This document shows, piece after piece, positions 1-64,000 of a stretch of DNA of 64,000 nucleotides. Source of the stretch: Octopus vulgaris. Its lineage: Eukaryota. Position numbers and translations under genes: made by a program. The DNA is taken from assembly GCA_951406725.2 (NCBI GenBank), contig OX597837.1:25916001-25980000 (forward strand), given 5' to 3'. The notes below the pieces were generated by a model that saw nothing but the letters and a program-made list of their open reading frames with translations, ran no database searches and was not told the origin of the DNA. The first letter of the stretch is position 1. The number at the start of each line of letters is the position of its first letter.

Positions 1-175
1 AGCACACTCTGTAAAGTGGTTGGTGTTAGGAAGGGCATCCAGCTATAGAAACCATGCCAAAACAAACAGACACTTGGAGCCTGGACAGCTACTCCAGCTG
101 GCTGGTTCCTGTCAAACTGTCCAACCCATGCCAGCATGGAAAACGGATGTTAAACACTGATGATGATATTGATGA
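1..175 (+). mobile_element. 3' end of abundant RTE-LINE-associated repeat (family C), (TGA)n tail
   Basis: gttaggaagggcatccagct...aacccatgccagcatggaaaacggatgttaaa followed by tgatgatgat; same motif as 60670-60840. Confidence 0.75.
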
Positions 176-325
176 GCGCACATAATGTATTGTATCTTAA
201 TAACAATATCTTCTACACATGACATTACATACGTAAAGTCGTATCAAAATATCACATTATACACAGTAAGATGTATAATGTTACATACACAGTAACATAC
301 ACACACACACACACACACACATTCT

Positions 326-485
326 TCTCTTTTACTTGTTTTAGTCATTTGACTGCGGCCATGCTGGAGCACCGCCTTTAGTCGAGCAAATCGACCCCAG
401 GACTTATACTTTGTAAACCTAGTACTTGTTCTATCAGTGTCTTTTGCCAAACCGCTAAGTTACAGGGACAAACACAGACACACAA

Positions 486-520
<35 letters not shown>

Positions 521-691
521 CACATATACATATATACGACGGGCTTCTTTCAGTTTCCGTCTACCAAATCCACTCACAAGGCTTTGGTAGGCCCGAGGCT
601 TTAGTAAAAGACACTTGCCCAAGGTGCCACACAGTGGGACTGAACCCGGAACTGTGTGGTTGGTAAGCAAGCTATTTACCACACAGCCACT
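326..691 (-). mobile_element. tRNA-derived SINE family A
   Basis: Reverse complement has A-box TGGCTGTGTGG, B-box GGTTCAGTCCC, internal (TA)/(TG) microsatellite and GAAACAAGTAAAAGAG-type tail; over 20 copies in window. Confidence 0.85.
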
Positions 692-1033
692 GCACATTAT
701 ATACATAGTAACACATATGACGTGACATAGATACAGTGCCCCAGGGTTGACCTGAATCTGTGGTGACTAAAACAGGTCAAAAGAACAGTATGATATGATG
801 GTAATATATATGTATCTACATTGGAACACTATGTTGTTCACAGCATGCATTGTACAGGATATTACATAACACGCATGTTTGCTGTATAAGATAAATATTT
901 CTTCTCTCTGTCACCATGGCGACTCGTAAAATTCTATGCTGACTGTTAGTTTTGTTGTTGTTGTTTAAACCTCAGATCAACTCTGTCTGAGCAAGCCTAT
1001 GAACCGAGACTGTTAGACAATGACTGCCCTGTA

Positions 1034-1452
1034 TCATCATCATCATCATCATCATCGTTTAGCATCCACTTTCCATGCTAGCATGGGTTGGACGATTCAA
1101 CTGGGGTCTGTGAAGCCAGAAGGCTTCATCAGGACCAGTCAGATCTGGCAGTGTTTCTACGGCTAGATGCCCTTCCTAACGCCAACCACTCCGTGAGTGT
1201 AGTGGGTGCTTTTTACGTGCCACCCGCACAGGTGCCAGACAGAGCTGGCAAACGGCCACGAACGGATGGTGCTTTATATGTGCCACCGGCACGGGGGCCA
1301 GGCGAGGCTGGCAACGGACACGAACGGATGGTGCTTTTTACGTGCCACCGGCACGAGGCCAGTCGGGGCGGCGCTGGCAACCGACACTGGTAACACATCT
1401 GCAATTTCCATTAATCGATTTCAATTCTGATCCTCACTTGCCTCAACAGGTC
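1034..1452 (-). mobile_element. family C repeat (RTE LINE 3' UTR)
   Basis: (CAT)n tail at left, internal repeats ggtgcttttacgtgccacc, ends with cacttgcctcaacaggtc matching 60442-60459 in reverse. Confidence 0.8.
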
Positions 1453-1600
1453 ATAGAAATCCCAATAGAAATCCTTAAAAATCCACCACCAAAAAATAAC
1501 ACCCCACACAAAAACCTCATAAACAAAATATTTCTATATTCAGCCATCAACAATAAAGCAAAACATATATATGTGAAGGTGCATGATTTAGTGGTTAGAG

Positions 1601-2447
1601 CAGTGATTCTCAGCCAGGGTCCATATAAGATCTTTAGGGGTCCATGATTCATCATCAGCAGCATCATCATCATCGTCATTGTTATTTTAACATCCACTCT
1701 TCCATGCTTGCATGAGTTGGACAGAAATTGTTGAAGCATGTTTTCCTCAGCTGGATGTCGGCCCACTAGAAATAGCAACCAAATTCCCCTTAAACTGCAA
1801 CTCTCCCAAAAAGTACATATTGCTCAAAGTAGTCCCTGATATATATAGAAGACCTTGTGGTCACAGCTGGAATATAGTTCTCTCATTGATTAGGCCTAAC
1901 CCAGGGTTAAACAACATCATTATAGAACAATGGTTTTCATCTGAGGTTCATATGGCCCCTAAGGATCCATATAAGATTTGTTGGGGGGATCCACACAAGA
2001 AAATAGTAAATTGGGGATCCACAATAGCATTTTAGGGGTCCCTGAAAAAATTTTCCTTTAGATGTATGTATTGGTATGTATTGCAAGAAACAGCTGGGTT
2101 CCTTTCTCTAATATTTTACATAATTCATCCTACACAGGTTTTTAGACATTGAATGGGTATAGGGGTCCACCAGAATAAGATAGTAATCAAAGGGGTCCAA
2201 AATTTTTAGAATGGTTGAGAACCCCTGCTTTAGATGTATGTATTGTATGTATTGCGAGAAACAACTTGGTTTCTTTCTCTAACATTTTACAGAGTTTAAC
2301 CAACACAAGTTAATGTGTGAAAAACAAATAGGAATTTTGAAAGAAGTTTCTATAAAATTAGTTTTTAAACATCAAAATGGCTATGGGGAATCCACCAGAA
2401 TAAGATAGTAATTGAAGGGGTCCATAGATAATAAATTGTTGAGAACC
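1601..2447. mobile_element. hAT-type MITE fragments (partly duplicated, interrupted)
   Basis: Termini cagtgattctcagcc (1601) and ggttgagaacccctg (about 2212-2226) resemble hAT/Charlie TIRs; internal ggggtcca repeats; second partial copy 2230-2447. Confidence 0.5.
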
Positions 2448-2879
2448 TTTGGGTGAGAGAATTTGGCTCATGATCGTAAAGTCAGGAGTTTGGTTCCCTG
2501 CAGTGTGGTGTGTCCTTGAGCAAGAGACTTTATTTCCTGTTGCTGCAGTTCACCCAGCTGATAAAAACAAATTGTACTGCCTGCAATTCAAAAGGGCCAG
2601 CCATGTCACATTCAGTGTTATACTGAATCTCATGGAGTACTAAGTTAAAGTTATGTGTGTCTGTGAAGTACTCAGCCACTTTGCATATTAATTTCACAAG
2701 CGGGCTGTTCAGTTGATCAGATCAACTGGGACTTGTCATAACTGACAAAGAGCCAGGCCCTTATATATCAACCAGAGTGGATCTGGGATCACATTATTCA
2801 GTATACTCTTCCTCTTTTTATGATGGTTAGGTGTGAGAGAAACTTTACTGATATTTCTGCTTGGCTGGACAACCATATA

Positions 2880-3131
2880 GATACTTCCTCATTGATTCTT
2901 TTATTTGTTTCAGTCATTTGACTGTGGCCATGCTGGAGCACCGTCTTTAGTCGAACAAATTGATACTTCCTCATTGATTCTTTTATTTGTTTCAGTCATT
3001 TGACTTTGGCCATGCTGGAGCACTGTCTTTAGTCGAACAACTAGGTTACAGGGCTGTAAACACACTAACATCGGTTGTCAAGCAATGGTGGGGGGGGGAC
3101 GGGACAAACAGAGACACACAAACATATACAT

Positions 3132-3188
<57 letters not shown>

Positions 3189-3318
3189 GCTTCTTTCAGT
3201 TTCCATCTACCAAATCCACTCACAAGGTTTTGGTCAGTCCGAGTATAGAGTAGAAGACACTTGCCCAAGATGCTACACAGTGGGACTGAACCTGGAACCA
3301 TGTGGTTGGTAAGCAAGC

Positions 3319-3320
<2 letters not shown>
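2880..3320 (-). mobile_element. SINE family A with 83-bp tandem duplication of its tail
   Basis: gatacttcctcattgattcttttatttgtttcagtc... occurs at 2880 and 2963; head at 3260-3320. Confidence 0.8.
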
Positions 3321-3349
<29 letters not shown>

Positions 3350-4420
3350 GTTATTAGTAGTAGTAGTGGTAGTAATATTAGTATTAGTATCAAGGCAGAG
3401 CTGGCAGAATAGTTAGCATGCTGGGCAAAATGCTTAGCAGCATTTTGTCATTTTGTCTCTTTACAGTCTCTTTACTAATACTAATATTACTATTACTACT
3501 ACTACTTCTACCAAGGTCAAGTTTGCCTTTCATTCTTTCAGGGTCGATAAATTAAGTACCAGTGGCTCACTGGGGTCAATGCAATCGACTAGTCCCTTAC
3601 CCCCCAAATTTCAGGCCTTGTGTCTTTAGTAGAAAACATTATTACTATTATTCTTGTTGCTGTTGTTGGTATCCCAGATTGGTTCTAATCCACATTGCAT
3701 CTCTTCTCTCTAATCCCCCCCCTCTATTTCCATTATGGTTTCATGTCTTTAATGGAAATCCGATTTCACAGCAGACCATTGTTTCTATTTTCACACCATA
3801 CATTTTCTATCATTTATCATTTCTTTCCTTTCTTTTACTTTTGTCATTTCGATATTTCGCTTTAAAAACATAGAAATTCTGATCCTAAGTGATTGCCTCA
3901 TTCTCTGTTGTAGATTCAACCACATATATATATTCAATGTTATAAATAATTTCAGATCTTTTTTCTTTTTTTTTTTTACAGCGCTTGTATCATATCTGCA
4001 ACACCATTCCTTGTTGTTGCAGATTCTTCCATAAATGTATGCGATGTTATAAATAATGTACGAGATTTTACAATGCTTATGTTATATCTACAACACCATT
4101 TCTCGTGATATATGGTTTGTTGTGGATTTTTGAAAGCTTGTCTCTCTGCTAAACATGTGCAGTCAACTACAGAGATAGTCTTGGCTCTGTATCATACTGA
4201 AGAGTATGCAGGATAATATAATATATACATATCACAACATACATAATTATATACACACACCTATATATAAATTTGGGTAACACAGAGGATAGGCAGAGTT
4301 GTTTTTGCCAATAATTGCACATCTGTGCTAATTATTATTATCATTATCATTTATATTATTATTATATAAGGTGGTGAACTGGTAGAATCGTTAGCACGCC
4401 AGGCAAAATGCTTAGTGGCA

Positions 4421-4583
4421 TAGGTGCAGGAGTGGCTGTGTGGTAAGTAGCTTGCTTATGAACCGCATGGTTCCGGGTTCAGTCCCACTGCGTAGCACCA
4501 TGGGCAAGTGTCTTCTACTATAGCCTTGGGCCGACCAAAGACTTGTGAGTAGATTTGGTTGACAGAAACTGAAAGAAGGCCGT

Positions 4584-4638
<55 letters not shown>

Positions 4639-4857
4639 GTATGTGTGTGTATATGTTTGTGTGTCTGTTTTTGTCCCCCCACCATTGCTTGACAACTGAT
4701 ACTGGTGTGTTTACGTCCCCGTAACTCAGTGGTTCGGCAAAAGAGACCATTTGAATAAGTACTAGGCTTACAAAGAATAAGTCCTGGGGTCGATTTGCTT
4801 GACTAAAGGCGGTGCTCCAGCATGGCCACAGTCAAATGACTGAAACAAGTAAAAGAG
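4421..4857 (+). mobile_element. SINE family A, full length
   Basis: aggtgcaggagtggctgtgtggtaag head, (TA)n centre, gactgaaacaagtaaaagag tail. Confidence 0.9.
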
Positions 4858-5302
4858 ATTTCATTATTCTATTTTGTGTATTAAAGTATTTTCTCACACT
4901 TGCCACAAGTCTGCCTCCGAAGCACAATGAATATTCAGCTCAAAGAATGAGCTGGTACAATGAAGAATAGTAAAAGGAACCAACCTCCCCAACATGGAGT
5001 TCATTTTATCCAGAAATGCATGGACAGCTTTTTAGAGATGGTCGAAAAGTATGTATGCGTGGCAATGGAAGCTGTTTTAGAGCTATGTTCTTGCAATGCG
5101 TTGTATAAAAATTAGCAAAAACTGGAGGCAACGGTGAACACCATAGCTGTCCCATCTAACTGCTAATGATGATTATTTTTACCACTGGTAGAAGACGATA
5201 TTTCTGAGAAAAACGTGTAATGAAGTCAAGTCCTTTTATTGATACTGTGCTTGAAGTGGTACTTCTGTGCTGTTGATGTTGAAATAACAACATAAAGTTA
5301 GT

Positions 5303-5418
5303 TTAACCTTTAGCACACAGCATTTTCTCTAGATTTGTCTCCCCTGCCACTTCCCTGTTACTACAAGGGAGAAAACTTATACAGTGACATGATGCACTTA
5401 CAGTGTGTTAAAGGTTAA
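5303..5418. mobile_element. tiny TTAA-flanked MITE (piggyBac-type)
   Basis: ttaa-cctttagcacacag ... cagtgtgttaaagg-ttaa terminal inverted repeats. Confidence 0.55.
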
Positions 5419-5549
5419 AACATGTCATTACTTTAACCATAAATAATGTATTGTCATGGAAAGAAGTAATACAGTTGTAAACTTAATTTATTTCTGATGA
5501 ACAGATTAACTGAATTAAAATGATTTAAGGTATTTCAGTGGATTCTGCA

Positions 5550-5772
5550 TTAACCCTTTAGTGTTCAGATTATTCTATCAAACATAATGCTTATTGATTC
5601 ACATTGATTTGAATTAATCATGCATTATCTCATATCTTCAAGATCTTGATGGTGTAATTACTTAATGTAGAATAACATTGTAGGGTAGGTGTGAGAGCCT
5701 GGACCTGGTCAGTTTGAACATAAAACAGAGCTTTTTGGCCGGATATGGCCGGTTTAAATACTAAAGGGTTAA
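5550..5772. mobile_element. piggyBac-type MITE family P1
   Basis: ttaa-ccctttagtgtt ... aatactaaaggg-ttaa; related interrupted copies near 26911-27348, 27351-27936 and 43106-44212. Confidence 0.7.
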
Positions 5773-6099
5773 GAGAAGAGACTGATTTAGAAAGTGAGGG
5801 AGCAGGCAGAGGAGAGTAAAAAGAGCAGTGGGAAGAGTAGGAAAAAGTGAGAATGGAAAGGGAAAGCAAGAGAGAAAATGGACAGAAGGGGAGAAGTAAA
5901 GAAACAGAAGTGAGTAGAGAAGAGATGGAGAGAAACAGAGAGAGTAAAACAGAGATGTGAAAGCGAGAGGGAGTGAAGGAAAAAGAGAGAAAAAGAGGGG
6001 AGGGTGAGAGGTAATTTATTTATTTATTTTTTATTTATCTAGTTTCAGCTCACAAGCTGTGGCCATGCTGGGGCACCGCCATAAGTGTATAATAAAGGA

Positions 6100-6600
6100 G
6101 ACAGAGTGGGAGAAGTGTGAGAGAGACAGAAGAAAATTAGAGGGAGAGGAAGATAGTGAGAATGCAAGAGAGAAAAAGACGGAGAAGATGAAAAAGAAGA
6201 TGGAGAAGAAGAAGAGGAAGAAGATGAAGAGGATGGAAAGGTAAAGGAGACAAAGGAGAAGGAAAAATGGAAAAGAAAGAGGAGATGGAAGAGAAGAAGA
6301 TATAGAAGAAGAAAATAATATGGTAGTGAGAATGTGAGAGAGAAGACAGAAGAAAGAGAAAAAGATGGAGGACAAGAAGAAGGAAGAAGAAGAAGAGAAA
6401 AGGAGGAGGAGAAGAAGAAGAAGAAGAAGAAGAAGAAGAAGAAGAAAAAAGGAGAAAAAGAAGAAAAAGGAGATGAAGAAGAAGAAGAAGAAGAAGAAGA
6501 AGAAGAAAGAAGAAGAAGAAGAATAAGAAGGAGAAGGAGAAGAAGAAGAAAAAAGGAGATGAAGAAGAAGAAGAAGAAAAAGAAGAAGGAGATGAAGAAA
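6100..6600. repeat. purine-rich (GAA/GGA)n low-complexity tract
   Basis: Directly visible; source of poly-K/E/R and poly-F/S pseudo-ORFs. Confidence 0.9.
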
Positions 6601-6964
6601 ACAATAGATAAGTTTAACTTTTGAATATTAACAAAATACAACTCATCCCTACCCAACCACACACCCACCTCCTGATTCCCCCTGCAAAGAACCCCTCAGA
6701 AAAACAATATAAATTTATAGCGAAAAAAAAAAACGAAAAAACCAAAAAAACCAGGAGGACGAGGAGGAGGAGAGCCTAGGCCTGTTAACCTATTGCTGCT
6801 GCAGTTGTATACTGGAAGCTGGCCAAATAGAAGCAAGTTTTAGCGGTCATTTAGGACAATATGTATAAACACCTCTTTCGAAAGCACTTTATTGAAGTTC
6901 TGCCATCATAGCAAGGATGGGAGAGAAAGTATTACTAGTAACATTACTATCATTATTATTACAA

Positions 6965-6995
<31 letters not shown>

Positions 6996-7033
6996 TACTA
7001 TTATTATCATCATCATTATTATTAATATTATTA

Positions 7034-7064
<31 letters not shown>

Positions 7065-7259
7065 GATTGCTTAGGCACTTCAAAGGAAAGGTAGAGCGGA
7101 GCAAAGCAGGCACAGCCTTCAGTTGGTGAAGTCCCAATGAGGCTACATTAGCTACTTATAGTGTATAATGTATAATGCCAGACAATTTAACGAGAAAGAG
7201 AGTGAGAGGGCAGGGAGCGAGAGGTGGGAAGGGCTTTTGCTAAAATCTTGTAAAAGAAT

Positions 7260-7266
7260 ATGTATA

Positions 7267-7359
<93 letters not shown>

Positions 7360-7387
7360 GTATATGTGTATATATATATATATATAT

Positions 7388-7475
<88 letters not shown>

Positions 7476-7495
7476 GTATATATATATATATGTGT

Positions 7496-7581
<86 letters not shown>

Positions 7582-7675
7582 ATATATATATATACACACA
7601 TATACATATATATATACACATATACATATATATATACACATATATATACACATATACACATATATATACACATAT

Positions 7676-7724
<49 letters not shown>

Positions 7725-7731
7725 CATATAC

Positions 7732-7762
<31 letters not shown>

Positions 7763-7832
7763 TATATATACATGTAAATATATATATATACAAAAAAAAA
7801 AAATATATATATATATATTAGATAGATATATT

Positions 7833-7878
<46 letters not shown>

Positions 7879-7890
7879 TAGATAGATAGA
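7260..7890. repeat. compound (TA)n/(TG)n/(CA)n microsatellite
   Basis: Directly visible. Confidence 0.95.
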
Positions 7891-8373
7891 TGTACACAGT
7901 GAAAGGTTATTAGGCAGGAAAATACTATTAAAAAGATGGAAGACTGGAAGGAAGTAAAAAAATAAATAAAAGCTGAGCATAAACACACCATGGAGAAAAG
8001 AAACAGAAAAAAGAAAGAAAGAAGAAAGGAATTGGGAGGAGGTTCTGGGTGAAGAGAACAGGAGCAGACAGAAAACAATATATATAATTATGATGATGAT
8101 ATGATGATGATGATGATGATGATATATGGGTGTTTGTGTGCATGCATGCATACACATAAACACACATGTATATCAAAAGGTAATATCCCCATTTAAATGT
8201 GGATGTTCTGTTAGAACAGACTATACTGCGATAAGAGCCATGAGAGATACTCTCATATTGGCTCTTCGGTGCAAATTTCACTCCTGTTTATATCGCAAGT
8301 GAGAAGATAAATATCCCCACCACCTCCAGATCACATGGTTTTCACCTTCCTTGGTCTTATCAATGATAGGCAA

Positions 8374-8670
8374 TCATCATCATCATCATCATCGTTTAAC
8401 GTCCGTTTTCCGCGCTAGCACGGGTTGGACTGTTCGACCGGGGTCTGGGAAGCCAGGGGCTGCACCAGGCTGAAGTCTGATCTGGCAGTGTTTCTACAGC
8501 TGGATGCCCTTCCTAACGCCAACCACTCCGCGAGTGTAGTGGGTGTTTTTTATGTGCCAGGAGAGTCTGGAATCGGCCACGATCGGTTGGTGCTTTTAAT
8601 GTGCCAACGGCACGGAAGCCAGCCATGGCGGCGCTGGCATTGGCCACGTTCGGATGGTGCTTTTTATGTG
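8374..8670 (-). mobile_element. family C repeat (RTE LINE 3' UTR)
   Basis: (CAT)n then cgtttaacgtccgttttcc...ggatgcccttcctaacgccaaccactcc. Confidence 0.8.
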
Positions 8671-8702
8671 AGCAGGCCAATATATATATATATATATATA
8701 TA

Positions 8703-9090
8703 GTTAAAAATCTGCTGGATCTCACTCATAAGGGAATCTTACATTGCTTATAGACTCTATATTTGAAAGGACTCATTTTAAACTCTGCTGGACTTTTGGA
8801 CTTTACTCATAGGATATTGGAATATTGCATATATACCCTTATGCCAAAAAAGTGGATTTACAACTTCAATACCCATACATATCTTGCATCTATTTTCTTT
8901 CCTCCACCCCACTCTCTATTTTGTATCACATCTAAACTAATTGTGACTTAACTTTCCTCTCACACCGTCTCCAATGAAGGGATATAATTAATTAATATTC
9001 TAAAAAAAGCTGTAAGACCTTCTATCTATAAATGCTCTAATATCTATACAGCCTTCGTTTTTTTATCTTATTATGCAAAAAATTCTTATA
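8703..9090 (+). mobile_element. Penelope-like element 3' fragment with decayed hammerhead
   Basis: RESYIAYRL at 8731 resembles the C-terminal GIY-YIG helix; gtct-ccaatga-agggata...-aaaaaagctgta-agac at 8967-9018 is a mutated HHR; flanked by (TA)n. Confidence 0.5.
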
Positions 9091-9096
9091 TATATA

Positions 9097-9352
9097 TTTC
9101 TTTACTACCCACAAGGGGCTAAACACAGAGGGGACAAACAAATGGATTAAGTCGATTACATCGACCCCAGTGCATAACTGGTACCTAATTTATCGACCCT
9201 GAAAGGATGAAAGGCAAAGTTGACCTCAGTGCATAACTGGTACCTAATTTATCGACCCTGAAAGGATGAAAGGCAAAGTTGACCTCAGTGGAATTTGAAC
9301 TCGGAACGTAACGGCAGACGAAATATGGCTACGTATTTCGCCAGGTGTGCTA
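9097..9352 (-). mobile_element. SINE family B with internal 59-bp tandem duplication
   Basis: gaaaggatgaaaggcaaagt core present twice. Confidence 0.8.
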
Positions 9353-9762
9353 ATCTTATATATATACATATACACACACACACAACGAAGATTAATAAAG
9401 GTATATTAAGTAACATACAAAATCAGTTCTTGATTTATACAAGTAATCTTTGCTCCTAAAGAAGTTAAACCAATTGTTTGGTGCCAATCGGTACCAATTC
9501 CAAATAAGGGGAAATAATTGCAAGAACCAAGAAATCTCTAAAACTGACTTGCCATTAAAGAGAATATGATGTGATTGTCAGGAAGCAAGAGAGCAGCAGT
9601 GGACACATGTTTCTGCCTCAACAGGTATCAACAGCACAGCAGTCCAAGCGTATCTTCTGCAGATGTGACACTTAGACATATACAAAATAGAGCAGGACAT
9701 ATTTATGACCAAGGAAATTTGCATAAATGAAATGAAAATAAGCTAAGGGTATTAACTCAGAA

Positions 9763-9993
9763 AGGCAGCGAGCTGGCAGAAACGTTAGCATGCCGGGCGA
9801 GATGCTTAGCGGTATTTCGTCTGTGTTACGTTGTGAGTTCAAATTCCGCCGAGGACGACTTTGCCTTTCATCCTTTCGGGGTCGATAAATTAAGTACCAG
9901 TTACGCACTGGGGTCAATATAATCGACTTAATACCTATGTCTGTCCTTGTTTGTCCCATCTGTGTTTAGCCCCTTGTGGGTAGTAAAGAAATA
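9763..9993 (+). mobile_element. SINE family B, full length with 15-bp TSD
   Basis: TSD ggtattaactcagaa at 9748-9762 and 9994-10008; head ggcagcgagctggcagaaacgttag, B-box gagttcaaattcc, core gcctttcatcctttcggggtcgataaattaagtaccag. Confidence 0.9.
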
Positions 9994-10596
9994 GGTATTA
10001 ACTCAGAATGCTAAGTGGCATTTAGCTGAACATCAAAGAGAAATAAGTGTATATTTTATTGAGATGCAAGGTAAGATTTTGATTTCTTGAAGTTTTCTTT
10101 GCTTCAATAGAAGTTAGACTAGTAGTTTGGTGCCAGCTGGTACCAACTCCAAAATGGAGAGTAGAGATAAACATAGGAACCAAGAATTGTGTGAAACTAA
10201 CGTGGCATTAAAGGAAACAGAGTGTAATTGTCTGGAGACTCACACCCACCCTGGGAATTAACTGGAGTTAAGAAAATAACACCCAAGACTATAAAACAGA
10301 ATATTCTTTACTTACCAAAAAGGTTGATGTAAAGTAAATGTAAAATTGTGCCAGGTAAGAATTAGAGCATTTTTTTTCATTTATCTAGTTTCAGCTCACG
10401 AGCTGTGGCCATGCTGGGGCACCGCCATAATTGTTTGAAGATTGCTGCTAAGTGGGAGGTAACAACAACAACAACAACAAAATGGATATATAAATAGAAG
10501 TCAAAGAAATAAATAATCAATAAATAAATGGAAACCCCAAGAATGGGGCAGTCCACTTAGAGTAATTTGGGTTAAACCCCATGCAAAAGACCTGCA

Positions 10597-11735
10597 TTAC
10601 TCTGCTATCCATCATCATCATCATTGTTCGACCGTGGTCGAGACAATGGAATTTACTATGTTACGTCAGACTTCGCGGTCCATCATAGCATTACGGAGGT
10701 CCTGTTGATGGATGCATATATCCCTGGAGATTACATCAGGGTAGGAGAGTGTGCGCCCTCTGGTATCATGAGCAGATGGCTTCCAGAGGAGAAGAGTAGA
10801 AATTACCTCGTTTTCAGCTCTCCTACAACGTCCAGCAAACTGGACTCTTCTACCTTTCACAAGAGATGATACAGGTGGTAGTTACTCTGCTATCCATCAT
10901 CATCATCATTGTTTGACCGTGGTCGAGACAATGGAATTTACTATGTTACGTCAGACTTCCCAGTTCATCATAGCATTACGGAGGTCTTGTTGCTGGATGC
11001 CTGTATCCCTGGAGATTACATCAGGGTAGGAGAGTGTGCAACTTCTGGTATCATGAGCAGATGGCTTCCAGAGGAGAAGAGTAGAAATTACCTCGTTTTC
11101 AGCTCTACAACAATGTCCAGCAAACTGGACTCTTCTACCTTTCACAAGAGATGATACAGGTGGTAGTTACTCTGCTATCCATCATCATCATCATTGTTTG
11201 ACCGTGGTCGAGACTATGTTACGTCAGACTTCGCGGTCCATCATAGCATTACAGAGGTCTTGTTGCTGGATGCCTGTATCCCTGGAGATTACATCAGGGT
11301 AGGAGAGTATGCAACTTCTGGTATCATGAGCAGATGGCTTCCAGAGAAGAGTAGAAATTACCTCGTTTTCAGCTCTACAACAATGTCCAGCAAACTGGAC
11401 TCTTCTACCTTTCACAAGAGATGATATAGGTGGTAGTTACTCTGCTATCATCATCATCATTGTTCGAACGTGGTCAAGACAATGGAATTTACTATGTTAC
11501 GTCAGACTTCGCGGTCCATCATAGCATTACGGAGGTCTTGTTGCTGGATGCCTGTATTCCTGGAGATTACATCAGGGTAGGAGAGTGTGCAACTTCTGGT
11601 ATCATGAGTAGATGGCTTCCAGAGGAGAAGAGTAGAAATTACCACGTTTTCAGCTCTACAACAATGTCCAGCAAACTGGACTCTTCTACCTTTCACAAGA
11701 GATGATACAGGTGGTAGTTTCCCAAACTGCTATCC
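10597..11735 (-). repeat. 4-copy tandem array (285/285/270/~283 bp) of an RTE-like LINE 3' end
   Basis: Units start at 10597, 10882, 11167, 11437; minus strand reads LPPVSSLVKGRRVQFAGHCCRAENEVISTLLLWKP...DLRNAMMDREV followed by (TGA)n tail. Confidence 0.85.
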
Positions 11736-12057
11736 CCAAGGCATGGGAAGTGTCACCTTCTGGTTTCTTTCCTCCTACTAAGAAAAGTGTACTCATGGTA
11801 GATCCACCCATCACCTCACCACTTTCTAAAAGCTACAAACTCTCAATGTTTCACTTTTAGCTTTTTGGAAAGTGGGGAAGTGTCTTCAGAAATAATGTCA
11901 TTTACCTGTTGTTTCTAGCATGTCAGGTTTTCTGGTGGTGCACTATTTTTTGCATATGTTATTTCAGTACTACTCTACGCATGCTTGAAACATTGGGTGT
12001 TTTTAGCTTTTTGAAAGTGGGTAGGTGATGGGTGGGTGAGGTGGGGGAAGGAGCATT

Positions 12058-12276
12058 ACTCTCTCTTTTACCTACTTACTTGTTTCAGTCATTTGACTGT
12101 GGCCATGCTGGAGCACCGCCTTTAGTCGAGCAAATCAACCCCAGGACTAATTCTTTGTAAGCCTAGTATTTATTCTATCGGTCTCTTTTGCCGAACTGCT
12201 AAGTTATGGAGATGTAAACGCATCAGCATCGGTTGTCAAGCGATGTTAGAGGAGACAAACATACACACACACGTAC

Positions 12277-12317
<41 letters not shown>

Positions 12318-12478
12318 TACGATGGGCTTCTTTCAGTTTCCGTCTATCAAATTCAAGGCTTTGGTCGGCCTGAGGCTTTAGTAGAAGACACTTGCCCAAG
12401 GTGCCACACAGTGGGACTGAACCCGGAACCATGTGGTTGGTAAGCAAGCTACTTACCACACAGCCACTCCTATGCCTA
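12058..12478 (-). mobile_element. SINE family A
   Basis: Full head-to-tail match to other copies. Confidence 0.9.
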
Positions 12479-12919
12479 TGGAGTGTTTCTTGAAGAAAAA
12501 TTAAATTCTAAAAAAGATGTTTCCCAGATTTGTAATCTCTGTATTTTTCTACATGGACAAAAAAAAAAAAAACAATTTGTAAAGAATTTACAAGTTAAGA
12601 AATTGCAGTGGAGATGGGGGAAACTAAACTTTCGAAAACAGAGTGTAATTTCTGGGGCCAAAATCGTATTAACCTCCTATTTATACAACGAAACAATACA
12701 TAGTTTGTGATCCTTCTTAGGAACAGAAAGCACTTTCATGCAAACCCATGCAAATTGTATCCTCCCCCACTTCACTTTCAAACAGACAATAACTTCCATT
12801 ACGTCAATAATCCAGTTCACTAAATATCAGTTGTACTGATTCTGCCCTTAAGAAAGGAACTAATGATACAATATGGCTGGAGGTCATAACACCTGGGCAA
12901 TGTCAAGATGCATTGCTAG

Positions 12920-12930
12920 TATAATACATA

Positions 12931-12978
<48 letters not shown>

Positions 12979-13444
12979 TACACATACATATATACATAAT
13001 ATATGCATATATATAATATATATACATAATATATACACATATACATATACATAATATACACATATACATATATATATATATATACATAATATACACATAT
13101 ACATATATATATATATATACATAATATTCACATATACATATATATATATATATATACATAATATTCACATATACATATATATATATATATATATACATAA
13201 TATACATATATACATATATATATATATATACATAACATACACATATACATAATATACACATATACATATATACATAATATACACATAACATACACATATA
13301 TATATATACATAATATACACATGTACATATATATATACATAATATACACATATACATATATATATATATACATAATATACACATGTACATATATATATAC
13401 ATAATATACACATATACATATATATATACATAATATACACATAC

Positions 13445-13497
<53 letters not shown>

Positions 13498-13620
13498 ATA
13501 TACATACATATATATATATACATAATATACATACATATATATATCTATATACACACACAATATATATATATCTATATACAAACACAATATATATATACAT
13601 ATATATATATATACAATATA
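12920..13620. repeat. compound TA-rich microsatellite/minisatellite
   Basis: (TA)n with recurring cataatatacacatatac units. Confidence 0.9.
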
Positions 13621-13879
13621 TCCAGTAGGTTGGTTATTGAGCCTTTGCAACATTCTGCTATTGTTTATGCGATGCATAAGCTGCTCCAAATTAGCAGAGT
13701 TGGCATAGGATACCGCCACAGTGTGTCGGTTAAAAATAGTATGATACCGATTAGATTTCGGAAAACACTTGTCCAAAGCAGCAAAATATTTTCCAGTGAT
13801 CTTGGTTGAAACATGCGAACCGAAAATTGGGTTGAACCAGAGAACATCCTGATTCCTATATCTGTTGTCAGGCTTGTTT

Positions 13880-13884
<5 letters not shown>
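13621..13884 (-). pseudogene. Penelope-like element ORF fragment (region between RT and GIY-YIG)
   Basis: VLWFNPIFGSHVSTKITGKYFAALDKCFPKSNRYHTIFNRHTVAVSY matches the PLE motif WFNPP..V.T.IG..F..L.DK.FP....IFNR.TVK.SY; bounded by (TA)n. Confidence 0.75.
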
Positions 13885-13914
<30 letters not shown>

Positions 13915-13915
<1 letters not shown>

Positions 13916-14408
13916 CGGGTGAATGAATTATCCTATGTTTACTGTCAACATGGAAAATTCGATGAACCGATACCAGGGTAGCAAATTCACGTCAGAAACA
14001 CGGTTGAAGCGACCTATCCAAAGGTAGAAACTCTGGGTTCGTGTGCAGAAATTTGTGTGTTATATATGAATAAATAAATAAATGGAGTAGAACGAAGATG
14101 TTAATAAAATTCCTTTACTTTCGACATATGTTTCGAAGACAACATGGTTTTATTCCAAAGGAATAAACGGTCTAAGATGCAATCTTCTCATCAGGAAAGA
14201 AAGGGAGCCTCTCTCAACAACAAGACAATATAATAATTATGATGACTGCCTACATGATAAACAAAACGTTAATAAGTGATGAGAAGATTGCATCTTACAC
14301 CATTTATTCCTTTGGAATAAAACCATGTTGTCTTCGAAACATATGTCGAAAGCAAAGGAATTTTATTAACATCTTCGTTCAACTCCATTTATTTATTTAT
14401 TCATATAT
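13915..14408 (-). mobile_element. fold-back PLE-type element (133-bp inverted arms, 83-bp spacer, one-sided tail)
   Basis: 14061-14193 is the near-perfect reverse complement of 14277-14408; flanked by (TA)n. Confidence 0.8.
14118..14199 (-). ncRNA. minimal type-I hammerhead ribozyme
   Basis: Minus strand: ctttc CTGATGA gaagat...gtcttc GAAA c-atat-g TC gaaag; full core, stem I ctttc/gaaag, GUC cleavage triplet. Confidence 0.85.
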
Positions 14409-14489
14409 ATATATATACCAGCCACCCTGTTGGAATACAGACAAGTGAATGAACCAGTGGATTTCTTTGCTGCTTTACCTATAACCAGA

Positions 14490-14830
14490 ATGGCTGGTTA
14501 TGATGGATTACATCGACATTAGTGAAGAAGATATACTACTAGCCATAAATGAGGTGGATGCAATCTCAACTGCTGGTCCTGATATTTTCCCAGCAATGCT
14601 CCTCAAATTGTGCCCTGGTGAAACCACTATAGATTCTCTTCAGGAGCTTTCTTGCAAATTGCAGGCTGCCAAGCAGAGTGAAGGAGGGAATAATATGCCC
14701 AATCAATAAAGGGGGAAGCAGAGCAGATACCAAAAACTATAGGCCTATCTCTCTGACTTCACACATCAACAAAGTCACGGAACGGATAGTTAGAGGGAAA
14801 CTAACCATATTCCTTGAAGAAAACCACTAC
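14490..14830 (+). pseudogene. non-LTR retrotransposon reverse transcriptase N-terminal fragment (frameshifted)
   Basis: ISEEDILLAINE..STAGPDIFPAMLLK then ICPINKGGSRADTKNYRPISLTSHINKVTERIV, the classic NYRPISL RT motif. Confidence 0.85.
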
Positions 14831-14974
14831 TTCCAAACACATTTAGCCTATGTACAACAGTATTCAATCTAAATATAAGCAGGATTAAACATTAACTTTA
14901 AAATTAAACTACGTAAATCTATGTACATCTGTATCTGTATTATAATAGTAAACCTGCAATAATTAAATTATATA

Positions 14975-15461
14975 CTATATACATATATATATTTGATATA
15001 TATATATATATATATATACATATATATATAATACATATATGTTATACATATACATATTTGATATATATATATAATACATATATATTATACATATACATAT
15101 TTGATATATATATATATAATACATATATATTATACATATACATATTTGATATATATATATATATAATACATATATATTATACATATACATATTTGATATA
15201 TATATATATAATACATATATATTATACATATACATATTTGATATATATATATATAATACATATATATTATACATATACATATTTGATATATATATATATA
15301 TAATACATATATATTATACATATACATATTTGATATATATATATATAATACATATATATTATACATATACATATTTGATATATATATATATAATACATAT
15401 ATATTATACATATACATATTTGATATATATATATATATAATACATATATATTATACATATT

Positions 15462-15496
<35 letters not shown>
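14975..15496. repeat. ~40-bp TA-rich minisatellite
   Basis: Repeating taatacatatatattatacatatacatatttga(ta)n units. Confidence 0.9.
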
Positions 15497-15500
<4 letters not shown>

Positions 15501-15686
15501 CGTATATTTGCCATTTTAATATGGCTAACCCCTAAGGGTGGATGCTACTGTAGTTTGTAGCCCCAGGAGAACAAACTAGAAACTACAGTAGCATCCACCC
15601 TTAGGGGTTAGCCATATTTAAATGGCAAATATACGTCACGATGTGTTGTAGCTACTGTTTATAACTCGCTCTAAGATATATTATTG

Positions 15687-15689
<3 letters not shown>
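15497..15689. mobile_element. small fold-back element in (TA)n
   Basis: ~64-bp inverted arms 15497-15560 / 15576-15639 plus 50-bp tail. Confidence 0.7.
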
Positions 15690-15732
<43 letters not shown>

Positions 15733-16056
15733 ATACATATATATAATATATACATATATATATATTTAAACAAGCATTTAAACACAGCATTTAAACAAGA
15801 TGATCCACATTTTTCATATTATTGAATGTTGTGAACGTTTAAATCATATTTGGTATTATTGAATCTTGTAAAAATTGAACCTTTTAAACATTTTCCTACC
15901 TCGCTATATAAAATTTTTACCATTGATAAACAAAAAAATATTGTCAAAACTGTAAATAAATTTATTTAAAAACAATTTTTCAAATTCAGGAGCATTTTCA
16001 ACAAATTTTCCTATACTTTTTCTTGCATGGAAATACACCCCCTCTTTTGTTAAATA

Positions 16057-16099
<43 letters not shown>

Positions 16100-16726
16100 C
16101 AGTTGCGGCCAAAATGTCCAGAACGGCATTGTTTTCGCCAGAAAAGTAGGTATAAGTTTTTATCAAAGTTGTTTTATGTTCTATAATTTTCACAGACAAT
16201 AAATTTTAAATCTGTCCTTTTTAACCAACTTTACCATAGCACAATCTTCTCTCTTGGCTTACCTGTAGACTTTCTTGCTTCACATGAACCACAATCATCG
16301 AAGACCTTAAGAATACCGTGAACAACACTTTTTGACTTGTTAACAATCTTTGCAATAGACCCAATACTTAAATTATCCTTCTTTCGAAGCTTAATAATCT
16401 GCTGACGAATTGGTAACGGAGTAAGTGGCATTATATTAACGAAGTACACTGCAGATATTCTTACTAATGTTTAGTAAACGAACCATCACATAAACAAATT
16501 CAAAACAACCGTTCTGATCATTTTGGCCGCCATGGGTTTTGCAGTAAATCACTAAATCATCCATAACTTTTGTATTATCCTCTCAAATTACACTAAAATC
16601 TCAGACAATAACAATTAATATCGTATTTATTGTCTGTGAAAATTATAGAATATAAAACAACTTTGATAAAAACTTATACCTACTTTCCTGGCGAAAACAA
16701 TGCCGTTCTGAACATTTTGGCTGCAA

Positions 16727-16729
<3 letters not shown>
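16100..16729 (-). mobile_element. internally deleted Tc1-family DNA transposon
   Basis: ~105-bp TIRs cagttgcggccaaaatg.../...cattttggctgcaactg, TA TSD; ORF 16231-16431 (-) MPLTPLPIRQQIIKL...SIAKIVNKSKSVVHGILK...STGKPR = paired-like HTH with GRPR-type motif. Confidence 0.9.
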
Positions 16730-16772
<43 letters not shown>

Positions 16773-17990
16773 GGAGAGTTTACGAAAACAACAAAAGACG
16801 AAGACAAGTGGTGTACAAAACAAACAGATGTATTAGTATAATGCTCAGGAATAGAAAAAGTCTTTTACGTTTTGAGCCTACGCTCTTCTACAGAAAGGGA
16901 CACAGAAAAAAAACAAGGAGAGAAAAAATGTGTGTAGTGGCTAACGATCTATCATATCTCACTCTATTTATCTACCCTAGTAAATTAATTATTCAAGAGT
17001 AAATGCTACAGTGGTGATACATAAACAGAGTAGGAAGATTGGATTTGTACACCATTAACACCTCCCTATGTTTTGAAACAACAATCAGGGAAAAGATTTA
17101 GGAAAATATTAGATTAAACAGAATAATCAACTTACACACACACACACACACAAACAAACACACACACAAATACACGCATACACAAATACACTAACTATAC
17201 ACATGCACACATTCACGGATGACAACAATAGCCAACCTGCATGCCGCCAGTGAGCTCGCAAAAAATAGCAGCCAAAACTCTCTCAAATTACACTGTACCA
17301 TCTTAAAACTAGGACATAATGAATGGTGTTATTCTGAGCGTGCTGTGCAAGAAAAGACAGGATGGTCATGGCAGGAAGGTCTTTGATTACAGGTCTATGT
17401 GGTTAGGACTGAGCTAAACATTAATTGCAACAACAACAACAACAACGCTGCCACCGCCACCACCACCGCCACCACCACCGCCACCGCCACCACCACCACC
17501 GTCACCACCACCACCACCGTCACCACCACCACCACCACCACTACTACTACCACCACCAGTTGCCACTATTGTCAAAAGTAATAGGTACGTTATTTCTTTG
17601 CAAATATATTTTACGCACACACAAAAAATAAAAATATTTGATTTAATTTGTTTTTTTAGAAAATAAAATGGAGAGAAAAAAAAAAGAAATAAAAAGAAAG
17701 GGATTTGAAAAATCTATGAATTCTCCATAAAAATCTTCAAAGTTTGAAGATAATGGTGTACGTGTGAGGCTGGGAACAATCTATAAAAAAAAAAAACCCA
17801 GCAAAAATATGTTAGTGTTATGATGTTGGTGTGTTTTTATAGCTAGGCTTTCTAAGCAATAAAGTTGTGTTTATATGGAAACAAAAGCTAAAGCTGCTAA
17901 GAACTGGTAAATATGGCAACAGAATCAAAGACAGAAATAAAGGAAGTTTACTGAATGAGTATAGTTTCACCTCTTGGGTGATCCGGAGCA

Positions 17991-18443
17991 AAGATTGTGA
18001 CATTCAACTCTTGAGACCTCAGCAAAGTCAGAGACTGAGAAACATTAAGATTGTGACATTCAACTCTTGAGACCTCAGCAAAGTCAGAGACTGAGAAACA
18101 TTAAGATTGTGACATTCAACTCTTGAGACCTCAGCAAAGTCAGAGACTGAGAAACATTAAGATTGTGACATTCAACTCTTGAGACCTCAGCAAAGTCAGA
18201 AACTGAGAAACATTAAGATTGTGACATTCAACTCTTGAGACCTCAGCAAAGTCAGAGACTGAGAAACATTAAGATTGTGACATTCAACTCTTGAGACCTC
18301 AGCAAAGTCAGAGACTGAGAAACATTAAGATTGTGACATTCAACTCTTGAGACCTCAGCAAAGTCAGAGACTGAGAAACATTAAGATTGTGACATTCAAC
18401 TCTTGAGACCTCAGCAAAGTCAGAGACTGAGAAACATTAAGAT
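17991..18443. repeat. 56-bp tandem repeat, 8 near-identical copies
   Basis: Unit aagattgtgacattcaactcttgagacctcagcaaagtcagagactgagaaacatt; one substitution seen at 18201. Confidence 0.95.
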
Positions 18444-19274
18444 AACGCTGCAGCTTAATTAAAGATTTTGGTTTTTGGGAAAACAGTGATATTTTTAAAG
18501 AACAGCAAAAGGCAGAAAAGATGAAATCTTCAAGTGAACGAAAAGGTCAAATAGCTGGAGTGGTGATGGTAGTGATGAAGGTGGTGGTGTTGGCAGTGGT
18601 GGTGATTGTGGCTGGTGTTGGTGATGATGGTAGTGGTGGAGATGGTAGTAGTTGTGATGGTGGCGGTGGGAGCAATGATGATGGTGATAACAGTGGTGCT
18701 GGAAGTCTGTGAATGGACATTGAAATCTCTGATAATCCTAAATCAGGAAAAGCTATCAAGCAACAACAATGGTTAGTTTTGGCAGCAATAAATCACAGAA
18801 TGAAAGTTTGGTCTGATTAAATTCAATTTATTGTCCAAGAAAGACTAAGCTGAAAGTTAGCAACGCAATAAATATTAGGGGGTCACACATCTCTCACAAA
18901 GGAACAAAGGTTTGATAACTGGGAAATTAGGGCAGCAGAATTTTTATCTGAGTCATGACAACATTGCATAGAATGGCTGGCAGTATTAGTTGTAGGTCTC
19001 TGTGTACTGAGTTCAAATCTCACTGAGGCCAACTTAATAAAGTACCAGTTAAATACAGGAGATCAATTCATTTTTTCCATGTCTCCCCTCCTCTCTGGAA
19101 GAACATAGCCATGTTCAGACTGGTATAAGGATGAGTTCTGTCAAGTTTAAAATGCCCCATACACAGTGTATGTGATAACAGCAATCTCTACATGACCCTC
19201 ATGATAGAGAAGTGTGATTTGAGGAAAGCTTGGCTGCTGTTTCTAGCAGGCTGAAAGACCACTTAGAGGAACAT

Positions 19275-19495
19275 TTAACCCTTTCGTTACCAATCCGGCT
19301 GAACCTGGCTCTGGTTCTGAGTACAAATGTCTTGTTTTCATAAGTTTTGAATGAAAATCTTCCACCAAACCTTAGTCACAATTTATGTTTATAACACTAG
19401 CTTAATGAGAACTAATTTATTTTACTAAATTCTCTGTTAAGTAATTGAAAGAAACACAGAGCATCTCAAAATAAATACAGTAACGAAAGTGTTAA
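19275..19495. mobile_element. piggyBac-type MITE family P2
   Basis: ttaa-ccctttcgttac ... gtaacgaaagtg-ttaa; three more copies at 37975-38687. Confidence 0.85.
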
Positions 19496-20359
19496 GTGGT
19501 TTGAAATTGAACTCCCAGCCTCCTGCCAACCCACGTTGTCATGTAGGTAGTGTGATATTTTGGTTTTCAAGCTGGGTGGTCTCCTTATAAGCAACTGCTT
19601 TACAACAAAGATTAGATGAATTTGAACTCAGAACGTAAAGATGGATGAAATACCACAAGGCATTTTGCCTGAGATGCCAATGTTTCTACCAGCCTGTTGC
19701 CCTAAGAATAATAGCCCTGATGCAGTACCAGGCAGCGGCTCTCGTGGATTCTGATCTTAACTGATTGGAAGTGTTATCGCATATATATATATATATTTCG
19801 TCTTTATTTTATTGATTCTGAAAGGATGAAAGCCAAAATCGGTCTCGGTAGAATTTGAACTCTGATCTGATTATAGGGATGGATGAAATGCCACTGAGCA
19901 TTTTTCCCGGTGTGTTAACAATTCTGCCACTTTGCCACCCTGATAAAATAATTTTCAGGCACAAGGCCTGAAATTTTGGGGTGGGGGTGGGGGTGGGGGT
20001 GGGGGTGGAGAATAGTCAATTACATTGACTCCAGTGTTTCACTGGTACTTAATTTATTGACCCTGAAAGGATGAAAGGCAAAATCAACCTCGGTGGAATT
20101 TGAACTTGGAACATAGAGATGGACAAAATACTGCTAAGCATTTTGCCCAGCGTGCTAATGGTTCTCCCAGCTCACTACCACCATAATAATAATAATAATT
20201 ATAGTAATAATAATAATAATAATGATAATGGTTTTAAATTTTTCTACAAGGGCAGCAATTTTGAGGGAGAGTTGATTACATTGACCCCAGTGTTCAACTG
20301 GTGCTTAATTTATCGACCCCAGAAGGATGAAAGGCAAAGTCAACCTTGCAATATGATTT

Positions 20360-20900
20360 AGCACCAGGCAGTGGCTCTCATGGCTTCTGATCTTAACTGA
20401 TTGGAAGTGTTATGTATATGTTTTGTCTTGGTATAAAAGATGGGCTACAACAAATATTCTGCTCAATACCACAGATTTGCTTGTCAGCTGCTCGACCTAA
20501 ACCAGTTGAGCATGTCCCTTAGTAGCTGACGATATGTGTATCTCTGATCACAAGACGTAATGGGGGAGCATCATAATCAGGTACTGAGAGGAATTCTTTG
20601 GAGTTTGAATAATTCACCTTTGGAAACAGGAGGGTTTTGTTCATCATCCTTATTCAAGGGCCTACTGAGCAGGATGGGCAACTCTACCTGAAGAAAATTC
20701 TAACTGGGCCTCACCTGTAAGGTCATGTGTTGTTTATCTTGATATGAGATCACCATGTCATGCACATGTGGTTGTGATGCATGTGCCTGGTGTACCCTTA
20801 TCAGACGGGTAGTCATAATAAGTATATTGGGCTTCGTATATTTGTACCACAGAGTCACTTTGATGGCATGCACTGCTCTCTCACTCAATAATAATAATAA
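20360..20900 (+). mobile_element. interspersed repeat family E ending in (AAT)n (probable retroposon 3' end)
   Basis: Shared with 21900-22250, 19712-19780 and 28540-28730; constant 3' end ctgctctctcactcaataataat, variable 5' ends. Confidence 0.7.
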
Positions 20901-21233
20901 TGATGATGGACTCACTCATTGAAGTTGACATATGAGTGTTCAGCTTTTGCTGAATGACCAGCAGAAATGATTTGTTTATTGGTATCAAATGCTCATGCTG
21001 CACATTACCTTGCTCTCTCCACCAAATGAACATTGTCTGAACAGGTGCACAGTGAACCATGCATCAGGTGTCGAAGTGATCGCAGAGTAGCGTGAGAGGA
21101 GGTGTTTTGCTCAAGAACACAACGCACCACCCGGCCTAGGAATTGAAATCACCATCTAGCAATTGCAACACCCTAACCACTAGGGATGCCCCTAATAATA
21201 ATAATAATAATAATAATAATAGTAATAATAATA

Positions 21234-21390
21234 ATCATCATCATCATCATCATCGTTTAACGTCTGCTTTCCATGCTAGCATGGGTTGGACGGTTCGACC
21301 GGGGTCTGGGAAGCCAGAAGGCTGCACCAGGCTCCAGTCAGATCTGGCAGAATTTCTACAGATGGATGCCCTTCCTAACACCAACCACTC
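21234..21390 (-). mobile_element. family C repeat, 5'-truncated
   Basis: (CAT)n cgtttaacgtctgctttccatgctagcatgggttggacgg. Confidence 0.75.
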
Positions 21391-21856
21391 AGATTACAAG
21401 ATTATGTAAAATAAAAATTAGATAAATTTTACCTCATATAAATAAATCTGGTCACTGGGAGGGTTTTTTTTTTGCTATTTGTATAAGAAACACTATGAAT
21501 GATGGAATAAACAGAAAATAATAATAACAATAATCCTTTCTACTAAAGGCACAAGGCCTGAAATTTTGGGGGAGGAGGCAAATCAATTACATTGACCCCA
21601 GTGGTTAAACTGGAACTTATTTCATTGGCCCCCAAAAAGATGAAAGGTAAAGTCGACCTCAGTGAAATTTGAACTCAGAATGTAGAGATGACCGAAATGC
21701 AGCTAAGCACCTTGCCCAGCATGCTAACGATTCTCCCAGCACACTGCCGCAATAATAATAATAATGATGATGATGATGATGATGATGATTATAATAATAA
21801 TAGTAATAATAATAATGATAATCATAATAATAATAGTAATGATAATAATAATAATG

Positions 21857-21899
<43 letters not shown>

Positions 21900-22250
21900 G
21901 TGGGGGAGCATCATAGCCATGTGTTGAGAGGGATTCTTTGGGGTTTGAATAGTTCACCTCTCTGGAAACATGGGTGTTCTTTCAACATCCTTAAACAACC
22001 CTTATTCAGGGACCGTTTGAGCAGGATGGGCTACTCAACCTGAAGAAAATTCTAACTGGGCCCCACCTGCAAGGTCATGTGCTGTTTATCTTGATATGAG
22101 ATCACCATGTCGCGCACATATGGTTGTGATGCATGTGCCTGGTGTACCTTTATCAGACGGGTAGTCATGATGGGTATATTGGGCTTCGTATATTTTACTC
22201 CAGTGTCACTTTGATGGCATGAACTGCTCTCTCACTCAATAATAATAATA
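21900..22250 (+). mobile_element. family E repeat between (AAT)n tracts
   Basis: Aligns by eye to 20560-20900. Confidence 0.7.
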
Positions 22251-22312
22251 ATAGTAATAATAATAATGATAATAATAATAATGATAATAATAATAATAAT
22301 AATAATAATAAT

Positions 22313-22360
<48 letters not shown>

Positions 22361-22775
22361 GCAATGTCTGAAATCATTTGCTAAAATTTTACCAGTATTT
22401 TTCCTTGAGAAAGTTTAAACCATTCTCTGTGAGAGTTCTGCCATTTGTGTAATAGTCTGTTTGCTAAATCTTGTAGAAAACATGATAATTCCCTAGAATT
22501 TCATAATGGCGACACAATTCTTTTTTTTTTTTTTTTTCCCCTTTTATGTTTAAAGAGAATTTATATTTGTCAAAATATTTACTCAAACACTTAATGTTAC
22601 ACACCATTTTACATTAAAAGGTTCATTTGAAATTCCTCTTTTTCCTTTTATTCTGTTCTGTTCTTCTTATTTTAGGATACCATTTCAACCAAATTCATTG
22701 ATTCAATTCATTTTCCTTCTGTAAATAACTGAATGTTATTTTGCCTCAGTTGGCAACCAGTTCTTCCTAATCAGT

Positions 22776-23193
22776 ACTCTTTTACTCTTTTACTTGTTTC
22801 AGTCATTTGACTGCAGCCATGCTGGAGCACCGCCTTTAGTCGAGCAAATCGACCCCCGGGACTTATTCTTTGTAAGCCCAGTACTTATTCTATCGGTCTC
22901 TTTTGCCGAACCGCTAAGTGACGGGGACGTAAACACACCAGCATCGGTTGTCAAGCAATGCTAGGGGGACAAACACAGACACACAAACACATACACACAC
23001 ACATATATATGTATATATATACATATATACGACGGGCTTCTTTCAGTTTCTGTCTACCAGATCCACTCACAAGGTATTGGTCGGCCTGGGGCTATAGCAG
23101 ATGACACTTGCCCAAGATGCCACGCAGTGGGACTGAACCCGGAACCATGTGGTTGGTTAGCAAGCTACTTACCACACAGCCACTCCTGCGCCT
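22776..23193 (-). mobile_element. SINE family A
   Basis: Full-length copy. Confidence 0.9.
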
Positions 23194-23525
23194 AGTAGTT
23201 TTACTAGAGAAAGTTTGGCAGAACTGGTGAATGACTAACAGGAATTACTTAAGTCATTTATTTTACTGACCATTAATTTTGGAACAAAAAGACAGAAAGC
23301 GAAACGTTATTTACATACAAGATTACGTAAAATAAAAATTAGATAAATTTTATCTCATATAAATAAATCTGGTCACTGAGAGGGTTTTGTTGTTTTTTTT
23401 TCTATTTGTATACGAAACACTATGAATGATGGAATGAACAGAAAATAAATGTATTTTTGATGCAGATATTGGAAACGGTGAGCAAGATTTTGTTATAGAA
23501 TTAGCACATGAGTCTCAGACACAAA

Positions 23526-23940
23526 TACTCTTTTTACTCTTTTACTTGTTTCAGTCATTTGACTGCGGCCATGCTGGAGCACCGCCTTTAGTCGAGCAAC
23601 TCGACGTCGGGACTTATTCTTTTGTAAGCCCAGTACTTATTCTATCGGTCTCTTTTGCCGAACTGCTAAGTAACGGGGACGTAAACACACCAGCATCGGT
23701 TGTCAAGCAATGCTAGGGGGACAAACACAGACACACAAACATACATACATATACATACATATATATACATATATACGACGGGCTTCTTTCAGTTTCCGTC
23801 TACCGAATCCACTCACAAGGCCTTGGTCGGCCCGAGGCTATAGTAGAAGACACTTGCCCAAGGTGCCACGCAGTGGGACTGAACCTGGAACCATGTGGTT
23901 GGTTAGCAAGCTACTTACCACAGAGCCACTCCTGTGCCTA
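23526..23940 (-). mobile_element. SINE family A
   Basis: Full-length copy. Confidence 0.9.
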
Positions 23941-24170
23941 TACTGTAAAATAAAAAAAAAATATTGGAGACAGAACTGAGTTTACCATTTCTAGTATTTT
24001 GAGATGTGCTAAATTCTTCACCAAGATGTCCCACCCACACAGATCAATTATATAGTGACTTGACCTGCTAAACTAGTAGCCAAAACCTCTTATTGTCTTA
24101 AAAAGAAGGGATGTATAAAAATGATGCTTTCTTAGATATACAGCGTTTGAAGAAAGAAATTAATTAATCA

Positions 24171-24440
24171 CAGGCACAGGAGTGGCTGTGTGGTAAGTAG
24201 CTTGTTTGCCAACCACATGGTTCCGGGTTTGTGTGTCTGTGTTTGTCCCCCTAGCATTGCTTGACAACCGATGCTGGTGTGTTTATGTCCCCATCACTTA
24301 GCTGTTCGGCAAAAGAGACCGATAGAATAAGTACTGGGCTTACAAAGAATAAGTCCCAGAGTCGAGTTGCTCGATTAAAGGCGGTGCTCCAGCATGGCTG
24401 CAGTCAAATGACTGAAACAAGTAAAAGAGTAAAAGAGTAA
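24171..24440 (+). mobile_element. SINE family A with central deletion
   Basis: Head jumps from ccgggtt directly to tgtgtgtctgtgtttgtccc. Confidence 0.85.
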
Positions 24441-24613
24441 AGAGAACTTGTTCCCAAATGAATTGTCTCTGATTGTAAGCTTGCTCAAGGGCCAAGGCTT
24501 CCCTAGACTGCAATAATAACAATAGCAACAATGATACTTACATAATAAACCATCTGCTATAACAATATCAATAACAATAATTAATAGTGACAAAAGCAGT
24601 ATTTATACCTAAA

Positions 24614-24936
24614 ATTTATCCTCACTTAAAAGTGGATGTTTTAGAAGACAGAATATTGTGATAGTTCTCATGAGAGAACCTTTCATATGGACTTGTGGTG
24701 CACATAAGCACTTGTTTTTATATCAATACTCTCTTTTACTCGTTTCAGTTATTTGACAGCGGCCATGCTGGAGCACCGCCTTTAGTCGAGCAAATCGACC
24801 CCAGGATTTATTCTTTGTAAGCCTAGTATTTATTCTATCAATCTCTTTTGCCAAACAGCTAAGTTATGGGGACGCAAACACACCAGCATTGGTTGTCAAA
24901 TGATGTTGGGGAGACAAACACAGACACAAACACACA

Positions 24937-25001
<65 letters not shown>

Positions 25002-25436
25002 ATATATATGATGGGCTTCTTTCAGTTTCCGTCTACCAAATCCACTCACAAGGCTTTGGTCGGCCTGAGGCTTTAGTGGAAGACACTTGCCCAAGGTGCC
25101 ACAGAGTGGGACTGAACCTGGAACCATGTGATTGGTAAGCAAGCTACTTACCACACAGCCACTCCTGTGTCTAGTGAGAGATAATCAACTGACTCCAGAT
25201 TAAACACTGAAATTCTATGTATATAGCTAGAAGAGGAATTGCTGCTATCTCTAGCTTTTGGGCATCTACCATTGACAGGGCCAAAGAAGGCAGAAACCAC
25301 ATGATCTGCTAGTACTGGTACCGATATATACATGAGTGCTTACATGTATTGTAAGTCCATATGAGAGGTTCTCTCATAGTAAATAACACAGTATTCTGTG
25401 TTCTAACACAACTTCCACTTTTAAGTGAGGATAAAT
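24614..25436. mobile_element. long-TIR MITE-like element carrying a SINE A insertion (24727-25168, minus)
   Basis: atttatcctcacttaaaagtgga... (24614-24712) is the diverged reverse complement of 25334-25436; related remnant near 8182-8262. Confidence 0.6.
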
Positions 25437-26554
25437 AATATCAATAACAATTGCCCTCTTTTAATCCAACCTTGTTAAGGTATCCCAATGACTCATAATT
25501 TTCCCATACTGCTTGAATCCCCTGAAACACAGAAGGGACAGATGTCTTCAATGTCTGTTCAGTTCTTTAATGTTGGTTTGGCCTTCAAGATATGTGCAGC
25601 AGCTGAGCCAAAGAGGGGACAGATGGCTGGTAGAACAGTAATCATTGCCATAGATATACATTCAATAGTTTACTGTGAGTTCCCCATTTGAACTTTGTAG
25701 CGGATCAGAAACAAGTTAAAGTTTGAAATATTTTATGATCTTGAAGTGAAAGCATAGTCTTCGAAAAAAAAAAAAAAAAAAATTTTAAATGTCAGAGTAC
25801 CATGAAAGGCCATTAAGATATTGTGAGGCCCTTACTAGAATTGGTGTCATTCTCAGGAAGTCCCATAAAACCAGGGTATGTTCAATAAAGCCCAAAACAA
25901 AAAAGTATTCCTTTGATATTTAATTTTATAAAATTTCTTTAATTATTTGAAAGCATTTTCTTGGATAAAATGAAAGGAATTTCAAAATAAAATCAACAAT
26001 CTAATGGAATGTCTATAAAGTTACTGGCCCTACAAGAAATAGCAGCTGAATCTCTCTTAAATCACAGTCTATCATCTCACAAGGGCCCATTTGATAATGT
26101 AATTCTATACATTATGCCTGACAATAGAAGAGATGGTCATAATGGAGAACTTTTGATCATAATTCTGCTTGATCAGAGTTGACCATGGGCTAAACAACAA
26201 AAGTTTAATGCCTTTAATACCCTCTGGTTAAACATCTACCCTTAAATTTCCCTTAAGTCACTCTCTCCTCTATTAACAAAATGAAACTTCTAGATACACA
26301 TCTGAAAAAAAAGCAAAAAGAAAGGAAAAAGACAGGATGGTCATGACTGGAATGTCTAATTGACAAGGCTTCAGTCTAGAACTTAACAACAATGTCAAAT
26401 GTTACTGATTCCTTCAGTTAAAGAATATCACCAATTTTGCCCATTGTCATTAAAATTCTTGTGGCAATTATAAAGAAAGCATATACACACACAAGTTCAC
26501 ACACACACACACACACACAGCCATAAATTGAAAGGAAATAACAAGAATTCTTAC

Positions 26555-26719
26555 CAGTTTCTTCTTGATGGCATCAGAATCAACGTTGAAACCTTTGCTT
26601 GCTTGTAATTCCAGCTGAGAAGAGTGCAACTGCAACAATAAATTGTGCACCTCCTTCTCTACACTGGACTTGGAACCGGAGACTTTGGTGATTTCAGAGC
26701 GCATCTCTTCCAACTGGTT
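26555..26719 (-). CDS. GOPC: internal coding exon of Golgi-associated PDZ and coiled-coil motif-containing protein (PIST/CAL) homolog
   Basis: Acceptor ttttctttcag, donor gtaaga, 165 bp phase 0/0; NQLEEMRSEITKVSGSKSSVEKEVHNLLLQLHSSQLELQASKGFNVDSDAIKKKL aligns without gaps to recalled human GOPC [55 protein letters not shown]. Confidence 0.9.
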
Positions 26720-27029
26720 CTGAAAGAAAACAAAGAACGATGGCATTAATATTTAAGACCGTGATAAAAGCTGTAGTGGTGGCAGTGCTGAGTTTTATAG
26801 CAGTGCTACAGCATGGTCTTTTACTACGATAGCTAAAATAAAGAATGTAACCTGTTGATAGATTGGGGCGACACCATAGTCAGTCTGGTGAAGTTGAAAC
26901 ATCAGCAATCAACCCTCTAGTGCTTAAACTGGGTATAACCAGCCAAAATATGCTTTATGTTCAAACTGGCCAGGTCTCGCCTCTCACACCTATCCTACAA
27001 TGTCAATCTCAAAATAAGTTGCTTCATTA

Positions 27030-27258
27030 TCTATTTCTTTACTACCCACAAGGGGCTAAACACAGAGAGGACTAACAAGGACAGACAAATGGATTGAGTC
27101 GATTATATCGACCCCAGTGGGTAACTGGTACTTAATTTATCAACCCCGAAAGGATGAAAGGCAAAGTCAACTTCGGTAGAATCTGAACTCAGAACGTAGC
27201 GGCACACGAAATACAGCTACGTATTTCGCCGGGCATGCTAACGTTTCTGCCAGCTCGC
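27030..27258 (-). mobile_element. SINE family B inserted in a P1 MITE
   Basis: Family B core and head in reverse; P1 sequence resumes on both sides. Confidence 0.8.
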
Positions 27259-27473
27259 AAGAAGCAATAGGGTGGTGTATGATTAATTCAAAACAATGTG
27301 AATAAATAAGAATTATACCTAACAGAATAATCTGAATGCTAAAGGGTCAGCTCTTTGGTATTTAAACAAGCCATATCAGGCCCAGATATTCTAAATGTTT
27401 TATGTACAAAGTGGCCAACCCTACGTTATCATTCAAAATCTCAAAGCTACAAGATAATGCAAGATTAATTCTA

Positions 27474-27879
27474 GCAGGAGTGGCTGTGTGGTAAGTAGCT
27501 TGCTTACCAGCCACATGGTTCCGGGTTCAGTCCCACTGCGTGACAACTTGGGCAAGTGTCTTCTACTATAGCCTTAGGCCAACCAACGCCTTGTGAGTGG
27601 ATTTGGTAGACGGAAACTGAAAGAAGCCCGTCGTATATATGTATGTATATATATATATATATATATGTGTATGTGTGTCTGTGTTTGTTCCCCCCAACAT
27701 CGCTTGACAACCGATGCTGGTGTGTTTACGTCGCTGTAACTTAGCGGTTCGGCAAAAAGACACCGATAGAATAAGTACTAGGCTTACAAAGAATAAGTCC
27801 TGGGGTCGATTTGCACAACTGAAGGCAGCGCTCCAGCATGGCCACAGTCAAAATGACTGAAACAAGTAAAAGAGTAAGA
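27474..27879 (+). mobile_element. SINE family A inserted in a P1 MITE
   Basis: Full-length copy; P1 end actaaagggttaa at 27924-27936. Confidence 0.85.
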
Positions 27880-29349
27880 ATATATGAATAAATAAGCATT
27901 ACTTTTGACAAAATATTGCAAGCACTAAAGGGTTAAAGGAAATGGACCCCACCAGCCCCAAAAAATAAGGCCGGCAACAAGAATTTTGAAACATGGAGAA
28001 GAAGGTGAAGAATATGGTTGATGGCACCAATACACTGCTGTCTGATGGCGATGTGTACTAAAGTTTGACCAGCCTAATTTTTCTGAGATTCTCTTGACAT
28101 TTTTATCTCTACACAGTTGCTGCCATTCCTTCTACTCTTGTAACACTCTCTCTTTACTTGTTTCAGTTATGTGACTGTGGCCATGCTGGAGCACCGCCTT
28201 TAGTCGATCAAATCGACCCCAGGACTTATTCTTTGTAAGCCTAGTACTTATTTTTCGGTCTCTTTTTGCCAAACCGCTAAGTTACAGGGACGTAAACACA
28301 CCAGCATCGGCTGTCAAGCAATGTTGGTGGGGACAAAATTTTAAATTTTTATTTTGTAACAAAATTTTAATTTTTAATTTTTTTTTTTTGGTCTTTGGTC
28401 AGTAAGTGTTATTTCCTATTTGCTTCTATCTAGAAATCAAAGGAAGTGACTACTATTCCCTTCAGGCTTTGCTTTTGTCACCTGGACAACAATATTTTGA
28501 AACTGACCTATTTTCCATTACATTTTAGACAGATTCAGCACTGAGGTGCTGAAGCAAAAATATCATTATAGCAAATATTCTGCAGAATATCACCTATTTG
28601 CTTGACCTTCACACCACTTGAGAGCATATCTGTTAGTGGCTGACAATATGTGGATCTCTGATGATGAACAGGAGTAGTGGGAGAGCATCATAGAGGGATT
28701 CTATGTTGAGAGGGATTCTTTTGGGGTTTGAATAAATGTAACAAAAGCAAATTCTGAAGGAAATATTAGCTAATTTTTCATACTTTCTAGGGGGTAAGCA
28801 AACAGCAAATAACAGTTGCTACCCAAGGACAAAAATTTTTTTGCATAGTGAGCAGTGGTGGTGGTGGGGGGTACCATAGCCATGTGTTGAGAGGGATTCT
28901 TTGGGGTTTGAGTAAATGTAACAAAAGCAAAATTTGAAGGAAATATTAGCCATTTTTCATACTTTCTAGGGGTAAAAAAAACAGGAAATAACATTTGCTA
29001 CCCAAGGATAAAAATTGTATTACATAGAGAGCAGGAGTAGTGGGGGAGCATCATAACCATGTGTTAAGAGGTATTTTTCGGGGTTTGAATAAATATCTTA
29101 ACAAAAGCAAAGTTTTAAGGAAATATCAGGTATTTTTCATACTCTCTAAGAGTAACCAAATAAGAAATATCAAGGACAAAAATTGGGTTGTGCCACAGAA
29201 TAGTCAGAGATCAATTCAGTCGACCAATATCCCAGTAGCCATGTGATCTATTCAATGTTTTCTATATCAGAAGCAACAAATTCTTGTCTGAGCATGTGGC
29301 TGGTTGCATGTATATGCTATTGAAAAGAACTGAAAAAGGTGAAATATAT

Positions 29350-29512
29350 AGGCGCAGGAGTGGCTGTGTGGTAAGTAGCTTGCTTGCCAACCACATGGTT
29401 CTGGGTTCAGCCCCACTGCGTAGCACCTTGGGCAAGTGTCTGCTACTATAGCCTCGGGCCGACCAAAGCCTTGTGAGTGGATTTGGTAGACGGAAACTGA
29501 AAGAAGCCTATC

Positions 29513-29560
<48 letters not shown>

Positions 29561-29768
29561 TTGTGTCTGTGTTTGTCCCCCCAACATCGCTTGATAACCG
29601 ATGTTGGTGTGTTTACATCCCCGTAACTTAGCGGTTCGGCAAAAAGAGACCGATAGAATAAGTACTAGGCTTACAAAGAATAAGTTCTGGGGTCGATGTG
29701 CTCGACTAAAGGCGGTGCTCCAGCATGGCCGCAGTCAAATGACTGAAACAAGTAAAAGAGTAAGAGTA
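29350..29768 (+). mobile_element. SINE family A
   Basis: Full-length copy. Confidence 0.9.
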
Positions 29769-30392
29769 ATATCTAATATTCTCTGGCTGCTGCTGGAATG
29801 TTTATTGTGGTTTTAACACAGTATGTCAACAAGAAATGTCATCTTAGGACAAATACCACAGTTACTGGCCTATCAACAGTGTACATACATTAAATATGAT
29901 ATGTCGGTTACTATAACATTATATCTCATTGTCCCTTCTTTTCCTTTTCATTCAGTTGTATTTTGGTTTGATTTGAGAAGGAAGGACTGGGGAAGTGGTT
30001 TAGGGTTCCACCTAGGGATAGGGGTCATACCAAATAAAGCAAATGAGCTGGAAGGGCCTGAATGAAGATAGCACAAGAGCAGTTGAGAAGCAGAGATCAC
30101 AGTAGTGGTAGAAGAGGAACAATGAGGACACAACACTTTGAAGGGCACTAGAATATTATGCTGGGTTTCAAATTTTGGTAAAAGGCCAGCAATTTCAGGT
30201 GAGTGGGTAAGAGTCAAATACATTGATCCCAGGGCTCCACTGGTGCTTATTTTACTGATCTTGAAAGGATGAAAGGCAAAGTCAACCTTTGTGGAATTTG
30301 AACTCAGAGCATAAAGATGATGAATCAGTGCTAAGCATTTTGCCTGGTGTGCTAACGATTCAGCCAGCTCTACACAAGAATACAATATTACT

Positions 30393-30858
30393 GTTGTTGT
30401 TATTGTTGTTGTTAGTTAGCCCTAGGCTTGTCCAAGTCCAACAGAGAGTTTACGGAAGTCCCAGCAGATGCAGCGCGTTCCATATCTTCAGCTACTGTCC
30501 TCCAGAATTTATTTTGATCAGCGTGGGCAGAACAGGCAGCTGGATCTTTTCGGTTTGACCGGCAGTTTTTTCTAGCAGTGTCATATGAAATTGACACCCA
30601 TAATTATGACAAATATCTTACAAACTATAGAATTTTCTCAATAAAGCCAAGAGAAAAAGATGTTTTATAAACACATTCTACCAGTATACGAAGTTTAAAA
30701 GTGTTTAGTTACGTCGAAATTATTTTAAAAAACTGCCGTTCAAACCAAAAAGATCCCAGGCAGCTTCATGGCACAGTTGTCTGAAGGTATCGGATTGGTT
30801 GCATTGAGCTTGTTTCGCTTTTTCAGCAATTTCGATTGTTCGGCCTGAGATCTAGTCT
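30393..30858 (-). mobile_element. probable LINE 3' end with (CAA)n tail, split by a MITE
   Basis: Minus ORF ends AHADQNKFWRTVAEDMERAA...RAN then aacaacaac; resembles the A.DR..WR LINE terminus. Confidence 0.45.
30542..30756. mobile_element. 215-bp MITE with ~30-bp TIR and 9-bp TSD (Merlin- or Mutator-like)
   Basis: ggatctttttcggtttgaccggcagtttttt / aaaaaactgccgttcaaaccaaaaagatcc; TSD caggcagct at 30533-30541 and 30757-30765. Confidence 0.85.
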
Positions 30859-30874
30859 TTGTCTTTTCCCTTAG

Positions 30875-31345
30875 TAGTGTCATGGCATCACTTTGTCTCC
30901 AACAATTCGGTGCGACACCAGTGCAAAATCACCTCCCTCCGACAAGTCATCCTAACGAGACGTTTGCGTTGGCTGAGTCATGCCCTCCGTCGTCAACCAG
31001 GAGAATTCATCTACGAAGCAACTGTCCCAGCTCTCCTTCAGGGTTGGCGAAAGCGATGTGGTGGACAATAAAAAACCTGGCTGATGACGGTCAAGGCTGA
31101 TCTAGAACCCAACCTAGGCCCCCATATCTACGGCATTCACTGCTGGAATAAGGAGTGGTTGGAGATCACACGGTCGTTAGCCTCAAATCGCCAGGGCTGG
31201 TCAGCATTTGTGAGAGATGCAGCACTGAGGATGAATGAAGCCAGCTCAACCCACCCCGGGTGAATGCTGTCTCAAGAAGAAGAAGAAGAAGAAGAAGGAA
31301 AAGAAGGAAAAGAAGAAGAAGAAGAAGAAGAAGAAAAAGAAGAAG
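30875..31345 (+). pseudogene. RTE-type LINE 3' end with (AAG)n tail
   Basis: VSWHHFVSNNSVR...RRLRWLSHALRR...GWRKRCGGQ*KTWLMTVKADLE...LASNRQGWSAFVRD. Confidence 0.85.
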
Positions 31346-31495
31346 TCCAACAGATCTATGATATCAAATGTATTACAACCATGGCCATCCTTTCTTTAAT
31401 TAAAATGTACCCGACCCACTCCTTCCACAGGAGAGCAGCAGAGTGCAACGGGAGAGAAAAATCTCCTAATTGCTAAAGAGGATGGATATATATTT

Positions 31496-31532
<37 letters not shown>

Positions 31533-32173
31533 AATCTCATCTGCAGCAATTGTGCAGCTCCACTGGTGCAGCCATAAGTTCTGCTGCTATCTGCAAGATT
31601 ACTTATGCTGGTGCCAACACCGAAGCTAATGAGGTAATAACGAGTTGGCTTTCTTATCATCGTTAATTAACTTCATAAATTCTCACCTTACCAGTGCAGA
31701 AGAAAAGAAATTTTGTAGACACTCACACTAAAACCACAACACTATGTGTGAGTTGGCATGTGTGTGTGTGTGTGTGAGTGACTGAGTGTGTGTGTATATT
31801 TATGTCTGCCTATACACACATATATATTTATATATATTTATGCAGTATCCATACACATATACAAAAACAAAACAAATACATACACACTGATATGCACACA
31901 TGAAGACATGCATATGTAAACACACGTATATACTCTCTCTCTCTCTTTACTCTTTTACTTGTTTCAGTCAGTGGAGGCGCAATGGCCCAGTGGTTAGGGC
32001 AGCGGACTCGCGGTCGTAGGATCGCGGTTTCAGCCTTCTGTGGCTTTGCCAACATTTTGGACACAGTCCGTCTTCAGATACTCGGGAATAGTCTTGGAGA
32101 GAGACTAGGAAGAGAAGAAATGAGATAAAAAGAAAAAAAAACGTGTGTGTGTAGGCATATGTGTGTATGTCTA

Positions 32174-32553
32174 GGAGGCGCAATGGCCCAGTGGTTAGGG
32201 CAGCGGACTCGCGGTCGTAGGATCGCGGTTTCAATTCCCAGACCGGGCGTTGTGAGTGTTTATTGAGTGAAAACACCTAAAGCTCCACGAGGCTCCGGCA
32301 GGGGATGGTGGTGATCCCTGCTGTACTCTTTCACCACAACTTTCTCTCACTCTTACTTCCTGTTTCTGTTGTACCTGTATTTCAAAGGGCCGGCCTTGTC
32401 ACTCTCTGTGTCACGCTGAATATCCCCGAGAACTACGTTAAGGGTACACGTGTCTGTGGAGTGCTCAGCCACTTACACGTTAATTTCACGAGCAGGCTGT
32501 TCCATTGATTGGATCAACCAGAACCCTCGTCGTCATAACCAACGGAGTGCTTC
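32174..32553 (+). mobile_element. tRNA-derived SINE family D
   Basis: A-box tggcccagtggttagg, B-box ggtttcaattcc; nearly identical to 62985-63364; head-only copy at 31972-32031; diverged copies near 2450-2750, 50296-50590, 55345-55600. Confidence 0.9.
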
Positions 32554-32681
32554 CCATTTGACTGCGACCATGCTGGAGCACCACCTTTAGTCCATTTAGC
32601 ATTTTGTCCAGCTTGCTAATGATTCTGCCAGCTCCCCACGAAAATTGCTGCCCTTGTGGTAAAATTTGAAACCATTCTTAA

Positions 32682-33575
32682 GAATGGTGAGCTTGTAGAA
32701 TTGTTAGCATGTCAGGAGAAATGCTTAGTGGTATTCCTTCAGTATTCCTAAGGCGGTGAGCTGGCAGAAACGTTAGCAGGCCGGGCGAAATGCTTAGCGG
32801 TATTTCGTCTGCGTTACGTTGTGAGTTCAAATTCCGCCGAGGTCGACTTTGCCTTTCATCCTTTCGGGGTCGATAAATTAAGTACCAGTTACGCACCGGG
32901 GTCGATGTAATCGACTTAATACCTATGTCTGTCCTTGTTTGTCCCCTCTGTGTTTAGCCCCTTGTGGGTAATAAGGAAATAAGTATTCCTTCAGTATTCC
33001 TAAGGCGGTGAGCTGGCAGAAACGTTAGCAGGCCGGGCGAAATGCGTAGCCGTATTTCGTCTGCCGTTACGTTCTGAGTTCAAATTCCCCTGAGGTCAAC
33101 TTTGCCTTTCATCCTTTCGGGGTCGATAAATTAAGTACCAGTTACGCACTGGGGTCGATGTAATCGACTTAATACCTATGTCTGTCCTTGTTTGTCCCCT
33201 CTGTGTTTAGCCCCTTGTGGGTAATAAAGAAATAGGTATTCCTTCAGTTGCTACGATCTGAGTTCAAATTCCACTGAGGTCAGCTTTGCCTTTCATCCTT
33301 TTGAGTTCGATAAATTAAGTACCAGTTACGCACCGGGGTCGATGTAATCGACTTCATACCTATGTCTGTCCTTGTTTGTCCGATCTGTGTTTAGCCCCTT
33401 GTGGGTAATAAAGAAATAGGTATTCCTTCAGTTGCTACGATCTGAGTTCAAATTCCACTGAGGTCAGCTTTGCCTTTCATCCTTTTGTGGTCGATAAATT
33501 AAGTACAAGTACTGGGATCGATATGATCCGCTTACTCCCTCCCTCCAAATTTCAGGCATTGTGCCAACAATAGGA
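32682..33575 (+). mobile_element. nested head-to-tail array of SINE family B
   Basis: Two full copies (32750, 33002) and two partial ones, joined by tattccttcagt, inside an older B copy. Confidence 0.85.
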
Positions 33576-33841
33576 AGGGTTGTTGTCATCATCATCATCA
33601 TCAACATCAATACTTGTTTACATAGATAGTAAAGTTGCCGTGTTTTAGATGTGTGTGTGTGTGTGTGTGTGAAATTAATTTCTTTTCCCTGCCACATATT
33701 TCTTCTCAGAGATTTCATTACTCAGTCAATGCTAAAAATAAGATAATAGGAATAAACACACTAGTCGTACTGATCATAAATTATAGCTTCACCATAATAA
33801 ACTGGAATTGAGGAATTTAGAAAAATCAGGAAAATGTTAAT

Positions 33842-34260
33842 AGGCGCAGGAGTGGCTGTGTGGTAAGTAGCTTGCTAACCAACCACATGGTTGCGGGTTC
33901 AGTCCCACTGCGTGACACCTTGGGCAAGTGTCTTCTACTATAGCCCCGGGCCGACCAATGCCTTGTGAGTGGATTTGGTAGATGGGAACTGAAAGAAGCC
34001 TGTCGTATATATGTATATATATATATATATGTGTGTGTGTGTTTGTGTGTCTGTGTTTGTCCCCCTAGCATTGCTTGACAACCGATGCTGGTGTGTTTAC
34101 GTCCCCGTCACTTAGCGGTTCGGCAAAAGAGACCGATAGAATAAGTACTGGGCTTACAAAGAATAAGTCCCGGGGTCGATTTGATTGACTAAAGGCGGTG
34201 CTCCAGCATGGCCGCAGTCAAATGACTGAAACAAGTAAAAGAGTAAAAGAGTAAAGAGTA
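33842..34260 (+). mobile_element. SINE family A
   Basis: Full-length copy. Confidence 0.9.
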
Positions 34261-34329
34261 ATAGCATACTGAAGTCACCATCCCAAAACAGACACAGAGA
34301 GAATATATCTATCATGCTTAGAAGGAGGT

Positions 34330-34810
34330 TGATGAGAAACGAAAACATATTTCTGAAGTCCTATGTGGAGTATAAAAATCACATGTAGGGAATGCAATGG
34401 ATTCTACATCGGAAGTACTATCAAACAATTACACATACCGATTAAAGAACACATCTATACTAATGATTCTTCCATCAAAACACACCTATGGAAATGCTAC
34501 ACCAAGACATCCCAGTTTTCATTAAAGCTACTGGCAAAAACATTGGAAAGTTGAGCATAATAAAACCTTTTTCTAATTAAGAAATATACATGACACATAA
34601 ATAACAGATCAGAGTTGTATGTGACCAATTGGTTACTATAGCAACACATATCAAATACACAAACAACTAGAGAATAGAGAAAACAGTAAATACTGATTTT
34701 TCTTCAAATATTTCCTGAGCAAGGGGCTCTTAGCCCGAAATATTGAAATACCAAAGAAACTATCAACTTTTTATTTTTATGGATTTCATGGTTTTGGCTT
34801 TTAAAAAAAT
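34330..34810 (+). pseudogene. Penelope-like element GIY-YIG endonuclease fragment
   Basis: (Y)KITCRECNGFYIGSTIKQLHIPIKEH...SSIKTHLWKC matches the PLE VY.I.C..C...YIG.T...L..R..EH motif; decayed HHR-like gggctcttagcccgaaa near 34723-34740. Confidence 0.8.
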
Positions 34811-34837
34811 AATTATAACCATTTATAATTATAAACA

Positions 34838-35875
34838 TAGGCACAGGTATGGCTATGTGGTAAGAAGCCTAAAAGCGGCAAGCTGGTAGAATCGTTAGCA
34901 CACCGGGCGAAATGCTTAGCGGTATTTCGTCTGCTGCTATGTTCTGAGTTCAAATTCTGCCGATGTCGACTTAGCCTTTCATCCATTCCGGTTTCGATTA
35001 AATAAGTACCAGCTATGCACTGGGGTCGATGTAATCAACTTAATCTCTTTGTCTGTCCTTGTTTATCCCCTCTATGTTTATCCCCTTGTGGGCGATAAAG
35101 AAATAAGAAGCCTAACCACATGGTTCTGGGTTCAGTCCCACTGCATGGCACCTTGGGCAAATGTCTTCTACTATAACCTCAGGCCAACCAAAGCCTTCTG
35201 AGTGGACTTGGTAGGCAGAAACGGGAAGAAACCTGTTGTGTGTATATATATATATGTGTGTGTGTTTGTCCTCCACCACCACTTGACAACCAGTGTTGGT
35301 GTGTTTACATCTTCATAACTTAGTGGTTTGGCAAAGAGACCAATAGAAAAAATACTAGGCTTAAAGAAATAAATAGGGAGAAAATTTTTCAAGGCAGTGC
35401 CCCAGTATGACCACAATCTAATGACTGAAACAAGTAAAAGATAAAAAATACAATTCCCAATAATATAAGGAGTGGCTGTGTGGTAAGTAGCTTGCTTACC
35501 AATCACATGGTTCCGGGTTCATTCCCACTGCATGGCACCTTGGGCAAGTGTCTTCTACTATAGCCTCGGGCTGACCAAAGCCTTGTGAGTGGGTTTGGTA
35601 GACGGAAACTGAAAGAAGCCCGTCGTATATATGTATATGTGTATATATATATGGGTGTGTTTGTGTGTCTGTGTTTTCCCCCACACACAACATCGCTTGA
35701 CAACCGATACTGGTGTGTTTGCATCCCCGTAACTTAGCAGTTCGGCAAAAGGAATCGATAGAATAAGTACTAGGCTTACAAAGAATAAGTTTTGGGGTCG
35801 ATTTGCTCGACTTAAAAGGGCGGTGCTCCAGCATGGCCACAGTCAAATGACTGAAACAAGTGAAAGAGTGAAAGA
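34838..35875 (+). mobile_element. SINE cluster: A variant split by B (34871-35106), then a second A (35468-35875)
   Basis: taagaagccta duplicated either side of the B copy. Confidence 0.8.
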
Positions 35876-35962
35876 AAATATGATTTTTCAAAACACTGAA
35901 TGGCCATGAACATCCATCAGAGGGATCCATAAATATAAAATGGTTGAGAAACACAGCTTTAA

Positions 35963-36075
35963 ATGATGATGATGATGGTGATGATGATGATGGTGATGAT
36001 GATGATGATTGTGATGATGATGATGATGATGATGATTGTGATGATGATGATGGATGATGATGATGATGATGATTG

Positions 36076-36140
<65 letters not shown>

Positions 36141-36213
36141 GTAATGATGATGATGATGATGATTGTGATGATTGTGATGATGATGATGATTGTGATGATG
36201 ATGATGATGATTG

Positions 36214-36248
<35 letters not shown>

Positions 36249-36318
36249 GTGATGATGATGATGATTGCGATGATGATGATGATGATGATGATTGTGATGA
36301 TGATGATGATGATGATGT
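35963..36318. repeat. (GAT)n microsatellite with TGT/GGT variants
   Basis: Directly visible. Confidence 0.95.
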
Positions 36319-37051
36319 GAGCATACATTATTAAAACCAGTGAATATTGCTTGTTGTAGTCACAATGACATGGGCCACAGAAACTATAAAATGATGTCAA
36401 ATATATTCATGCAAATTTGCATAATTTATTCAACTTGCATTATTCTCATTTTGGCACAGACAGATATCAATATTCGGAATCAATCACGATCATTAAACAA
36501 ACATTAATTTCTATTAACATTTACAACTTTGGTACTTTTCCGAATTCCGTCTCCATCGCTCTGTCGGATATTTTCAATGAAACATTAATTAAATTGTATG
36601 GAATGTGTCGAATAAAATTAAGATCTTTTGAAAAGACAATTTCAAAAGCAAACGATGGCAAAACACAAAATACTGCTGGAGTCTTCATTTGAAGTGAAAC
36701 TAAATATATAGGATATTTAGAAATGGCTAAATAGGATTGGACTCTTCTTGCCAGTGAAAACCCCACAGAAACCAGAAGTGAGAAGCATTTGGTTGCATCA
36801 GAGTGTTTTTTGAATGAGAGGTGATTAGAAGCTGGAACACCTTCAATACAGAAGAACCGAATGACTCCCATCTAATGTCTTCAGAAACAAGGATTGGTGT
36901 CTGTGTGTGGTGGGGGGTACAGGGATTCTTTCAGAATTAAGTTGGAACATCTGGTGGTGAATATAAATAAGGAAATGGACTGACAGCAAGTAGCAAGAAG
37001 AGCAGATATTATTTATTCATTGATGAACAGAATACTATATATATATATCTC

Positions 37052-37091
<40 letters not shown>

Positions 37092-37142
37092 TATTGAATA
37101 TATAGTGTGTGTATATAGAGAGGAAGAAAATTATTTACATGA

Positions 37143-37190
<48 letters not shown>

Positions 37191-37565
37191 TTTTTTTTTA
37201 GACATTCACTAGTACAACACTAAATACAAAACAAAATATATGGCACACTAGGCATAACAACATCACGAACTTCCAACCTGTTGTCTCTTGAGGTCTCTGG
37301 GTGAGACTAGGAGCCAACTTGTACAAATATAAAGCAAAAGTCAAACATAGAATAATAATAATGGTGTCAAATTTTGGCACAAGGCCAGCAATTTTGGGAG
37401 GGAGGGAGTAAGTTGATTACATTGACCCCCCCCCCCCCAATGGTACCCATTTTGTCAACCTTGGAAGGATGAAAGGTAAAGTTGACCTTGGTGGAATTCG
37501 AACTCAGAATGAAATGCTGCCAAGCATTTTGCCCAGTGTGCTAACAATTCTGCCAGCTCACTGCC

Positions 37566-37599
<34 letters not shown>

Positions 37600-37885
37600 T
37601 AATAATAATAATAATAATAACCATAATAATCATTTCTACTCTAGGCACAAGGCCTTGAAAATTTTTGAAGTAGGGGGCGAGTTGATTACATTAACCCCAG
37701 TGCATAACTGATACTTACTTCATCAACCCTGAGAGAATGAAAGGCAAAGTCGACCTTGGCGGAATTTGAACTCAGAATGTAGCGGCAGATGAAATACTGG
37801 TTGAGAACCCCTGCTTTAGATATAATGCCTTGGTTGGAAAGTAAACTTCTTGATCATATGGCTAATCAAGATTATAACATATATA

Positions 37886-38822
37886 CAAGGGGGTGTTGCA
37901 AAGTTCCTGGCTTTAAGAAGAATATCATGAAATGCCTGGTTGGTGGCCCAAACTTCTGTGTTCTTTTACAAGGCTTAACCCTTTTGTTACCAGCGCGGCT
38001 GAAACCGGCTCTGGCTCTTTAGTATAAATGTCTTGTTTTCATAAGTTTTGAATTAAAATCTTCCACCAAATCTTAGTCACAATTTATGTTCTTAACACTA
38101 GCTCAATGATAACTTAGTTATTTTACTAAATTCTTTGTTATATTTAAAATTAATTGAAAGAAACACAGAGCATCTCAAAATAAATACAGTAACGAAAGGG
38201 TTAAGATGTGTGATTAAATTAACCCTTTTGTTAAAACCCAGCTGAAACTGGCTCTGACTCTTTAGTATAAATGTCTTGTTTTCATAAGTTTTGAATTAAA
38301 ATCTTCCACCAAATCTTAGTCACAATTTATGTTCCTAACATTAGCTTAATGATAACTAAGTTAGTTTACTAAATTCTTTGTTATATTTAAAGTAATTGAA
38401 AGAAACACAGAGCATCTCAAAATATATACAGTAACGAAAGAGTTAAGCTGTGTGATTAAATTAACCCTTTCGTTAAAACCCAGCTGAAACCAGCTCTAGC
38501 TCTGAGTACAAATGTCTTGTTTTCATAAGTTTTGAATTAAAATCTTCCCCCAAATCTTAGTCACAATTTATGTTCTTAACACTAGTTCAATGATAGCCAT
38601 GTTATTTTACTAAATTATTCGTTATATTTAAAATAATTGGAAGAAACACAGAGCATCCCAAAATAAATACAATAACGAAAAGGTTAAGGGCTTAGAAAAA
38701 CTGAAGGAGTACTTCAACAAGAGTGTGAATCTGAGAGGGGAATATATTGAATAAGATCATAATTAACTGATCCTCCTGTATTTTCCTTTACACAAAACCA
38801 GGAACTTTTCAGTCCCTCCTTG
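37886..38822 (+). mobile_element. mariner-derived non-autonomous element hosting a P2 MITE triplet
   Basis: TIR ta-caagggggtgttgcaaagttcctgg / ccaggaacttttcagtccctccttg; residual transposase C-terminus FFYK-GLEKLKEYFNKSVNLRGEYIE*. Confidence 0.8.
37975..38687. mobile_element. three tandem P2 piggyBac-type MITEs
   Basis: Copies 37979-38200, 38223-38442, 38465-38683, each bounded by TTAA, separated by 14-bp g(a/c)tgtgtgattaaa. Confidence 0.9.
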
Positions 38823-39030
38823 TGTGTGTGTGTGTGTTTGAATTCTATAACTTGAGTACTTTTCTCTTTAGAGAGAGAAATGACCCGAGTATAAAACTGG
38901 TACTTTATTACTTGGCCTTAAAATGACAAAAGCTAAAGTTAAGCTGATCAGAATTTCACCTCAGGGCATGAAGATCTAGAATGACTACCAAAAGGTATTC
39001 TATTTGATGCCATGATAATTGCTGCTATAT

Positions 39031-39590
39031 TTACTCTTTTACTTGTTTCATTCATTTGATTGCGGCCATGCTGGAGCACTGCGTTTAGTCAAGCAAATCG
39101 ACCCCAGGACTTATTCTTTGTAAGCCTAGTACTTATTCTATCAGTGTCTTTTCCTGAATCGTTAAGTTACAGGGATGTAAACACACCAGCATTGGTTGTT
39201 AAGCGATGTTGGGGGGGACAAACACACATATTTTTCTTCTTTCTTTCTTTCCTTCTCTTTTCCATTGACACTCCTTTCAGATACAAAGGCACACACACAC
39301 ACACTCCCTCACTTTCTCCCCATTCCTCATCCTCTTTTACTATCCTATTGGTCTCTTTTGCCGAACCGCTAAGTTACGGGGACGTAAACACACCAGCATC
39401 GGTTGTCAAGCGATGTTGGGAGGGACAAACACAAACACACATACACACACACATATACATATATACGACAGGCTTCTTTCAGTTTCCGTCTACCAAATCC
39501 ACTCATAAGGCTTTGGTAGACCCGGGGCTATAGTAGAAGACACTTGCCCAAGGTGTCACGCAGTGGGACTGAACCCAGAAACATGTGGTT
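39031..39590 (-). mobile_element. rearranged SINE family A with foreign insert at 39229-39347
   Basis: Tail half, insert, then partly repeated body and head. Confidence 0.8.
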
Positions 39591-40496
39591 CGCCTTGGAA
39601 CCCTGCTTGACATAAGAGTTTCTTATTTCTCTATTGTTTGAATGACTGTAAACTAAACGAGATGGCGCTAACGAGAGAAAGAGACGGAACGAAAATTAAT
39701 ATTGTTCTATCTCTAAAGAATGGACAAAGATAGCGAAAAATGAAGAGGAAAGACTGTGTTGTCTTAAATTTCCGTAATTATGAGATTTAGTTGGGGGGTG
39801 GGTCGGTGGCTTCCACAAGAGTCTGAGAAGCGAGTCTGACAGGTGGAAGTTGTTGAATAAATATTTAATATAGGAATTGATGTGCGTAATGAAGATATGG
39901 AGGTTGATGATGTGTTTTTTTGTTGTTTTTTTTTTACTTTTTCTCTTGTAAATTCGGAATCTAGGAAGATGTCTCTAGGCTATGATAAAACCATTTCAGA
40001 CCACTTCTGGTACTTAATTCCCCTGCCAAGAACTGATAAGCCATTACATCCCCCACCGCCCAGCTTGCTTGATTGTTTGTTTGTTTGATTTAGTGTTGTT
40101 GTATAGGAGACTGAAGGATGGCAAAAGGTGGGGGGGGGGGGTGAGATGGCGGGGGGGGGGGGGGGGGAGGAGGTCAGAATGTGGAGTTTGTGTGATTTCA
40201 TAACCTGGTTCTTTGAGAAATGGGAGAAAGTGACAATAGTTGGAATAAAGACATTAACAACGGTGTGGTGGTGGTGGTCGTGGTGGGGAGTGACAGTCAG
40301 CAGCAGCAACAAACCAATGCAAAGATTTGTATGTAAAAAAAATTAACAAGAGATGTTGTACTTGCGAAAGGAAAGGCAGCCAGTTGTTAAATCATGATGA
40401 TGATGATGTTGAATTATAACAAAGATCCCAAAATTTAACCCAACAGACAGAACCCCACCACACGTATTTCTGGATTATTCTAAGAGTTTTACCAAT

Positions 40497-40793
40497 ATCT
40501 ATCTATCTATCTATCTATCCGCTCAGTCGAAGTCGACTCTCGGTTACTCATTGGATCAGTGTCCTCCAGTCAGTTCTATCCTGGGCCACTTCTTTCAGAT
40601 TGGCTATGTCCATTCTGGTATCACTTCTGATGGTGTCAAGCCAGCGGGTTCTTGGTCGGACTCTTCCTCTCTTGCCACTGACCATTCCAAGCATGATGTC
40701 CTCCTCCAGGAATTTTCTCCGCATAATATGACCGAAATATGTCAATCTATGCTTAGTGATCCTAGCTTCTAGTGACATTTTCAGCCTTATTTG

Positions 40794-40838
<45 letters not shown>

Positions 40839-41040
40839 ATATGTAAATATATATGTATGTATATCTCTCTCTATCCGCTCAGTCGAAGTCGACTCTCGGT
40901 CACTCATTGGATCAGTGTCCTCCAGTCAGTTCTATCCTGGGCCGCTTCTTTCAGATTGGTTATGTCCATTCCGGTATCACTTTTGATGGTGTCAAGCCAG
41001 CGGGTTCTTGGTCGGCCTCTTCCTCTCTTGCCACTGACCA
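40497..41040 (-). pseudogene. two copies of an RTE-BovB-like LINE 3' end
   Basis: SLEARITKHRLTYFGHIMRRKFLEEDIMLGMVSGKRGRVRPRTRWLDTI...AQDRTDWR; 3' end gagtcgacttcgactgagcg then (ATAG)n; copies 40518-40790 and 40874-41040. Confidence 0.9.
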
Positions 41041-41590
41041 ATATAAAGAAGTAAATACAAAGAATAAGGTAATAAAATGGGCGTGTTTGTGTGTAATCAT
41101 CGTCATCATCATTATGATCATTTTAATGTCCATTTTCCATGCTGGCATGGGTTGGACAGTCAGATAAGAAATGGCAAACCAGAGGGCTATGCTATGTTCT
41201 ATCATCTGCTTTGGCATAGTTTCTATGGTTGGATGCCCTTTCTAATGCCAACCCCTTTACAGAGTGTACTGAGTGCTCTTTTCATAGCAACAGCATTGGC
41301 AGGGTCACCAAGTAACTTGCAAGACAAAGTTCCCTCGATTTAGTGGTGGTCGAATAGAGTAATAGCAAGGAAGGCAGCTTTGCCAGTTGATGAGAGATCA
41401 AATGATAATAATAGAAGGATATCTGTAGAAGAGATACAAGGATATCTGTCTGTCTGTCTATCTGTCTGTCTATCTATCTGTGTATCTGTCTATCTATCTG
41501 TGTGTCTATCTGTCTATCTATCTGTGTATCTATCTATCTATCTGTGTATCTATCTATCTATCTATCTGTCTGTCTGTCTGTCTCTCTCTA

Positions 41591-41640
<50 letters not shown>

Positions 41641-41733
41641 AAATATTATTAGAGACAAAACCACTATTTTGCAAAACAAACAAGGAAAGACTTAATCAAT
41701 ACATAAAATTTTAATAAATAGTCAAAAAAACCG

Positions 41734-41776
41734 CCACTACAATCGTTTCTTGTCTTGATCGACAATCTTCAGGTGG
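41734..41776 (-). ncRNA. minimal type-I hammerhead ribozyme (mirror copy)
   Basis: Minus: ccac CTGAAGA ttgtc-gatcaa-gacaa GAAA c-gatt-g TA gtgg. Confidence 0.8.
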
Positions 41777-41820
41777 ACTTCAATAAGTCAGTTTCAAATT
41801 TGAAACTGACTTATTGAAGT

Positions 41821-41863
41821 CCACCTGAAGATTGTCGATCATGACAAGAAACGATTGTAGTGG
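41821..41863 (+). ncRNA. minimal type-I hammerhead ribozyme
   Basis: ccac CTGAAGA ttgtc-gatcat-gacaa GAAA c-gatt-g TA gtgg; stem I ccac/gtgg, 5-bp stem II, GUA triplet. Confidence 0.8.
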
Positions 41864-42579
41864 CGGTTTTTTTTGACTATTTATTAAAATTTTATGTATT
41901 GATTAAGTCTTTCCTTGTTTGTTTTGCAAAATAGTGGTTTTGTCTCTAATAATATTTTATAATATTTTACTATAAAATTGGATTTAATCCTAAATCTGAT
42001 TTTTTTCCCTGTAAATTTGGATTTATTCCCTAATATTTATTATTATATATATATATATATATATATATACGTATATATATGATGGGCTTTTTAAAGTTTC
42101 CATCCACTCACAAGGCTTTGATTGGCCTGAGGGTATAGTAAAAGACACTTACCCAAGGTGCTACACAGTGGGACTGAACCAAGAACCATGTGGTTGGGAA
42201 ACCAGCTTCTTACAACACAGCTATGCCTGTGCCACAGTCTCTCTTAGTAGTCAGGACACAGTATGACTATTTTATTTCTCACTCCTTTCCACCCTCCTCA
42301 CTTTTCCATTTGTGTATCTTTCAAATTGGATTCGCCCAGAAAGATTCCCATATCATTTCAACGAAGAAATTTCTCACATTTGTGAGGGTTCATACAAACA
42401 CACACACACACACATCTCACACTTAATCACTAATCAACTGACATCTTTCCACAAATATTTATCAATATAAAATAGCACCTTCGTTAGTTTTGCAAACAAG
42501 AATTGATAGATTGGAACTAAAACATTTCTAATTAGAAAATATTTATTTATTCAGAAAATTAAAACGAAAAATAAACAAA

Positions 42580-42747
42580 GCGCAGGAGTGGCTGTGTGGT
42601 AAGTAGCTTGCTAACCAACCGCATGGTTCAGGGTTCAGTCCCACTGTGTGGCACCTTGGGCAAGTGTCTTCTACTATAGCCTCGAGCCGACCAAAGCCTT
42701 GTGAGTGGATTTGGTAGACGGAAACTGAAAGAAGCCTGGCGTATATA

Positions 42748-42801
<54 letters not shown>

Positions 42802-43008
42802 TCTCTGTGTGTGTCCCCCTAGCATTGCTTGACAACCGATGGTGGTGTGTTTATGTCCCCGTTACTTAGCGGTTCGGCAAAAGAGACCGATAGAATAAGT
42901 ACTGGGCGTACAAAGAATAAGTCCCAGGGTCGAGTTGCTCGATTAAAGGCGGTGCTCCAGCATGGCCACCAGTCAAATGACTGAAACAAGTAAAAGAGTA
43001 GAGTAAAG
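42580..43008 (+). mobile_element. SINE family A
   Basis: Full-length copy. Confidence 0.9.
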
Positions 43009-43216
43009 AGACCATAAAGTGAAGCTTTGTTTCATTTTCTCTCTCCTCTACTATTTTCAGGATCGACAACTGTAATGCCTTGTTAGTTCTGATTAATTAT
43101 GATGATTAATCCTTTAGCATTCAGATCACTCTGTCAAATGTAGTACTTATTTATTCACTTATGATGACAAACGATAAGACCAACTGATCTATTTCTGTGT
43201 CTGTACCATAAAGTGA

Positions 43217-43562
43217 CTAGCATGGGTTGGACGGTTCGACCGGGGTCTGGGAAGCCATGGAGGCTGCACCAGGCTCCAGTCTGATTTGGCAGTCTTTCTA
43301 CAGCTGGATGCCCTTCCCAACGCCAACCACTCCGTGAGTGTAGTGGGTGCTTTTTACGTGCCACCGGCACAGGGGCCAGAGCAGCCTGGCAAACGGCCAC
43401 GATCGGTTGGTGCTTTTACGTGTCACCAACACGGACGCCAGTCAGGCGACGCTAGTAACTGCCACGCTCGAACGGTGCTTTTACATGTCACCAGCACGGG
43501 TGTCTTAACTACAATTTCCATTCGAATTTTTGATGTTGACGAACTTGACTCAACAGGTCTCC
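43217..43562 (-). mobile_element. family C repeat (RTE LINE 3' UTR)
   Basis: ctagcatgggttggacggttcgaccggggtctgggaagcc...ctcaacaggtc. Confidence 0.8.
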
Positions 43563-43579
43563 TCGTTTTTAATTAATTA

Positions 43580-44091
43580 CTAGCAGTATCGACTGGCGTT
43601 GCTCGGGTTTGTAAGGGAAATAACTATATAAGCATTTTAAGAGAGTTACTTCCCTTATAGATGCCAATTCGGGCTTTCTTAGCCATTTCTGTTTTGGTGT
43701 CTTCAAGCCATGAAGTCGTTGTTCTAAAAGAACGCTGGTCTCCTTGACAACGTTTACGACGTTGCTTTCCTTACACTCCCTTCCCCACAGCTTCACGAGG
43801 GAGGAAAGAAGGGGGAGAAGCAAACAGGTGCAGGTGTGACCATGGATGCCAACTCCGCCGCCATCGACACACGAAAAATTATGCATTAAAATGGAATAAA
43901 AAATGATGTTAAATTATTTTTAAAATCGTAGACTCATCGTAGACACGCGCTAATAGCCAGACGGGCTTGATATTAATCACGACTATAAGATACCCGAATT
44001 TGGTTAAACTGCACCGCAAAATGTGGGAGGAGTTAGGAATCTAAATCGAAGGGGACAGACACTCACACAACTACAGTTTTATATATATAGA
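43580..44091 (-). mobile_element. non-autonomous Helitron
   Basis: Minus strand A|TCTATATATATAAAA ... cccgagcaacgccagtcgatactgCTAG|T; no TSD; sister copy at 48544-48918. Confidence 0.85.
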
Positions 44092-44237
44092 TGTATCATC
44101 TAGTAGCTTTGAGATTTCAATGATGTGATTGCATATCTAGGATTGGTGTGAGAGTCTAGATCTGGCTGGTTTGAACATAAAACAAGTAGAATATCTTGGC
44201 TGGATATGACCTCTTTTTATTGGTCATGAATGACCAT

Positions 44238-44845
44238 TGGATCGCACCTAGAAAGTTCTTGGAGGCACGAGCCCGGAAAAGGTTGTTTGTGGAAGACCAG
44301 CAGTCGCCCATGCATACCAGTCTCCCCTCTTCATATCATTGAAGTAAAAGGGGTAAAGAACCCCCTTTAGTCAGAAATCAATATGGGATTGCACCTAGAA
44401 AGTTCTTGGAGGCACGAGCCCAGAAAAGGTTGTTTGTGGAAGACCAGCAGTCGCCCATGCATACCAGTCTCCTCTTCATATCATTGAAGTAAAAGGGGTA
44501 AAGAACTCCCTTTAGTCAGAAATCAATATGGGATTGCACCTAGAAAGTTCTTGGAGGCACGAGCCCAGAAAAGGTTGTTTGTGGAAGACCAGCAGTCGCC
44601 CATGCATACCAGTCTCCCCTCTTCATATCATTGAAGTAAAAGGGGTAAAGAACCCCCTTTAGTCAGAAATTAATATGGGATTGCACCTAGAAAGTTCTTG
44701 GAGGCACGAGCCCGGAAAAGGTTGTTTGTGGAAGACCAGCAGTCGCCCATGCATACCAGTCTCCCCTCTTCATATCATTGAAGTAAAAGGGGTAAAGAAC
44801 CCCCTTTAGTCAGAAATCAATATGGGATTGCACCTAGAAAGTTCT
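44238..44845. repeat. 147-bp tandem repeat (4+ units) derived from a SINE tail
   Basis: Units at 44238, 44385, 44530, 44677, 44824. Confidence 0.9.
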
Positions 44846-45148
44846 CCTCCAAGGCACAAATCTGAGCAAGTGTTTTGAGGAAGGCCAGCAGTCACCCATT
44901 CATACCAGCCTCTCCTCTCCATGCCACCATTGTTGTCCAAGGGCAAGGCAAAGGCCAATACAGCTTGGGATTAGTGACATCATAACTCAATTCTATTGCT
45001 GAATGAGCTGGAACAACATGACAAAGTGTCTTGTTCAAGAATACAGCTCACAACCCATCAAGAATACAACTCACAGCCTAGTCTGGGAATCGAACTCACA
45101 ACCTCACGATTGTTAGCCCACTGCTCTAACCACTGAGCCATGCACCTT
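44820..45148 (-). mobile_element. tRNA-derived SINE (further family)
   Basis: Minus head aggtgcatggctcagtggttagagc...gagttcgattccc with A and B boxes. Confidence 0.8.
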
Positions 45149-45354
45149 GATTAATTTGTTTGTTCCTTCTTGAGCCATGCCTGGCTCATAAGGGCCAGTT
45201 TCTCAGTTTCATTAGTATATAGATTCCCCACCTGGACAGGACACCGGTCCTTCACAGGTGAACTGCTAGATGCAGGAGGAAAGAGTGAGAGAAAGTTGTG
45301 GTGAAAGAGTCAGCAGAAGTTTGCCATTATTTTCTGTCAGAACCACATGGAGCT

Positions 45355-45748
45355 CAAACAAGAGAGGACAAACAAGGACAGACAAATGGATTAAGTCGAT
45401 TATATTTGACCCTAGTACGTAACTGGTACTTATTTAATCGACCCTGAAAGGATGAAGGGCAAAATCAACCTCGGTGGAATTTGAACTCAGAACGTAGCGG
45501 CAGACGAAATACCTATTTCTTTATTACCCACAAGGGGCTAAACATAGAGGGGACAAACAAGGACAGACAAAGGTATTAAGTCGATTACATCGACCCCAGT
45601 GCGTAACTGGTACTTAATTAATCGACCCCTGAAAGGATGAAAGGCAAAGTCAACCTCGGCGGAATTTGAACTCAGAACGTAGCGGCAGACAAAATACCAC
45701 TAAGCATTTCGCCCGGCATGCTAATGTTTCAGCCAGCTCGCCGCCTTA
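45355..45748 (-). mobile_element. two tandem SINE family B copies
   Basis: Core gaaaggatgaa(a/g)ggcaaa twice; head ccagctcgccgcctt at the right end. Confidence 0.85.
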
Positions 45749-46204
45749 GTACTAGTACATATTATGTGTACAACGTTAACAGTACAAAGATGATCGTAAA
45801 CAACTTTAACAGACATTGAGATGACAAAGAAAAAAATTGATAACTTAAAAACTTTTGATCTCGAAATAGAAAATTAAAAAAAAATTTTGTAAAAAAAAAT
45901 TTGAAAGATAAGTAAATCTAAGTAAAAAAGTTATTGGTCTTTGAAGACAGACATCAAATGGAGAGAACATTTTTGGCAAAAAAAAAAAAAATTAAATTTA
46001 AAGCTATCTTTGATATTTTCAACAAAGTAGTTTCCAAGGAGAGTTTAAAAAATGTTTAGAGGCTAGTACTGACAAAATTCTTCAAGAATTGGTACAGCAT
46101 GTGTTGAACTATTTAACTCTTGTGCCTGACGCGCAACTGTTGTTGTCCACTTGTTTGATTTTATTCCAGAGGATGTGATCCTCCATCTTCATTCTAAGAG
46201 CGAC

Positions 46205-46710
46205 AGCAGCAGCAGCCGTTCAAGAACTTGGACCCGGAGATCTCCATTTCCAGCGACTTCAAGGGTCACCTCCCAGTGGTGTCGGGTGTCAACGAAGAGC
46301 CCTCGACTACAACAAGACGACTAAAGTTGTTTTTTTTTCCAAGGTCTGGGGTCTCCCGCCCCTAAGCCCTAGACCATCATCTAATCACCCTTACCCGTCT
46401 TGTTGCTTAACAACAACAACAACAACAGCAGCAGCAACAACAACAATAACAGCAACAATAACAACAGTAACAACAATGCGTACAGCAGCAGCAGCTGTTT
46501 AAGAATTTGGACCTGGAGATCTCCATTTCCAGCGACTTCAAGGGCCACCTCCCAGTGGTGTCGGGTGTCAACAAAGAGCCCTCGACTACAACAAGACGAC
46601 TAAAGTTGTTTTTTTTTTCCAAGTTCTGGGGTCTCCCGCCCCTAAGCCCTAGACCATCACCTGATCACCCTTACCTGTCTTGTTGCTTAACAACAACAGC
46701 AGCAGCAGCA
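46205..46710. repeat. ~279-bp tandem duplication of GC-richer unique sequence
   Basis: 46205-46440 repeated at about 46484-46710 with scattered substitutions. Confidence 0.85.
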
Positions 46711-46999
46711 GTGCTGCCACCACTGCCACCACCACCACCACCACCACCACCTTCATCAAACATCCATGCTCGCTTGGCGAAATGGAATTTGTTGAGGTGA
46801 ATTTTCTATGGCTGCATGTCCTACCTGTCACCAACCCTCACCTGTTCACAAGAAATACTTCTCCATTGCCAGACATATTTTTGTGGAAGACTAGAAATGA
46901 AGGATACAGCTAGCATGACAGTAATACTCGTTTACAACAATCACAATTTCAAAGCAAGAAGACAGCAACACACACACACACACACACACACAATCATCA

Positions 47000-47420
47000 T
47001 TGTCATCATCATCATCGTCGTTTAACATCAGCTTTCCATGCTGGCATGGGTTGGGCAATTTGACTGAGGACTGGCGAACCAGATGGCTGCACCGGGCTCC
47101 AATTACCCACTACATTCTTGGAGTGGCTGGCATTAGAAAGGGCATCCAGCTGCAGAAACTCTGCCAGACCAGGCTCCAATCAGATCTGGCAGAGTTTCTG
47201 CAGCTGGATGCCCTTCCTAACGCCAACCACTCCGTGAGTGTAGTGGGTGCTTTTACGTGCCACCCGCATGAGGGCCAGTCAGGCGGTACTGGCAACGGCA
47301 ACACTCAAATGGTGTTTTTTACATACCACCTGCGCAAGAGCCAGTCCAACAGTACTGGCAACGACCTCACTCGAATGCTTTTTCATGTGCCAGTAAGGTG
47401 ATGTTGGTAACGATCACCTT
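47000..47420 (-). mobile_element. family C repeat with short internal inversion
   Basis: gaaagggcatccagctgcagaaactctgccaga (about 47137-47169) inverted against 47185-47219. Confidence 0.7.
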
Positions 47421-47463
47421 ACTAGCACTTGTTGCTGTGGCAGTAAGGTGGTTGTTATCAGCA

Positions 47464-47497
<34 letters not shown>

Positions 47498-47501
<4 letters not shown>

Positions 47502-47825
47502 ATACTAAGTAATTAAGGGTTTGGCCTCACCACACACCGAATTTAGAAATAGCAGTCAAAGAGTTTTGGCTATTCTTTCTACTTAAAAGGGAGATCCCAG
47601 TAAAACCACAGCACTTACTGGGATCTCCCTTTAAGTAGAAAGAATAGCCAAAACTCTTTGACTGCTATTTCTAAATTCGGTGTGTGGTGAGGCAAATCGT
47701 TGCTAAACCCTTAATTACTTAGTATTACTTAAACCTTCCTTGAATGGGGCTTTTACATGCCGAAATCTACTTGGTGAAATTAATGATTATTCCAAATTAA
47801 TTAATTTCACCCTTTATTATTATTG
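47498..47825 (+). mobile_element. fold-back element in (TA)n, ~105-bp arms, 11-nt loop, one-sided tail
   Basis: 47498-47604 mirrors 47615-47729 apart from a small indel. Confidence 0.8.
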
Positions 47826-47961
47826 ATATATATATAATATATATATATATACATATATTATAATAAATTAGAGACAAAACCACTATTATGTAAATCAAAC
47901 AAAGAAAGACTTAAGCCAATACATAAAATAATTTATATAAATTAAAATTTAACAAATGAAT

Positions 47962-48015
47962 AACCACTACGATATCGTTTCGTGTCAGCATATCTTAGAC
48001 ATTCTTCAGGTGGTT
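47962..48015 (-). ncRNA. minimal type-I hammerhead ribozyme (mirror copy)
   Basis: Minus: aaccac CTGAAGA atgtc...gacac GAAA c-gatatc-g TA gtggtt. Confidence 0.75.
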
Positions 48016-48074
48016 TCTAAACTTCTTAGCGAGTTATAAACTTCATAGTTTATAACTCGCTAAGAAGGTTTAGA

Positions 48075-48126
48075 AACCACCTGAAGAATGTCTAAGATGT
48101 GCTGACACGAAACGATCGTAGTGGTT
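48075..48126 (+). ncRNA. minimal type-I hammerhead ribozyme
   Basis: aaccac CTGAAGA atgtc-taagatgtgct-gacac GAAA c-gatc-g TA gtggtt; palindromic stem III; A.C mismatch at base of stem II. Confidence 0.78.
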
Positions 48127-48543
48127 ATTCATTTGTTAAATTTTAATTTATATAAATTATTTTATGTATTGGCTTAAGTCTTTCTTTGTTTGATTTGCAT
48201 AATAGTGGTTTTGTCTCTAATTTAATATAATATAATATTTTACTATAAAATTGGATTCAATTTTAATCTGATTTTTCCTTGTAAATTTGGATTTATTCCC
48301 TAATATTTATATATATATATACACACACATACACACAATGGGCTTCTTTTAGTTTCAATCTCTCAAACCCATTCACAAAGCAGTATTGGCCCAAGGCCAC
48401 GGTAGTAGACATTTACCCAAGATGCCACACAGTGCAACTGAACTCAAAACCATGTGGTTGGGAACGAAACTTCTTACCACACATCCAAGCTTGCACCTTA
48501 TTATTCAAATATATGATTATAATAATTATAATATTATAATCAA

Positions 48544-48918
48544 CTAGCAGTATCGCCCGGCGTTGCTCGGGTTTGTAAGGGAAATAACTATAAAGCATTT
48601 TTAGAGAGTTATAGCCAAAAAATAGCGAAAAAATGCATTAAAATGGAAAAAAATGATGGTAACTTTTTTTTAAATCGTTGACTCATCGTAGACATTTTTA
48701 GAGAGTTACTTCCCTTATATAATAGCGAAAAAATGCATTAAAATGGAAAAAAATGATGGTAAATTATTTTTAAAATCGTAGACTCATTGTAGACGCGCGC
48801 TAATACCCAGAAGGGCTCGATATGAATCACAACTATAAACTGCACCGCAAAATGTGGGAGTAGTTAGGAATCTAAATCGTAGGAGACAGACACACAACTT
48901 CTCTTTTATATATAAAGA
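48544..48918 (-). mobile_element. non-autonomous Helitron
   Basis: Minus A|TCTTTATATATAAAAG ... CCCGagcaacgcCGGG cgatactgCTAG|T with subterminal hairpin. Confidence 0.85.
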
Positions 48919-49889
48919 TATGTAATCAATTATAATATATAATAATCTTTTCTGTTATCGGTAGAAAGCCTGAAATTTGGGAGAGGGGGGGATAGTTGAT
49001 TACATCGACCCCCAGTACTCAACTGGTACTTATTTTATCAACCCAGAAAGGCCGAAAGGCAAAGTTGTCCTCAGCGGAAATTGAACTCGGAATGTAAAGA
49101 TGAACAAAATTTTGCAAAGCTTTTTTGCCCAGTGTGCTAATGATTCTGCCAGCTCACCACCTTAATTATAATATACAACAACAACTACTACTACTACTAC
49201 TACTACTAATAATAATAATGATAATGTTAATGCTTTTTGTTCTTTTAAAATGTTTTTTAAAACATATATGTTAATGGGCAGCGGAGGGGGAGATAATGTC
49301 TATGAATTTTACTGGACATCTATTCAAACATGGTGAGACCGATATAGTTAAGGCCCAGCTGGAACTTTTATTTGAAGGCTATAGAGAAAACAAAAGTTAA
49401 AAACAGAGCATTATGAAAATAACGAAGCGTATTCTGGGGTGGGGTGGGGGGTCACAGGACCAAATGGAACCAGTATAGAACTGCTAACACATGAATCAGA
49501 GGCTCAAATCATCCGTTTTCTCCGAGATTCTACATTTTATCGGTTTACCAAATTTTAGGTGCCAGCAAGCAGCCTTTTCCTGAGAATGGTAGAAATAGGA
49601 AAACTAATTTATTGGAGGTGAAGTGACAGGAACCATAACAGGAACCACGGCCCTTGGCGCAATCAATATCAGATTGATAAAAGTGAGATCGATACAGGTG
49701 ATGTTAAGCCTGAACTTTTCAGGTTGATACCTGTAGGGAAAAACACGGTAGGGGAGGAGGAGGGGTGGGGGTGTTTTTTGGAGAATTTTCAGAGGAACGT
49801 AGCTGTGGGGCAGAAGAATTGGGAAATTTATATCAGAGAAGCATTTGCAATGAGATGCAGCTGAACTGATGTAAAGATGAGAGAAATGT

Positions 49890-50295
49890 GTGTGTGGTAA
49901 GTAGCTTGCTTACCAACTACTGGGTTCCGGGTTCAGTCCCACTGCGTGGCATCTTGGGCAAGTGTCTTCTGCTATAGCCTTGGGCCGACCAATGCCATGT
50001 TAGTGGATTTGGTAGACGGAAACTGAAAGGAGCCTGTCGTATATATGTATATATATATATGTATATGCGTGCGTGCATGTATGTTTGTGTGTCTGTGTTT
50101 GTCCCCCTAGCATTGCTTGACAACTGATGCTGGTGTGTTTATGTCCCTGTCACTTAGTGGTTTGGCAAAAGAGACCGATAGAATAAGTACTGGGCTTACA
50201 AAGAATAAGTCCCAGGGTCGATTTGCTTGACTAAAGGCGGTGCTCCAACATGGCTGCAGTCAAATGACTGAAACAAGTAAAAGAGTAAAAGAGAG
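49890..50295 (+). mobile_element. SINE family A
   Basis: Near full-length copy. Confidence 0.85.
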
Positions 50296-50589
50296 TGGGT
50301 AGGGTATTTGGCTCAGGATCGTAAGGTCGCGAGTTCGATTCCTGGCTGTGTGCTGTCTCCTTAAGCAAGATTCTTTATTTCACATTGCTCCAGTGCACTC
50401 AGCTGGCAAAAATGAGTTCTACCCATATTTCAAAAGAGGTCAGCCTTGTCATACTCTGTGTCATGCTGAATCTTCATGTGAACTACATTAAGGGTACACA
50501 TGTCTGTGGAGTGCTCAGCCACTTGCACGTTAATTTCATGAGCAGGCTGTTCCATTGGTCAGATCAACTGGAATCCTTGTCATCATAAC

Positions 50590-50752
50590 CATAGTAGTAG
50601 TAGCGGTGGTGATGGTAGTTATAACAGTAATAGAAGCAGCAGTAGTGGTGGTAGTAGTAGTAGGAATGGTGATGGTAGTAGTAGTAGTAGCGATGGTGGT
50701 GGTAGTTGTAGTAGTAGTGGTGGTGGTAGTTGTAGTAGTAGTAGCAATGGTG

Positions 50753-50784
<32 letters not shown>

Positions 50785-50945
50785 GGTGGTGGTAGTAGTA
50801 GTGGTGGTGGTGGTGGTGATAGTTGTAGTAGTAGTAGTGGTGGTGGTGATAGTTGTAGTAGTGGTGGTGGTAACAGTAGCAGTAGTAGCAATGGTGGTGG
50901 CGGTAGTGATGGTGGTGGTGGTGGTGGTAGTAGTAGCAGCAGTGG
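50590..50945. repeat. (GTA/GTG)n compound trinucleotide tract
   Basis: Directly visible. Confidence 0.95.
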
Positions 50946-51167
50946 TGGATCTTCCTTCAGTTTCAGCAATAGCCAGAGAGGGGGTGGAGTACAACCTGAT
51001 AGTTGAGAAGAGCAGAAGCTGTAGGAGAGGCGAGGAGAAGACACAGCATACCTGTGGGGCAGTGGTCGCAGTGTGTTGGTGAACAAATCTTTGTTAATAA
51101 ATAACAACAATTGGTTAGAGTTGAAGACAGGAAGATGGATAACAACTGGATATGGATAGCAACTGAA

Positions 51168-52062
51168 TGTCATAGCTTGGCCATGTAGACAGTTGTAGCT
51201 TGGCCATGTAGAGAGTCATAGCTTGGTTATGTAGACAGTTATAGCTTGGCCATGTAGACAGTTGTAGCTTGGCCATGTAGACAATCGTAGCTTGGCCATG
51301 TAGACAGTTGTAGCTTGGCCATGTAGACAGTCGTAGCTTGGTCATGTAGACAGTCGTAGCTTGGTCATGTAGACAGTCGTAGCTTGGTCATACAGACAGT
51401 TGTTGCTTGGCCATGTAGACAGTCGTAGCTTGGTCATGTAGACAGTCGTAGCTTGGCCATGTAGACAGTTGTAGCTTGGTCATACAGACAGTCATAGCTT
51501 GGCCATACAGACAGTTGTTGCTTGGCCATGTAGACAGTTGTTGCTTGGCCATGTAGACAGTCGTAGCTTGGCCATGTAGACAGTTGTAGCTTGGCCATGT
51601 AGAGTCGTAGCTTGGCCATGTAGACAGTTGTAGCTTGGCCATGTAGACAGTCATCGCTTGGCCATGTAGACAGTTGTAGCTTGGCCATGTAGACAGTCGT
51701 AGCTTGGTCATACAGACAGTTGTTGCTTGGCCATGTAGACAGTCGTAGCTTGGCCATGTAGACAGTCGTAGCTTTGCCATACAGACAGTTGTTGCTTGGC
51801 CATGTAGACAGTCGTAGCTTGGCCATGTAGACCATTGTAGCTTGGCCATGTAGACAGTTGTAGCTTGGTCATGTAGACAGTTGTAGCTTGGCCATGTAGA
51901 CAGTCCTAGCTTGGCCATACAGACAGTCGAAGCTTGGCCATACAGACAGTTGTAGCTAGGCCATGTAGACAGTCGTAGCTTGGCCATGTAGACAGTCGTA
52001 GCTTGGTCATGTAGACTGTTGTAGCTTGGCCATACAGACAGTCATAGCTTGGTCATACAGGC
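51168..52062. repeat. 23-bp minisatellite, roughly 39 copies
   Basis: Consensus gtagcttggccatgtagacagt(c/t). Confidence 0.95.
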
Positions 52063-52629
52063 AGCAGTGATGTAAAGAAAAATTGTGTCTTTGCAATTGG
52101 AGGGGAGAGAGAGAGAGAGAGAGAGAAAAGAAAGAGCAAAACACATTTTCTGTGGAAATAGTTCAGTCAGCATGAAATATGGCAATAATTGAGGTTTTTG
52201 TCCTCCGTTACATTAAGACACTTCCTGTTCATTAAATTGTGATGTTTAGAAAATGAGAGGAAGACGAAGAATTAGAGAGGCAGGGCTGCTGTAAGGCCAA
52301 CCGTTTTTGGATGTCAATTTGACCAGAGTAAGAATGGAAAGTCAGTCACGAAGACAAAGATTTAATTGCCCTCAACGTTGCCCTGCCCCCCCTGCTCCAC
52401 CCTCATGCCCTCCTATTCTCATTTAATTAGCACTGAAATTGTGTAATAAAGGTAATTGTTGCTGTTTGATTTGGAGGAATAAAAAAGATTCTGATCAAAA
52501 ACAAATGAAACTTCATTTATGAAACACACACACACACTTTTCCTCTCCCTCTCTCTCTCTTTCACTTAACACTGGCCCAGCTACAGCAACATGACCTTTC
52601 CATTGAAGAAATAGTTTCACTATCGACAT

Positions 52630-53050
52630 GGCAGGAAAAAGGCTGCGTGGTAAGTAGCTTGTTTACCAACCACATGGTTCTGGGTTCAGTCCCACTGCGT
52701 GGTACCTTGGGCAAGTGTCTTCTACTATAGCCTTGGGCCGACCAAAGCCTTGTGAGTGGATTTGGTTGACGGAAACTGAAAGAAGCCTGTCATATATATG
52801 TATATATATATATATGTGTGTGTGTGTGTGCGTGTGGGTTTGTGTGTCTGTGTTTGTCCCTCTAGCATCGCTTGACAACCGATGCTGGTGTGTTTATGTC
52901 CCCGTTACTTAGCGGTTCGGCAAAAGAGACCGATAGAATAAGTACTGGGTTTACAAAAGAATAAGTCCCGGGGTCGAGTTGCTCGATTAAAGGCGGTGCT
53001 CCAGCATGGCCACAGTCAAATGACTGAAACAAGTAAAAGAGTAAAAGAGA
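52630..53050 (+). mobile_element. SINE family A
   Basis: Full-length copy. Confidence 0.85.
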
Positions 53051-53424
53051 GTGAGTTGACATATTTTCCTTGGAAGACATTTTTACATGATGAGTAAAAT
53101 ATCAGAAAAGAGGATAGGAGGATGATGATGGCGGTGGGGGTGAGTGGGGTGTGCAGGCTTTCAGCAGGGCAGTGGGATGAAGGTGGTGATGGGGAGGGGG
53201 CGCAGGTGATGGTTTACCTTTAATGATACTCCTTGTGCACATCTGCAAAGTATTTTTTGTAAGTCATGTTGGTTTGCCCTGAAAAGAACTCCATTAAAGG
53301 GCAGACACGTCATGTCTGTGGAATACTCAGCCACTTGTACAATCATTTAAAAGAGTTTTTAGCAAGGGAAATAATTCAGTTGTTGGAACGAAGGAATATT
53401 TATTGCCGTAACTGAAGGAAGATC

Positions 53425-53855
53425 CACCACTGCTGATACCACCACCACAGCTGATACCACCACCACCACTGCTACTACTACAACTATCACCACCACCACC
53501 ACCACTACAACTATCACCATTATTAATACTACTACTACCACCACCACCACCATTGCTACTACTACTGCAACTACCACCACCACCACCATCACCACCACCA
53601 CCACCACCACCGCTTCTACTACAACTACCACCACCACAGCTACTACTACTACTATTACTACTACCACCAAGATTGCAACTACTACTACTACTACTACTAC
53701 TACCTACTACTACTACTACCACCACCACCACCACTACCATAACCACCACCACCGCTACTACTACTACCACCACCACCACCATAACCACCACCACCGCTAC
53801 TACTACTACCACCACCACCACCACCACCACCACCAACACTATCGCAACAACTACA
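53425..53855. repeat. (CCA/CTA)n compound trinucleotide tract
   Basis: Directly visible. Confidence 0.95.
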
Positions 53856-54522
53856 TGAAATAGTGTGTGACATGTAACCTAATTAGCAGAATCAGGGTAC
53901 ATTGCTTACCAAGTCATCTTAGATTCAGAGTAGTAGTAGTAGTAGTAGTAGTAGAAATGGTAGTTGATCATAGGTTTGTTGCATCAGAGTTGACTGACCT
54001 AGGGCTAATCCCCACCACCACCACCACCAACACCACCACCACCACCACAACCACCACTGCTGCTGCCACCGCCGATGGTGTTGTTGCTGTCCATCAGAAC
54101 TGAAGATGACTCGGTTAACATATTACACATAGCTTAGCTCCCTCCGAGCAGACACAGACAACCTGATGGTTCACCTCCACCCCCACACCAATCCCACCTC
54201 ACCCTTGACCAAGTGGAATATCTCAGATGTGACAACTGGTATGTGAGAGGGCAAAGAGAGAGAGAGAGAGATGGAGCAACGTAATTCTCTCTCTCCCGGG
54301 CACTCTAGTTACTTCTGACAACAACTATTTTAATTGCAGTAGTAATGTTAGTACTACAGCAACAACAACAGCAACACGACCACCACCACAGTGTGGTTTC
54401 CAATGTTGACAGTTTTGACAATATAATTGACGGAGGAGATTTTTAACAGTTGAAATTTCTGAATGGAGGAACTACAACCAAAAATTGTCTGGGAGAGTTG
54501 AAGCAGAAACTAGCAGTACTAC

Positions 54523-55260
54523 TAGGTGCAGGAGTGGCTGTGTGGTAAGTAGCTTGCTTACCAACCACATGGTTCTGAGTTCAGTCCCACTGCATGGCAA
54601 ATTATGCAAAGTGTCTTCTACTATAGCTTCAGGCCGACCAAAGCCTTGTGAGTGGATTTGGTAGATGGAAACTGAAAGAAGCCCGTCATATATATGTATA
54701 TGTATATTAGAAGGTGATGTACAGGTATTATATATCAGAAGAAATAATCTGGATGGTTTTATATCTACAGATTTTTATTAGTATGTCACATGTTTTTATA
54801 AATCATATATTAGCGCTTGCATTCACTCTAGTGGATTCTTCAGATTTGAATTTTTTTGAGGAGATTCGTCTCTTTTCATAGTATTATTGAGTGTGTAGCA
54901 GTGGAGAGAGATATAGGATAGTAAAAGTGGGTGAGGAATGGGTAGAAAGTGAGAGAGTGCATGTGTGTGTGTGTGTGTGTGTGTGTGCCTTTGTATCTGA
55001 AAGAGGTGTCAATGGAAAATAGAAGGAAAGAAAGAAAGAAGAAAGAATATGTGTGTTTGTGTGTCTGTGTTTGTCCCCCCAACATCGCTTAACAACCGAT
55101 GCTGGTGTGTTTACATCCCCGTAACTTAGTGGTTCGGCAAAAGAGACCGATAGAATAAGTACTAGGCTTACAAAGAATAAGTCCTGGGGTCAATTTGCTC
55201 GACTAAAAGATGATGCTCCAGCATGGCCGCAGTCAACTGACTGAAACAAGTAAAAGAGTA
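54523..55260 (+). mobile_element. SINE family A split by a ~340-bp insert in its central microsatellite
   Basis: Head 54523-54705, insert 54706-55048, tail 55049-55260. Confidence 0.8.
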
Positions 55261-56404
55261 GCGAGAGAGTAAACTGGGGACATTAATGATGATGATGAAG
55301 ATGATGGTGGTGGTGGTAGTAGTGATGATAATGGTGATAGTATTGGCACTCCATCAATTATGATGAAAAGGGTTCCAGTTGATCCGATCGACGGAACAGC
55401 CTGCTCATGAAATTAATGTGCAAGTGGCTGAGTACTCCACAGACACGTGTACCGATAATGTAGTTAGTTCTCAGGGAGATTCACTGTCGACGCAAGATGT
55501 GACAAGGCCGGCCCTTTGAATTACGGGTACTACTCACACTTGTCAGTTGAATAGGCTGGAACAATGTGAAATGAAGTGTCTTGCGGAAGGACACAATGCA
55601 GCAGCAGCCAGCACCATCTTTTCAGTAGCAATGTAGAAAACTGATTATGCAGGACTGCTGACTGTATACTTAGCACCATCCTCCTTTCTCATCTGGAGTT
55701 GGGAATAGCCTTGGCAGACTTCCCATCTGTGGGCTGGTTTTAACGGAGGTCATTCTGGAGAAGACATTTGGGGCCAGGTCTATTTTTTTGAGGATAACAT
55801 CCTGCCACAACAATCAAAGGCCCTGAAAAAGGCCATAGGCGTTACCCTTTTCCCTCTGATGATGATAGTGGAGCATTTAAAAATAAAAGCAAGAAGTTAA
55901 TGTAGTCCAGACCTATGATAAAAACCAAAAACAAAAAATAGATAGAGGTAGTCATGTTTGGAACAGCTTTGATTCTAAGTTTACTTAATTAGTGCAATAG
56001 TGATATAATTATAATTACGTTCAAGTCAATGAGTGCAGAAAATATAATGAAAGCCAGAAATGTAACAAGCAGCTATTTGATTTGGTTTTTAGACTTAGAA
56101 GTGAAATTGTCTATAATTATTCTGTAAACAATATTTAACGAACTGAAACTAATGAACTAAAACTAATGAGTCAGTAGAAGTTTACTGCCGAGATAAATGG
56201 AAAATGGTAAATTCTTCCAATTAATGTTTCCAATTAGCGAACCCCATCACTTGGTTTTCATTCCAGGAGGTAGCTGACTCACTTCTTAAAGAGACACAGA
56301 AGGTGAAATAGCTTCTCCAGGGCTATTCAAATGTTAGAAATAGCAGCAATCAAAGACCCACAGCTTGCACCCAGCCATCACTAGAATAATTAGGAAGAGA
56401 TTTC

Positions 56405-56554
56405 AAGGTGTGGTTGAGTGGTAAGAAGTTTGCTTTGCAATCACAGGGTTCTGGGTTCAGACCCATTGTGTGGTACTTTAGGCAAGTGTCTTCTATATTC
56501 TTGGGCTGAGCAAAGCCTTGTGAGTGGATTTGGTAGATGGACACTAAAAGAAGC

Positions 56555-56598
<44 letters not shown>

Positions 56599-56793
56599 AT
56601 GTGTGTGTGTGTCTTTGTCCTCCACCACCATTTGATAACTGACGTTGGTGTGTCTATGATCCCATAACTTAGCAGTTTGGCAAAAGAGACTGATAGAATA
56701 AGTACTGCAGTTGATTCATTCAACAAAACATTTTTCAAGATAATGCCCCAGCACGGCCACAGTCAAATGACTGGAACAAGCAAAGGATAAAAG
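56405..56793 (+). mobile_element. diverged SINE family A
   Basis: Recognisable head, (TG)n centre and tail. Confidence 0.75.
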
Positions 56794-57747
56794 ACTTAGT
56801 ACTAGATGCATTAAGTTTAAAAACAAATGGAATGGTCACAGCTGGAATGTCTTTGATCATAGATTCACTGGACAGGGTTGATTTTGCATTAAAGAATATT
56901 ATCTACATGCATAGATAATTGGACCTGTTAATAGCAACCAAATCTTCCTCAGATCACCAACCATCTGTCTAAAGAAAATGAAGTACACGTTTGTTAATGA
57001 GTACCTAGATCCATTATGCCCAGACCCTTCCCTTCAAAAAAAAAAAAACCCCAAAAAACCTCAAAACAATGTATAATAACTTGGACATCACTTCTCATCA
57101 GTTTTCTGGATCAGGGATAAATGGCAGTAGCAGTAAGGTTGGTGACATTGCTATTTAAGGGAGTGGTACCAGTACCCACTGCTGTTGTTTGGCCCTGATC
57201 CAAAAGATCTAAGATCAAAGGTTCCCAACTCATTATCATACCATTTATATACCTTTCAGATATAACTTATTTAACACATATGTTATTCTGTGTTTGTATA
57301 GATGTTATGAATCATTATTTGAATTCAATTCCGTTTCAAGTGTGTATATTAATTCAACTTAAACCTGGCCAGCTTCTACACAATAAGTAAATGTTTTGCT
57401 TCTTGATTTGTGTAATTGGAACTAAAGTTCCAACTAAGCTTAGCATGATTACATGTGTTAGTCACTGAGGAGCTTAATTCAAGCCAAAACATCAGTGTCT
57501 GATGATCTGCTGAGGTTATTCTCCCTGATGAAGTTGCATTTTCAACACAAATCCTGTTACAAGAAGTTTCTCTGAGATAAAATAGTACAGCTAGAAACTG
57601 CACCATGTTTCTATATACTTTGTTATACACATCAGTATTTATACACATCAGTATCTATACACATATATAGCCCTGGGCTGGCCAGTTGACTCATCTGACA
57701 CTACATTCTTTTTCTTGAGAAGGTCTAATAGTTAATTTTTACCTGTA

Positions 57748-57839
57748 TTCACCTGATGAAAACGGGGTGAGGTGGGGTGTTTGCATGATGTAACATTTCT
57801 GCTTGTTAATAAAAACCTGTCTGAAACAGCTGTAGTGAA
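57748..57839 (+). ncRNA. minimal type-I hammerhead ribozyme
   Basis: ttcac CTGATGA aaacggg...cctgtct GAAA c-agct-g TA gtgaa; 5-bp stem I, palindromic stem III. Confidence 0.75.
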
Positions 57840-57940
57840 CCGCAATTCAACAGTTATTATTATCTATCTATCTATACACACATATATAAACAAGTGAAAA
57901 ATGATGGCCATTACATATTTTTCCTTTATTGGAGCAACAG

Positions 57941-58064
57941 TGGCTTACAGCTGTTTCCAGTAGTCGTTATAGGTACATTACTGATAAATTTATTCAATTG
58001 TCTACTGATAAATTGAGAAAAATTGTATGACTTAAGCAAATTGATGTTAATTTCATCAGAACCA
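57941..58064 (-). ncRNA. degenerate hammerhead motif
   Basis: Minus: tggtt CTGATGA (long, poorly paired stem II) GAAA c-agct-g TA agcca. Confidence 0.5.
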
Positions 58065-58312
58065 TTTCTGTCTGTCTGTCTATCTATCTATTTATCTATC
58101 TGTGTGTGTGTAAACACTTTTTTTTAACTGGTGTTAGTCATTGTTCTGAGGTGACCATAATGGCAGAGCCAAAATTTATTTCTTTGATGGCAAAAAGACA
58201 AAACACAAAACTGACTAGGGCTGGATTTGAACTCACAATGCAAAGGGTCATATTGACCATATAACACAGGATATTCAGTCTGACACCATCCTGCCATCAA
58301 CCGACACTATAT

Positions 58313-58543
58313 AGGCGGCGAACTGGCAGAAACGTTAGCACACCGGGCGAAATGCGAAGCCGTGTTTCGTCTGCCGTTACGTTCTGGGTTCAAATTCCGC
58401 TGAGGTGGGCTTTGCCTTTCATCCTTTCGGGGTCGATAAATTAACTACCAGTTATGCACTGGGGTCGATATAATTGACTTGATCCGTTTGTCTGTCCTTG
58501 TTTGTCCCTTCTGTGTTTAGCCCCTTGTGGGTAGTAAAGAAAT
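58313..58543 (+). mobile_element. SINE family B
   Basis: Full-length copy. Confidence 0.9.
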
Positions 58544-58710
58544 ATATATTGGTTCAGGGAATCAATCAACACTCCTCATGTTACTGTCGATGTTTTTTAG
58601 CCCTAGGTCAGTCCTAAACCAGCTGACCTAGGATCAGAGATGTTCCAATTTCGACCATCATATCTTTTTTTTTATCAACCACAATCCAGGTGAGACTACA
58701 TTATATATAT

Positions 58711-58941
58711 ATTTCTTTATTGCCCACAGGGAGCTAAACATAGAGGAGACAAACAAGGACAGACAAAGGGATTAAGTCGATTACATCGAGCCCAGTGCGA
58801 AACTGGTACTTTATTTATCGACCCCGAAAGGATGAAAGGCAAAGTCGACCTCGGCGGAATTTGAACTCAGAACGTAACGACAGACGAAATATGGCTAAGC
58901 ATTTCGCCCGGCACGCTAACGCTTCTGCCAGCTCGCCGCCT
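58711..58941 (-). mobile_element. SINE family B
   Basis: Full-length copy, inverted relative to 58313-58543. Confidence 0.9.
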
Positions 58942-59451
58942 AAATATAATATAATGTAGTCTACATTATATAGTGTACCTTTCTTTGCTATCTTTGGAAA
59001 GAAAGGTGTGAATTAACGGGAAGATGTGGTTGCTATTACTAGCAGGTTGGCATGGCTGTATAGAAGCAGTTTCTTAGTTTGATGTAATGGAGTAATAAAT
59101 ATAAAAGGATTGGTGAGGTAAACAAAGCCATAAATACTCAGAGTCTACGAGTTTATTATTCCATTAGCATCCATTCTGCTAGCAGTGATTGTGGATGTGC
59201 AACATCAAAATCAACAACAACAGCAGAAGTAGCAGCAGTGGCAGCAGCAGCAGCAGCAGTCCAATTTATCCATCTATTCTTTATGTCTTTAAACTATTTA
59301 CTATTCAGTGAAATCCATGTAACATTAGAGAAGAACACAGATCTAAAATAACAGGAAACCGCTCAACATTTCAGTTCTGAAGACGACCATTAAAAGTGGT
59401 TCGTTTAAAGTGTAATTTTAACCAAACTTTCATTCTATATCTCCTGTTTTC

Positions 59452-59452
<1 letters not shown>

Positions 59453-59482
<30 letters not shown>

Positions 59483-59550
59483 TAATAATAATGATAATAG
59501 CAATAATAATGATAATAATAATAATGGTGATGATGATGATGACAGTGATG

Positions 59551-59595
<45 letters not shown>

Positions 59596-59796
59596 TATAA
59601 TAATAATAATAATAATAATAGTAATAACAATAACAATAATAATAATAATAATAATAATATGATGATGATAATAATAATAATAATAATAATAATGGTGATG
59701 ATGATGACAGTGATGATGATAATAATAATAATGGTGATGATGATGATAATAATAATAATAATAATAATAATGGTGATGATGATGACAGTGATGATG

Positions 59797-59835
<39 letters not shown>

Positions 59836-59912
59836 GTGATGATGATGATGACAGTGATGATGATGATAATAATAAAAATAATAATGATAATAATAATAAT
59901 AATGAAAATAAT
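59453..59912. repeat. (AAT/GAT)n compound tract with higher-order ggtgatgatgatgacagtgat units
   Basis: Directly visible. Confidence 0.9.
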
Positions 59913-60218
59913 ATAAATAGCAATTACATATGTACATATACTCACATACATCTATATACACTACACACACAAATGAATTTGTCAATGTATATACCCATAC
60001 ACACATGTATATTAGAAGGTATGGGTGTGTGAATGTGGTATTCACTTTGTAATGTCAATGATTCTGAGTTCCGTTTCACTTGCAGAGCACCGTAAGTTGT
60101 CTTGTTTGGGCCAAATGCCTTTGTGAAATCAAACCAGACAACAGAAACTGTAAGGGAGCCCATTGTGTGCATGTGTAAACACACACATACACACATGCAT
60201 AAACACATGTATTCGTGT

Positions 60219-60840
60219 GTTGAGGGAACCTGTGGAAGAGGTAGACCCAGGAAAACCTGGGATGAGGTGGTGAAGCACGACCTTCGCTCTTTAGGTCCAG
60301 AGACCGAGACCATTGGAAGTATGCTGTGTGTGAGAAGACCCGGCAGGACAAGTGAGGCCATAACCCGTGGCCTCTACCTGGGATGTAGTCAGTCCACCTG
60401 TGCATACCTTCCTTCTTGGGACACAAAACTCTACTTGTGAAGACCTGTTGAGGCAAGTGAAAATCAAAAATCTAATTCAAAATTGATCAACATCAATGGA
60501 ATTTGTAGTTGTGATACCAGTGTCAGTGGCACGTAAGAGAGCCATCCGAACGTGGCCGTAGCCAGCACCGCATCGACTGGCCTCCGTGCCAGTGACACAT
60601 AACAAACACCATCCAATCGTGGCCGTTTGCCAGCCTCGTCTGGCACCGGTGTCGGAGGCACGTAAAAAGCACCCACTACACTCACAGAGTGGTTGGCGTT
60701 AGGAAGGGCATCCAGCTGTAGAAACATTGCCAGATCAGACTGGAGCCTGGTGCAGCCTCCTGGCTTCCCAGACCCCGGTCGAACCGTCCAACCTGTGCTA
60801 GCATGGAAAGCGGACGTTAAACGATGATGATGATGATGAT
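60219..60840 (+). mobile_element. RTE LINE C-terminus plus 3' UTR (parent of family C)
   Basis: VEGTCGRGRPRKTWDEVVKHDL followed contiguously by the family C sequence and (TGA)n tail. Confidence 0.85.
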
Positions 60841-60850
60841 TATTATTATT

Positions 60851-61070
60851 AAGGCAGGAAGCTGACAGAATCGTTAGCATGCTGGGAAATATGCTTAGAG
60901 GCATTTCGTCTGTCATTATGTTCTGTGTTCAAATTCTGTTGAGGTTGACTTTGCCTTTCAGCCTTTCGGGGTCGATAACTCAAGTACCAGTAAAACACTG
61001 GGGTTGATGTAATCAACTGTCCCCCTCCCCCAAATTTCAGGGCTTATGCCTATAATAGAAAGGATTATTA
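60851..61070 (+). mobile_element. SINE family B, alternative-tail subtype ending (ATT)n
   Basis: Core gcctttcagcctttcggggtcgataa, tail cccctcccccaaatttcagggcttatgcctataatagaaaggattattatt. Confidence 0.8.
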
Positions 61071-61071
61071 T

Positions 61072-61365
61072 TATTACCTTTGCCTTAGCGAAGATGGAGG
61101 TATTGTTTTCAGTCATGTTTGTTTGTTGGTTTGTTTGTCCCTGGACAACATACCTCAAGAATGCTGGATGGATTCAGATGAAACCTTCAGGGATGTTTGG
61201 CCTCATGACTGGCACGGACTGATTAGATTTTGGAATTGATCCGGTACCAGACAAAGGATTCTGGATTATTTTTCCCACTAATTTACTTAATTTCTGTGAG
61301 CAGTCAGGTTCATTTTTAGTATTCTCGTTTGTGAGAGCAGTCGAGTGAATTTTAGATATTTTAGA
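61072..61365 (+). mobile_element. Helentron-associated (HINE/DINE-like) element fragment
   Basis: ttattacct...ggaggtattgttttcag short IR followed by (TTTG)n and ggatggatt..gatgaaac..tcaggg, the typical HINE 5' layout. Confidence 0.55.
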
Positions 61366-61509
61366 ATTTTAGACTGGGTCTGGTGCAGCCTTCTGGCTTC
61401 CCAGACCCCAGTTGCACCGTCCAACCCATGCTAGCATGGAAAGCGGACGCTAAATGATGATGATGATGATGATGTAAATACAAGTCTGCATGTGTGTATG
61501 TATGTGCAT

Positions 61510-61550
<41 letters not shown>

Positions 61551-61699
61551 CAGAGAGAGAGGGAGGGAGGGGGAAAGAGTGAGACGGGGGAGAGAGAGAG
61601 AGAGGGGGAGGAAAGAGAGACATGTATAAACATCGCACAGTATAAAGAGGGGAAATAGAAATCCTATAGGATTATTTTCCTTTCTATTATCGTTGCATT

Positions 61700-61754
<55 letters not shown>

Positions 61755-62039
61755 TGATGATCAGAATAATAGTAATGGCAATAACAGGTCAGGCAGTCTG
61801 GTGTTTGATTTAAAAGTTTAAAAAAAAACAAACTTCATTGCATTGAGTTGTTGAGTGGAAATGTGTGATTGGTATGGCCAAGTTGGCTGGTTGGTCGGCT
61901 GGCTGGCTTTTGATGCACTTTGATAGGCCTTCACCCTCACCCTAACCTTCTGTTCTGATAATAGGCCATAATTAAGGTGAATATAGTGTCACTGAGGTGA
62001 AATGGGATACATATGCACACATGAACACATATTAACACG

Positions 62040-62092
62040 AACACACACATATATATATACATGCACATGCACACAAATGTATAAGTACATGC

Positions 62093-62131
<39 letters not shown>

Positions 62132-62470
62132 TATATATATATACATTTACATATATACACATATACATACGTATATACATATACATATATACACGCACAC
62201 ACATATATATATACACACATGCACATGCACACAAATGTATAAGTACATGCATATATATATATATACACACATATATATATATATACATTTACATATATAC
62301 ACATATACATACATATATACACACACACACATATATATATACACACGCACACACACACACATATATATATGCATACATATGCACAATATATATATATACA
62401 TACATACACACAAATGCATAATTACATGTAAGTGCATACATGTACATATAAGCACACACACACACACAAA
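62040..62470. repeat. compound (TA)n/(CA)n microsatellite with internal duplication
   Basis: Directly visible. Confidence 0.9.
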
Positions 62471-62984
62471 CATGTAATAGGCAGTCTGACAGTGGCTTAA
62501 CTGGCCAAAACTTCGAAGTCACTAACAACAACAGTCTTGTTTAAGAATTATAAATTTGTACTCTACAAAAGTACAAAGTAACCCATCAGATTAATGTGAA
62601 ATTGTTTTTATCGTAACCGAACTTAAAAACAAAATTAATACATGCACACGCACATATACAAACACACATGCACATATACAAAACTTAAACGCCACACTCA
62701 TATCTTCTTTTCACCCTCAGTAATAGGGGACCATTCTAAGCCCTTTGCATTGCTAGTCATGAGGTGATCATCATTCCTGCTGATGTGATGAAAACAGCCC
62801 CCAGTCCCACCATAATGTGGTTGGCATAAGGAAGGACATCCAGTCATAGGGACTAAGCTAAAATAAAAATCTGTACAGGATGCAGTCCCACAACACATCA
62901 GATCCAACCCATATCGCTATGGAATGCTTATGTTAAATGATGAATATGAAGGCACACACACACTGGTTTGTTATAGTTTCAGGA

Positions 62985-63364
62985 GAGGCGCAATGGCCCA
63001 GTGGTTAGGGCAGCGGACTCGCAGTCATAGGATCGCGGTTTCGATTCCCAGACCGGGCGTTGTGAGTGTTTATTGAGCGAAAACACCTAAAGTTCCACGA
63101 GGCTCCGGCAGGGGATGGTGGTGATCCCTGCTGTACTCTTTCACCACAACTTTCTCTCACTCTTACTTCCTGTTTCTGTTGTACCTGTATTTCAAAGGGC
63201 CGGCCTTGTCACTCTCTGTGTCACGCTGAATATCCCCGAGAACTACGTTAAGGGTACACGTGTCTGTGGAGTGCTCAGCCACTTACACGTTAATTTCACG
63301 AGCAGGCTGTTCCGTTGATTCAGATCAACCGGAACCCTCATCGTCGTAACCGACAGAGTGCTTC
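62985..63364 (+). mobile_element. SINE family D, full length
   Basis: Near-identical to 32174-32553. Confidence 0.9.
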
Positions 63365-63554
63365 CGAAGAATAGTTTCAGGGTTCCACATTTTACGGTTA
63401 GAGCTTTGGATCACCCAAAAGCCCTAGCTTGATGGTAGAAGTGAATGGAATTGAGGACAAACATCATCTAAACGCAAAGCAAACTTGTTGGCCACACAAC
63501 CATTCCTGCAATGCCTGCACCATGTGTAGCTTGCTCGCTGGACAGATAGACAGA

Positions 63555-63941
63555 CTTCTTTTTACTCTTTTACTCGTTTCAGTCATTTGACTGTGGCCAT
63601 GCTGGAGCACTGCCTTTAATCGAGCAAATCGACCCAGGAACTTATTCTTTGTAAGCCCAGTACTTATTCTATCGGTCTCTTTTTGCCGAACCGCTAAGTG
63701 ACGGGGACATAAACACACCAGCATCGATTGTCAAGCAATGCTAGGGGGACAAACACAGACACACATATATATATACATATATACGACAGGCTTCTTTCAG
63801 TTTCTGTTTACCAAATCCACTCACAAGGCTTTGGTCGGCCCGAGGCTATAGTAGAAGACACTTGCCCAAGGTGCCACACAGTGGGACTGAACCCGGAACC
63901 ATGTGATTGGTAAACAAGCTACTTACCACACAGCCACTCCT
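63555..63941 (-). mobile_element. SINE family A
   Basis: Full-length copy. Confidence 0.9.
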
Positions 63942-64000
63942 GATAGACAGATAAATAAATAGATAGATAGACAGGCAGAGATTTCAGAATATTTTATAAT

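Follow-up and report, generated by a model that had tools for sequence, protein, structure and literature searches.

The window, a 64,000-nt stretch of the Octopus vulgaris genome, was compared with itself by BLAST, and five fold-backs were found at 14061-14409, 15494-15689, 41632-41965, 47498-47729 and 47854-48234, which correspond to all five reported in an earlier sequence-only reading. As described there, each is flanked by (TA)n, has inverted arms and a one-sided tail, and contains no ORF. The estimate of at least four sequence types was also sustained, as A and B are ~82% alike and the set thus comprises four types plus one subfamily. Target-site duplications are unreadable within (TA)n, and no host exon was identified among the long frames of the window.

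Table 1. Positions of the five elements in the window, with their arms, tails and predicted ribozymes
Feature	Position	Strand	Description
Element A	47855..48310	+	Spliced leader copies from a subfamily of Hydra-clade PLEs, paired head to head
A long arm	48040..48310	+	5′ start at predicted +1 A (48040); 28-nt exon 1; splice joint 48067/48068; 3′ end at long start site
A long-arm tail	about 48235-48310
A long-arm hammerhead	48075..48126	+	Type I; core 48081; predicted cut after 48120; self-complementary helix III
A short arm	47855..48042	-	Spliced; ends at short start site
A short-arm hammerhead	47962..48015	-	Type I; core 48009; predicted cut after 47968
Element B	41632..42040	+	Spliced leader copies paired head to head; 98-99% identity with the end repeat of intact PLEs
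B long arm	41799..42040	+	Splice joint 41812/41813; hammerhead core 41825; predicted cut after 41859
B long-arm tail	about 41966-42040
B short arm	41632..41798	-	Spliced; hammerhead core 41772; predicted cut after 41738
Element C	13915..14409	-	End-repeat pair from another endonuclease-bearing PLE
C long arm	14262 to 13915	-	Long-stem-II hammerhead, core 14194; tail 13915-14060
C short arm	14277-14409	+	Without C3 and stem I
Element D	47498..47827	+	Truncated pair from tandem unit of ~575-600 nt
D arms	short 47498-47617, long 47615-47827
(TA)n tract common to D and A	47826..47862		One element landed in the other's flank
Element E	15494..15689	+	Truncated pair from tandem unit of ~353 nt
E arms	short 15494-15573, long 15576-15689

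Elements A, B and C were mapped to the end repeats of protein-coding PLEs, which ruled out a non-LTR retrozyme, that is, a short tandem non-coding unit, for the three of them. The parent of B, whose end repeat is the one matched at 98-99%, has an intact open frame of 838 aa, and the parent of C carries a GIY-YIG-type coding region ~250 nt upstream of the arm in three loci (L160, L177 and L180). The parent of A and B has a single ORF, with the RT followed by a C-terminal GIY-YIG-type endonuclease (DIDNYY, YRDD and VVYKC..YIG); RVT_1 clusters were present among its atlas look-alikes at 0.93-0.97, and Pfam and PDB searches with the ORF gave no match. Further, it has DKT in place of DKG (QSDKTRNLY), an RWK-like RIKWKAF in the RWK-motif region near the N terminus vs. 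RMRWKAF in Hydra-1_Obim (K for R), a CxCx5C linker (CTCRDKSNC), and the endonuclease motifs CxxC (CYLC) and CxH (CRH), and the family combines (TA)n insertion with a canonical hammerhead in the end repeat. The Hydra-clade C-terminal EN+ PLEs are described with the same DKT, YRDD, CxCx5C linker, VVY..YIG, CxxC and CxH, and with the same (TA)n target, canonical hammerhead, inverted 5′-truncated copy and one-sided tail (Craig et al., 2021, PMC8557442). By these motifs, with reference proteins compared by eye, the A/B parent is probably a Hydra-clade PLE. By the same comparison it differs from Hydra-1_Obim (PMC8557442). In four loci (L134, L136, L137 and L139) the repeat-to-repeat distance is ~6.0-6.3 kb, of which the 3′ region takes up 1.7 kb and the leader intron 1.8 kb, whereas the available text of PMC8557442 gives <3 kb as a general tendency of Hydra-clade PLEs and no strict criterion. 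The tails are 47-144 nt here vs. 30-40 nt there, and an asparagine-rich insert and hundreds of spliced stubs also set this parent apart.

Elements D and E, judged by their repeats, derive from tandem retrozyme-like units. Non-coding head-to-tail copies were found in several loci, with no PLE protein match in 60 loci, and the type I hammerheads of the two families are present in L204 and L236; in both families the hammerhead (core CCGAUGA in E) sits 5′ of the part retained in the window copy. Metazoan non-LTR retrozymes are likewise non-coding head-to-tail units with one type I hammerhead each (PMC7229834; bioRxiv 10.64898/2026.07.22.740005), although the D unit exceeds the 150-450 nt cited for them. 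Inverted insertions are not described in the main text of either report.

In the genome, ~1,700-2,000 candidate sites were counted per family, and the arm ends fall at fixed biological sites, so that an assembly artefact is an unlikely source of the palindromes. The PLE insertion layout, with an inverted 5′-truncated copy at the 5′ end and a tail at one end only, was found in 54/54 A pairs and likewise in B-E. Exactly one arm was long-ended in all 54 two-armed A rows, the other being short-ended, while solo arms made up 22 of the 76 A rows. In each of the four sequence types the centre varies between copies, although some centres recur (L001, L007, L019 and L027). Whether centres are fixed or variable had been proposed as a check on a class replicating as a unit, and such a class was not supported, since the junctions mostly vary and every arm can be assigned to an end repeat of a parent PLE or to a tandem retrozyme-like unit. 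What the sequence-only reading had set against its own class, namely that all copies are variable 5′-inverted truncations of PLEs, largely describes what was found, while the PLE-mobilised, ORF-less and (TA)n-targeted nature of the fold-backs was supported. The fold-backs are pairs of PLE end pieces joined head to head, and the elements themselves are ordinary PLE debris.

The layout of inverted copy, one-sided tail and (TA)n has already been published (PMC8557442, PMC3846280). The A and B stubs are spliced, and of this no published description was found. The splicing was also absent from the sequence-only reading. A GT-AG intron of 1.3-1.9 kb in the parent is precisely missing from these stubs, being 1275 nt in A (AAG/GTAAGT..TTTTAG/GTTT in parent L063, at the A splice joint) and ~1.83-1.87 kb in B (CTT/GTAAGT..TTTTAG/ATTG). 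Genome-wide, 502 B arms were spliced and 439 unspliced. The 5′ limit of the spliced arms lies at an initiator-like site, as 30/30 sampled spliced B arms stopped at or 3′ of the A in TCACTT; 30 of 57 arms reached this A, and 27 of these 30 stopped exactly there. The other three, from two insertions (L312/L313 and L330), are spliced and yet extend ~25 and 115 nt upstream of the start, which, like the cap, is predicted from the genomic DNA. Sixteen of the 27 exact stops have a G at -1 where the genome has C; eight of the sixteen share one junction, at which the G could stem from the partner arm. In A, 2/48 spliced arms were scored at 33 nt instead of the 28-nt exon. No spliced copy leads into the ORF, a joint followed by the ORF being found in 0 spliced vs. 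16 unspliced copies (Fisher p 4e-6).

The two arms of a pair agree in splice state, with 19 B pairs both spliced, 26 both unspliced and 0/45 mixed, and with 11, 7 and 0, respectively, in A. In two families, both halves were likely copied from one spliced RNA, which would explain why the intron is kept in full-length copies. The nearest match of an arm was its own partner in only 10/38 A pairs, so that sequence alone is no proof of one RNA molecule. Arm-to-arm conversion after insertion could contribute to the agreement.

We consider it probable that each element is a pair of end copies, from a PLE or a tandem hammerhead repeat, formed anew at each insertion, with both (TA)n ends priming on one sense RNA. 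The Hydra-type GIY-YIG endonuclease would cut both strands within (TA)n, and the two target 3′ ends would begin cDNA at the short and long sites, the stretch between them becoming the tail; both cDNAs would read one RNA molecule, and their 3′ ends would then be joined via short homology. A recurring B junction is present in two subfamilies with either arm at +1 (6 long, 2 short), which fits a short-homology hotspot. A spliced, capped mRNA would offer only the 5′ start sites, so that the product would be a leader stub of 170-270 nt ending at the cap, and unspliced read-through RNA would give long and full-length copies. The hammerhead, predicted to be buried in the hairpin with no partner for a dimeric fold, would be inert cargo. 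Going one step further, and with only slightly better than even confidence, we read the stubs as a genomic record of a dimeric RT copying one sense RNA twice from two internal sites, in which spliced capped mRNA yields dead-end leader palindromes and full-length copies come only from unspliced read-through. In L1 twin-priming, 5′ inversions arise when one RNA is primed from both ends of the target and the resulting cDNAs are joined through short homology, as two segments without overlap. The priming and joining proposed here are alike, but the segments overlap and a palindrome results.

A single cDNA that snaps back and copies itself, with the endonuclease trimming the second arm to leave the tail, would require no second priming event for the two arms to match in splice state and subfamily, and it accounts for the 15 A pairs whose long arm extends further 5′. 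However, the tail-less short arm reaches further in 25 pairs (7 were equal and 7 not determined), and some tailed arms are <100 nt; as a copy cannot hold sequence that its template lacks in both directions, these 25 pairs strain simple snap-back, which we hold to be unlikely.

The ribozymes bear on another alternative. With a type I hammerhead descriptor, five matches were found in the window vs. a mean of 0.033 in 30 block-shuffled windows, on the plus and minus strands of A and of B and on the minus strand only of C, with the core CUGANGA, GAAA and UH and helices I-III; Rfam found no hammerhead in the window, its miRNA matches being low-complexity or hairpin noise. Full cores had been claimed in three elements as sense and antisense pairs, and the cores were recovered in A, B and C, but C has one full ribozyme and not two, because its plus arm begins just after C3 and lacks stem I. 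Folding favoured the long hairpin over the ribozyme fold by 75-100 kcal/mol, vs. 0-7 for a single arm, in agreement with the suggested sequestration of the catalytic fold. The antisense copy is indeed transcribed first, but this order follows from the head-to-head geometry. The predicted lock looks like a by-product; an inert by-product of PLE integration had been offered in the sequence-only reading as the other possibility.

A non-autonomous fold-back class replicating as a unit, with a palindrome maintained so as to lock the ribozyme and to shield host pre-mRNA or supply Dicer/ADAR, could draw on the strength of this predicted lock, on the recurring centres, and on L072, where two identical centres with a shared private variant are as expected of a re-copied fold-back transcript and suggest, from sequence, that fold-back RNA may occasionally be re-copied. 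Such nested copies, however, amounted to one insertion (L072) among 105 A loci and 0 among 60 B loci, most centres differ, solo arms are present, and the recurring B junction spans two subfamilies. Moreover, the D and E fold-backs in the window carry no ribozyme, short-helix-III ribozymes such as these are reported to be weak as monomers (PMC4209133), and the core is conserved no better than the remainder of the arm (1/719 vs. 33/7764 sites, p 0.36, low power; 66/67 arms, the misaligned L333 left out, p 0.04 with it). No sign of host protection, Dicer feeding or unlocking by ADAR emerged. We therefore regard such a class as improbable. A MITE-like element was rejected as well, because centres vary, ends are asymmetric and solo arms occur, where a fixed interior and symmetric ends would be expected. 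Among spliced B arms, A>G changes were not in excess (3 A>G vs. 5 T>C).

The hypothesis of PMC3846280, in which an antisense transcript serves as a self-priming template, leads one to expect head-to-head geometry, palindromic junctions and introns that are kept; the unspliced pairs show all three. In contrast, in 502 B arms the GT-AG joint is precise and on the sense strand, and most of these arms terminate at the predicted sense start. An antisense RNA of an intact element can have neither feature; the model would have to invoke an earlier spliced DNA copy or RNA-dependent copying. The splice data thus argue against the antisense-template model of PLE intron retention, and self-priming appears improbable. 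Equally improbable is descent of the intronless stubs from a few intron-deleted DNA masters in place of ongoing mRNA splicing of an intact element: L312/L313 and L330 retain upstream promoter sequence and could be or become masters, but the two splice states share subfamilies (ATTG and ATTGG forms are each found among spliced and unspliced arms), the intron is lost in both A and B always at exact GT-AG borders, and a sense RNA with the same start would be needed as template in this case too.

Some of these features have parallels in other PLEs. In vitro, a PLE protein, Poseidon PAc, cuts and extends both strands of an AT-rich target from two internal start sites that bound the tail, with a predicted dimer and no need for ribozyme cleavage (Frangieh et al., 2024, PMC11167929); in the available text the subsequent steps are left open, and inverted pairs, splicing and the use of a single RNA are not discussed. 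Unlike in Poseidon PAc, the start sites here are 5′ of the ATG. In Penelope of Drosophila virilis and in Chlamys-3_cRei, as described in PMC2377424, PMC8557442 and PMC4209133, the start likewise lies inside the end repeat, the first exon is short, the leader intron extends to the 5′ edge of helix I of the hammerhead, and long genomic copies keep the intron. The intron here is 1.3-1.9 kb vs. 75 or 398 nt, and this family differs further in its many spliced genomic copies, all of them short stubs.

Left open in PMC3846280 and in the available text of PMC8557442 are the reason why PLEs keep introns, the strand of the template (sense or antisense) and the origin of the inverted repeat and tail. 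As an apparently intact family is represented in this genome by hundreds of young copies, both spliced and unspliced, these questions become countable, not just arguable, and the A/B parent family is a ready in vitro system. If true, copying from one sense RNA would resolve both the intron paradox of Penelope and the way in which the inverted repeat and the tail come about, selection for the intron would be unnecessary, and the start and splice sites of PLEs could be read from such stubs in any genome. In contigs from four runs presumed to be RNA, coverage of the leader exon was far above that of the ORF, and two A>G differences were seen; the contigs hold no strand, start or editing information and no DNA control, and were given no weight in the conclusions. 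As a by-product, the genome contains many near-perfect hairpins of 150-400 bp, which may be substrates for editing and small-RNA pathways.

The five fold-backs (A to E) located by the sequence-only reading were all confirmed in the window, and a descriptor search identified five type I hammerhead motifs there, compared with 0.033 in shuffled windows. As had been claimed, the ribozymes lie in three of the five fold-backs. Helix III of each is short and mostly self-complementary, a form described in PMC4209133 as poor as a monomer. Approximately 1,700–2,000 candidate sites per fold-back family occur in the 2.8-Gb genome. In A and B, hammerhead helix I adjoins a splice acceptor at its 5′ edge, a placement also reported for D. 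virilis Penelope (PMC4209133).

Features of the window and of loci from the same genome
Feature	Position	Detail
Fold-back A	47855	hammerheads in both arms; acceptor 48068-48075
Fold-back B	41637	hammerheads in both arms; acceptor 41813-41821
Fold-back C	14061	hammerhead in minus arm
Fold-back D	47498	
Fold-back E	15497	
Inverted repeats	47105-47248, 58308-58946, 27684-28337, 23882-24229	58-242 nt, 85-91%
Tandem arrays	10597-11719, 17991-18443, 32731-33510, 37975-38688, 44239-44845, 51169-52056	periods 285, 56, 253/184, 241, 147, 23
Presumed Tc1/mariner-like end	16100-16500	TA-CAGTTGCGGCC after (TA)n tract
Related PLE subfamilies	L131:6150-6440, L145:5680-5950 (oriented), L110	
Further hammerhead-like families	L138:9710, L147:9064, L148:998, L150:1688, L236:831	inverted pairs in some

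The loci of the first 100 of 263 exact matches to an A motif, plus eight further loci, yielded 76 rows (two from L071, none from L003), comprising 54 two-armed and 22 solo copies. The centres of the A fold-backs differed widely between copies. In all 54 pairs, only one arm extended to a 'long' site; the other ended earlier, at a 'short' site ~72 nt upstream or, for one arm, still earlier; the stretch between the two sites constitutes the one-sided tail. Of these pairs, 25 had a short arm that extended further 5′ and 15 a long arm that did so, with 7 equal and 7 not determined. The one-long/one-short pattern was repeated in C, D, and E, with tails of ~144, 102, and 47 nt, respectively, in samples that are the best 30 matches of each and not an unbiased draw. 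Inverted 5′-truncated copies, one-sided tails, (TA)n targeting, and end-repeat hammerheads are described in PMC8557442 and PMC3846280. The fold-backs are real and mostly the known footprint of insertion by Penelope-like elements (PLEs). Their proposed standing as a functional class of non-autonomous elements is not supported.

A nested double palindrome at L072 (L072:778-1317, G000:C7), with two identical centres and a private variant common to both, had no counterpart in the remainder of the 105 A and 60 B loci (partly overlapping sets); its best reading is a double snap-back or a fold-back RNA that was copied again. An identical inverted unspliced A insertion was found twice, 373 kb apart (L089/L088 and L091/L090; G000:C1, 8.39 and 8.77 Mb), representing a segmental duplication or an assembly duplicate.

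In long copies of A, a GIY-YIG-type frame precedes the promoter, and a search with this frame retrieved many frames of 820–860 aa. In L134, L136, L137, and L139, both end repeats matched B at 97–99%, and an 838-aa ORF began ~55 nt past the tail. The protein contains DKT, RIKWK, YRDD, CxCx5C, CxxC, and CxH; DKT, an RWK-type motif, YRDD, CxCx5C, CxxC, and CxH are marks of the Hydra clade in PMC8557442. Its likeness to that clade is judged from motifs, and, compared by eye, it differs from Hydra-1_Obim. An asparagine-rich stretch between RT and endonuclease (residues ~495–605, L136:2712-5225) resembles inserts described in rotifer PLEs (PMC3846280). For C, a related endonuclease region lies ~250 nt upstream in 3 of the best 30 matches. 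D and E form head-to-tail repeats (~575–600 and ~353 nt, respectively) with a hammerhead within each unit, and are therefore retrozyme-like; their window copies end short of the ribozyme. Among the E copies shown, the core is mostly CCGAUGA, C replacing U4 (L236:1362). The related PLE subfamilies (Table) hold a hammerhead only ~200 nt past the ORF stop, without the long 3′ region or leader intron, and in L110 the promoter almost directly abuts the ribozyme exon. The further hammerhead-like families are unrelated to A to E.

Long A copies contain a 1275-nt intron (AAG/GTAAGT..TTTTAG/GTTT), exactly where short A fold-backs read through, and the B parent shows a like arrangement (CTT/GTAAGT..TTTTAG/ATTG, ~1.83–1.87 kb). 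Both arms of A and B in the window are spliced. By exact-pattern count, 502 B arms were spliced and 439 unspliced, and an ORF start followed the joint in 0 spliced and 16 unspliced cases. Across C1, C2, and C3 up to 64.56 Mb, where 75 B arms are spliced and 100 unspliced, the pairs were 19 spliced, 26 unspliced, and 0 mixed, with about half expected to be mixed under independent choice. Paired arms were spaced 28–100 nt when spliced, apart from one of the 19 at 336 nt, which is probably two insertions, and 0.5–14.6 kb when unspliced. A pairs were likewise 11 spliced, 7 unspliced, and 0 mixed. In the literature covered, which takes in few subscription papers, neither spliced leader stubs of PLEs nor a matching splice state of paired arms was found described; older Penelope work may mention intronless copies. 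The solo A arms L241, L244, and L262 start exactly at the acceptor; the unrelated sequence 5′ of it may come from a host transcript joined to the acceptor by splicing, or the arms may be truncated there by chance.

The parent match in the first 30 spliced B arms never extended past the A of TCACTT, which lies 23 nt 5′ of the donor, and 46 of 48 spliced A arms matched ≤28 nt of the 28-nt exon, the other two having a nominal score of 33. Among 57 B arms reaching this A, 30 were examined: 27 stop there and 3 (two insertions) continue ~25 and 115 nt beyond. At the position just beyond, 16 of the 27 stopping arms have G, against C in the genome and 11% G in the partner arm. Eight of the 16 have one common junction, and the cases were therefore counted as 6/14 distinct contexts (hand grouping, p 0.002); two of these are solo arms lying within (TA)n. 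Judged from the sequence, the extra G is likely cap-templated. The start at this A is predicted by comparison with the initiator consensus.

These spliced, start-site-bounded, matched arms provide a new handle on the open PLE mechanism. Priming from both cut ends is likely: the two target ends would prime on one sense RNA, each at its own start site, after which the cDNA ends would join, a scheme that would account for the head-to-head layout, the tail rule, the independent 5′ ends, and the matching splice state. If the RNA is a spliced capped mRNA, only 170–270 nt would separate the 5′ start sites from the cap, so that the product would be a short palindrome; long copies would derive from unspliced RNA, with priming in the 3′ end repeat, which the spliced mRNA would either lack or leave unused. 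Twin priming of L1 is a parallel. In vitro, a PLE protein cut and extended both strands, and two internal start sites bounded the tail (PMC11167929). Self-priming on an antisense template, hypothesized in PMC3846280, disagrees with two-end priming on sense RNA, at least for spliced copies. Two-end priming also offers a mechanical reason for PLE intron retention, the significance of which is called unknown in PMC8557442; PMC2377424 reports mostly spliced Penelope transcripts and proposes instead selection for the intron.

The hairpin had also been proposed to sequester the ribozyme. Folding prediction supported such a lock, as forcing the ribozyme fold would cost 75–100 kcal/mol in the whole element and 0–7 kcal/mol in a single arm, a cost due to the head-to-head geometry. 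No sign of selection for the lock was found: ribozyme core positions were no better kept than others (p 0.36, low power), and spliced B arms showed no A>G excess.

The hammerhead descriptor had no match in any of the six window tandem arrays, and the four other inverted repeats apparently belong to a common dispersed repeat.

Follow-up and report, generated by a model that had tools for sequence, protein, structure and literature searches.

A hammerhead-bearing palindrome of Octopus vulgaris as a likely mirror-image copy of a spliced PLE leader

A long palindrome with a hammerhead ribozyme motif in each arm raises the question of how such a structure arises, and whether it is young or kept by its host. 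The window, the whole 64-kb stretch of Octopus vulgaris DNA that was analysed, holds one such structure. Its arms (41637-41798 and 41799-41961) are inverted copies that align over 162/163 bp with no spacer, giving the 325-bp palindrome centred at 41798/41799 that a preliminary description made from the sequence had reported. The same description had counted about one substitution, placed in the stem II loop, and one poly-T indel between the arms; these are T41842 in loop II, where the family has A, and a run of 8 T at 41867-41874 vs 7 A at 41724-41730. The other perfect palindromes of the window are TA repeats and one hairpin with 21-bp arms, so this one lies far beyond chance. The right arm continues for 82 bp past the palindrome (41962-42043), (TA)n is found at both ends of the insertion, and the two units form a head-to-head pair, with no tandem array at the locus. 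Read against the parent element described below, the features are:

41623-41636, no strand: left target, the end of a (TA)n microsatellite; TA microhomology blurs the arm boundary
41637-41800, minus: inverted, tail-less arm; exon 1 (41800-41785) from +8, then exon 2 to the inner end site
41785/41784, minus: exon 1 to exon 2 junction of the left arm
41734-41776, minus: left minimal type I hammerhead with the family-type loop II; cut predicted by hammerhead rules between 41738 and 41737
41797-41800, no strand: centre, a self-complementary AATT, the 4-nt overlap common to both arms
41797-41812, plus: exon 1 remnant of the right arm, +8 to +23 of the putative transcript; the parent has a GTAAGT donor next
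41813-41961, plus: right-arm exon 2, which in the parent comes after an AG acceptor lying 1.1-1.8 kb downstream of exon 1
41821-41863, plus: right minimal type I hammerhead (CUGAAGA, GAAA, GUA); loop II has a private A>T at 41842, and the cut is predicted at 41859/41860
41962-42043, plus: PLE tail of 82 bp between two fixed end sites, present on a single arm
42044-42071, no strand: right target, (TA)n

No host gene was identified near the locus in the ORF list of 25000-60000, and the window copy is probably inert. A 190-bp direct duplication (94%) occupies window positions 40495-41040, the duplicated fragment resembling a LINE RT C-terminus on the minus strand. A second perfect inverted repeat, with 21-bp arms and a 4-nt loop, lies at 48022-48067.

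Scanning both strands of the window for type I hammerheads returned exactly two matches, the outward-pointing 43-nt motifs already recognised in the preliminary description, and the minimal core is intact in them (CUGAAGA/GAAA/GUA). In both family variants stem III is a self-complementary 8-mer that pairs fully with itself, and two molecules are accordingly predicted to fold into the dimer form; the earlier idea of a dimer fits this, and other metazoan PLE motifs, which show weak in vitro cleavage, are similar in the accessible text of PMC4209133. The base of stem II is U-A and lacks the G10.1-C11.1 pair typical of hammerheads (PMC4209133), which may lower activity. Rfam gave no hammerhead match either at the gathering score or at E<=10; its miRNA-like matches merely reflect the hairpin and were set aside. 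The hammerhead monomer is no more stable than shuffled sequences (z -0.02). In the computed fold, the 325-nt palindrome transcript forms a single hairpin (-253.6 kcal/mol) within which the ribozyme motif would sit locked in duplex, in agreement with the ~160-bp duplex foreseen for a transcript of either strand.

The structure is not confined to this locus. An exact search with a 25-mer of the ribozyme gives 1194 matches in the 2.8-Gb genome, and at no fewer than 139 loci both arms reach the centre motif, with varied centres; many further arms stand without a partner. A tail is present on exactly one arm in 123/129 distinct outward pairs (both arms in 3, neither in 2, unclear in 1). These loci were sampled in search-output order, mostly from contigs C1-C6, the first 30 having been chosen for likeness to the window; among loci picked without a full-length query the one-tail count is 98/103. 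(TA)4 adjoins all 117 of the tail-less ends scored and 115/120 of the tail ends scored. Outward pairs 1-15 kb apart proved to be long palindromes of the same element, some of them with an ORF. EN+ PLEs are described with just this form, a 5'-truncated copy in inverted orientation and a tail on one side (PMC8557442, PMC3846280, as far as their accessible text goes), and this part of the architecture is already known. The varying centre, the asymmetric ends and the existence of a PLE parent led us to reject a MITE or foldback DNA transposon. One locus (L200, G000:C5:64450985-64452430) consists of three tandem partial spliced-arm copies with the same centre, 107-109 bp apart.

Intact copies of the parent encode RT (YRDD) followed by a C-terminal GIY-YIG domain (VVY...YIG) in one ORF of 837 aa, and many near-identical copies have open frames of ~840 codons. 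The ORF has DKT in place of DKG (QSDKTRNLY), a CxCX5C linker (CTCRDKSNC) and, around a conserved E and N, CxxC (CYLC..NE) and CxH (CRH). CCHH is absent from the nuclease core by eye, and the N-terminal RWK motif reads RIKWKAF, a conservative change from the RMRWKAF of Hydra-1_Obim in the supplement of PMC8557442. A hammerhead in the pseudo-LTR and a (TA)n target are both present, as in Hydra-clade PLEs. Pfam searches of the parent ORF and its relatives found no RT or GIY-YIG match, while part of the members of the nearest Atlas clusters carry HTH_animal, GIY-YIG or RVT_1. Judged by motifs and by a by-eye alignment to that supplement, the parent matches a C-terminal-endonuclease PLE of the Hydra clade. 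The clade, including Hydra-1_Obim, shares with it the RT-GIY-YIG ORF, DKT, CxCX5C, CxxC, CxH, the hammerhead, (TA)n and an inverted 5'-truncated copy with a one-sided tail, at least in the accessible part of PMC8557442; compared by eye, the parent belongs to a different family from Hydra-1_Obim. Its unit is at least ~6.3 kb, compared with 'generally <3 kb' for the clade, and includes an Asn-rich insert and a 1.74-kb internal repeat; its tail is 82 bp against 30-40 bp in the same text.

In order, the unit comprises the ORF, a 645-bp UTR, a 550-bp segment, one to three copies of the 1.74-kb repeat, the ribozyme and finally both end sites. Where units stand in partial tandem, the next ATG follows ~280 nt downstream of the ribozyme, which is in sense orientation. 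An ORF antisense to the ribozyme, as L084/L085 had suggested, was rejected, since a rearrangement has affected that copy and the ORF is in sense in intact ones; the locus itself (G000:C1:166322400-166338200) is a 14.6-kb palindrome from a rearranged parent with an inverted ORF, the joint being present in both arms. Some 220 bp upstream of the ORF in L245, in a different repeat, is a second small hammerhead-like motif with a CUGACGA core, and text like that region flanks L040. A sister Hydra family (L246, L247; G000:C8, C5) of ~950 aa, 44% identical over the alignment and with 885 pattern matches, has a long-stem-II hammerhead, a different stem III palindrome and outward pairs too. A short spliced leader beside the ribozyme was found in 0/30 arms of this sister family, and the spliced-leader phenomenon is thus not general.

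Comparison of the window with the intact parent copy L090 showed that the right arm differs at 2/231 positions. This bears out the preliminary description on the youth of the palindrome. Its alternative, that the palindrome is maintained, is not supported, since at least 139 loci share the design with varying centres and such a palindrome results as a by-product when the element inserts. The description had missed the tail, the parent element and the spliced origin.

The spliced origin is apparent from the 5' part of the arms. The first 14-16 bases of the window arms do not adjoin the ribozyme in the parent. They come from the repeat, after the initiator-like motif TTTCA and before GTAAGT; the remainder of each arm starts directly after the parent's AG acceptor. 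A GT-AG intron of 1129-1845 bp (in 6 parents) has been lost exactly. In the arms a short exon thus meets the ribozyme exon with precisely the parent intron removed, and this is the novel part of the observation. By exact-pattern counts, intron-free arms (634) outnumber intron-keeping ones (446). Copies of GAAAGT parents, in which the first GT is lost, are joined at a donor 4 nt downstream, and an alternative acceptor position was used at one locus. Splicing also forms a 5-bp hairpin, GACUU/AAGUC (window 41808-41821), just before stem I that is absent from the unspliced RNA and could change ribozyme folding.

The 5' limit of the copies is nearly fixed. Among arms that reach the initiator-like +1 A, 56/62 stop there and 6/62 continue into parent sequence. 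From these copy ends and the motif, the +1 A would be the transcription start. G precedes +1 in 33 of the 56 stopping arms, where the parent has C, by a hand count whose search pattern skips arms with C at its first place (C makes up 11% of the arm). This fits copying of a cap, although the partner arm can supply many of these bases and only ~4 are clearly untemplated. The arms of two spliced pairs, both in G000:C2, reach beyond +1 on the upstream side, by ~300 bp in L214 and 20-30 bp in L216, so read-through RNA is copied in spliced form as well. Contigs of four runs that are only guessed to be RNA gave no bridge from exon 1 to the ORF, which is evidence neither way. Taken together, the window palindrome is likely one of hundreds of recent mirror-image, intron-free copies of a PLE 5' leader, and PLEs likely also copy spliced mRNA. 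We found no report of spliced PLE leader retrocopies or of twin priming in PLEs within our incomplete coverage of the literature.

The ribozyme appears to be uncut in the copied RNA. Family copies nearly always span the uncut site, and both arms start within 30 nt of the predicted cut at 3 loci, 1 of them exactly there, vs 139 at the leader. Ribozyme-cut RNA as a template has 1 possible locus genome-wide by pattern, plus L113, too few to call.

The two arms of a pair are closely related to each other. For contigs C1 and C2, whose two lists are both complete, the outward pairs were 22 spliced-spliced, 19 unspliced-unspliced and 0 mixed among 41, where ~20 (20.4) mixed would be expected. Variants were compared in 96 of the 129 pairs. 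The stem III variant agrees between partners in 88/88 pairs (44 expected) and the G/GG variant in 93/96, and the mean arm distance is 0.88 for partners vs 2.86 for non-partners, a value reached in 0/20000 permutations. Shared splice state and shared variants indicate that both arms usually derive from one template or one source.

We consider it probable that the window holds a recent head-to-head insertion, in (TA)n, of two intron-free Hydra-clade PLE leaders, for which both target ends were primed on one spliced sense RNA. The parent RNA would start at the initiator-like +1 and be capped and spliced. A dimer of the RT-endonuclease would cut the (TA)n target, and each target DNA end would prime reverse transcription at one or the other of two internal sites separated by 82 nt. 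Both cDNAs would run through the uncleaved ribozyme to the RNA 5' end, where their trimmed 3' ends would pair through a short self-complementary motif, AATT in the present case, to give a spacerless palindrome. The one-tail rule would be the outcome if the two start sites on one RNA were each taken up by an enzyme subunit. Unspliced read-through RNA in the same reaction would give the long (0.9-15 kb) intron-keeping palindromes able to carry the ORF. From spliced mRNA the leader alone would be copied, because priming is upstream of the ATG; such a dead-end product would explain why intron-keeping copies alone propagate.

The main rival starts from the same spliced PLE RNA and is a fold-back with later inversion of the spacer. 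A single cDNA would self-prime by folding back, the endonuclease would cut the hairpin copy at the inner site and so leave a one-sided tail, and later spacer inversion or central deletion would scramble which arm is longer. In their accessible text, PMC3846280 proposes self-priming on the basis of palindromes at the junctions and PMC8557442 proposes that endonuclease resolution produces the tail, and fold-back accounts for the identical arms and for the lack of mixed pairs. It also predicts that the tail arm should be the longer, and in short pairs this is somewhat more often the case, which counts against the best reading: the tail arm is longer in 18, the tail-less arm in 10/46, and 18 are equal (P=0.18), with 8 vs 2 at the commonest junction. 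In long pairs, on the other hand, the tail-less arm reaches further 5' in 12/26 (26 of 31 loci, 3 complex and 2 two-tailed ones being left out), among them L078, whose arms are 99.96% alike. Each arm therefore has sequence absent from its partner, and each seems to have read the RNA itself. The centres point the same way. Among 65 spliced pairs (L214 and unclassified arms left out), 19 have perfect, loopless palindrome centres, on AATT (13), TTATAA or TA; a strand folding back needs a loop, and such centres suit annealing of two cDNA ends better. At L037 and L041, moreover, the joined arms are of different isoform or source parent, and thus from different RNAs. Parts of the pairing pattern could also be mimicked by recombination between arms, which is able to invert a spacer or to convert variants. 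Weighing these points, we regard fold-back as unlikely, though it is the alternative to be taken most seriously.

The short elements could instead be a SINE-like family that spreads by itself and goes back to a single DNA deletion, or a single old splice, in the parent. This would suit their high abundance and nearly fixed 5' end; second-round copying of some short copies is possible. The join, however, is exact at GT and AG and takes several forms that track the donor sequence of the parent. Furthermore, 123/128 typed spliced arms have a haplotype common to unspliced arms, and five common parent haplotypes are represented among the arms. The exon join therefore arose many times, and the haplotype table suggests nesting in several parent subfamilies. 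A founder of this kind is improbable.

That the host keeps the hairpin as a source of dsRNA or as a locked-ribozyme switch is more improbable still. The predicted fold is very stable, and in two runs G was read for A at two arm positions where 0/253 genomic arms have G. Yet these could be alleles of other individuals, not assignable to the window locus, and we do not take them as evidence of RNA editing, which would require matched DNA; the copy is almost identical to intact parents and is one of at least 139 alike. An assembly or chimeric-read artefact is hardly credible, given that two sites distinguish the arms, just one of them has the tail, the centres vary among 139 loci yet respect one 5' limit, and contig X19 of an independent run has a centre-like junction as a loose end.

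For the family as a whole, the twin-primed reading of the window leads to a broader proposal, to which we incline with less assurance. The genome would be a fossil archive of Penelope retrotransposition, in which a dimer working from two fixed internal sites makes two copies of one capped sense RNA, spliced or not, and the cDNAs are fused. Spliced RNA would be copied at least as often as unspliced and would give leader palindromes only. Intron retention would then reflect template geometry, rather than an antisense template or avoidance of splicing.

Several known systems resemble parts of this proposal; each is compared here on the accessible text of the source. PMC8557442 stresses intron retention in PLEs and does not describe spliced copies there. 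Penelope of Drosophila virilis likewise has its start site in the pseudo-LTR and a leader intron ending just before the hammerhead, and makes both spliced and unspliced RNAs (PMC2377424, PMC4209133). Its genomic copies retain the 75-bp intron, whereas here the intron is 1.1-1.8 kb and intron-free leaders are the commoner. In vitro, Poseidon of Anolis (PAc) has two internal RT start sites, and both strands are cut and extended (PMC11167929). As proposed here, the PAc start sites bound the tail, the target is AT-rich, a dimer is predicted and the RNA template is uncleaved; PAc starts inside the ORF, in contrast to the family here, which starts upstream of it, and the inverted arm and spliced templates are not modelled in that text. 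The Pen elements of Adineta vaga share head-to-head arms, junction palindromes, an optional tail and Asn-rich ORF inserts. PMC3846280 favours self-priming on an antisense template for them and leaves an unspliced sense template open; unlike in that model, the copies described here require sense, spliced RNA. Animal non-LTR retrozymes are likewise short, non-coding, hammerhead-bearing PLE derivatives, but they are tandem units with a hammerhead in each, as opposed to a head-to-head pair of leaders (10.64898/2026.07.22.740005, PMC7229834).

Why PLEs keep introns and where their inverted ends come from are open questions (PMC8557442, PMC3846280, in their accessible parts). Intron-free leaders ending at a single 5' base, hundreds in number, are an argument that the template in vivo is a sense, spliced RNA, and the pairing statistics suggest that both target ends prime on one RNA. 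The intact young parent makes this model testable in a published in vitro system. Through this family the genome also acquires long perfect hairpins, which could feed dsRNA pathways.

Follow-up and report, generated by a model that had tools for sequence, protein, structure and literature searches.

A hammerhead-bearing palindrome in a (TA)n tract of Octopus vulgaris, very probably a 5′-truncated insertion of a Penelope-like element

A palindrome carrying two hammerhead motifs occupies positions 47855–48234 of the window, i.e., the whole 64,000-nt stretch of Octopus vulgaris contig OX597837.1 (assembly GCA_951406725.2) analysed here. Self-alignment of this segment to its own reverse complement gave a match of 95.8% over 383 columns, with two arms lying head to head and a type I hammerhead in each. 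The right arm (48047–48234, plus strand) is read as the 3′ end of the element in sense orientation, reaching a tail-less terminus, and the left arm (47855–48042, minus strand), delimited by self-alignment, as an inverted tail-less copy of the same end (an inverted pseudo-LTR). Between them lies an unpaired 4-nt centre (48043–48046), 34 nt upstream of C3, taken as the point of 5′ truncation and inversion. The right arm is followed by a one-sided tail of approximately 75 nt (48235–48307, plus strand) with a G.U-containing hairpin, to which the left arm has no counterpart. (TA)n sequence borders both ends: the left side of the target spans 47826–47860, its junction blurred by TA microhomology, and the right side is a (TA)n/(CA)n tract at 48308–48337, beyond which lies an unrelated SINE-like repeat fragment (48338–48500). 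A target-site duplication is unreadable within (TA)n.

The right-arm hammerhead (48075–48126, plus strand; C3 at 48081, predicted cut after 48120) consists of stem I (48075–48080/48121–48126), the core (48081–48087 and 48109–48112), stem II (48089–48092/48104–48107) with an A.C mismatch at its base, and a self-complementary helix III segment (48112–48119). Its left-arm counterpart (47962–48015, minus strand; C3 at 48009, predicted cleavage after 47968) carries a 2-nt insertion in helix III, which looks like a dinucleotide slip that kept self-complementarity automatically and shows no sign of selection. Helix III is thus self-complementary in both arms, as a sequence-only reading of this DNA had noted, and all core motifs named in that reading are present, as are the invariant core and three-way junction of the type I hammerhead. 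The canonical G10.1–C11.1 pair, a preferred rather than invariant hammerhead feature, is absent in both arms, its place being taken by the A.C mismatch. The two cores are only about 70 nt apart. Scanning both strands of the window for type I hammerheads with stems I and II paired returned five motifs, compared to a background of 0.06 motifs per window in 50 trimer-block shuffles; four are palindrome arms and the fifth lies at 14194 on the minus strand. Rfam gave no match in the window at gathering score, and the 51 sub-threshold matches in 41500–48400 included no hammerhead family, the best being hairpin look-alikes.

The remaining two arms belong to a sister insertion of a different subfamily at 41632–42040 (plus strand), composed of a left arm (41632–41799), a right arm (41800–41961), and a tail (41962–42040), with hammerheads at 41821–41863 on the plus strand and 41776–41734 on the minus strand. 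Positions 41632–41965 match their own reverse complement at 98.5%. The two copies share 74.4% identity over 449 columns, tail included, which bears out the earlier proposal of related but clearly diverged elements; there is no third copy in the window. Their flanks are 73.5% identical to each other, no closer than to other SINE copies, ruling out segmental duplication as the origin of the pair. The palindrome centres also differ, as had been claimed, that of the sister lying 25 nt upstream of C3 vs. 34 nt in the 47855 copy. Differences between arms amount to five events in the 47855 copy (three substitutions and two small indels) and two in the sister (one substitution and one indel). Since none of the three substitutions occurs among the family variants listed from sequencing-run contigs, they look like mutations acquired after insertion. 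With five and two events between arms vs. approximately 26% divergence between copies, the suggestion that each palindrome formed after the subfamilies split holds up; its companion, later homogenisation of the arms, becomes unneeded if the mirror arm was made at integration.

An alternative would be a MITE or foldback DNA transposon with a hammerhead lying by chance in long terminal inverted repeats; such an element would likewise be short, non-coding, palindromic, present in high copy number, and flanked by TA. We consider this origin very improbable, as the ends are asymmetric, with a conserved tail on one side only (72 of 76 positions shared with the tail of the sister when counted to 48310), and the centres differ between copies. 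Furthermore, the two arms of one copy are nearly the same, whereas arms of different copies differ by 26%, and the ribozyme type is linked to open reading frames (ORFs) of Penelope-like elements (PLEs), as described below.

Comparison of the two copies showed where the element had been constrained. The invariant core positions were identical at 12 of 12, whereas their neighbours were identical at 49 of 88 (upstream 12/28, loop II 3/11, downstream spacer 34/49; Fisher p = 0.0017 vs. the core), so that the core proved more conserved than adjoining bases in the very comparison that had been put forward as able to refute the sequence-only reading. Core plus inner stems agreed at 34 of 35 positions; the differences within the motif lay in loop II, in the two outermost base pairs of stem I (0/4 positions identical), and in the basal pair of stem II (0/2), and no compensatory change was found between the two window copies. 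The view that loop II had changed was therefore correct, while the view that the stems diverge was not. The 3′ terminus (52/59) and tail (72/76) together reached 124 of 135, and the core was no better conserved than these (p = 0.38). From these identity counts, it is the loops rather than the stems that appear to diverge, and constraint extends to a second part of the element, the terminus with the tail. In contigs of four sequencing runs, variants within 48075–48126 were listed in loop II only, and a variant seen as a loose end in two runs differed in loop II and, within the core, at the free position 7 alone. Selection on the core in the parent lineages, as previously suggested, is supported by both this sparing of the core and its 12/12 identity.

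Predicted folding indicated how such a ribozyme could behave in different contexts. In a monomer, helix III formed with a predicted probability of only 0.01–0.02, whereas for two sense copies the best predicted fold was the classical active dimer (−25.8 kcal/mol vs. −8.1 kcal/mol per monomer). Because the arms lie head to head, each transcript would contain a single ribozyme in each orientation, sense and antisense, and no such dimer can form in cis. The whole element was predicted to fold into a hairpin of −292.9 kcal/mol with a probability of 0.00 for all ribozyme stems; a ribozyme inside the palindrome would thus be fully sequestered and silenced. The tail hairpin folded better on the plus strand in both copies (z of −1.39 and −2.51, compared to −0.18 and −0.80), which weakly suggests that the plus strand is the RNA strand.

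These predictions also bear on the twin-ribozyme unit implied by the sequence-only reading, which did not survive: a transcript has one hammerhead in sense and one in antisense, and the ribozyme stems are predicted to be absent from read-through RNA. A selected device of this kind, in which gene conversion keeps the arms alike and both ribozymes act, e.g., on divergent transcripts starting from the centre, could draw on the intact cores in both arms, on the sense dimer as the predicted minimum-energy fold, and on the bidirectional promoters suggested for pseudo-LTRs by Arkhipova et al. (2013; PMC3846280). Nevertheless, it is the least probable of the explanations considered, and barely credible: the intact cores are explained by the youth of the insertions, any read-through RNA is predicted to sequester the ribozyme, the space between the cores is short, and two other palindrome-plus-tail inserts in the window lack any hammerhead.

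A metagenome scan for the same hammerhead type yielded 22 loci. One of these, L019, is a complete element in which two 395-bp direct repeats, 97% alike and each with a ribozyme, flank an ORF of 701 amino acids; the element ends in (TA)n. The ORF has at least 3193 homologs and contains conserved motifs that we take to be reverse transcriptase (RT)-like and GIY-YIG-like, with a C-x-C-x5-C-x5-C linker before the GIY-YIG-like domain. Among its neighbours in the protein atlas, some members carry GIY-YIG and RVT_1, and in a fold search with the protein model (pLDDT 89.7) the seven best PDB matches were telomerase RTs. Pfam found no family on the L019 ORF or on the related window fragment, and a single weak, unrelated family in one of 47 L019 homologs, while a PDB sequence search with the protein gave no match. 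A profile of the L019 protein matched two of the 22 loci, namely L019 itself and L004, both with the ORF in sense and upstream of the ribozyme; in L004 the endonuclease end was recognised (E = 3.7e−47), with its stop codon 70 nt before the ribozyme. The remaining loci were mixed. L002, L003, L005, L015, L021, and L022 were rejected: they appear to be fortuitous matches within coding DNA, and the self-complementarity of helix III is weak or absent. L009, L013, L014, and L020 are other hammerhead-like motifs with a palindromic helix III on four metagenome contigs, where no PLE ORF was matched. In two members of the L004 family, inverted pairs were observed (L012 73–257 and L018 67–143), one tail-to-tail and the other head-to-head. 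The hammerhead pattern was not found in viral contigs, nor the tail motif in the viral and prokaryote collections (no match in either).

In a nine-row hammerhead alignment, composed of five motifs from four of the 22 loci and the four window arms, 92.6% of cells paired and five of 12 pairs had changed on both sides; as the rows share ancestry, counts from shuffles cannot be read as probabilities. All two-sided changes fell in stem II and outer stem I, positions that the search pattern left free, whereas the core and inner stem I of L019 and L004 match the window copies by construction of that pattern. At the foot of stem II a single base stands on either side: A.C in the 47855 copy, U-A in the sister, C.A in L019, and U.U in the L004 family. 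Because neither window copy showed nucleotide similarity to L019 or L004 outside the ribozyme, the link of the window element to PLEs is one of ribozyme type and architecture, and not of a traced parent. No autonomous parent of the window family was encountered, which counts against the PLE reading.

This architecture has close counterparts in the literature. For PLEs, an inverted 5′-truncated copy, a one-sided tail of 30–40 bp, and a (TA)n bias tied to a cysteine linker have been reported, the linker before GIY-YIG being described for Neptune and Nematis (Craig et al., 2021; PMC8557442). Pseudo-LTRs arranged head to head with palindromes at the junction are on record as well, with self-priming proposed (PMC3846280). 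In an Anolis PLE, two RT start sites delimit the tail, the ribozyme needs the protein, and insertion in vitro does not require cleavage (Frangieh et al., 2024; PMC11167929). Like the EN+ PLE insertions of these three papers, the window copy shows an inverted 5′-truncated head-to-head copy, a junction palindrome, a one-sided tail, a microsatellite target, and a hammerhead in the terminal repeat. It differs from them in that no ORF is left and in its tail of about 75 nt, approximately twice the published 30–40 bp, a discrepancy that counts against the PLE reading. PLE hammerheads have a palindromic helix III, depend on dimers, and show low activity, and in Schistosoma they occur in pairs on opposite strands, 100–700 bp apart (Cervera and de la Peña, 2014; PMC4209133). 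The window hammerheads resemble them in being type I with a short palindromic helix III and a dimer-dependent fold (predicted here), and in occurring, as in that account, as dispersed copies tied to truncated PLEs. They differ from the PLE hammerheads described there in their 6-bp stem I and in having, at the base of stem II, one base on each side in place of a single 5′ bulge. Neither the long tail nor this unpaired base of stem II is more than a modest variation. Non-LTR retrozymes are likewise short, non-coding, low-GC, and PLE-related with a type I hammerhead; however, they are direct tandem repeats that yield circles (Cervera and de la Peña, 2020; PMC7229834; bioRxiv 10.64898/2026.07.22.740005), whereas in the window copy the two repeats are inverted and each strand carries a single sense ribozyme. 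In a squid genome, 235 hammerheads were counted (PMC6962438). No description of the window repeat family was found in the published literature searched; it may already be catalogued in Repbase or Dfam.

Contigs from sequencing runs, of which X4 and X10 may be RNA, extended the picture to the family. The right arm, whole or partial, was present in 21 of the 24 listed runs (four organism labels, 11 studies). Among contigs aligned to 48036–48322, loose ends exited into (TA)n at 48234 in all four runs (20, 5, 1, and 4 contigs), while others continued through the tail, giving two family-wide termini that are both joined to (TA)n. In both window copies, CTAAT followed by an AT-rich run closes each of the two termini (48215–48234 and 48297–48310), and similar end motifs are what two equivalent RT start sites might show. 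Although summed contig depth is not copy number and palindromes disturb graph assemblies, depth at 48206–48215 exceeded that at the tail end 1.7–1.9-fold in run X1 and 2.3–2.5-fold in run X16, suggestive of a segment present twice, and a tail present once, per insertion. In the two runs covering the centre, depth fell 7- and 10-fold relative to the core at 48046–48055 and 40- and 60-fold at 48036–48045, a gradient toward the core that is partly due to divergence between subfamilies (loose ends of the sister type occur at 48174). The fall is suggestive in exceeding the twofold expected from a fixed palindrome. Among the joints listed from the run contigs, none folded back near the centre. From the termini and the central fall in depth, the mirror arm was most likely built anew at each insertion. 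Taken as a whole, this is an abundant repeat family with many subfamilies that share a terminus and tail.

The abundance of subfamilies with a common terminus and tail would also be expected of a dedicated PLE parasite, short and non-autonomous (a mini-PLE, or retrozyme-like monomer), whose RNA of approximately 265 nt would start just upstream of the hammerhead, be itself the unit under selection, and be mobilised in trans, with the mirror arm still made at insertion. Both window copies end 25–34 nt upstream of C3, and in the L004 family, where 5′ junctions cluster within about 12 nt of stem I, the other ten loci lose likeness 2–12 nt upstream of stem I, save one same-site pair. L004 itself, however, shows that such clustering also arises in a family with an ORF directly upstream. 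Furthermore, one 400-nt contig of run X4 matches 48067–48216 exactly and then extends a further 250 nt past 48067 (letters unseen), as a longer parent would. We therefore regard a dedicated parasite as unlikely.

With high confidence, we interpret the 47855 element as a 5′-truncated PLE insertion, in which a sense pseudo-LTR and tail are joined to a tail-less mirror copy made during integration in (TA)n. The parent would be an endonuclease-bearing PLE, and the (TA)n target together with the shared type of hammerhead makes it probably Neptune-like. Its RNA would have carried a type I hammerhead near the 3′ end, predicted to adopt the active fold only as a dimer through the self-complementary helix III. 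The RT-GIY-YIG protein would nick a (TA)n tract, and reverse transcription of uncleaved RNA would begin at 48310 and 48234, about 75 nt apart; the two termini are observed, and their meaning as start sites is taken from the Anolis PLE work. Synthesis would halt 25–35 nt upstream of the core. The end of the cDNA may then fold back on a short palindrome, or anneal to a second cDNA, to give the head-to-head copy without a tail. Since insertion, the copy would have been inert, gathering few mutations. In read-through RNA from either side, the antisense arm would come first, followed by a predicted hairpin of approximately 185 bp that blocks the ribozyme. On this reading, the ribozyme was selected in the mobile parent and is predicted to be silenced in the 47855 copy, and the element is debris of a kind already known from genomes rather than a device of two ribozymes.

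Other inserts in the window were observed alongside the two copies. A third hammerhead insertion in (TA)n (13915–14409, minus strand) has the same build and an unrelated sequence, with a canonical G-C stem II foot, an inverted arm broken inside the core, a spacer of about 57 nt, and a tail of about 145 nt. Adjoining it at 13630–13880 (minus strand), between two (TA)n tracts, lies a PLE RT-endonuclease linker fragment; positions 13866–13675 are a fragment of the L019 protein family (E = 4e−12), the sole strong match in the window. Both finds speak for the PLE reading of the 47855 copy. Directly upstream of the 47855 copy and in the same (TA)n, 47498–47825 comprises a palindrome (47498–47729) and a one-sided tail of about 95 nt, in which no hammerhead was found; this insert possibly represents a ribozyme-free PLE clade such as Naiad. 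A palindrome with a one-sided tail of about 50 nt in (TA)n, again with no hammerhead found, lies at 15497–15690, and a 144-bp hairpin within another repeat family is present outside (TA)n at 47105–47248.

In a wider reading, the family would be a lineage of mini-PLEs, non-autonomous and very abundant, whose hammerhead forms a subtype of its own and whose RT start sites lie unusually far apart; every insertion would leave a perfect hairpin of about 185 bp that silences its own ribozyme. Hyper-editing in octopus has been linked to abundant near-perfect dsRNA, and a lizard Penelope is heavily edited (PMC5625713); such inserts could be a main source of the exceptional self-folding dsRNA in octopus. 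We offer this as speculation with a small but real chance of being right.

The significance of the 5′-truncated PLE insertion lies mainly in annotation: an abundant repeat missed by Rfam gets a name, and a false twin-ribozyme lead is removed. Beyond this, the two sharp termini about 75 nt apart provide material for testing the two-start-site model of the PLE tail, and the distribution of centres provides material for testing fold-back against the joining of two cDNAs. That 5′ ends cluster immediately upstream of the hammerhead raises the question of whether the ribozyme fold or the start of the transcript stops the RT.
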